IMG/VR virus record: IMGVR_UViG_3300027503_000005
DNA: 13,617 nucleotides
Source: a virus
Reading direction: 5' to 3' (one strand)
Below the pieces are notes generated by a model. That model saw nothing but the letters and a program-made list of their open reading frames with translations, was not told where the DNA came from and searched no databases. This document shows positions 1 to 13,617 of the stretch, in pieces. A program made the translations under genes and the position numbers. How positions within the stretch are numbered: the stretch's first letter is position 1; each line of letters begins with the position of its first letter.

Positions 1-127
1 GCATGGGAGACTATGCCGGTCAAGATTGCTTGCTCGACGAAAGCGGCCCAGCCGCGCAGCTCACGGTCGCCAACTACTCGCACAGTGTCGGGCAGATCGT
101 AGGCGGCTCGAGCTGGGAACAGTGGCG
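1..127. repeat. Terminal direct repeat, copy 1 (identical to 13491..13617)
   Basis: Base-by-base comparison: gcatgggagactatgccggtcaag...gctgggaacagtggcg occurs at both window ends with no mismatch. Confidence 0.95.
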
Positions 128-1610
128 GGAGCAGAACAGTTTCGCCGGCGTCGACTCGAGGTTTCAGCTCCGCCCATAGTTCCGGCTCACGTTGGACAGC
201 GTAGGCGGTGACGTGAACGCGGCCGCTGTGTAGATTCCTGGCGGTGACAATAGCGAAGCCGCCTGTGGTTTTGTCTTGCTCGACTGCTGTGACGGTAGGC
301 CTGTTGGTGTCGAAATCTTTGTCGGCTGGTTCCGATTGCAGCTTCGGCCATAAGCCCACAGGCAGCCAGGGGTCGACGAATTGCACCCACTTATTGAGGT
401 GAGCGCGTAGGAACGCTTGCCGGTTAGGTCGCTGGCTTGCCGCCTCGAGCGCAGCTAGTGGAACAGTGCGGCCTAGTCCTGGATTGCCATAGGCCCAGGT
501 TTCGGGCAAATTTTCGTCGGCTTCGTCGGGCGGTGACCATTCAAGGAACAGGTGACTGCCAGCTGTGCCGGCGTCGATGTCAGCAATTCCGCGTTCGCGC
601 CAGGCTCGCATTGCGTGGCTGTTTTCGTCGCCAGCTGTTGAAAACATGGCTACCAGCGGCTCAGGTCGAGCGATGGTAGTGGGCAAGATTCCGTCGTCAA
701 TGACGCTGGCTTTCATGTCCCATATCTCATCGCACAGGAACAGGTCGACGCTTTTACCGTGGATACTGTCCGAAGCTGCTACCGGCTCGAATATCGAGCC
801 GTCAACCAGGGTTAGCCGTTCGCGGCCAGCTCCTCGAGAAACTTTCTCGACAGCGCCTTCGTAGCGTTCCTCGAAAATTCTGACAATGGCAGCCCACTGA
901 TCGACAGCAAGGTTCCGGCTGTTTGCAGCCAGTACCACAGTCTGAGGGCCTTTCTCAGCTGCTCGATGGGTCAACCAGTGGATCGCGAGCAACCTGAGCA
1001 AATAGCTTTTGCCGTTTTGTCGAGCTACCGAAACTAAAGCGGTCCGGACACCTGGGCGCAGCAATCTTTCGGCCGCGTAAATCTGCCAGGGCATTAGCTC
1101 GATGCCGAGGCGTTCAGCTAGCTGTTGGAGGAGGGGGCCATCGGTCGGGCCGCCTGGGTCCGGCGTTGCTAATCGGGGGAGATCATGCCCCATAATTGCA
1201 GGCAGGTCAGCCGCAGCGCTGTTTCGTGCCGTTTCAGGCACCTTTTGGGGTATTTTTTTGAGAGGGTGCGCTGGGGCTTCCAGGGGGTCACTAAAAAAAT
1301 CCGGCGAGGGCTTTGGAATCGGTCGGCTTTTTGGAAGCTGGTTTGGTCGGCCTGTTGTGTCGCTGTGTGGCAGCTTCCGTTTTTTGAGCGCTGCCCCTAA
1401 CCTGGCGCCGTCTTTGCTGTTGCAGGATAGGCAGGCTGGGCGCAGGTTCTCGAGGTCGTCTGTGCCGCCGAGTGCGTGAGCGATGATGTGGTCAACACTT
1501 TCGGCCGGCATACCACAGCGAAAGCATGGGGGCGGGTCCGATAGGGTACCGCCGTAGATCCCATAGACTGCCGCTTTGATTTTTGGGCCGTAGCCTCGAT
1601 TGGTTGCCAT
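1..1610 (-). CDS. HNH endonuclease fused to the large terminase subunit. This is the 5' part of the gene; it runs off base 1 and continues at 13490..13307. Full length is 597 aa.
   Basis: This ORF is missing from the supplied track because it is open at the window edge, so I translated it by hand. It starts at the ATG at 1610..1608: MATNRGYGPKIKAAVYGIYGGTLSDPPPCFRCGMPAESVDHIIAHALGGTDDLENLRPACLSCNSKDG. That segment has CxxC...DH...N...CxxCN, the HNH zinc-finger signature. A basic, Pro-rich linker of about 80 aa follows. The terminase ATPase then shows Walker A (VARQNGKS) and Walker B (VDLFLCDE). The frame is continuous with the 88-aa ORF at 13307..13573, because 1610-83 is divisible by 3. Confidence 0.85.
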   Translation of the reverse strand, partial: MATNRGYGPKIKAAVYGIYGGTLSDPPPCFRCGMPAESVDHIIAHALGGTDDLENLRPACLSCNSKDGARLGAALKKRKLPHSDTTGRPNQLPKSRPIPKPSPDFFSDPLEAPAHPLKKIPQKVPETARNSAAADLPAIMGHDLPRLATPDPGGPTDGPLLQQLAERLGIELMPWQIYAAERLLRPGVRTALVSVARQNGKSYLLRLLAIHWLTHRAAEKGPQTVVLAANSRNLAVDQWAAIVRIFEERYEGAVEKVSRGAGRERLTLVDGSIFEPVAASDSIHGKSVDLFLCDEIWDMKASVIDDGILPTTIARPEPLVAMFSTAGDENSHAMRAWRERGIADIDAGTAGSHLFLEWSPPDEADENLPETWAYGNPGLGRTVPLAALEAASQRPNRQAFLRAHLNKWVQFVDPWLPVGLWPKLQSEPADKDFDTNRPTVTAVEQDKTTGGFAIVTARNLHSGRVHVTAYAVQREPELWAELKPRVDAGETVLLPPLFPARAAYDLPDTVRVVGDRELRGWAAFVEQAILTGIVSH

Positions 1611-1693
1611 TAGTACCCTAGCGCTATGTATGCCACCCACAGGCCGAACAGGATTACCAGGATTAACACTGCGAGGTCGGGTAGGTGTTTCAT
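1610..1693 (-). CDS. 27-aa single-pass membrane peptide (hypothetical)
   Basis: Hand translation gives MKHLPDLAVLILVILFGLWVAYIALGY. Its ATG overlaps the upstream stop (ATGA) and its TAA overlaps the terminase ATG (TAATG). It falls below the size cutoff of the ORF track. Confidence 0.4.
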   Translation of the reverse strand: MKHLPDLAVLILVILFGLWVAYIALGY

Positions 1694-1863
1694 GCGAATA
1701 GATCGTCGGGGTCGGGTTCGTCAGCTGGTTTGATTTTGTCAATGAGTTGATCGCAAGCGATCATGATGTCCTGGACTGCTAGTTCGCTGTTTTCTTTTGC
1801 TGCTCGATGTATGTATGCGGCCACTGTGTAGGCAATGACCTGTTGGGTGTCGGTTAGTTTCAT
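1690..1863 (-). CDS. 57-aa acidic hypothetical protein
   Basis: Hand translation gives MKLTDTQQVIAYTVAAYIHRAAKENSELAVQDIMIACDQLIDKIKPADEPDPDDLFA. There are ATGA overlaps at both ends, and a GAAAGGAAAG Shine-Dalgarno sequence lies upstream. Confidence 0.5.
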   Translation of the reverse strand: MKLTDTQQVIAYTVAAYIHRAAKENSELAVQDIMIACDQLIDKIKPADEPDPDDLFA

Positions 1864-2318
1864 GCTGTAAGCTTTCCTTTCAGTGCTGCTCGCGCTTTTG
1901 CGATGTTTTCGAGGCTGGTTCCTAATGGTTCTTTATTGGTTCGGGTGTCACTGTGACAGGTCGTTTCGGTCACTGTGTCAGGCCGTAGGGTCACTGTGTC
2001 AGTGCGTTCGCTGCGCGGGGTGTCACTCTGACAGGTCGTTTTTTTGTTTGTCATATTGAGCCGGTAACGTTTTGTTTGCCGGTCTTGACGACGGCCGGCC
2101 CAGCCAGCTTGCTCGATAATTCCTTCGTCGAGTAGCTGCTTGATAGCTCGGGTGACTGTTCTCGGGGAAAGTTCAGTCACTCGGGCTATCGTTGCGACAC
2201 TCGGCCAGGCTGCTCGCTCGTCGTCGTTGTATCGGTCAGCCAGGTAAAGCAATACCAGTTTGCAGCTGGGGCTTCCTGTGGTGGTTTCTAATGCCCATGA
2301 AAGCGCTTTGATGCTCAT
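1860..2318 (-). CDS. Winged-helix (HTH_36-like) DNA-binding protein, candidate replication initiator / replisome organiser
   Basis: The N-terminal sequence SWALETTTGSPSCKLVLLYLADRYNDDERAAWPSVATIARVTELSPRTVTRAIKQLLDEGIIEQ fits the pattern of plasmid and phage initiator HTH domains. The C-terminal half is encoded by the iteron array. ATGA overlaps occur at both ends. Confidence 0.7.
   Translation of the reverse strand: MSIKALSWALETTTGSPSCKLVLLYLADRYNDDERAAWPSVATIARVTELSPRTVTRAIKQLLDEGIIEQAGWAGRRQDRQTKRYRLNMTNKKTTCQSDTPRSERTDTVTLRPDTVTETTCHSDTRTNKEPLGTSLENIAKARAALKGKLTA
1944..2041. repeat. Four phased iterons with near-palindromic core GTCACTGTGWCAG, a candidate replication origin
   Basis: Cores lie at 1947..1959 (gtcactgtgacag), 1969..1981 (gtcactgtgtcag), 1990..2002 (gtcactgtgtcag) and 2022..2034 (gtcactctgacag). 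Start-to-start spacing is 22, 21 and 32 bp. The outer copies share a 23-mer, ggtgtcactStgacaggtcgttt (1944..1966 and 2019..2041). A T-rich tract (T7 at 2039..2045, tttttttgtttgtcatattga) abuts the array. Confidence 0.75.
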
Positions 2319-2830
2319 AGCAGCCCTAGCTTTCTTGCACAGCCAGGCCAGGCTTTCCAGCCGCTGCGCTCGAGAACGCGTTCAGCGATAGCAATTTGCT
2401 GTTCGCGTGATGCTTCCCAGGGGTGCAGCGCATAGTCGAGGCCGCCGAAAGCTCGCCAGGTTGACCAGCTGGTACCGTGCGCGAATTGCAGGCCGCCGCC
2501 GTAGCCGTTGCCAGTGTTGAGATCCCAGCGGCCTGATGATTCGCACCAGGCAAGCTGATCCCATACTGAGGCGTCAGCTGTGAGCTGTGTGAGCTTTGTC
2601 GCTGTGGGGCGTGGCAGCGTTGTGGTGGTGGTGGTGGCGTTGGCTAGCCATTCGTCGAGCTGGCGCCAGGCTTCGGCTGTGGCTTGCTCGTCGACTGTGG
2701 TAGCTGTTGAGCTGCTGGTTGCGCTGTTGCTTCGATAGTTTGGTTGGCTGCCGTATGTGAACATGATTAGCAATAGCAGGCCGATAAAGCCGGCGACAAT
2801 GATGAGGCCGGTGAGCTGTTTTTTGGTCAT
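2315..2830 (-). CDS. Membrane-anchored Rpf-like (resuscitation-promoting factor) transglycosylase
   Basis: An N-terminal TM segment (LTGLIIVAGFIGLLLLIMFTY) is followed by a Ser/Thr-rich linker containing T6. The C-terminal sequence is WDQLAWCESSGRWDLNTGNGYGGGLQFAHGTSWSTWRAFGG...ASREQQIAIAERVLERSGWKAWPGCARKLGLL. This matches the Rpf domain of Micrococcus and Mycobacterium Rpf proteins, including the catalytic Glu in CES and both conserved Cys residues. Confidence 0.85.
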   Translation of the reverse strand: MTKKQLTGLIIVAGFIGLLLLIMFTYGSQPNYRSNSATSSSTATTVDEQATAEAWRQLDEWLANATTTTTTLPRPTATKLTQLTADASVWDQLAWCESSGRWDLNTGNGYGGGLQFAHGTSWSTWRAFGGLDYALHPWEASREQQIAIAERVLERSGWKAWPGCARKLGLL

Positions 2831-3393
2831 TGTTTCGGCTCGCTTCCGGAAGGCCAGCCGAGATCGCCTGGGGCTGTGACGCCTGTTTTGTCGCGTCGGG
2901 CTTGTGTCGCTAATTCGAGAAGCTCGACGAGTTCGCTGGTGGTCAGTGTTTCCGGTTCGCCGGCGTCAACGTAAATTTGAGCGGCTAGGTCTTTATCGTC
3001 AAGGCAAGCTTTCAGCAGCCTGTTTTTGATGACTGCTTTTTTGACGGTGTCGGCGAATTGTTGCCGGCCGGCTATTTCGTCGGCTGACGCTACTGATTTC
3101 GACACCTCGATGCCGGCCAAAGCAAGCGCTCGGCCGACTGCGCTGGTTTCGGCGTTCATTGCTTCGCTGTCGCGTGTGTAGGGCGTTTTGCCTGGGTAGG
3201 GTTCCCAGGCTGTTGCCGTGAAGCCTTCGCTGTGTGGCTGTTTGTAGACCGTGGCGCGTGATTCGATAAAGCAACGGTCGCCGAGCTGTTTAACCTCGGG
3301 CGGTTCTGTCGTTATGACGCCTTCAGGGTACCGCTCGTAAAATCGCACGATGCGGACATTGACGGGGACGTAATCTTTCATGAAATCGCTCAC
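2827..3393 (-). CDS. Hypothetical early protein, possibly a Rad52/Sak-like single-strand annealing or ssDNA-binding protein
   Basis: This is a 188-aa ORF. The segment SEAMNAETSAVGRALALAGIEVS resembles the A-x-[ST]-x-A-x-[GK]-R-A-x(3)-G-I motif of Rad52-type phage annealases. The start may be the GTG at 3393 (GTGA overlap) or the ATG at 3381. The function is tentative. Confidence 0.4.
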   Translation of the reverse strand: MSDFMKDYVPVNVRIVRFYERYPEGVITTEPPEVKQLGDRCFIESRATVYKQPHSEGFTATAWEPYPGKTPYTRDSEAMNAETSAVGRALALAGIEVSKSVASADEIAGRQQFADTVKKAVIKNRLLKACLDDKDLAAQIYVDAGEPETLTTSELVELLELATQARRDKTGVTAPGDLGWPSGSEPKQ

Positions 3394-3527
3394 AGCTCAC
3401 CTGCCAGGGTGATGGCGGCCCATACTGTTGCCGCTGCTGTCCAAAGCCATGAGAACAGGCTAGGCGCTGTTTGTATTGCTACTGCTGCGCTGCCTGTTAC
3501 CAGTAGCGCCGTTGTTGTTTTCCTCAT
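3390..3527 (-). CDS. 45-aa membrane/secreted peptide (hypothetical)
   Basis: Hand translation gives MRKTTTALLVTGSAAVAIQTAPSLFSWLWTAAATVWAAITLAGEL. It is preceded by AGAAAGGTTAAAG, the same 18-bp initiation cassette found at 4060..4077. Confidence 0.5.
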   Translation of the reverse strand: MRKTTTALLVTGSAAVAIQTAPSLFSWLWTAAATVWAAITLAGEL

Positions 3528-3538
3528 CTTTAACCTTT

Positions 3539-3841
3539 CTACCGTTTTGCGATCCACACCTGCGCTCGAGCGCCGGTGTCTGTTGTGACATAGCCAGGGG
3601 CTTGCTCGACTAGGCCGGCGTTTTGTAGTTCCTGCCGGCGTTTTGCTACTGAGCCTCGCAAAGCTCCAAGCCTGTTTGCTATTTCGTAGTCAGCTAGCGG
3701 GACTGCGGAAGCTTTCAGCACGTCGAGAACGCGCATAGCTAGAGTGGCTCGCTGCCGTTTGTTTGCATATGCGGCCGCCTGGCTGGTTTCGGGGTCGGTT
3801 AGGCGTGCCGGTGATTGGAATAGGTTCAGCTGTTCGCTCAT
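3539..3841 (-). CDS. Small winged-helix (MarR-like) DNA-binding protein
   Basis: This is a 100-aa ORF. The segment DPETSQAAAY...RVLDVLKASAVPLADYEIANRLGALRGSVAKRRQELQNAGLVEQ...ARAQVWIAKR follows a typical wHTH pattern. An ATGA overlap joins it to the upstream ORF. Confidence 0.7.
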   Translation of the reverse strand: MSEQLNLFQSPARLTDPETSQAAAYANKRQRATLAMRVLDVLKASAVPLADYEIANRLGALRGSVAKRRQELQNAGLVEQAPGYVTTDTGARAQVWIAKR

Positions 3842-3999
3842 TGTTGCCTACTTTGTAGCGCGATCATGAGCGCTAAAAGCTCGGCTGCTTCGGCCAGCTC
3901 ATCGCGCTCGATGTATGTGAGCAAATTCCACTTCGCTTGCAGGTAAGCCGTGCGGAATGTTTCGGCGAGTAGCTCATCGGCAAAATCGTGATCGCTCAT
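3838..3999 (-). CDS. 53-aa helical hypothetical protein
   Basis: Hand translation gives MSDHDFADELLAETFRTAYLQAKWNLLTYIERDELAEAAELLALMIALQSRQQ. There are ATGA overlaps at both ends. Confidence 0.5.
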   Translation of the reverse strand: MSDHDFADELLAETFRTAYLQAKWNLLTYIERDELAEAAELLALMIALQSRQQ

Positions 4000-4064
4000 G
4001 GCTTGCCTCGCAAATTGTGGTTGCAGCTGTTTGGGCGCAGCTGTGCGCCTGTTTTCTCGCTCAT
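3996..4064 (-). CDS. 22-aa leader-like micro-ORF
   Basis: The sequence is MSEKTGAQLRPNSCNHNLRGKP. It is the first ORF after the promoter-like site. It has a strong SD (AGAAAGGTTAAAGATG) and its stop overlaps the next ATG. It may serve only for translational coupling. Confidence 0.3.
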   Translation of the reverse strand: MSEKTGAQLRPNSCNHNLRGKP

Positions 4065-4104
4065 CTTTAACCTTTCTTAGTGCGCCGATGGTGGCACAGT
4101 CGCG

Positions 4105-4133
4105 ACGTTATTGTGTCGGCTTGCCTGTGTCAA
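4105..4133 (-). promoter_or_regulatory. SigA/sigma70-like promoter candidate for the early operon
   Basis: The minus strand reads TTGACA (4133..4128), then 17 nt, then TAACGT (4110..4105), which fits TANNNT. It lies at the edge of the second-largest non-coding gap (4065..4107), and the -10 element overlaps the TAA stop of the upstream gene. Confidence 0.4.
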
Positions 4134-4320
4134 TGGTTAGCTGCTGAAAGCTGGAAGGCGTGCGGCTGGGCATGATTGCGCCGCCGATAGCGCCGGCAGC
4201 TGTTCCGGCGATTGCCCACAGTGCGCTAGCGTCGGTTCCAGCTGAAGCGACTACAGCGCCAGCGATCAGGGCAGCTAACGCGATGGCTGCGAGTGCGAGT
4301 GTTTGGACAGTGTTATTCAT
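4108..4320 (-). CDS. Holin-like membrane protein with two Ala/Gly-rich TM segments
   Basis: This 70-aa ORF reads TLALAAIALAALIAGAVVASAG...LWAIAGTAAGAIGGAIM. It lies two genes downstream of the endolysin, at the end of the lysis cassette. Confidence 0.55.
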   Translation of the reverse strand: MNNTVQTLALAAIALAALIAGAVVASAGTDASALWAIAGTAAGAIGGAIMPSRTPSSFQQLTIDTGKPTQ

Positions 4321-4522
4321 AGCGGCCGCTTTCGTGGTCCTGAAGGTGTCGGTCGAGTTTGTTCGATATTTTTTTGAGCTGGCGGGTCTGCTTGTCGAGT
4401 TTGCGGCTGTTGTCGCGGTGTTCCTGTGTGTTGAGGTTTCTAGTCTTGCGGGATTGCCAAACTATGCCGGCGAAGGCGAAAAGGCCGCTGACGGCCGCAG
4501 CTGCGACGGGCGCCCATTCCAC
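4313..4522 (-). CDS. Holin-like protein with one N-terminal TM segment and a highly charged C-terminus
   Basis: This 69-aa ORF uses a GTG start located 3 nt after the endolysin stop. It has the TM segment APVAAAAVSGLFAFAGIVW, followed by the charged tail RKTRNLNTQEHRDNSRKLDKQTRQLKK. Confidence 0.55.
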   Translation of the reverse strand: MEWAPVAAAAVSGLFAFAGIVWQSRKTRNLNTQEHRDNSRKLDKQTRQLKKISNKLDRHLQDHESGRYE

Positions 4523-4525
4523 TGG

Positions 4526-5191
4526 TCAGATTTTGCCTTCATTGCGGGGCAGGACTGCTAAAGCGTCGAGCCAGGTGGCGGGCGCTGGGCTGATTACCTG
4601 CACGCCGAGAAATTCGAGCGCCTGGACCTGTGACCAGTCTGTAAGCGCCACTTTGCTGTTTCCGGCAGCGTGGTAGGCGCGTGGCGGGTTGAAACGATGA
4701 TCTACTAGGATTACTGATTTCATGTCGTCTGTCTCCGGTTGTGGTGGGGTTGAATATGCGGGGCGGCCGAGGCTTACTGCTTCGGGGTAGTACCGGCGAA
4801 AGATTCCGACCTTGTCGCCGACGTTGCCTTCGATTGTTGTGAGGCTGTCGCCGTTATTCGATAGGACAATGCCGACGTGGTCGAGGGCGCCTACGTTGTC
4901 CCACTCGAAGAAAACGACGTCGCCAGGTTGAGCTTCGCGGCTGTTGCTAATTAGTCGGCCCTGATTGGCGAACCATAAGGCGCCGGCATCGCACCAGGCG
5001 AAGCCTTTATCTGTTTGCGCTGGTAAAGGTAGGCCGGCATCGTAGAAAACGCGGCTGACCCACATAGCGCACCAGGGGCCGCGTATGCCGTACCAGTCGG
5101 TGATGCCTGGCACGTTGTTAGAACCTGGCGGCTGTTCTGATACTCGAGACCAGGCGGCCGCTGATGCGAAAACGTCGCTAGCTGTTGTCAT
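4526..5191 (-). CDS. Endolysin with an N-terminal CHAP cysteine peptidase domain and an uncharacterised C-terminal domain
   Basis: The catalytic Cys context GPWCAMWVSRV, the His context ALDHVGIV and the TIEGN motif are the CHAP / NlpC-P60-like signature. The roughly 70 aa after the PPQPE linker are of unknown type. Confidence 0.85.
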   Translation of the reverse strand: MTTASDVFASAAAWSRVSEQPPGSNNVPGITDWYGIRGPWCAMWVSRVFYDAGLPLPAQTDKGFAWCDAGALWFANQGRLISNSREAQPGDVVFFEWDNVGALDHVGIVLSNNGDSLTTIEGNVGDKVGIFRRYYPEAVSLGRPAYSTPPQPETDDMKSVILVDHRFNPPRAYHAAGNSKVALTDWSQVQALEFLGVQVISPAPATWLDALAVLPRNEGKI

Positions 5192-5324
5192 CGGTGGCGC
5201 TCCTGGTGTACGAAGCGAAAGCTGCCAGGATTTCGATCAGCTCGTCGCTGCCGTAGTCGAAAGGGGTGTCGAGCGGGATCAGCCCTTCGGCGTCGGGGTC
5301 GGGTAGTTCGTCGGGTTGCGTCAT
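5178..5324 (-). CDS. 48-aa acidic hypothetical protein
   Basis: I trimmed the 63-aa track ORF to the ATG at 5324, which overlaps the upstream stop as ATGA. The product is MTQPDELPDPDAEGLIPLDTPFDYGSDELIEILAAFASYTRSATDDNS. Confidence 0.5.
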   Translation of the reverse strand: MTQPDELPDPDAEGLIPLDTPFDYGSDELIEILAAFASYTRSATDDNS

Positions 5325-5980
5325 GCTGCTGGCGGTGTTGGTGTTTGCGGTCCCATGTCTTCTACCCATATCGCGCAGTCACTGATGACTAGGCGATTCG
5401 CAAAGCCTGTTGAGCGTTGGGTCACTGCTCGAAATGTTTGCGATCCTGTAGCCGCAAAGTGGATTACGAATTCGAGTGTGGCCGATTGAGGTTTGCTGAT
5501 TTCGATCCAGTTTTGCGCTCGCGCTCGAGTGGTTCCCGAACCGTTGTCGACTGCGATTTGTGCGTTGCCGCTTCCGTCTGTCGCGATAGTCGGGCAGGTG
5601 AACGTGCACTTGTAAAGGCGGTTAGCCAGGGCGTTGATGGTGATTGAGCCGTTTGTTACCGCGACGTCACTACCTGCCGGCGTTGAATAATCTACCGAAA
5701 GGGTGTGGCGCCATGAGAGGCCGTTTGTGCCGCCTGATGTCGCCGCGACCAGTCCCCAGGGGCGAGACCAGGGCGGGCGCCAGCCTGTAGTTGCGCCGTA
5801 GTAGACCTCGAGGCTGCCGGTGTCGAGTAAATAGGAAAAGGTGCCTACGACGGGCGAAACGATTGCTGCTGAGCGTGCCGCCGAGTTTGCGAATTGTGGA
5901 ACGCTGTTGTCGCGCAGGTAGGTGTTGAAATTGGCAGCTGTTACTTCCTCGAGAGCTGCCCAGGTTTTGTATCCGCCCAT
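5321..5980 (-). CDS. Minor tail protein / tail fibre (probable receptor-binding protein)
   Basis: The N-terminal sequence KTWAALEEVTAANFNTYLRDNSVPQFANSAARSAAIVSPVVGTFSYLLDTGSLEVYYG...W matches the conserved N-terminus of actinobacteriophage minor tail/fibre proteins. A strong AAGGAG SD is present. It is the last gene of the tail module. Confidence 0.7.
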   Translation of the reverse strand: MGGYKTWAALEEVTAANFNTYLRDNSVPQFANSAARSAAIVSPVVGTFSYLLDTGSLEVYYGATTGWRPPWSRPWGLVAATSGGTNGLSWRHTLSVDYSTPAGSDVAVTNGSITINALANRLYKCTFTCPTIATDGSGNAQIAVDNGSGTTRARAQNWIEISKPQSATLEFVIHFAATGSQTFRAVTQRSTGFANRLVISDCAIWVEDMGPQTPTPPAA

Positions 5981-5991
5981 GATTTTGCTCC

Positions 5992-7251
5992 TTATGCTTT
6001 GAGGGTGTTTGAGTAGTCTAAATAGCCGAGAGTGCCGCCGTTGAGTCTGAAAACATTGACAGCGTAATTCAGCGGGTGCGCCGCACAGGTGACGTACACC
6101 TGCCAGCTGTCGCTTGCAGCGTCATAATTGTGCGTGACGCCTACCGCTAAAGCTTGGGCGACTAGGCCTTCGGTGTTGAGGTCAATGACCTGGCCGATTC
6201 CGTCGGTGAGAAGCGCAGGCCATAACGCTGCGGCTATGTCGGCCGAGGCTTGCGGGTCGAGTACGACGTTGAGCGGTACGCGGTTCGGAATTTGTTTGTA
6301 GAAAAGCAAAGCCAGGTTCGCCCACCATGTTAAATCTGTAGAGCTTTGCAAGACTGTTTGATAGTTCCAGGTTGCGCGACCGTAGTAGTCAATGCTGTCG
6401 GTGTCGCTGACTCGAGTGCTGATGAGGCTATTTGTGCTTGTGGCGTTGATGTCGTTTCTGACGCGGTCATATGCGATGCCTGGCAAAGTAGCTGAGGCTA
6501 GGCCGTCGCACAGGTCGTCGTCGAGGCTGAACCATAAGCTGCGCAAACCTTCATACCAGGCGGTTGCGTAGGTTACGGTGCCGTCAGGTTTTAACGTCAG
6601 CAGGCCGAAATCGCTTACTACAGTGCGGTCAATAGCCTCGAGCGCCTGGGTGGTTCCTAGTGTTTGGAACATGGGCCGGCCGGCGCCAGGTAAAGCAAGC
6701 GAAATTTGTGTTGCGTAATTGACGGCCGTCATGATGTCTGCGATGCGTTGCGATGCGACCTGGCCGCCTGGGAATAGTGCGCTGCTGGGTAGTTCTGCTC
6801 GAGCTAGCCTGGTGAATAGGTCGCCAGCTGTGAACGTCGCGACGTCGTTTTCCCATTCAAGCGACCATACGAAGCCGGTGTATTGCACATAGTCGGTGCC
6901 GGCCCAGCTTGCTGATATGCGTAGGGGCATTCCGACGCGTAGTTTGTTCACTTTTGGTGACAGTGTGTTTGCAGGGTCGAAAACGCGGTCAGGGTCGTAA
7001 AGTTTGACGGTTGCGTAGCCTGGATTTACGCCGAGGAAATCGGTAGAGCTGGTGGCGCCGCGTCGCCATGAGCAGGCCATAACTTCGCAAGCGACGTTCT
7101 CGAATTGTGAGCTGTTGCCTTCTAAATAGTTGCCGGCATTGAGGCGGCCTAGTGTGGGATCGTTGAGAGTAAAGGCGTCATTGTCAGCAATCCACAATTC
7201 GACGCTGAGCGTCGGTAGTTTTGTGTTTGCCGGTCGACTGTAATAGCTCAT
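5992..7251 (-). CDS. Minor tail protein, distal-tail (Dit)-like
   Basis: It lies immediately downstream of the tape measure. The segment SWRRGATSSTDFLGVNPGYATVKLYDPDRVFDP fits the RG...G.a.v.L.d.d..fdP pattern of siphovirus Dit family proteins. Confidence 0.7.
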   Translation of the reverse strand: MSYYSRPANTKLPTLSVELWIADNDAFTLNDPTLGRLNAGNYLEGNSSQFENVACEVMACSWRRGATSSTDFLGVNPGYATVKLYDPDRVFDPANTLSPKVNKLRVGMPLRISASWAGTDYVQYTGFVWSLEWENDVATFTAGDLFTRLARAELPSSALFPGGQVASQRIADIMTAVNYATQISLALPGAGRPMFQTLGTTQALEAIDRTVVSDFGLLTLKPDGTVTYATAWYEGLRSLWFSLDDDLCDGLASATLPGIAYDRVRNDINATSTNSLISTRVSDTDSIDYYGRATWNYQTVLQSSTDLTWWANLALLFYKQIPNRVPLNVVLDPQASADIAAALWPALLTDGIGQVIDLNTEGLVAQALAVGVTHNYDAASDSWQVYVTCAAHPLNYAVNVFRLNGGTLGYLDYSNTLKA

Positions 7252-7253
7252 CG

Positions 7254-8891
7254 TCAGCTATTCCAGGGGAAACGGCCGTTGCGCTGATAGTAGTCATCGA
7301 GCTGGTCGACAATGGCACTGCCGACGTCATATCCGTTAACGCCTGGCGGAATAGTCGCGTTGATAGTCACATTGACTGGCTGGATCAGGCCGGTGCCGAA
7401 TCCGTTGGGGATAATTTGGCCGGCCTGGTTAGGTACGAAAAGCTCAGGGCCTTGCTCGCCGACGACGTAGGCCTTATTTGTGAACACTGAGCCGCCTAAA
7501 GCTCGAAAGCCGCCGAAAATATTCTCGAAAGTACCGCCGAGGAAGCCGCCGGCGCCGCCGAGCAGGTTTCTGATAAAGCGCAAAGCTCCGGCGATGGCGT
7601 CGCGTAGGCCGCCGATTAGTGTTTCCTCGACGAAGCTGATGATGCCGTCAGCTATTGCTTTGCCGATTGAGCGGGCAAGGCTAAAGGCTGGCAGGACTAA
7701 ATCGGCGACAGTTACGGGATTGCTGAAAATTCGGCCGAAAGCTGAAGGCAAGGTACCGGCAATGTATCGAATTACGCCGTCAATGAAGCCGCCGACGAAA
7801 GCTTCGGCTACGTTGCTGCCTGATTTGTTTAAGCTCTGTACGTTTTTGCCGTCGGTGCTTGCGCTGTCAATCGCTCCGACTACCTGGGTGAAGCGCTCGA
7901 AAATTGACGGGATACCGTTTTCAGGGTCGCCGTAAATAACTTTGAGCAGCCATTCGCTTGCCCTCGCTGACCATTCGCGAAAATCAGGCACGTTTTTGTT
8001 GACCCAGTCGGCTACTAATGTGCGCAGGCCATTGAGATCGCCGCCCCAGGTTTCTGCAAGCCTGGACCATACGCCGCTGATGCCGCTTTCGCTGAAGCGT
8101 TCTACAATGGTTGACGCGACGCCTACCAGGTCTTGAAAGATTGGCAGCAATTTTTCGCCGATTGCGATTTGTAGGTTATCTAGTTGCGCTCGCAGTACCT
8201 GGCTTTTGTTGCCTAGCTGGTCCTGTTCGCGTGCGAAAGCTCCGGTGGCTGTGGCGCTTTGTTCCTGTAATGCTGCCAGGGTTCCGATGATGTTTTGCTG
8301 TGTTGTGAGCGTTCCGTTGACTTCCTCGCCTGTTTTGCGAAAGTAGGCGGCCTTGACGCTTGCATCGTTGAGCAGGATTCCGAAGCGCTCGATGGGGTCG
8401 CGTTCGCCTCGAAAAGCTGAGCCGATGGCGTTGATCGCGTCCTCGACGGGGATATCGGCGAAGGCGCCTAGATCGGCTGCGAGCTTTGTGAGTTCTGTGG
8501 AAAAGTTGGCCGCCTCGCGGCCGTTGAGTCCTAAAAAGCGGGCATAAACAGCAAAGCGGTTAGTGGCGTTGATTGCTGCTAGTTCTGATAGGCCTAAGCC
8601 TTTGGCGGCTTGCTCGGCCCACTTTTGCAGCTCGCCGGCAGCGCCGCCATAGTTTTGCTGAAGGGTACCGAGGGCAGCTGACAGGTTCGCTGCTTTGCCT
8701 ACGCCGTCAGCCAGGGCGCTCGCGGCTGCTGTGGCACCTTGCGCGAGTTTGTCGATAGCAAAGGTGGTGACTGCGCTTGATACGCCGGCAGCGAAGCCGG
8801 CGACCTTCGCGCTGAAGCCGTCAAGCTCGTCGCGAGCTTTCCTACTGTCAGCGACGATGTCAACTTTGAGCCGCGCGGGTGTTCCTGCCAT
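7254..8891 (-). CDS. Tail tape measure protein (545 aa)
   Basis: The sequence is Ala/Gly-rich and helical. The core GLSELAAINATNRFAVYARFLGLNGREAANFSTELTKLAADLGAF is typical of the tape-measure family. The C-terminal glycine-rich region and the VGEQGPELFVPNQAGQIIP motif are also typical. The position before the minor tail genes fits as well. Confidence 0.9.
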   Translation of the reverse strand: MAGTPARLKVDIVADSRKARDELDGFSAKVAGFAAGVSSAVTTFAIDKLAQGATAAASALADGVGKAANLSAALGTLQQNYGGAAGELQKWAEQAAKGLGLSELAAINATNRFAVYARFLGLNGREAANFSTELTKLAADLGAFADIPVEDAINAIGSAFRGERDPIERFGILLNDASVKAAYFRKTGEEVNGTLTTQQNIIGTLAALQEQSATATGAFAREQDQLGNKSQVLRAQLDNLQIAIGEKLLPIFQDLVGVASTIVERFSESGISGVWSRLAETWGGDLNGLRTLVADWVNKNVPDFREWSARASEWLLKVIYGDPENGIPSIFERFTQVVGAIDSASTDGKNVQSLNKSGSNVAEAFVGGFIDGVIRYIAGTLPSAFGRIFSNPVTVADLVLPAFSLARSIGKAIADGIISFVEETLIGGLRDAIAGALRFIRNLLGGAGGFLGGTFENIFGGFRALGGSVFTNKAYVVGEQGPELFVPNQAGQIIPNGFGTGLIQPVNVTINATIPPGVNGYDVGSAIVDQLDDYYQRNGRFPWNS

Positions 8892-9385
8892 TAGCTTGCC
8901 TTGTTAGTTTCGGGGCCGATAGCGTCGATGATTTCGTTGATGCCTCGGCTGTAGATCGCTACCCATGTCGGCTCGAGCTGCCGGCCTGTGTCAACGATCC
9001 AGGGGTTAGGTGCAATAAAGAATTGCCTGTCGATTTTGCCGCGTATTTGTTTGGGTAGTTTTTGGGAGCTGCCAGGCCACCCCCAGTGGATAGCGCCGGC
9101 GTAGGGGACTGCTCGACCTACGCCTAGCTCGGCTAGTACCGCTCCGGTGCCAGCTCCTCGCACGTTGGCGCCTACTGTGACGCTGGCGCGTGTCCTGGTG
9201 GCGCTTGGCTTGTGAGCGAAAGCGAGTTTGCCTGTTTTGCGGGGTGCGTTGCGGGCCGCTGCTGTCGTTACCAGTGTCGCGATTGTTTGGTTGAGGTCTT
9301 TCAGGTCAGCTAGTTCGCCGTTGGCTTTTTTGATTGCCTGGCGTAGCTGTGAAGCTCCCTCGACTTTTAACAGCGGCCCAGCCAT
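8891..9385 (-). CDS. HK97 gp10-like head-tail/neck family protein (164 aa), sitting in the slot normally held by tail assembly chaperones
   Basis: I trimmed the 225-aa track ORF to the ATG at 9385, because the 61-aa extension is Arg-rich out-of-frame-looking sequence that overlaps the upstream gene. KVEGASQLRQAIKK...AARNAPRKTGKLA...ASVTVGAN...VPYAGAIHWGWP...RQFFIAPNPW follows the gp10-family pattern. A TAATG overlap joins it to the tape measure gene. Confidence 0.55.
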   Translation of the reverse strand: MAGPLLKVEGASQLRQAIKKANGELADLKDLNQTIATLVTTAAARNAPRKTGKLAFAHKPSATRTRASVTVGANVRGAGTGAVLAELGVGRAVPYAGAIHWGWPGSSQKLPKQIRGKIDRQFFIAPNPWIVDTGRQLEPTWVAIYSRGINEIIDAIGPETNKAS

Positions 9386-9387
9386 CG

Positions 9388-9768
9388 CTAGGCCTTCGTG
9401 ATCGTTCCCTCGACGGGGAGCGAAAGCGAAAAGCTGAGCGGGTCGCCAGCTGCGCCGCCTGCCGGTGGTTTGCGGCCTGCGACTTCGCAGGTGAAGGTCA
9501 CGCCGTTGATATCCATGACAGCGGTGAGCGTTGAGCCTGACGTTGAGGCGGTCCACAGCAGATCGCAAAGGCTGTCAACTTCGCCGAAATCCTGGTAGCC
9601 CTCGATTGCGAGCGCGTAGGTTTCCTGGTTGGCGGTGTAGGTGCCGCAGAACGTGCGAACCTGTGTTTCGCTGTTGCTGGTTTCGAGGCGGGCGTTTGAG
9701 AGCTGGCATTCATAGTCGACAGCCTCGAGCGACAAGGTGAGCGTCGAGATTAGTACGGGGGCGGGCAT
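9388..9768 (-). CDS. Candidate major tail protein (126 aa)
   Basis: The call rests on position (after the terminator-like gene and before the tape measure), a beta-rich sequence, and a good SD (CAGGAGACTGAAACCATG). I recognised no diagnostic motif. Confidence 0.45.
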   Translation of the reverse strand: MPAPVLISTLTLSLEAVDYECQLSNARLETSNSETQVRTFCGTYTANQETYALAIEGYQDFGEVDSLCDLLWTASTSGSTLTAVMDINGVTFTCEVAGRKPPAGGAAGDPLSFSLSLPVEGTITKA

Positions 9769-9772
9769 GGTT

Positions 9773-10153
9773 TCAGTCTCCTGTTGGGATTTTGACGGGG
9801 TAAGGGATTGTTAGACCTACTGCGAACACATTGGCGTCGCCGTAGCGGGCGGGTCCGATGTTGATTTCCTGGGCGAGCGGGCCGGCCCAGGCGATCAGTG
9901 TTTCGAGGTCGGTTTCTAGGTTTTCTACTGATGTCGGGTCAGCTGTTTGAGCTGCTGACATGACAGCGATTTTCAGGTTGTAGTTGTAGCGGGTATGGCC
10001 GCTGATGCTCACTGGTTGTATTTCGTCGGGGGCGACGATCACGCAAGGCACGATTGGAGCGCCTGGCGGGTACCAGCGGTACACCTTGTAGCTGGGGTAG
10101 AGCTGTTCCAGCTCGAGGGCTACCGCTTCGCGGGCGTCAGCGAAAACAGTCAC
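9773..10153 (-). CDS. Tail terminator / tail completion-like protein (126 aa)
   Basis: FADAREAVALELEQLYPSYKVYRWYPPGAPIVPCVIV resembles the conserved N-terminal pattern of actinophage tail terminators (FPDAe.vv..L......v....P....lP.v.v). It uses a GTG start in a GTGA overlap. Confidence 0.5.
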   Translation of the reverse strand: MTVFADAREAVALELEQLYPSYKVYRWYPPGAPIVPCVIVAPDEIQPVSISGHTRYNYNLKIAVMSAAQTADPTSVENLETDLETLIAWAGPLAQEINIGPARYGDANVFAVGLTIPYPVKIPTGD

Positions 10154-10497
10154 GAAACTAGGCCTGACGTCGAAAGCCAGGGCGCTAACAGCACGCCGTA
10201 GCGCCGTATCAGCACAGTGTTGACAGTGGCCGGCACGTTTTCGATCCAGTTGACCTGCAAGGTGCCGTCGATTCCGACGCCGGCTTTGTAAAGCTCCGAA
10301 GCGATAAACAGCGCAGCGGTTACTACAGCGTCAGGCACAGCGTCGAGCGGTTCGCCTTCGCTGTCCTCGAGTGTTACCAGGCCAGCTATGGCTTCGGTCG
10401 CTGTCATTACAATGCGGTCGCCTACTGTGGCGTCAATAGGGGCGCCAAGCTGCTGCTCGAGCTGTTCTACTGTGATCCAGGGGTAGGCGAGTGACAT
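10150..10497 (-). CDS. Head-to-tail adaptor (gp6-like connector)
   Basis: It is the first gene after the capsid gene. WITVEQLEQQLG...ATEAIAGLV...VVTAALFIASELYKA fits the gp6-like head-tail connector pattern. Confidence 0.55.
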   Translation of the reverse strand: MSLAYPWITVEQLEQQLGAPIDATVGDRIVMTATEAIAGLVTLEDSEGEPLDAVPDAVVTAALFIASELYKAGVGIDGTLQVNWIENVPATVNTVLIRRYGVLLAPWLSTSGLVS

Positions 10498-10518
10498 GGG
10501 TCAGCTTTCGTAATAGTT

Positions 10519-10553
10519 CGCCGCGCCAGGCGATGAGTGGACCTGGCGCGGCG
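10519..10553 (-). terminator. GC-rich stem-loop downstream of the capsid gene (attenuator or mRNA-stabilising hairpin; weak as an intrinsic terminator)
   Basis: The stem is a perfect 12-bp pairing of cgccgcgccagg (10519..10530) with cctggcgcggcg (10542..10553) around an 11-nt loop. It sits in the largest non-coding gap (10498..10560). On the transcribed minus strand it is followed by AACTATTA, which is not a clean U-tract. Confidence 0.45.
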
Positions 10554-10560
10554 AGATTTT

Positions 10561-12057
10561 CTAGGACAGGTCGCAGTAAGCGAAGGCGCCAGGGTATCCC
10601 ACTGACAAAGCGCCGTAGCCGTACACTCCGAGGTCGATTCCGAGGATCGAAACGTCGACTGCGCGGATTTCGACTGGTTGACCTGCGCGTTCCCACCAGG
10701 TAGCGCCGAGGCTTGAGCCTAATAAAGCATGGCCGGCCGGAAGGTCGCGCTCGAGGTAGACAGTGAGGCCGTCTGCGCTCATGGTCGGGGTCATGCTGCC
10801 GAATTGTACGCGGCCGTCCCAGAAAGCTGGGCGGTCCGAATCAGCCAGGCTGATCCAGGCGGGCAATAAATCGGGAGCGATAGCCAGGAAAAGCGGGCCT
10901 GGCGGGGTTGCTGAAAAATCGAGGGCGCCGATCAAGCCGCTGACGATGTCGACTGGTGACGATGAGCCTACTGTTGTCGCTCCGCCTGCTGCTGTAATGA
11001 GGCCGGACACTGCCGCGGCGTTTGTTTTTTGGCCGAAGCTTACCGAAAGCGCCTCGAGGATAGCTGCGACAGCTGAGGGGTCGGAACGGTCGACTGCTTG
11101 AATCGAAAGTTCGTTAGCGCCGGCGAAGGTGCGAACGGATACTTCCTCGAGGGTGATCGAGGCGTCATCGCTGTTGACTTCGTCGAATTCGTCAACCTGC
11201 TCGTCAACGGTGGGCTTGTTGTCCCAGGCGGGGTAAGTGACCTTCATGCCGGAAGCGGGCAAAGCGCGGTTGGCGATGGCGTTGATGGTTGGGCGGCCTG
11301 GGTTGATGAGGCCGACGATTTCGCCGACGTAGGCAGGCGGGACAATGCCGGCGAGGTCGGTGGTGGTTGATTGTGAAAGCGCAGCGCGTACTTCAGCGAC
11401 GGATAAATCGCCTTTATTTGCTGACGCGATGAGCGACGCGACGCCGGCCAGGTCGAGGCTTTTGGCCGCTGGGCGGGTCGAGTGCGGGATTGGGGCAGCT
11501 GCGACGATTGTCGGCTCGGCTGCTGCTTCTACTGCTTCGGGTTCTTGCATTGGTTCGGGTTCCTGTTCTGTTTGGGGTTCCGGTTGGGGTTCAGTGTTGG
11601 TATTTTCTGACGCTGCTACTGCCATAGCTCGAGCATCGTCGAAAGCTGGAAGCGCTACCTGGCTTACTTCGCGCAGCTGGCTGGCTGCTACTTCTAAAGC
11701 TTCGGCGCTGTGTTCGTAGTCGATTAGGTCGACTCCGACGCTGAGGCCGTCGCGTAGTTTCTCGGCTGCTTCTAACAGTGCCAGGTCGCCGGCTGGTGTT
11801 TCAGGCACTCGAAAACGGCCGTAGAGTCCTGCTTCGTCTTGCCAGGCTTCCTCGAGGTAGCCGAGTGGAGCTTCGGCCTGGTGATCGCGCAGCAATTTGA
11901 CGCGGTCGAGCTGTTCAGGCAGTTGGACACTGCCAGGAGCGAAGCGGGTAGGGCCGGCGCTGGTGTTACCGATGACGCCGAACGGGACTAGCCGGCCGAC
12001 GATAGAACGTCGCTCGAGGTCGGCTGCTGTGATGCTGTAGCTGGCTTGAATTTTCAT
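10561..12057 (-). CDS. Prohead (HK97-type S78) protease fused to an HK97-fold major capsid protein (498 aa)
   Basis: The N-terminal ~150 aa carry LLRDHQAEAPLGYLEE and DGLSVGVDL, the His and Ser contexts of HK97-family prohead proteases. An acidic Pro/Glu linker (TEPQPEPQTEQEPEPMQEPEAVEAAAEP) follows. The remaining ~300 aa are capsid-like. The gene lies directly after the portal gene. Confidence 0.85.
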   Translation of the reverse strand: MKIQASYSITAADLERRSIVGRLVPFGVIGNTSAGPTRFAPGSVQLPEQLDRVKLLRDHQAEAPLGYLEEAWQDEAGLYGRFRVPETPAGDLALLEAAEKLRDGLSVGVDLIDYEHSAEALEVAASQLREVSQVALPAFDDARAMAVAASENTNTEPQPEPQTEQEPEPMQEPEAVEAAAEPTIVAAAPIPHSTRPAAKSLDLAGVASLIASANKGDLSVAEVRAALSQSTTTDLAGIVPPAYVGEIVGLINPGRPTINAIANRALPASGMKVTYPAWDNKPTVDEQVDEFDEVNSDDASITLEEVSVRTFAGANELSIQAVDRSDPSAVAAILEALSVSFGQKTNAAAVSGLITAAGGATTVGSSSPVDIVSGLIGALDFSATPPGPLFLAIAPDLLPAWISLADSDRPAFWDGRVQFGSMTPTMSADGLTVYLERDLPAGHALLGSSLGATWWERAGQPVEIRAVDVSILGIDLGVYGYGALSVGYPGAFAYCDLS

Positions 12058-12064
12058 AGTTTCC

Positions 12065-13150
12065 CTAAAGTGGTGGCAGGTTTTCTAGTTGGCGTACTTC
12101 TGCAATAGTTAAAAAGCCGGCTTCGAGCGCTTGAGCGTATGCCTGGTAACGGCCGGCGGTGTCGCTTCGCAGGTAATCGTCGAGAGCGAACCGGACTCGG
12201 TGGCCGCGTGGTGTCACGTCGCTCATGCTGAGGCGGCTTTCGATTGCGACCAGGTAGGGCCGAAGCGTTGTGTCTACCAGGTCGCGCCGTTGCCCCTCGG
12301 TAGTGGCATAGGTGAGGCTTGAATTTGTCGGGGCGTTGAGGTAGCGGGTCGGTACGTTGAGATGACGTGCAATTTCCGCAACCTGGTGATCGCGTGAGGG
12401 AATTAGCGCGATTTGTTCAGCGTCGAATTGTTGACGCTCATAACGGAAGCGTCGATTCAGGTAGCCGGTGGTGCGCTTACGTCGGCCTGTTTCCCAGGAT
12501 TGGAGCAGCTCGCTTACTTTGTTCGCTGAAAGCTCGGGGCCGTCATCGTAGATAATGCCGGTGGGTAGATCGGTGGAGGCGATGCGGGCAGCGGCCGCCT
12601 CGAACAGTAACGCTGTGCGGATAGTGCGGCCGGCGATCTCGAGCAGGCCAGGCCAGTGAGCTGCGATAGCTATGACGTCTTTTGCTGGCAGCAATATGTC
12701 GCCAGTGTTGGGCAGGCCGCTGATGCGGTACCTGGCCTGACTCGAGTCGGGTGGCGTGACGTTTTCGTAAGGCACATAGCGGACATGAGCAGGGTATCCG
12801 TCTGAATAGCGGCTAATGACTACCAGGTAAGCGGTCGGAAATAGAACTAAATCCTCGACTACTTTGGTCACTGTCGTCGATGTCGGCTCGAGCGGGTCGA
12901 GCTGCTCGATCAGTCCGTTGGGTACGCTTTCGAGCGCAGCGTTGTATCGGCGCAGCGGAAAGGTTCCTACTGTGCCGGCTATTACCTGTAGGCCTTGCGC
13001 TACCGCCGGTACTTTCCAGGCGCTATCGCGTGATAGCGCAATGTCTGAAATATCGGGCAGCGATATGGGGGCGAGGTTCGCCATCGTCGCGGTCGATAAA
13101 TACGGGACACTAGCTTCAATTTGTTTTGGTCGGCGTGTGAATAGGCCCAC
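12065..13150 (-). CDS. Portal protein (HK97 portal family, 361 aa)
   Basis: It lies between the terminase and the protease-capsid gene. The segment DHQVAEIARHLNVPTRYLNAP...LTYATTEGQRRDLVDTTLRPYLVAIESRLS matches the conserved portal core (eIar.f.vP..ll). The start is uncertain: GTG at 13150 or the internal ATG at codon 23. Confidence 0.8.
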   Translation of the reverse strand: MGLFTRRPKQIEASVPYLSTATMANLAPISLPDISDIALSRDSAWKVPAVAQGLQVIAGTVGTFPLRRYNAALESVPNGLIEQLDPLEPTSTTVTKVVEDLVLFPTAYLVVISRYSDGYPAHVRYVPYENVTPPDSSQARYRISGLPNTGDILLPAKDVIAIAAHWPGLLEIAGRTIRTALLFEAAAARIASTDLPTGIIYDDGPELSANKVSELLQSWETGRRKRTTGYLNRRFRYERQQFDAEQIALIPSRDHQVAEIARHLNVPTRYLNAPTNSSLTYATTEGQRRDLVDTTLRPYLVAIESRLSMSDVTPRGHRVRFALDDYLRSDTAGRYQAYAQALEAGFLTIAEVRQLENLPPL

Positions 13151-13164
13151 GCGCCTAGTCTAGC

Positions 13165-13296
13165 TCATTCGTCAACGGGAAGCGGTGACGGTAATACTGT
13201 GCGAGCTTGCTCGAGCTTTGCTGCTAGCTGAGCTGACGTAGCTGCGACGAAAAGGCCAACGATGAACGCTGCGACGATGCTGAGAGCTGTTTTCAT
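13165..13296 (-). CDS. 43-aa single-pass membrane peptide between the terminase and portal genes
   Basis: Hand translation gives MKTALSIVAAFIVGLFVAATSAQLAAKLEQARTVLPSPLPVDE. The ATG lies 10 nt after the terminase stop. Confidence 0.45.
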   Translation of the reverse strand: MKTALSIVAAFIVGLFVAATSAQLAAKLEQARTVLPSPLPVDE

Positions 13297-13306
13297 GGCC
13301 GGCACT

Positions 13307-13617
13307 CTATCCGAAAGCGATTACTGGAGCGGGCGCCGGTTTTTGCAGCTTTGTAGCTTCAGCAACAGCCCACACCATCGCTCGAACAGCGTGGACACTC
13401 GCACCAGGTACCGCCGTACCGATCGCTAGGCCGCCGTCTCGCACTCTCGAGGTAGTGCGGCCAAGCTGCTCAGCTAGTTGTACGTCACCAGCATGGGAGA
13501 CTATGCCGGTCAAGATTGCTTGCTCGACGAAAGCGGCCCAGCCGCGCAGCTCACGGTCGCCAACTACTCGCACAGTGTCGGGCAGATCGTAGGCGGCTCG
13601 AGCTGGGAACAGTGGCG
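13307..13617 (-). CDS. Large terminase subunit, 3' end (the C-terminal nuclease-domain region of the gene listed at 1..1610)
   Basis: The frame is open to the window edge and identical in sequence and frame to 1..127. The stop TAG is at 13309..13307. The track shows only the internal-Met fragment 13307..13573. Confidence 0.8.
   Translation of the reverse strand, partial: PLFPARAAYDLPDTVRVVGDRELRGWAAFVEQAILTGIVSHAGDVQLAEQLGRTTSRVRDGGLAIGTAVPGASVHAVRAMVWAVAEATKLQKPAPAPVIAFG
13491..13617. repeat. Terminal direct repeat, copy 2 (identical to 1..127)
   Basis: Exact 127/127 identity with the window start. Confidence 0.95.

Follow-up and report, generated by a model that had tools for sequence, protein, structure and literature searches.

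The stretch of DNA analysed here, called the window, is the whole 13,617-nt IMG/VR record IMGVR_UViG_3300027503_000005, to which all coordinates refer. Nucleotides 1–127 are exactly identical to 13491–13617, which is the longest prefix matching a suffix, and the minus-strand reading frame of the terminase, running from 1742 down to 1, resumes in frame at 13490 and continues to 13307. As the frame is carried across the junction and the 127-bp repeat, the unique unit is 13,490 bp (57.7% G+C), in agreement with the original prediction. Three contigs of 13,617 bp from different samples proved to be different rotations of one circle, a 14,053-bp contig from a fourth assembly wraps round it, a 13,499-bp contig spans the entire unit, and the 13490/1 junction is read through by independent contigs. 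The 127-bp overlap at 1–127 is an artefact of assembly (k=127), as had been suspected, and not a biological repeat, because it sits elsewhere in the two other 13,617-bp contigs (window 10518–10644 and 3484–3610). The genome occurs 100% identical in many samples, and no contig longer than 20 kb with window genes was found when these genes were indexed in 35–55 assembly blocks. The three rotations, the wrapping contig and this last result bear out the reading of the window as a tape-measure (siphovirus-type) phage genome that is complete and closes on itself.

Twenty-two genes for packaging, head, tail, lysis and replication are all encoded on the minus strand, on which all features described below lie; a single coding strand had been correctly noted. 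With conservative start codons 388 nt are non-coding (coding 97.1%), and the earlier figure of about 170 nt is reached with the longest possible ORFs. Eleven overlaps of 1 or 4 nt had been claimed, which is approximately right: seven such overlaps were counted, together with two longer ones of 8 and 14 nt. The assignments of terminase, portal, protease-capsid, tape measure, endolysin, two holin-like and replication genes were confirmed by HMM matches and membrane segments.

The terminase ORF encodes 597 amino acids; its 5' part, starting with an ATG at 1610, occupies 1..1610 and its 3' end, in frame across the junction, 13307..13490. N-terminal to the large terminase (TerL) part, which matches phrog_9 (HMM, E=1.7e-41), residues 23–84 (1359..1544) form an HNH endonuclease domain with matches to PF01844 (HMM, E=8e-10), PF14279 and many HNH PHROGs. 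Of the three frames only frame 0 stays open across the linker between the two domains, and the fused frame is also open in the relatives L013, L029, L033, L035, L036 and L038. Full-length HNH-TerL matches reach down to 32% identity, and 28 clusters (50% identity) cover both domains over their full length. No ORF was found between the predicted cos site and the TerL ATPase domain. Profile searches of PHROGs and Pfam yielded no small terminase save the HNH part of phrog_4581, and no tail assembly chaperone was matched by HMM in the window genome. For these two functions absence means no detectable match, which falls short of proven absence. An integrase, a polymerase and a partition gene were likewise not detectable in the window genome, so that the HMM searches agree with the earlier statement that small terminase, chaperone pair, polymerase and integrase are not recognisable. 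The HNH domain had been missed in the original prediction, as had a 43-aa membrane-type ORF (13165..13296) between terminase and portal, which contains a TM-like segment, is present in public annotations and is 66% identical in the closest relative, L033.

The head genes comprise the portal (12065..13084; PF04860, E=6.6e-37; phrog_12) and a 498-aa fusion of prohead protease, scaffold and major capsid protein (10561..12057; phrog_2263, E=1.2e-79), with Peptidase_S78 at residues 49–151 and Phage_capsid_4 at residues 227–483, which shares 28–32% identity with its fused counterparts in Kels, Penoan and RRH1. The probable head-tail adaptor g05 (10150..10497) and the head-tail connector-type g06 (9773..10153) gave no HMM match and are assigned from position only; g05 lies in the same place as the head-to-tail adaptor gp6 of Kels and is kept in relatives at 61–70%, and g06 is conserved in relatives as well. 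For g07 (126 aa, 9388..9768) a weak match to phrog_4574 (E=4.9e-6) and a position shared with the major tail proteins of Kels, Decurro and RRH1 point to the probable major tail protein. An HK97 gp10-like tail completion or neck protein is encoded by g08 (164 aa, 8891..9385; phrog_5, E=6.7e-7), whose homologues carry PF04883 and which is 26–31% identical to Kels gp9 and to its Penoan and RRH1 counterparts. The 545-aa tape measure (7254..8891) matches 17 tape-measure PHROGs (best E=7e-16), and together with g08 and the weak major tail match it indicates, from genes alone, a siphoviral tail module. Directly after it lies g10 (5992..7251), a minor tail or baseplate gene conserved at 38–69% in relatives, for which structure prediction gave a pLDDT of 38.6 and no usable fold. 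It contains a strain-variable patch (6421–6874) with all 40 sites that distinguish the window from L003. The probable receptor-binding tail protein g11 (5321..5980; phrog_16452) has a replaced C-terminus as compared to L033, only residues 1–78 being alignable (78% identical). It is followed by g12, a 48-aa ORF (5178..5324) present in public annotations and 62% identical in L033.

Lysis is represented by an endolysin of the CHAP / NlpC-P60 peptidase type (4526..5191; PF05257, E=1.9e-11; phrog_21357, E=7e-27) and the holin-like small membrane proteins g14 and g15 (4108..4522), which have TM-like segments and are kept in L033, LR796843 and L013. The largest intergenic region (3996..4107) harbours a 22-aa micro-ORF (4064–3996), the ribosome-binding site of which duplicates that of g18 (repeat D14). 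Among the small early genes g16, g17 and g18 (3390..3999), g17 encodes a winged-helix DNA-binding protein (phrog_1123, phrog_2440); g16 and g17 have conserved counterparts in L033, and g18, present in public annotations, gave no tblastn match. The conserved early protein g19 (2827..3381) matches phrog_23738 (E=2e-32) and has no match in Pfam or PDB, and g20 (2315..2830) is membrane-anchored by an N-terminal TM segment and carries an Rpf-type transglycosylase domain (PF06737, E=4.9e-28). A lambda O-like replication initiator (HTH_36) is encoded by g21 (1860..2318; phrog_1032, E=2e-28; PF13730), which shows 37–38% identity to Kels and Penoan (37% to Kels gp21) and no match in RRH1. Four 19-nt iterons (ACGRCCTGWCACAGTGACM; repeat family D4) with 21–32 nt spacing lie inside g21 (1946..2039) and form the predicted replication origin. 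Lambda O and ori-lambda show the same arrangement, in which the coding sequence of an initiator with an N-terminal winged-helix domain holds four dyad-containing iterons of 19 nt; in contrast to lambda, however, the window has no recognisable P-like helicase loader and g21 is only 152 aa long. The block ends with g22, a 57-aa ORF (1690..1863) which is 69% identical in L033.

The termini are predicted from contig ends and homology. A cos site is predicted at 1253..1299 from contig ends, a conserved island and alignment with the termini of Kels and Decurro; it is made up of a T7 run (1299–1293), AGTGAC (1292–1287), a GC-rich core and an A7 run (1259–1253). Seven contig ends fall at the site, at 1276 (two), 1263 (three) and 1284 (two), and the two contigs starting at 1284 instead of 1263 fit a 9-nt repeat instead. 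The nucleotide island AAGCCCCAGCGCACCC is kept across five lineages despite a diverged linker protein, and no microdiversity occurs at the predicted site among the contigs compared. According to the alignment, the T-run / AGTGAC / CTGGA / GC-rich-end architecture is shared with Kels and Decurro, which belong to cluster AN, a cluster with 11-base 3' overhangs and siphoviral morphology (PMC5513430). The 3' overhang of the window phage is probably CCCAGCGCACCC (1275–1264, about 11–12 nt). Whereas a circular or terminally redundant molecule had been suggested originally, the virion DNA is probably linear with 3' cohesive ends, not circular or permuted. Since the terminase gene spans the predicted cos, only circularised or concatemeric DNA would carry it unbroken.

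Small-genome actinobacteriophages (clusters AN, EE, CW, DM and RRH1) have genomes below 20 kb (bioRxiv 10.1101/2022.02.05.479200) and commonly feature a protease-scaffold-capsid fusion (PMC7302621). The window, with 13,490 bp and with Peptidase_S78 and Phage_capsid in one 498-aa ORF, agrees with both. A megablast search of the window against 50,697 phage records gave no match; on the protein level TerL, portal, protease-capsid, g08 and tape measure are 25–31% identical to those of Kels, Penoan and RRH1. RRH1 and Microbacterium cluster EE had been named as small phages for comparison, but Arthrobacter cluster AN (Decurrovirus; genomes of 14.8–15.6 kb, Decurro 15,524 bp, Kels 14,830 bp) is nearer than these. 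It has the same terminase-to-lysis gene order as the window and likewise encodes a protease-capsid fusion, a major tail protein of small size, a homologue of g08, a tape measure and an O-like initiator. HNH lies beside cos in both, and the predicted cos of the window is homologous in architecture, with a GC-rich 3' end of 11–12 nt. In cluster AN, however, HNH and terminase are separate genes that flank cos, and the terminase is preceded by one to three small genes, whereas in the window one ORF runs across the predicted cos; Kels gp10, which separates the g08 homologue from the tape measure, has no counterpart in the window, the lysin is of another type, and the window has an Rpf gene. Kels shares six of the 22 window proteins (27%; E<=1e-3, 26–37% identity), which is below the limit of cluster AN (at least 35% shared gene content, PhagesDB), and with no megablast match the window is also outside the genus Decurrovirus (about 70% genome-wide nucleotide identity, ICTV genus).

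RRH1 of Rhodococcus (14,270 bp) resembles the window in layout, in its fused capsid-protease and in having HNH at the right end, and the two are 25–30% identical in TerL, portal, capsid, g08 and tape measure. RRH1 differs in that a small terminase is annotated, the endolysin gene is placed between those of portal and capsid, and two small genes precede the tape measure. Much closer is LR796843.1 (14,046 bp, 556 bp longer than the window unit), which belongs to a set of uncultured Caudovirales phages in GenBank and has the same HNH-TerL fusion and core gene order, with 61–72% amino-acid identity in TerL, portal, capsid, g05, g06 and g07. The lysin of LR796843-like genomes is an amidase, and these genomes also carry an HTH_3 gene and a dif-like attP, the attP being missing from the window; Rpf gave no match in LR796843.1, but the related prophage L042 has an Rpf gene. 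With HK97 the window has in common an HNH domain encoded beside terminase and cos, an HK97-fold capsid, a portal and an S78 protease; in HK97 HNH, small terminase and large terminase are three proteins, whereas in the window HNH is fused to TerL and a separate small terminase was not found. The HNH protein gp74 of HK97 is said to work with terminase (reportedly from Kala et al. in 2014). The Rpf domain (PF06737), the named phage relatives, all of which infect Actinomycetota, and the sister-clade prophage in an Acidimicrobiia-like contig are the only pointers to the host, and from these we infer an actinobacterium.

We consider it highly probable that the window represents the entire genome of a lytic siphovirus-type miniphage which packages its DNA by cos and infects an actinobacterium, presumably a freshwater one. 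The phage is distant kin of the small-genome actinobacteriophages (cluster AN / Decurrovirus, RRH1, Curtobacterium Penoan). Its linear virion DNA with the 11–12-nt 3' overhang would be cut by the single HNH-large terminase polypeptide, and after injection the ends would anneal and be ligated. The g21 protein would bind the four iterons in its own gene, with host enzymes then taking over replication. The fused protease-scaffold-capsid protein may build a small head (T=3 or T=4), the 545-aa tape measure a tail of roughly 80 nm, and the CHAP endolysin with the two holin-like proteins would lyse the cell.

Headful packaging, by which virion DNA would lack fixed ends and be circularly permuted and terminally redundant, would account for assemblers closing the circle at arbitrary rotations and for the lack of a recognisable small terminase or cos-binding protein. 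Circular assembly is, however, common to cos phages too, and the clustering of contig ends within 21 nt in several assemblies, the HNH domain beside the terminase, a hallmark of HK97-type cos packaging, and the alignment of the predicted site with the defined cos of cluster AN make this alternative improbable. A temperate life as prophage or plasmid, like that of the sister clade, is rated slightly lower again: a relative whose TerL is 60% identical has integrated at a dif-like site and the DNA-binding proteins g17 and g21 are encoded, but window and L033 are devoid of the attP-like motif (with up to three mismatches) and the HTH_3 gene adjacent to it, integrase and partition genes are missing, and no contig joins the window to host DNA. 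Least probable of all is a non-autonomous element (a satellite, a defective phage or a gene-transfer-agent-like cluster) in need of a helper. The smallest genome of its own clade, with no polymerase and no HMM match for small terminase or tail assembly chaperone, might be read in this way, yet it has its own terminase, portal, capsid, tail and lysis genes and an initiator with origin, is found unchanged in many samples and never within a larger contig, and RRH1 and cluster AN are autonomous in culture with nearly the same gene set (PMC5513430). A gene transfer agent in particular does not fit the initiator with iterons, the endolysin, the holin-like genes and the absence of any embedding in host DNA.

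RRH1 has been named the smallest siphovirus or actinobacteriophage isolate with 14,270 bp in two papers (one being bioRxiv 10.1101/2022.02.05.479200). The window unit is 780 bp shorter than this smallest cultured siphovirus, so that the claim of a genome below the smallest isolate holds. The implied novelty of a near-minimal phage was overstated, because freshwater miniphages below 15 kb and the 14,046-bp relative LR796843.1 are already public: Kavagutti et al. 2019 reported 155 freshwater miniphages below 15 kb, circular genomes assembled from metagenomes of which the smallest has 13.5 kb (PMC6802176), and LR796843.1 is grouped with these. The general design, with protease-capsid fusion, HNH, tape measure and O-like initiator, is already known from the small-genome actinobacteriophages (PMC7302621). 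As a 13,490-bp circle assembled from several metagenome samples the window falls into this miniphage size class (complete, below 15 kb). A gene-by-gene description of its lineage was not found in Kavagutti et al. 2019 (PMC6802176). The window phage is a further freshwater-type miniphage with unusual DNA-packaging genes, its size and layout having been reported before.

The combined proposal that one HNH-TerL polypeptide packages the window DNA with no small terminase or chaperone, its gene being cut at cos for each virion and rebuilt on circularisation, and that the sister clade consists of tailed-phage integrative mobile elements exploiting Xer (IMEX) acting via a dif-like site, is put forward tentatively, at somewhat less than an even chance. 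If true, the lineage would show how far the gene set of a long-tailed phage can shrink when functions are fused or taken over from the host. For tailed phages the IMEX lifestyle has no counterpart in the literature found, which covers only filamentous and tailless phages. The sister clade, the LR796843-like phages, measures 14.0–14.2 kb as free genomes and about 15 kb as the prophage L042. Every complete sister-clade genome has an HTH_3 gene adjoining the attP-like motif, and the relative with 60% TerL identity sits at the dif-like site in an Acidimicrobiia contig. With up to three mismatches allowed no attP-like motif was detected in the window or L033, and the dif-like attP without integrase that marks an IMEX is thus not seen in the window. 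Unlike the window phage, the sister clade appears to integrate without an integrase of its own; its target is a dif-like site of 28 bp in Acidimicrobiia, and the recombinases are presumably the XerC/D of the host.

The last 127 bases of the window (13491-13617) are an exact copy of bases 1-127, no longer prefix recurring as a suffix, and an ORF on the minus strand which runs from 1742 to 1 resumes in frame from 13490 to 13307. The exact repeat and the frame continuing across the junction bear out the unique unit of 13,490 bp given by the original prediction; its G+C content is 57.7%. Samples 3300028073 and 3300024502 each gave a JGI contig of exactly 13,617 bp; these two contigs are other rotations of the window circle, with their 127-bp overlaps at window 10518-10644 and 3484-3610. 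As the position of the overlap differs among the rotated contigs, the repeat is no terminal repeat but, as had been presumed, the mark left by a cyclic assembly graph at k=127. An ENA SPAdes contig (L003) of 14,053 bp also wraps the circle, with an imperfect overlap of 563 bp, and the junction 13490/1 is read through by all these independent contigs. The exact capsid, portal and initiator proteins of the window are recorded in 35-55 assembly blocks, none of which holds a contig longer than 20 kb carrying them. The rotated contigs, the wrapping contig and this upper size limit are independent evidence that the self-closing genome is complete.

All convincing genes are located on the minus strand. 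With conservative start codons, as picked by public gene callers, 22 genes leave 388 nt non-coding (97.1% coding), and overlaps of 1 or 4 nt occur seven times besides single overlaps of 8 and 14 nt; the roughly 170 non-coding nucleotides and eleven such short overlaps originally counted are obtained only with the longest possible ORFs. Scans of the window for tRNA genes and against Rfam yielded no matches, and a scan for sigma-70 promoters and terminators gave signals no higher than background.

Seven contig ends, contributed by six public contigs of the window phage and three assembly pipelines whose samples may overlap, fall within 21 nt of the window. L004 and L026 stop at 1276, L007, L008 and L028 start at 1263, and a start at 1284 is shared by L004 and L006 (possibly one library). 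Strain variation was rejected as the cause of this pile-up, since none of the contigs compared shows any sequence variation at 1263-1284, while L003 breaks in a genuinely variable patch of the tail gene g10. On the coding strand the site reads, in three successive parts, GGATTTTTTTAGTGACCCCCTGGAAGC, CCCAGCGCACCC and TCTCAAAAAAATACC, with a GC-rich core between a run of seven T and a run of seven A. When five lineages are aligned, it stands out as a nucleotide-conserved island within an otherwise diverged segment, occurring in the versions AAGCCCCAGCGCACCC, AAGCCCCGACGCACCC, TAGTCCCGGCGCCCCC and AAGCCCCGGCGCCCCC. The island is matched by the termini of Kels (end ...GTTTTTTCAGTGACGGCGCCCAGGACATCCCGCGCCCAC, start CCGACCTTTTTTCCCC) and by the end of Decurro (...GTTTTTTAAGTAGGGGCGGCTCTGGACACCCCGCGCCACC), two Arthrobacter phages of cluster AN, the genomes of which have 11-base 3' cohesive ends and belong to phages of siphoviral morphology (PMC5513430, Table 1).

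If a 12-nt 3' overhang at 1275-1264 were removed by end-polishing, contigs would be expected to stop exactly at 1276 and to start exactly at 1263. From these ends and from the likeness to cluster AN we infer that the virion DNA is linear with cohesive ends at this cos site, which would give a linear genome of 13,490 bp with its overhangs at 1275-1264. The contig starts at 1284 are left unaccounted for by such an overhang; they would fit the alternative reading of the ends, a 9-nt terminal duplication. In the sister clade of genomes resembling LR796843.1, two IMG/VR contigs from different samples (L010 and L022) have one and the same first base within the terminase gene, reading CTCGAGCTCATGCC; it lies some 200 nt downstream of the cos-like island conserved in their clade.

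Cohesive ends at 1275-1264 would lie within the terminase gene, as the predicted overhang corresponds to codons 112-116 of an ORF of 597 amino acids beginning at ATG 1610. In the virion each end of the genome would thus hold one part of this gene, and circularisation would restore it. The protein is composed of an HNH endonuclease domain (residues 23-84; PF01844, E=8e-10), a basic proline-rich linker, and the ATPase and nuclease domains of a large terminase (TerL; phrog_9, E=1.7e-41). Across the linker, frame 0 has no stop codon and the other frames have one and five. The frame is likewise open in L013, L029, L033, L035, L036 and L038 despite a diverged linker protein sequence, full-length matches reach down to 32% identity, and both domains were aligned in one stretch in 28 of the 150 best representatives of clusters at 50% identity. 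Separate initiation of TerL at the internal Met140 is unlikely, since this residue is not kept in the closest relative, L033. The fusion is thus no accident of one sequence. TerL products of 430 amino acids in JGI annotations were rejected as proof of separate HNH and terminase genes; the frame is open upstream in every such contig and the shorter product therefore reflects the start codon chosen by the gene caller.

In cluster AN and in Rhodococcus phage RRH1 the HNH gene at the right end and the terminase gene at the left end are separate, whereas the window has one ORF across cos. One to three small genes precede the terminase in those phages, one of them annotated as small terminase in RRH1; in the window TerL homology begins 17 codons past cos, which leaves no room for such a gene. 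The slot between the neck-type gene and the tape measure gene is the usual position of the tail assembly chaperone. It is occupied by a gene of about 100-120 amino acids in Kels (gp10), Decurro (gp12), Curtobacterium phage Penoan and RRH1 (Orf12), and the window lineage lacks this gene, g08 and the tape measure gene overlapping by 1 nt. The fusion of HNH and large terminase across cos and the loss of genes at the small-terminase and chaperone positions are new to us. Whether an HNH-large terminase fusion is able to find and cleave cos when there is no small terminase is a question that this phage puts to a natural test. Upstream of the fusion gene, within a gap of 79 nt, a tandem direct repeat, GTTAATCCTG-GTAATCCTG (1649-1667, minus strand), may be a regulator binding site for the late genes. 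Between the terminase and portal genes lies a membrane-type ORF of 43 amino acids (13165-13296), and this gap holds a gene of 44-66 amino acids also in L033, the LR796843-like genomes, Kels (gp3) and Decurro (gp5).

The gene list of the original prediction was upheld, with HMM matches for terminase, portal (PF04860, E=6.6e-37), a protease-capsid protein of 498 amino acids (Peptidase_S78 prohead protease and HK97-type capsid domain; phrog_2263, E=1.2e-79), a tape measure protein of 545 amino acids, a CHAP endolysin and an O-like replication initiator (phrog_1032, E=2e-28; HTH_36). Transmembrane-like segments are present in the two small proteins that follow the lysin. Among the tail genes, g08 encodes a tail completion or neck protein of the HK97 gp10 type (phrog_5; PF04883 in homologues) and g07 weakly matches a major tail protein family at a fitting gene position. 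Searches of PDB sequences and profiles with g10, g08, g07 and g19 returned nothing significant, and no functional names were obtained when homologues of g10, g19, g05, g06 and g11 were scanned against PHROG and Pfam. All 40 differences between L003 and the window lie within 6421-6874, a patch of about 450 nt in g10 (419 amino acids), which directly follows the tape measure gene; L003 is otherwise 100% identical. This is strain-level microdiversity in a tail protein, it is the reason for the assembly break of L003, and the patch is probably a host-recognition surface. An AlphaFold2 model of g10 from an alignment of seven sequences (pLDDT 38.6) was discarded as unusable. In g11 (5321-5980) the first 78 residues align with L033 at 78% identity and the C-terminal two thirds are replaced, which would be the usual pattern of a modular receptor-binding protein.

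No polymerase, helicase, primase or integrase was detectable in the window, in line with the predicted absence of polymerase and integrase, and replication must therefore depend on host enzymes. Codons 94-125 of the initiator gene g21 contain four iterons of 19 nt (1946-2039; TGTCACAGTGACA-like), each with an internal dyad, just as the iterons of the lambda ori lie inside gene O.

By megablast the complete unit had no match among 50,697 phage records, and the capsid fusion protein matched 238 phage records, all below 60% identity, the best being Penoan (15.3 kb), Arthrobacter Decurrovirus (14.8-15.6 kb), Microbacterium cluster EE, Gordonia phages and RRH1. Phages are clustered in PhagesDB at a threshold of 35% shared genes. 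With six of 22 proteins matched in Kels (26-37% identity), the window phage remains below this level, which was also taken as significant in a study of small phages (bioRxiv 10.1101/2022.02.05.479200), and is thus no Decurrovirus. The protease-scaffold-capsid fusion is common to small siphoviruses (PMC7302621). The closest relative, L033, has 73% TerL identity and the same gene order including Rpf. The uncultured Caudovirales phage LR796843.1 in GenBank shares the fusion terminase and the core order at 61-72% identity in TerL, portal, capsid, g05, g06 and g07. Compared with the units of L033 (about 13.85 kb), LR796843.1 (L029; 14,046 bp) and L035 (14,230 bp), the window is the smallest in its clade among the genomes examined, only marginally, and it equals the published metagenomic minimum.

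The original prediction was right on what the sequence is and in that it undercuts every cultured siphovirus: RRH1 (14,270 bp), the smallest siphovirus and smallest Actinobacteriophage database entry (bioRxiv 10.1101/2022.02.05.479200 and a second paper), exceeds the window, whose 13,490 bp are 5% less. The smallest cultured tailed phages are podoviruses of 11.6 kb (PMC7762592). The novelty had been overstated, since Kavagutti et al. 2019 already described a freshwater peak of small genomes with 155 'miniphages' below 15 kb and a minimum of 13.5 kb (PMC6802176), so that both the kind and the size were known. The record size by itself is a small step, and the value of the window is that of a clean reference genome near the lower size limit of a self-sufficient long-tailed phage. 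Its size falls within the range of the still-unobserved T=3 tailed-phage head predicted by capsid models (PMC7762592).

Another finding concerns the sister clade. A relative with 60% TerL identity lies within a 29.5-kb contig (L042) of 65-70% G+C with host genes on its flanks, the proteins of which resemble those of Acidimicrobiales MAGs. The element is bracketed by a 17-bp direct repeat, TCCTCGTTATGTAAAGT, with copy starts 14,951 bp apart, in dif-like sites at 6283-6310 and 21234-21261; the left junction, CTTGCCGATAA-TCCTCG-TTATGTAAAGT, is a 28-bp dif-like site matching the dif predicted for the actinobacterium Frankia alni, CACGCCGATAATGCACATTATGTCAAGT (PMC3025954), at 19 of 22 arm positions. 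Related Acidimicrobiia-like host strains without the element (L045-L047) carry just one copy of GTTGCCGATAATCCTCGTTATGTAAAGT, flanked by the same pair of genes, and the GTTGCCGATAATCCTCGTTATGTAAAGT site is the precise end point of a contig that belongs to the strain of the lysogen. Between the repeats there is no integrase; a neighbouring gene of 382/386 amino acids was rejected as one, being outside the repeats, present at the empty site and without a Pfam match. Every complete free LR796843-like genome carries GGGGCGGCCTACCT-TCCTCG-TTATGTAA(AGT/GGT/ACC) between the lysis genes and an HTH_3 gene, the matching 17-mer (attP) being at 3825 in L013, 10598 in L022, 10735 in L010, 1331 in L032, 4730 in L029, 11826 in L030 and 1921 in L035. 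The arrangement resembles integration of the Xer type (IMEX), here of a tailed phage, a possible route at a dif-like site without integrase that is also new to us. The motif and the HTH_3 gene are absent from the window and L033, and the window phage is therefore regarded as lytic. Both lineages seem common in freshwater assemblies, and Actinobacteria are described as dominant in freshwater communities (PMC6802176); whether such phages are lytic or integrate at dif is thus of importance to the microbial ecology of lakes.

Located amid early and replication genes, outside the tail and lysis modules, g20 (2315-2830) encodes a secreted or membrane-anchored transglycosylase of the resuscitation-promoting-factor (Rpf) type (PF06737, E=4.9e-28), which may have a part in entry, in lysis or in the awakening of dormant hosts. 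A similar gene is found in L033 and in the prophage of L042; a search of genome contigs for the host with this protein returned only two Actinomycetota MAGs at an uninformative 42-43% identity. A 28-nt repeat (3996-4077 and 3513-3540) copies the start codon of g18 together with its ribosome-binding site and yields a micro-ORF of 22 amino acids (4064-3996), the stop of which overlaps the start of g16 (ATGA); as L033 has a gene of 107 amino acids at this position, the micro-ORF may be a deletion remnant. Public annotations place opposite-strand genes of 92 amino acids at 4283-4561 (+) over g14/g15 and of 58 amino acids at about 3406-3582 (+) over g18. The former is an artefact, since the minus-strand g14 and g15 proteins are conserved in L033, LR796843 and L013, and for g18 the support is a same-strand call of 47 amino acids, the only one, at the equivalent position of L033.

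Follow-up and report, generated by a model that had tools for sequence, protein, structure and literature searches.

Genome unit and layout of the fusion gene

The window is the whole stretch of viral DNA that was analysed and contains 13,617 nt. Its ends form an exact 127-nt direct repeat (1-127 = 13491-13617), which points to a circular assembly with a unit of 13,490 bp. The terminal overlap (13491..13617) reflects a circular or concatemeric molecule that was assembled, and it is not a biological repeat. A 597-aa ORF on the minus strand begins with an ATG at 1610; it extends from 1610 to 1 and then from 13490 to 13307. The first part (1..1610, minus strand) encodes aa 1-536 plus 2 nt. The second part (13307..13490, minus strand) encodes aa 537-597 and the stop codon and joins position 1 across the circular junction. 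The original prediction had traced this same course, and the circular unit and the translation confirm it. The ATG overlaps the stop codon of an upstream 27-aa ORF (TAATG). The break point of the assembly lies elsewhere than the putative cos site described below.

The structural genes of the window include a portal (phrog_12) and a capsid-protease fusion (phrog_2263/phrog_80). In a relative with 75% identity (L176), the matches were PF04860, PF04586 (weak) and PF25209. An HK97-lineage large terminase (TerL, nearest to 6z6d), portal, protease and major capsid protein are all present.

Domains of the fusion protein

The ORF encodes an HNH nuclease, a linker and a TerL, with no stop codon between the HNH and TerL parts. 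The HNH (beta-beta-alpha-Me) domain occupies aa 5-80 (1371..1598, minus strand). Pfam matched PF01844 at aa 29-69 (E 7.6e-10) and also HNH_5. The zinc ligands are C29, C32, C60 and C63, and further HNH residues are D40-H41, N55 and N64. All of these residues are nearly invariant in 55 fusions. AlphaFold2 (AF2) predicted the HNH fold with confidence, and the PDB HNH matches were 4h9d and 5h0m. Its catalytic His and Cys4 zinc site are those of a beta-beta-alpha-Me nuclease.

The TerL ASCE ATPase domain spans aa 140-432 (315..1193, minus strand). Its PRLxTP N-terminal motif begins at aa 145. Walker A VARQNGKS (aa 195-202; 1005-1028) and Walker B DLFLCDE (aa 289-295; 726-746) agree with the original prediction, and the STAG motif is at aa 324-327. 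RQNGK(S/T), DLxxxDE and STAG are invariant among the fusions, as expected of the ATPase of a TerL. Pfam matched TerL_ATPase only weakly (4.9e-4). The 597-aa product matched PHROG 9 'terminase large subunit' with an E value of 1.4e-41, and the family profile matched HK97 TerL (6z6d; E 1.1e-20).

The RNase H-like nuclease domain begins at aa 436. Its N-terminal part lies at 1..305 and its C-terminal part at 13331..13490 (both minus strand), as delimited by aligned sequence and AF2. The AF2 model (mean pLDDT 88.3) contains the RNase H-like elements beta1 (440-445), beta4 (491-494) and a hairpin (549-562). The top Foldseek match was 6z6d (E 1.8e-21), with 499 columns aligned to full-length HK97 TerL. 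The isolated G20c terminase nuclease domain (5m1f) was also matched, and the C-terminal domain has the RNase H-like fold of a TerL. The HNH and terminase assignments, which had been made from the letters, are both upheld by these searches, and the TerL is of the HK97 type.

Nuclease site of TerL

The nuclease triad of HK97 TerL is D302/D388/D471 (PMC9410871). These residues align with E444, P495 and H570 of the window protein, which gives E-P-H instead of D-D-D. Site 1 is E444 (279-281). Site 2 is P495 (126-128), which is Asp in canonical TerLs. Site 3 is H570 (13391-13393), the equivalent of HK97 D471. Two of the three canonical carboxylates are replaced, so the window protein does not have the three carboxylates of a TerL. 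The lysine equivalent to HK97 K463 is also absent, with V564 in its hmmalign column and T562 in its place in hhalign. His can act as a metal ligand in RNase H-like nucleases.

The same sites were compared in the 55 fusions. The residue at site 1 is E or D throughout, whereas an acidic residue occupies site 2 in just 2 fusions. Site 3 is E in 34 and non-acidic in 21; it is H in 9, and in 12 lineages it is Y, F, W, A, T or S. The closest cultured TerL relatives, at about 25% identity, are MooKitty (Arthrobacter, Adaiavirus, 15,972 bp) and Kaijohn (Microbacterium cluster EE, 17,426 bp). Both encode a separate HNH and retain Asp at sites 2 and 3. The two MooKitty sites were read manually; the automated alignment was offset. 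The HNH domain may do the cutting in the fusions, because the RNase H-like carboxylates are lost and the HNH site is nearly invariant.

The alternative that fares best keeps the HK97 mechanism. It accepts the fusion and the position of cos within the ORF as real, and holds that a remodelled RNase H-like site (E444, E517, H536/H570 and E544) cuts while the fused HNH stimulates. E517 is conserved in 51 of the 55 fusions, H536 in 54 and E544 in 45. Together with E or D at 444, these residues could form an active site, as judged from their conservation, and the HNH would then be only a stimulatory partner. The constant acidic residue at site 1 and the frequent E or H at site 3 fit this, and HK97 gp74 stimulates terminase-mediated cos cleavage and does not replace the terminase (PMC9410871). 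Against it, site 2 is almost never acidic, and the residues at site 3 in the 12 lineages are poor metal binders. The K463-equivalent lysine is lost in clade 1, and the HNH residues are much more strictly conserved than those of the RNase H-like site. The retention of Asp at sites 2 and 3 where the HNH is free-standing also argues against it. We regard this mechanism as unlikely, though a serious contender, and tentatively prefer cutting by the HNH.

Small terminase and linker

No other ORF in the window matched a small terminase (TerS) family in PHROGs or Pfam, and tblastn with the TerS candidates of relatives found nothing. This agrees with the lack of a TerS gene reported from the sequence at the outset. 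No separate TerS was detected next to TerL, and the left end of relatives has TerL as its first coding sequence. The product of the nearest DNA-binding gene upstream, a 152-aa HTH protein (2318..1860), was considered as a TerS and rejected. It matched PHROG 1032 'replication initiation protein' (E 2e-28) and PF13730. Its gene carries four 19-24-nt iterons, a feature shared with the relative L178, and the protein is therefore read as a replication initiator. Iterons likewise lie inside the initiator gene in lambda O/ori. HK97 TerL packages in vitro without TerS (PMC9410871). Alternatively, a host factor may serve, or a TerS may be present that has diverged beyond the reach of profile methods.

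The linker (aa 81-139; 1194..1370, minus strand) is predicted to be disordered and is net-positive, and it is hypervariable among relatives except for the cos island. AF2 gave pLDDT <50 for aa 81-131. The original prediction proposed that this basic, Pro-rich segment may substitute for TerS as a peptide that recognises the packaging site. The missing TerS would suit that role, as would the net charge, which is +6 in the window and positive in 17 of 17 aligned fusions (+1 to +17). The peptide itself is not conserved in these 17 fusions, where it varies in length from 36 to 80 aa and diverges in sequence. Its sole conserved 'motifs', FF...APxxP and PPRP, correspond to a T-run and a G+C-rich core that are conserved as DNA. 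This core is read in different frames: its translation is APAHP in the window and PPRP in clade 2. The Pro, Arg and Ala of the linker are explained by translation of the C/G-rich cos core, and the Phe by translation of the T-run. A role of the linker in place of TerS is not borne out by these data, and we consider it improbable.

The putative cos site and the DNA ends of relatives

The putative cos region (1247..1302, minus strand) lies in the linker-coding DNA. It contains a T7 run (1293-1299), a core GGAAGCCCCAGCGCACCCTCTC (1260-1281) and an A7 run (1253-1259). The two runs form an inverted pair that flanks the core (inverted repeat I4). The motif GGAAGCCCCAGCGCACCC (1264-1281) is homologous to the cos core of relatives, and the cos-like motif is unique within the window. 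In clade 1, the island AAGCCCCNNCGCNCC is conserved within linker DNA that is otherwise unalignable. The HNH is directly upstream of TerL with the cos-like motif between them, so that HNH, the putative cos and terminase adjoin.

Dozens of independent contigs from relatives stop at one base just past the HNH, and others begin at one base just ahead of TerL. On the HNH side, 42 of 80 IMG/VR contigs end in the linker; 31 of these end 16-22 nt past the T-run, and 18 end in GCC. On the TerL side, 29 of 80 contigs have an open frame from nt 1 and start <130 nt ahead of the PRL motif. The start base is identical in contigs from different samples, and two further contigs from other samples begin at the same point. 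A clade-1 contig (L256) begins directly after the core. In the P0013 subclade, contigs end at ...TTGCC, sometimes with one unmatched A, and start at TCTC.... The 10-nt G+C-rich sequence CCCGCGCCCA between these ends and starts is found in junction-spanning contigs only. The gap between ends and starts in relatives is about 10 nt, and it is 6 nt in one subclade. Such ends and starts separated by a gap are the signature expected in assemblies of a 3'-overhang cos site (PMC5000459). As read from the contig sequences, they show that the physical DNA ends of the relatives lie within the linker-coding DNA, with a staggered cut and a 3' overhang of about 10 nt.

The MooKitty record ends in ...GTTTTTTTAAGAATTGAAGCGCCAGGAAGCCCCGCGCCCC, and the window counterpart is GATTTTTTTAGTGACCCCCTGGAAGCCCCAGCGCACCC. 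This end (a T-run, then GGAAGCCCCGCGCCCC) is nearly identical to the window motif. From homology and the start of the one clade-1 contig, we infer the position of cos in the window phage. The window was aligned to the clade-2 junction GCC|CCCGCGCCCA|TCTC and to the start of L256. The 3' single-stranded overhang is predicted at 1264..1274 (minus strand), with a sequence of about CCAGCGCACCC (+/- 2 nt). The predicted right duplex end is ...GGAAGCC (1275-1281), and the predicted left end begins TCTCAAAAAAA (1263 downwards). The original prediction was right about the fusion ORF and overlooked both this putative cos inside it and the degenerate nuclease site of TerL.

A cos or pac site could instead lie elsewhere, with assemblers simply breaking at a hypervariable region. 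No part of the genome varies more than the linker, and many contigs span the junction. A look-up with the capsid protein and an exact DNA pattern scan for a contig with both termini gave only fragments with one true end. A scan of metagenome contigs with the window protein gave only 2 loci and no clade-1 ends. Assembly breaks do not account for an end base that is the same across samples and subclades, for ends at a fixed distance from the T-run or for the constant 10-nt gap between right ends and left starts. Several contigs also carry one extra A that is absent from the junction-spanning sequence, and the site is homologous to the recorded physical end of MooKitty. We therefore hold a site elsewhere to be quite improbable and place the putative cos in the linker-coding DNA.

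Conservation of the fusion

The HNH and TerL domains form a single ORF in 60 of 60 non-redundant junction-spanning relatives that have both domains. In the tally of loci, 60 were fused, 29 were open to the contig start and 3 had a stop upstream of TerL; these 3 are distant or odd. Seven homologues of ~600 aa with 60-75% identity were found on contigs of 10-14 kb, one on a 29.5 kb contig. A second clade, with about 33% identity, was found on contigs no longer than about 17 kb. An end-to-end alignment was obtained for at least 30 cluster representatives (50% identity). From the conservation of the frame, we infer that HNH and TerL are translated as one polypeptide.

Two further readings were dropped. 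'Short' homologues (430-490 aa) that might have been unfused TerLs have a frame open to the contig edge and are truncated. In one tblastn segment (query aa 40-423), gene 2 of EvenBluerMoon had looked like a 'split' HNH gene that shares the frame of the terminase. The gp2 translation is an HTH protein with no HNH motif.

The HNH could in principle be a selfish homing endonuclease whose in-frame insertion at the 5' end of the terminase gene was a matter of chance. Phage terminase genes often have HNH homing endonucleases in their vicinity, and one paper is titled 'Nuclease genes occupy boundaries of genetic exchange between bacteriophages'. Such an element would be sporadic among close relatives and dispensable for the host gene. 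The HNH is instead found in every family member with upstream sequence, in lineages down to about 30% identity, at an identical position and in the same frame. It also occupies the cos-adjacent slot of the packaging HNH genes of MooKitty, Kaijohn and HK97. A homing endonuclease is thus very improbable.

The chance that two genes were joined artificially by a homopolymer sequencing or assembly error is negligible: the linker does contain 7-nt homopolymer runs, and such an error is excluded because the single ORF is kept in all 60 independent junction-spanning relatives, from many samples and assemblers, with changes in linker length that preserve the reading frame. The runs at 1293-1299 and 1253-1259 had been flagged as possible frameshift errors; they are the inverted pair of the cos region, and the T-run is conserved in relatives and in MooKitty. 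A genuine fusion, as originally claimed, is the reading that stands.

In the literature searches, nothing relevant came up on an ORF that spans cos or on a fusion of HNH and TerL. Public databases contain the fusion without describing it; one relative is recorded as 'HNHc domain containing protein [uncultured Caudovirales phage]'.

Comparison with known packaging systems

(a) HK97. The packaging module of this phage reportedly contains the HNH protein gp74 together with TerS and TerL (Kala et al. 2014). HK97 encodes gp74 (HNH), gp1 (TerS) and gp2 (TerL) and has a 3'-overhang cos (Fung et al. 2022, PMC9410871), and its TerL (6z6d) is the best structural and sequence match of the window TerL. 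Both have an HNH with a catalytic His adjoining cos and the terminase on the circular map. The window phage also shares the HK97-type portal, S78 protease and capsid, and in its relatives the cut is likewise staggered, with about 10 nt of 3' overhang. In contrast to HK97, the window HNH is covalently fused to the TerL N-terminus, and no TerS is detectable. The putative cos is within coding sequence, whereas that of HK97 is between genes, and the D302/D388/D471 triad is changed to E/P/H. The idea that an HK97-style partnership of HNH and terminase is hard-wired here gains support. It is plausible that the fusion makes HNH and TerL cooperate in cis during cos cleavage.

(b) Small actinophages. 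MooKitty, Kaijohn and the phages of Arthrobacter cluster AN (PMC5679792) are small actinophages that have one 'terminase' gene and whose last gene encodes an HNH. The small actinophages resemble the window phage in their tiny genomes, capsid-protease fusion and lack of an annotated TerS. In MooKitty and Kaijohn, the HNH is the last gene and abuts the right end. The HNH ORF of these cultured phages stops (TGA) about 20 nt before the end, whereas that of the window has no stop. Two small genes lie between their left end and the terminase, and none intervenes in the window. Nuclease sites 2 and 3 of their TerL are still Asp, whereas the window triad is degenerate.

(c) Staphylococcal cos phages. 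Packaging of phi12, phiSLT and SaPIbov5 is said to need a phage HNH endonuclease with TerS and TerL (Quiles-Puchalt et al. 2014). Their HNH gene adjoins cos, much as the window HNH adjoins the putative cos, and the HNH is required in the cos-cutting terminase complex. Unlike the window system, this one consists of three separate proteins, and TerS is required.

(d) phi29. The packaging ATPase gp16 is homologous to TerL; its nuclease domain is vestigial and inactive, and the system has no TerS (PMC9410871). It differs in that unit-length, protein-primed DNA is packaged with pRNA, without cutting and without an HNH.

Proposed model of packaging

The circular gene order is that of classical HK97 (HNH, cos, terminase) in compacted form, with one frame running from HNH through the putative cos to TerL. 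We consider it likely that the ORF encodes a single-chain HNH-linker-TerL terminase of a TerS-less, HK97-type cos-packaging phage. A more specific reading is tentative, and we give it somewhat less than an even chance. It holds that the terminase gene is split by the genome termini, that only the fusion is made, and only after the ends are joined, that the protein cuts a cos within its own gene without TerS, and that the HNH has replaced a decayed RNase H-like nuclease.

In this model, the virion DNA of the window phage would be linear; its left end would carry a TerL that lacks a start codon, and its right end an HNH without a stop. The cohesive ends would anneal and be ligated after injection, and only then could the late gene be translated as a 66-kDa fusion. 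During packaging, TerL would assemble on the portal and translocate concatemeric DNA. The HNH, tethered by the flexible linker to the N-terminal ATPase side, would nick at cos. Of the two staggered nicks, it would make one or more; if the RNase H-like site is dead, both may be its work. The fusion protein would recognise cos through the sequence preference of the HNH and the flanking T and A runs, and not through TerS.

Family and significance

The window phage belongs to a large uncultured family of 13-17 kb siphovirus-like genomes, whose hosts are probably Actinomycetota. The family is common in metagenomes: it has >3,000 capsid homologues at E<1e-100, and 427 IMG/VR stretches encode its terminase. 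No relative was found among 50,697 deposited phage records. The scan of genome contigs for hosts gave mostly short phage contigs binned into MAGs of unrelated phyla, and these matches therefore say little about the host. The few Actinomycetota matches (Aquiluna, Acidimicrobiia and Microbacterium) were distant or lacked the fusion. One relative (L178) is embedded in cellular DNA, and no convincing att repeats were found around it.

In linear records of such phages, the terminase would appear without a start and the HNH without a stop. A caution for annotation is that a translated cos mimics 'protein motifs' (FF, PPRP/APAHP). The gene is an uncommon case: it would be whole only while the virus genome is circular or concatemeric.

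The family bears on the division of cos cutting between HNH and TerL and on the real need for a small terminase. The natural system that it offers is minimal: TerS is lacking, the terminase is a single polypeptide, and cos extends over a few tens of base pairs. It also offers natural variants in which the RNase H-like active site is partly or fully degraded. Because the system is minimal, strand-specific nuclease roles and TerS-independent recognition of cos could be tested with one protein and one short DNA.

Genome and fusion gene

The window has a G+C content of 57.7% over its 13,617 nt. Its ends carry an exact 127-nt direct repeat, so the assembled unit is 13,490 bp long and either circular or derived from a concatemer. 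All of its long ORFs lie on the minus strand. The fusion gene starts at an ATG at 1610 that overlaps the stop of an upstream 27-aa ORF. ORF reading bore out the original prediction of a single 597-aa ORF running from 1610 to 1 and then from 13490 to 13307 (minus strand).

The remaining genes are those of a complete minimal siphovirus. They encode a portal, a capsid-protease fusion, tail genes, a tape measure, a CHAP endolysin that follows the tail genes (4526-5191, minus strand), and, among the early genes, an Rpf-like transglycosylase with an N-terminal membrane anchor (2315-2830, minus strand; PF06737). The major capsid protein (10561-12057, minus strand) and an S78-type prohead protease form a single fusion protein (phrog_2263 and phrog_80), as in the cluster AN/EE actinophages. 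The capsid of a relative has more than 3,000 database matches at an E value of <1e-100, so metagenomes are rich in phages of this group. Between TerL and the portal is a 46-aa ORF (13165-13305, minus strand) whose product has a predicted transmembrane helix. ORFs of 44 to 66 aa occupy this position in L005, L176, L178, and L179, contigs of clade 1 (60 to 75% identity).

Domains of the fusion protein

The HNH and terminase assignments were both upheld. Pfam placed HNH (PF01844) at aa 29-69 with an E value of 7.6e-10, and PHROG 9 (terminase large subunit) matched aa 170-468 with an E value of 1.4e-41. A family-profile search retrieved the HK97 TerL structure 6z6d (E value, 1.1e-20) and the HNH structures 4h9d and 5h0m. 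The AlphaFold2 model, built from 53 input sequences, had a mean pLDDT of 88.3. It was confident for the HNH fold (aa 5-80) and TerL (aa 140-590), and pLDDT was below 50 for aa 81-131. Its top Foldseek match was again 6z6d (E value, 1.8e-21). The Walker A and Walker B motifs were confirmed as predicted. The fusion contains a PR(L/I)xTP motif at aa 145-150. This motif marks the natural N terminus of unfused actinophage TerLs, so the HNH domain and linker are an N-terminal addition.

Conservation of the fusion

Seven proteins of about 600 aa share 60 to 75% identity with the fusion at 97 to 100% query coverage. Six are on contigs of 10 to 14 kb with the gene order of the window, and one is on a 29.5-kb contig. 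A second clade (clade 2), at about 33% identity, has the identical architecture on contigs of up to about 17 kb. When 1.84 billion cluster representatives were searched with a profile, at least 30 proteins aligned end to end, and 427 IMG/VR stretches encode relatives. Shorter homologues were considered as unfused TerLs and rejected; they are cut off by contig ends, with the frame open upstream.

Among the non-redundant TerL ORFs of all loci fetched, HNH lies within the ORF in 60, which confirms a true fusion. A further 29 are open to the contig start, and an upstream stop precedes TerL in only 3 (two distant, one odd). The linker varies in length (36 to 80 aa) and sequence across 17 aligned fusions, with the frame always preserved. 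This excludes a frameshift artifact, and the reading frame appears, from these alignments, to be under selection. The fusion was absent from deposited phage genomes (50,697 records compared), and one relative is deposited merely as "HNHc domain containing protein." The searchable literature yielded no account of HNH fused to TerL or of any ORF crossing cos.

Small terminase and replication initiator

The predicted lack of a small terminase gene was supported. No other ORF of the window matched a TerS family, and TerS candidates of relatives and of HK97 had no match in its six-frame translation. An upstream 152-aa HTH_36 protein (2318..1860, minus strand) was considered as TerS and rejected because it matches a replication initiator (PHROG 1032; E value, 2e-28) and has iterons in its own gene. 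The four iterons are 19 to 24 nt long, GGGTGTCACTGTGACAGGTCGTTT-like, and spaced 21 to 32 nt apart at 1943-2041, inside the 3' part of the gene. Four similar iterons lie within the homologous gene of L178 (9486-9581). The protein is a predicted initiator carrying its own origin, which looks like the lambda O/ori type.

Putative cos within the linker

Many clade 2 IMG/VR contigs begin just before PR(L/I)xTP, with the frame open from base 1. The region that matches the query begins at about aa 135-141, and these starts precede it by 35 to 55 nt; contigs of different samples share the identical start base. The linker is also the end point of 42 of the 80 contigs fetched with the HNH part; 31 of these stop 16 to 22 nt past a T-run, and 18 terminate in GCC. 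The clearest case is P0013, a clade 2 subclade, in which right-hand contigs end at ...CATCAGNNNNNGCC and left-hand contigs start at TCTC.... The intervening 10 nt (CCCGCGCCCA) occur solely in junction-spanning contigs. Three right-end contigs carry an extra A that mismatches the junction-spanning sequence, and two contigs from another collection share the left start point. A second subclade has a like pattern with a gap of 6 nt. Assemblies lose a 3' overhang at both contig ends (PMC5000459), and for this reason the pattern has the expected look of a 3'-overhang cos, as judged from contig ends. Overhang length seems to differ between close clade 2 lineages (CCCGCGCCCA in L143/L155 versus CCCGCA in L099).

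The window linker reads GGATTTTTTTAGTGACCCCCTGGAAGCCCCAGCGCACCCTCTCAAAAAAA at 1254-1302 (within the 1247-1302 region). The record of the cultured Arthrobacter phage MooKitty terminates in ...AGTTTTTTTAAGAATTGAAGCGCCAGGAAGCCCCGCGCCCC. The two share the T-run, and their cores are equal save for two single-base insertions. The MooKitty HNH ORF reads FF across the T-run and has a TGA about 20 nt before the end, whereas the window has no stop codon there. AAGCCCCNNCGCNCC is conserved in clade 1; the remaining linker DNA is unalignable. The core reads APAHP in the window and PPRP in clade 2, in different frames, and the T-run is translated as FF, FL, or VFL, so the conservation resides in the DNA. 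The clade 1 contig L256 (TerL 66% identical) begins directly past the core. The motif occurs once in the window. A7 (1253-1259) and T7 (1293-1299) form a perfect 8-nt inverted pair (ATTTTTTT/AAAAAAAT) that flanks the core with 33 nt between. These are homopolymers flagged originally as possible frameshift sites. In MooKitty, a similar T-run precedes the genome end, and an A-rich stretch follows the genome start. Together, the MooKitty match, clade 1 conservation, L256 start, single motif, and flanking pair place a putative cos, by homology, at about 1260-1281 and predict an overhang that covers about 1264-1274.

Nuclease sites

The HK97 TerL nuclease uses D302, D388, and D471, with K463 nearby (PMC9410871). 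HMMER, hhalign, MAFFT, and AlphaFold2 secondary structure agree on E444, P495, and H570 as the window equivalents. P495 sits just past beta4 (491-494), and the lysine equivalent to K463 is absent. An acidic residue occupies site 1 in all 55 demonstrable fusions (E in 38 and D in 17) and site 2 in only 2 of them. At site 3, 34 fusions have E, 9 have H, and the remaining 12 have T, Y, A, S, W, or F. The same fusions show almost no variation in the Walker motifs or in the zinc and catalytic residues of HNH. E517, H536, and E544 are likewise conserved, and TerL may on this account have a remodelled RNase H-like active site. Phages with a separate HNH, MooKitty (read manually) and the Microbacterium phage Kaijohn, retain Asp at sites 2 and 3. 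Together, these patterns suggest that selection on the RNase H-like site of the fusions is relaxed and that HNH carries out at least some of the cutting.

Host and lifestyle

Two lines of evidence suggest an actinobacterial host: the Rpf-like domain and the closest cultured relatives. L178 (Logan SRR31724214; 29,537 nt) encodes a 60% identical family member with the HNH-TerL gene intact. Its phage part (about 6400-21200) is flanked by cellular-looking genes (ThyX, enoyl-CoA hydratase, HAD hydrolase, and histidine phosphatase), which suggests a prophage. Neither an integrase nor convincing att repeats were seen in L178. The counterpart of its junction in the window would be the 108-nt intergenic region at 4000-4107. 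Family phages on the GTDB MAG contigs L236, L238, L240, and L242 are binned with unrelated phyla (Pseudomonadales, Terriglobia, Rhodobacteraceae, and Chitinophagales), and these bins are unsuitable for assigning hosts. Several of these contigs again begin in the linker region.

Proposed packaging and comparison with known phages

In the proposed mechanism, virions would contain linear DNA whose left end carries the TerL portion of the gene and whose right end carries HNH. Annealing and ligation of these ends after injection would have to precede any translation of the late fusion gene. TerL, once assembled on the portal, would package concatemers, and HNH on its flexible tether would nick at cos. 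Recognition of cos may come from the fusion enzyme and from the T/A runs on either side of the site. HK97 TerL packages in vitro without TerS (PMC9410871).

MooKitty (15,972 bp) and Kaijohn (17,426 bp) are the nearest cultured TerL relatives. Each genome closes on the right with its HNH endonuclease gene and opens on the left with two small genes followed by the terminase. The window shares with HK97 the order HNH, cos (putative in the window), and terminase. It differs from HK97 in having one compact ORF, no detectable TerS, and a degenerate TerL nuclease site. Its arrangement is the HK97-type HNH/cos/terminase order compacted into one ORF.

Follow-up and report, generated by a model that had tools for sequence, protein, structure and literature searches.

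We describe a free-standing gene for a resuscitation-promoting factor (Rpf) in the genome of a tiny siphovirus and propose, with a probability of roughly 45%, that it would supply a host-type exported muralytic enzyme as an accessory wall-remodeling or growth-activating function. The window, by which we mean the whole 13,617-nucleotide stretch of DNA that was analyzed, represents one complete circular genome, 13,490 bp long. Positions 1-127 recur as an exact direct repeat at positions 13491-13617 (127 bp), as is seen when a circular or circularly permuted genome is assembled, and independent contigs show this gene order in circularly permuted form. One of these, L004, lacks an exact terminal repeat and exceeds the 13,490-bp unit by 563 bp; its ends overlap, since both hold parts (311 aa and 295 aa) of one 419-aa gene. 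The genome holds about 22 genes, all on one strand. Neither its completeness nor the minus-strand position of the Rpf gene had been mentioned in an earlier note on this DNA.

The Rpf gene occupies positions 2315..2830 on the minus strand (171 aa plus stop, with the ATG start at 2830-2828), and both the open reading frame and its translation are as the earlier note had quoted them. That note had also described a complete Rpf domain with the catalytic glutamate and both cysteines, a description borne out by profile, alignment and structure. The product matched PF06737 over the full length of the profile at 98 bits against a curated cut-off of 27 bits (E = 4.9e-28; residues 85-164, profile positions 2-77 of 77). 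It also matched PHROG 29757, annotated as 'transglycosylase', and a phmmer search of PDB sequences returned RpfB, RpfC and RpfE of M. tuberculosis (E = 4e-23 to 1e-18). In the phmmer alignment with RpfB, to which the domain is 52% identical, 'WCESSG' pairs with 'GCEAGG' and 'WPGCA' with 'WPVCA'. The catalytic domain, which is lysozyme-like or lytic-transglycosylase-like by its PF06737 and PDB matches, spans residues 85-171 (2318..2578, minus strand) and was modeled by AlphaFold2 with pLDDT >90 throughout. Foldseek superposed this model on the RpfB catalytic domain (4emn) with a TM score of 0.95 and an RMSD of 1.1 Å, and all 15 significant matches were to RpfB, RpfC or RpfE. Read directly from the DNA, Glu97 (codon at 2540-2542) is the counterpart of the glutamate in RpfB 'CEAGG' and is invariant in 22 family members, while Cys96 (2543-2545) and Cys164 (2339-2341) correspond to both RpfB cysteines and are invariant in the family alignment. 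Relative to RpfB, the domain carries a 4-residue insertion (HGTSWSTW), and it ends in a phage-type C-terminal tail, ARKLGLL. The cellular Rpfs (RpfB, RpfC, RpfE and M. luteus Rpf) share the catalytic domain, the glutamate, the cysteine pair of the domain disulfide and an N-terminal hydrophobic signal with the phage copy, which differs in being virus-encoded and in lacking DUF348, G5 or LysM domains. The 171-aa product is thus a genuine free-standing member of the Rpf family with a predicted export signal, and the protein itself is an ordinary Rpf.

The hydrophobic N-terminus and the Ser/Thr linker that had been pointed out before were both recovered. After an MTKK start, a hydrophobic helix covers residues 3-27 (2750..2824, minus strand), with a mean Kyte-Doolittle value of 2.76 over residues 6-24 and an AlphaFold2 helix at residues 3-25 (pLDDT 80-93); the equivalent segment reaches a Kyte-Doolittle value of at least 1.8 in 92 of the 120 best homologues. 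The segment is predicted to be a Sec signal-anchor or else a signal peptide that looks uncleaved, and Lys3 and Lys4 predict an N-in, C-out topology. The linker, delimited at residues 28-84 (2579..2749, minus strand) by composition, AlphaFold2 and the family alignment, is 36% Ser/Thr over residues 28-83. Within it are a predicted helix that is conserved (residues 48-64), a TTTTTT tract at residues 66-71 (nt 2618-2635) whose poly-Thr character is kept across the family alignment, and a disordered stretch (residues 75-85).

An N-terminal membrane segment on a muralytic enzyme recalls the SAR endolysins, such as P1 Lyz and phage 21 R, which are exported by Sec independently of a canonical holin. 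Compared with these, the helix encoded in the window is strongly hydrophobic (2.76; Gly/Ala/Ser/Thr 7/22 = 32%) rather than Gly/Ala-rich, and resembles a stable anchor. The gene is also not beside a holin or pinholin, and the phage has a separate, cytoplasmic endolysin with holin candidates 1.7 kb away. Helix hydrophobicity and gene context together make the SAR-endolysin reading improbable, and we set it aside.

The same N-terminus bears on whether the enzyme might act in trans, with Rpf freed by signal-peptidase cleavage or by lysis waking dormant kin of the infected cell and so making them permissive for the progeny. Cellular Rpfs have been described as secreted growth factors that act on other cells (PMC1084345). 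Many family members have lipobox-like or cleavable-looking signals and not plain anchors, and the stand-alone Rpfs of cultured phages, considered below, carry classic cleavable signal peptides ending in Ala-x-Ala. The N-terminus in the window, however, is long and very hydrophobic, with no cysteine or clear Ala-X-Ala, which favors retention on the producing cell, and open lake water would dilute a diffusible signal and make it inefficient. We therefore regard action in trans as improbable.

The Rpf gene is embedded in replication functions. Its ATG overlaps the stop of an upstream 188-aa gene by 4 nt (ATGA), and its own stop overlaps, again by 4 nt, the start of a replication initiator of 152 aa (1860..2318, minus strand; HTH_36, phrog_1032 at E = 2e-28, phrog_391). 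The initiator had been named correctly in the earlier note, whereas the 'annealase-like' label for the upstream gene held up only weakly. The 188-aa product (2827..3393, minus strand; phrog_23738) is a probable Rad52-like single-strand annealing protein whose three best PDB fold matches are all human RAD52, although weakly so (Foldseek E ~0.01, probability 1.0, TM 0.5), and it had no Pfam match even at E <= 1 and none in a PDB sequence profile search. Some homologues of this neighbor carry PF27148. An HNH-large terminase fusion of 597 aa (minus strand) has its main part at 1..1610, wraps the contig junction and finishes at 13307-13617. Promoter and terminator scans of the window gave 5 promoter-like sites against 3.7 expected from shuffled controls and 18 terminator-like sites against 18.2, and a convincing terminator was absent from the two coding-strand intergenic gaps. 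These scans are uninformative and lend no sequence support to the 'early' label, which is a presumption from gene order in a genome whose genes all face one way. Rfam and tRNA scans of the window found no RNA genes.

The lysis genes stand apart. A CHAP-domain endolysin of 221 aa (4526..5191, minus strand; PF05257) is accompanied by two small ORFs of 69 aa and 70 aa (4108..4522, minus strand), each with one strongly hydrophobic helix and neither with a Pfam or PHROG match. Of the lysis genes proposed earlier, the endolysin is therefore confirmed, while the holins are candidates by position and hydrophobicity. Between the endolysin stop and the Rpf start lie 1,696 bp and six ORFs, in agreement with the separation that had been noted. 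The endolysin consists of the CHAP domain followed by a C-terminal region with no family match. A Kyte-Doolittle scan found no hydrophobic or export segment in it, which suggests that it stays cytoplasmic until the holin fires and that Rpf and endolysin would until then occupy different compartments.

To what extent this separation holds elsewhere was seen in 27 dereplicated IMG/VR loci, in which three genes on each side of Rpf gave 158 neighboring ORFs. None of the 158 matched a lysis or virion family, so that the placement apart from lysis genes generalizes; the flanks matched DNA methylases, PD-(D/E)XK nucleases, RNR, Prim-Pol, WhiB and HTH_36. These observations weigh against the possibility that the enzyme is a lysis helper, with Rpf glycan cleavage complementing the peptidase/amidase activity of CHAP and pre-weakening or co-digesting the wall of non-growing cells. 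Since Rpf enzymes are muralytic, a purely lytic role is conceivable, and an endolysin with CHAP as its one recognizable domain might profit from such help; RpfB and RipA act in synergy in mycobacteria, as Hett et al. (2008) reported. [quoted passage not shown] Against this stand the distance from the endolysin, the coupling to replication genes, the flanks just described and a predicted export of Rpf that is independent of the holin while the endolysin has no signal. We consider a helper role in lysis unlikely, though it deserves more weight than action in trans. It amounts to a weaker, non-obligatory form of an idea in the earlier note, which had envisaged a RipA/Rpf-like two-enzyme system.

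The obligatory form of that idea did not survive comparison with sister mini-phages. Sister L141 has the same cassette of CHAP and small membrane proteins and no Rpf, and in a second sister contig, also without Rpf, an Amidase_2 endolysin replaces CHAP; these cassettes argue against the lysis-helper role as well. The sisters are close to the window phage (68-74% identity in MCP for L141 and L142, 62-69% in CHAP), and in both sisters whose slot is on record two small ORFs take the place of Rpf. Since close sisters have the same lysis cassette but no Rpf, the gene is accessory rather than an obligatory lysin. Judging from gene content, closely related mini-phages run their virion and lysis programme without it. 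A pairing of the RipA-RpfB type, moreover, calls for a secreted NlpC/P60 endopeptidase that binds Rpf and shares its location, whereas the CHAP protein here is unexported, unlinked to Rpf and kept by sisters that have none. As is typical of auxiliary genes, the Rpf gene has a cellular homologue in a housekeeping context, varies among sisters and shows a dN/dS of about 0.2.

At least four unrelated types of phage genome carry genes of the same architecture, on contigs with lengths from 13.5 kb up to at least 190 kb and in loci with a GC content of 38% to 66%. Rpf sits amid replication or DNA-metabolism genes in the mini-phages, in 31-kb whiB/ERF phages, in phages of at least 79 kb (DnaE, RecA, whiB) and in a 29-kb SU10-capsid phage. 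UniProt holds proteins of this architecture under 'Transglycosylase-like [uncultured Caudovirales phage]'. The window Rpf thus belongs to a large, undiscussed family of exported Rpf genes in lake phages.

Several findings speak to whether the gene is a functionless passenger, that is, a host gene that was captured recently and plays no part in infection, as its absence from sister mini-phages and its variable slot might suggest. First, a genome with a length of 13.5 kb and about 22 genes has retained it. Second, another mini-phage lineage has Rpf in the same slot, and that copy is only 52-55% identical. Third, dN/dS within the phage clade was 0.03-0.36 with a median of 0.20 (26 pairs), indicating purifying selection, and no frameshifted or truncated copies were seen among the 120 best homologues. 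Fourth, 63 of 66 viral copies have a C-terminal [AS]RK-x-G-[LW]-x tail and 8 of 9 Acidimicrobiia genes do not, which points to an old phage lineage. Lastly, the GC content of the Rpf gene agrees with that of the genome. Recent capture was rejected because of the shared phage tail and the genome-like GC, and we give the passenger reading very little credence.

The relatives of these proteins also point to the host. The closest cellular Rpfs are those of freshwater Acidimicrobiia, whose chromosomal Rpf forms one clade with the phage Rpfs in a neighbor-joining tree, a tree with biased sampling because its sequences were retrieved by motif patterns. In isolate KE-4 and in Acidimicrobiales MAGs, the protein has the same membrane helix, Thr/Pro-rich TTTT spacer and Rpf domain with the insertion (H-x-x-S-W-S-T-W), which is common only to this freshwater clade. 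The Acidimicrobiia domain is 64-72% identical to the phage domain, and its rpf locus has a GC content of 58-60% compared with 57.7% for the window. It differs in having a longer spacer and in its chromosomal housekeeping neighborhood of tatD-rpf-ksgA-ispE-like (GHMP-kinase)-glmU-like-prs. The closest relatives of the phage capsid, in turn, are small actinophages. An actinobacterial host, as the earlier note had concluded from the gene itself, is therefore supported by sequence relationships on both sides, and freshwater Acidimicrobiia are the probable hosts. These bacteria encode their own Rpf, so the gain from a phage copy is not obvious. Among the collected genomes is that of a freshwater Acidimicrobiia isolate whose chromosome carries the related Rpf.

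The earlier note had described phage Rpfs as known mainly as motifs within tape measure proteins. This is true of most of the 233 phage records with Rpf, but about 20 records hold free-standing genes. The tape-measure motif (TM4, Barnyard and Giles; mycobacteriophages and Gordonia phages) is a homologous domain in actinophages, and for TM4 it has been shown to promote infection of stationary-phase cells (PMC1796659). The window Rpf differs as a separate 171-aa ORF with an export signal in a replication module. Even at E <= 1, PF06737 did not match the tape measure protein of the window phage (545 aa, 7254-8891), and the genome has no second Rpf. A separate exported Rpf beside a tape measure protein with no Rpf motif suggests action from the infected cell outward and not from the virion inward. 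An entry enzyme carried by the virion, doing the job of the tape-measure motif as a separate polypeptide, might still be imagined, given that the motif is the commonest phage context and that 'minor tail protein' genes of a few Rhodococcus phages match Rpf. However, the N-terminal membrane helix would take the protein out of the cytoplasm, where virions are assembled, and the gene lies outside the structural module here and in all surveyed loci. The virion-enzyme reading was rejected on export signal and gene position, and we judge it highly improbable.

Free-standing Rpf genes are already annotated in cultured actinophages, among them Rhodococcus phages (Weasels2, Grayson, Peregrin, Trina, NiceHouse and REQ1), Streptomyces phages such as BRock, and M. 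abscessus prophi79-1. A survey of phage genomes for stand-alone copies, as the earlier note had suggested, therefore finds a feature that is known to annotators, while a full-text literature search found no study devoted to it, which is not proof of absence. Weasels2 gp46, BRock gp43, REQ1 Orf63 and prophi79-1 gp102 are stand-alone proteins with an N-terminal export signal and an Rpf domain. Their genes lie outside the annotated lysis cassette, that of BRock three genes from the annotated endolysin, and REQ1 Rpf lies between primase/polymerase and terminase, as in the window phage. Apart from their cleavable signals, they differ from the window protein in having the Rpf domain N-terminal, followed by LysM or another C-terminal extension, and in lacking the Thr-rich spacer and the 4-residue insertion; their domains are 47-54% identical to it. 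The scope of our finding is limited by these similar stand-alone genes.

Rpf proteins are the textbook example of how peptidoglycan cleavage is tied to the exit of Actinobacteria from dormancy, and phages generally replicate poorly in non-growing cells. We propose that the phage Rpf would be translated together with the replication genes and inserted through Sec with its N-terminus inside, the spacer holding the catalytic domain outside the membrane within reach of the peptidoglycan, whose glycan strands it would cleave. In line with proposals for cellular Rpfs, this might loosen or turn over the wall when a cell grows slowly or is dormant, and perhaps generate muropeptide growth signals. An infected oligotrophic host could in this way be maintained in a growth-competent state, or driven into one, that allows phage DNA replication and a larger burst; a pre-nicked sacculus would be a possible and compatible secondary benefit at lysis. 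Such a wall-remodeling or growth-activating auxiliary role is plausible on sequence evidence. Rpf-deficient mycobacteria are less well infected by some phages, according to a conference report (PMC12908700).

A conserved, host-like, exported Rpf amid the replication genes of many unrelated lake phages suggests manipulation of the host wall or growth state. A broader proposal, that the phage-specific exported clade represents a widespread anti-dormancy or wall-priming function in phages of abundant, slow-growing freshwater Actinobacteria, is offered tentatively and is somewhat doubtful. If the proposed role is correct, phages actively alter whether uncultured lake bacteria grow or lie dormant, under selection strong enough to spend 4% of a genome of this size on one gene, and the 13.5-kb genome would be a synthesizable model.

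With the whole window as query, megablast matched none of 50,697 phage records, so the phage could not be placed in a named cluster. The same genome plan, with a protease-major capsid fusion, is found in Rhodococcus RRH1, Arthrobacter cluster AN, Microbacterium cluster EE and Curtobacterium Penoan, and the capsids of these small-genome actinophages are 26-32% identical to that of the window phage. Searching the phage records with Rpf gave no match in Arthrobacter, Microbacterium or Curtobacterium phages. Freshwater actinophage 'miniphages' down to 14 kb have been reported in a paper that mentions neither Rpf nor transglycosylase (PMC6802176). The window phage has one of the smallest genomes among tailed phages: RRH1 is the smallest phage in the actinophage database according to a 2022 preprint, and the 13,490-bp genome described here is smaller.

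The open reading frame at 2315..2830 (minus strand, ATG start, 171 aa by ORF scan and translation) encodes an ordinary member of the Rpf (resuscitation-promoting factor) family. Pfam placed PF06737 (Transglycosylase-like, Rpf domain) on residues 85-164 with a score of 98 bits (cut-off 27) that extends across positions 2-77 of the 77-position profile, and PHROGs assigned the protein to phrog_29757, 'transglycosylase'. The best PDB sequence matches were M. tuberculosis RpfB, RpfC and RpfE (E = 4e-23 to 1e-18). WCESSG of the window protein aligns with GCEAGG of RpfB and WPGCA with WPVCA, and relative to RpfB there is a single 4-residue insertion (HGTSWSTW vs QG----TW). An AlphaFold2 model built with 22 relatives as input had pLDDT >90 throughout the domain and matched the RpfB catalytic domain (4emn) with a TM of 0.95 and an RMSD of 1.1 Å; all 15 significant PDB fold matches were Rpf structures. 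The N-terminus, MTKK followed by LTGLIIVAGFIGLLLLIMF, has a Kyte-Doolittle mean of 2.76, and residues 3-25 were modelled as a helix; the membrane and signal assignments come from hydropathy and AlphaFold2 only. Residues 28-83 are 36% Ser/Thr and include TTTTTT. The earlier note had described an Rpf gene of exactly this extent, with a hydrophobic N-terminus, a Ser/Thr linker and a complete domain, and leaving aside its word 'early' this description was right in all sequence details.

The gene is interlocked with both of its neighbours: its ATG overlaps the stop of a 188-aa gene (2827-3393) by 4 nt, and a second 4-nt overlap joins its stop to the start of the HTH_36 replication initiator (1860-2318), a pairing that, judged from sequence, is typical of translational coupling. 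On its upstream side, 1,696 bp with six ORFs separate it from the endolysin stop, bearing out the claim that the Rpf gene is separate from the lysis cassette. This position, together with the export signal, speaks against the protein being a virion enzyme, a reading that we consider very improbable. Promoter and terminator consensus scans of the window gave no excess over shuffled controls, and no clear terminator was seen in its two intergenic gaps. The 188-aa neighbour had been called annealase-like, which held weakly: it gave no family match and no PDB sequence match, but the three best PDB folds for its model (pLDDT 84) were human RAD52 (E ~0.01, probability 1.0, TM ~0.5). It belongs to a large family (716 matches) without an assigned function, and PF27148 is present on some homologues. 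Based on the modelled fold, small actinophages may have in it a Rad52-like annealase family that has gone unrecognised.

The window corresponds to a whole JGI metagenome contig whose first 127 bases are identical to its last 127 (1-127 = 13491-13617); because identical ends usually mark an assembly as circular, the unit is 13,490 bp. The same genes occur in circularly permuted order on independent contigs from other samples. The genome is thus that of a very small siphovirus-type actinophage, complete and circular or circularly permuted, and would rank with the smallest tailed-phage genomes on record; that of Rhodococcus phage RRH1, at ~14.2-14.3 kb, is larger. A 2022 preprint names RRH1 as the smallest entry of the actinophage database.

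About 22 genes, all on the minus strand, were assigned by ORF scan, Pfam, PHROGs and hydropathy. Transcription order begins with a 597-aa HNH-TerL fusion across the junction (13307-13617 joined to 1-1610), a 46-aa ORF without family match (13165-13305), the portal (12065-13150), a 498-aa protease-major capsid fusion with a Peptidase_S78 prohead protease (10561-12057), two small head-tail genes (10150-10497, 9773-10153), the major tail protein (9388-9768), a 164-aa protein (8891-9385), a 545-aa tape measure protein (7254-8891) and tail-tip proteins of 419 aa and 219 aa (5992-7251, 5321-5980). There follow a short ORF (5178-5369; 63 aa by ORF scan, 48 aa as called on other contigs), the CHAP endolysin (4526-5191), two small single-helix membrane proteins that are candidate holins (4108-4522), a 109-bp gap (4000-4107), a 53-aa ORF (3838-3999), a 100-aa winged-helix protein (3539-3841) and a 55-aa ORF without family match (3390-3557). 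The 188-aa, Rpf and initiator genes come next, and a 57-aa ORF (1690-1863) ends the series. The 46-aa ORF encodes a strongly hydrophobic helix, unusual between terminase and portal. No separate small terminase was recognised in the genome, scans of the window found no tRNA or Rfam family, and there was no nucleotide-level relative among 50,697 phage records. The closest cultured capsid relatives (26-32% identity) were the small actinophages Curtobacterium Penoan (15.3 kb), Arthrobacter cluster AN (~15.5 kb) and Microbacterium cluster EE (~17.4 kb), which have a protease-capsid fusion like that of the window phage.

Two contigs of sister mini-phages, 14,154 and 14,349 bp long, span the relevant region and lack the Rpf gene. 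Their gene order runs endolysin (CHAP or Amidase_2), small membrane proteins, HTH, Rad52-like gene, slot, HTH_36 initiator and HNH-TerL, the last being the same fusion of a large terminase with an N-terminal HNH endonuclease domain as in the window (602 aa). In these sister phages (GC 64-66%) the slot holds two unrelated ORFs of 76-89 aa without family match instead of Rpf. In the contig L141 it lies at 10597-11110, equivalent to 2315-2830 of the window, and tblastn over 12.2 kb of this contig detected no Rpf; identity to the window is 74% in capsid, 73% in portal and 69% in CHAP endolysin. Rpf is therefore outside the core virion and lysis programme of the lineage, being dispensable in the sister phages. 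This slot, with the Rad52-like gene on one side and the replication initiator on the other, is a cargo hot-spot.

Among ~5.8 billion proteins we found 1,714 relatives of the Rpf protein. The best 120 of these were nearly all 160-215 aa long; 92 had an N-terminal hydrophobic segment with KD >= 1.8, and several carried a lipobox-like ...G-C or ...A-C ending rather than a plain helix. In a 22-member family alignment (A1, ~50% identity), C96, E97 and C164 were invariant, and the 4-residue insertion and a poly-Thr tract before the domain were conserved. Some phage Rpfs have an extra Cys pair around the active site (C-E-C-G-G-N-x-x-C; proteins P0003, P0034 and P0035, locus L045, alignment A1), a pattern that suggests a second disulfide beside the catalytic Glu. 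Across 26 closely related, non-independent pairs of viral Rpf genes, dN/dS was 0.03-0.36 (median 0.20), which indicates purifying selection; given this conservation, a functionless passenger is hardly credible.

Gene neighbourhoods place the same protein in four or more phage genome types that are unrelated to one another: the mini-phage lineage (same slot, Rpf identity 52-55%); ~31-kb phages with ERF, WhiB and DNA methylases, in which Rpf lies between methylase/WhiB and Prim-Pol plus terminase; phages of 79 kb or more that encode DnaE, RecA and WhiB; and a ~29-kb phage with an SU10-type capsid, in which it follows DnaB. An IMG/VR scan added 67 loci on contigs of 4-190 kb (locus GC 0.38-0.66), the viral and genomic loci being retrieved by motif patterns. 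We then assigned Pfam families to the ORFs flanking Rpf, three per side, at 27 dereplicated loci. These 158 ORFs included N6_N4 DNA methylase (7), PD-(D/E)XK nuclease (5), ribonucleotide reductase (3), ribbon-helix-helix (3), Prim-Pol (2) and one each of WhiB, HTH_36, ThyX and AAA_25; none belonged to endolysin, holin, capsid, portal or tail families. Such recurrent non-lysis contexts and the Rpf-less sister phages argue against a non-obligatory helper of lysis, an unlikely though plausible role whose best support is that Rpf is muralytic by nature and the endolysin single-domain.

The earlier note had proposed an anchored Rpf that remodels or reactivates non-growing hosts, possibly paired with the endolysin; its observation was confirmed and its interpretation was supported in part only. 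We favour, tentatively and with a probability of roughly 0.45, a cis-acting auxiliary function for the phage. The sequence data establish the domain and its active-site residues, the export-type N-terminus, the coupling to neighbouring genes, the repeated placement away from lysis genes, the purifying selection and the dispensability in sister phages. As to timing, topology, activity and physiological effect, we infer that Rpf would be made together with the replication genes and that Sec would export it in an orientation that leaves the N-terminus inside. It would then stay attached to the outer face of the cell membrane or be freed from it, and the Thr-rich spacer would let the domain reach peptidoglycan. 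Glu97-dependent cleavage of glycan strands could then remodel the wall of a slow-growing cell and so support growth-linked processes that the phage needs. Action in trans, waking neighbouring cells, seems to us distinctly improbable.

The closest cellular Rpfs came from freshwater Acidimicrobiia, namely MAGs and the 2.35-Mb chromosome of the isolate KE-4, in a biased sample of one genome per species scanned with two motif patterns. Identity to the window protein was 61-70% in the best tblastn segment, 67-72% over the domain and 64% by BLASTP to the Acidimicrobiia sequence L086. These cellular proteins share the layout of the window's: the membrane helix is followed by a spacer rich in Thr/Pro, with TTTT tracts, and then by a domain with the same insertion; that of KE-4 lacks DUF348 and G5 and has the helix and a long Thr/Pro spacer in their place. 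KE-4 rpf (L082 5539-6255) has tatD on one side and ksgA on the other; past ksgA come an ispE-like gene for a GHMP-kinase (weak Pfam match), one resembling glmU, then prs and the gene for ribosomal protein L25. The neighbourhood is shared with rpfB of M. tuberculosis, so the KE-4 gene is a resident cellular one. Neighbour-joining of 109 distinct domains (~85 residues, from motif-pattern retrieval) put the window, 51 of 53 viral and 9 Acidimicrobiia sequences into one clade, outside which the other 45 cellular actinobacterial Rpfs fell. GC was 58-60% at the Acidimicrobiia loci vs 57.7% for the window, and that of the Rpf gene was unremarkable relative to the rest of the genome. Rpf similarity and GC content alone tentatively point to a freshwater member of the Acidimicrobiia as host. 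A C-terminal [AS]-R-K-x-G-[LW]-x was present in 63 of 66 viral copies and in essentially all of the best 120 metagenomic matches; in eight of nine Acidimicrobiia genes the reading frame ends two or three residues past the second Cys. This viral tail ruled out fresh capture of a host gene, and the phage Rpf lineage is, tentatively, old. A MAG named 'Bifidobacterium breve isolate MsH-01oct19-144' (L087) and a 2-kb 'Microbacteriaceae' contig (L083) carry an Acidimicrobiia-type Rpf with the same upstream sequence, and their labels probably reflect mislabelling or mis-binning.

Stand-alone secreted actinophage Rpf genes are already in databases, and the window gene is one more. Rpf matches were present in 233 phage records, mostly of Mycobacterium and Gordonia phages, where the listed matches are in tape measure genes; the survey for stand-alone genes that the earlier note had suggested yielded ~20 of these records. 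Examples are gp46 of Rhodococcus phage Weasels2 (signal peptide, Rpf, C-terminal extension), gp43 of Streptomyces phage BRock (signal peptide, Rpf, LysM-like end), gp102 of M. abscessus prophi79-1 (signal peptide and Rpf, annotated 'resuscitation-promoting factor') and the 358-aa Orf63 of Rhodococcus phage REQ1, between primase/polymerase and terminase. The best viral structure match was a 175-aa UniProt entry, 'Transglycosylase-like [uncultured Caudovirales phage]', aligned over 168 columns. Published work describes Rpf as confined to Actinobacteria (PMC1084345) and an Rpf-type motif of the TM4 tape measure protein as promoting infection of stationary-phase cells (PMC1796659), and a 2025 conference report describes reduced infection of Rpf-deficient mycobacteria by some phages (PMC12908700). 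We found no discussion of stand-alone phage Rpf genes in the literature consulted: Rpf or transglycosylase is unmentioned in a freshwater phage study with actinophage 'miniphages' down to 14 kb (PMC6802176), a Nanopelagicales phage isolation paper, a Rhodococcus phage diversity paper that includes Weasels2, and a small-actinophage preprint. The finding is of moderate interest for the large, phage-specific and so far undiscussed freshwater clade, for the presence of Rpf in a 13.5-kb genome and because the anti-dormancy hypothesis lends itself to direct testing. Lastly, the larger Rpf-bearing phages (L008, L011, L138 and the P0006 contig) have a whiB gene upstream of Rpf at a distance of zero to four genes, an arrangement seen at only one locus of the 27-locus survey; the two genes may form a 'host physiology' module in some phage lineages.
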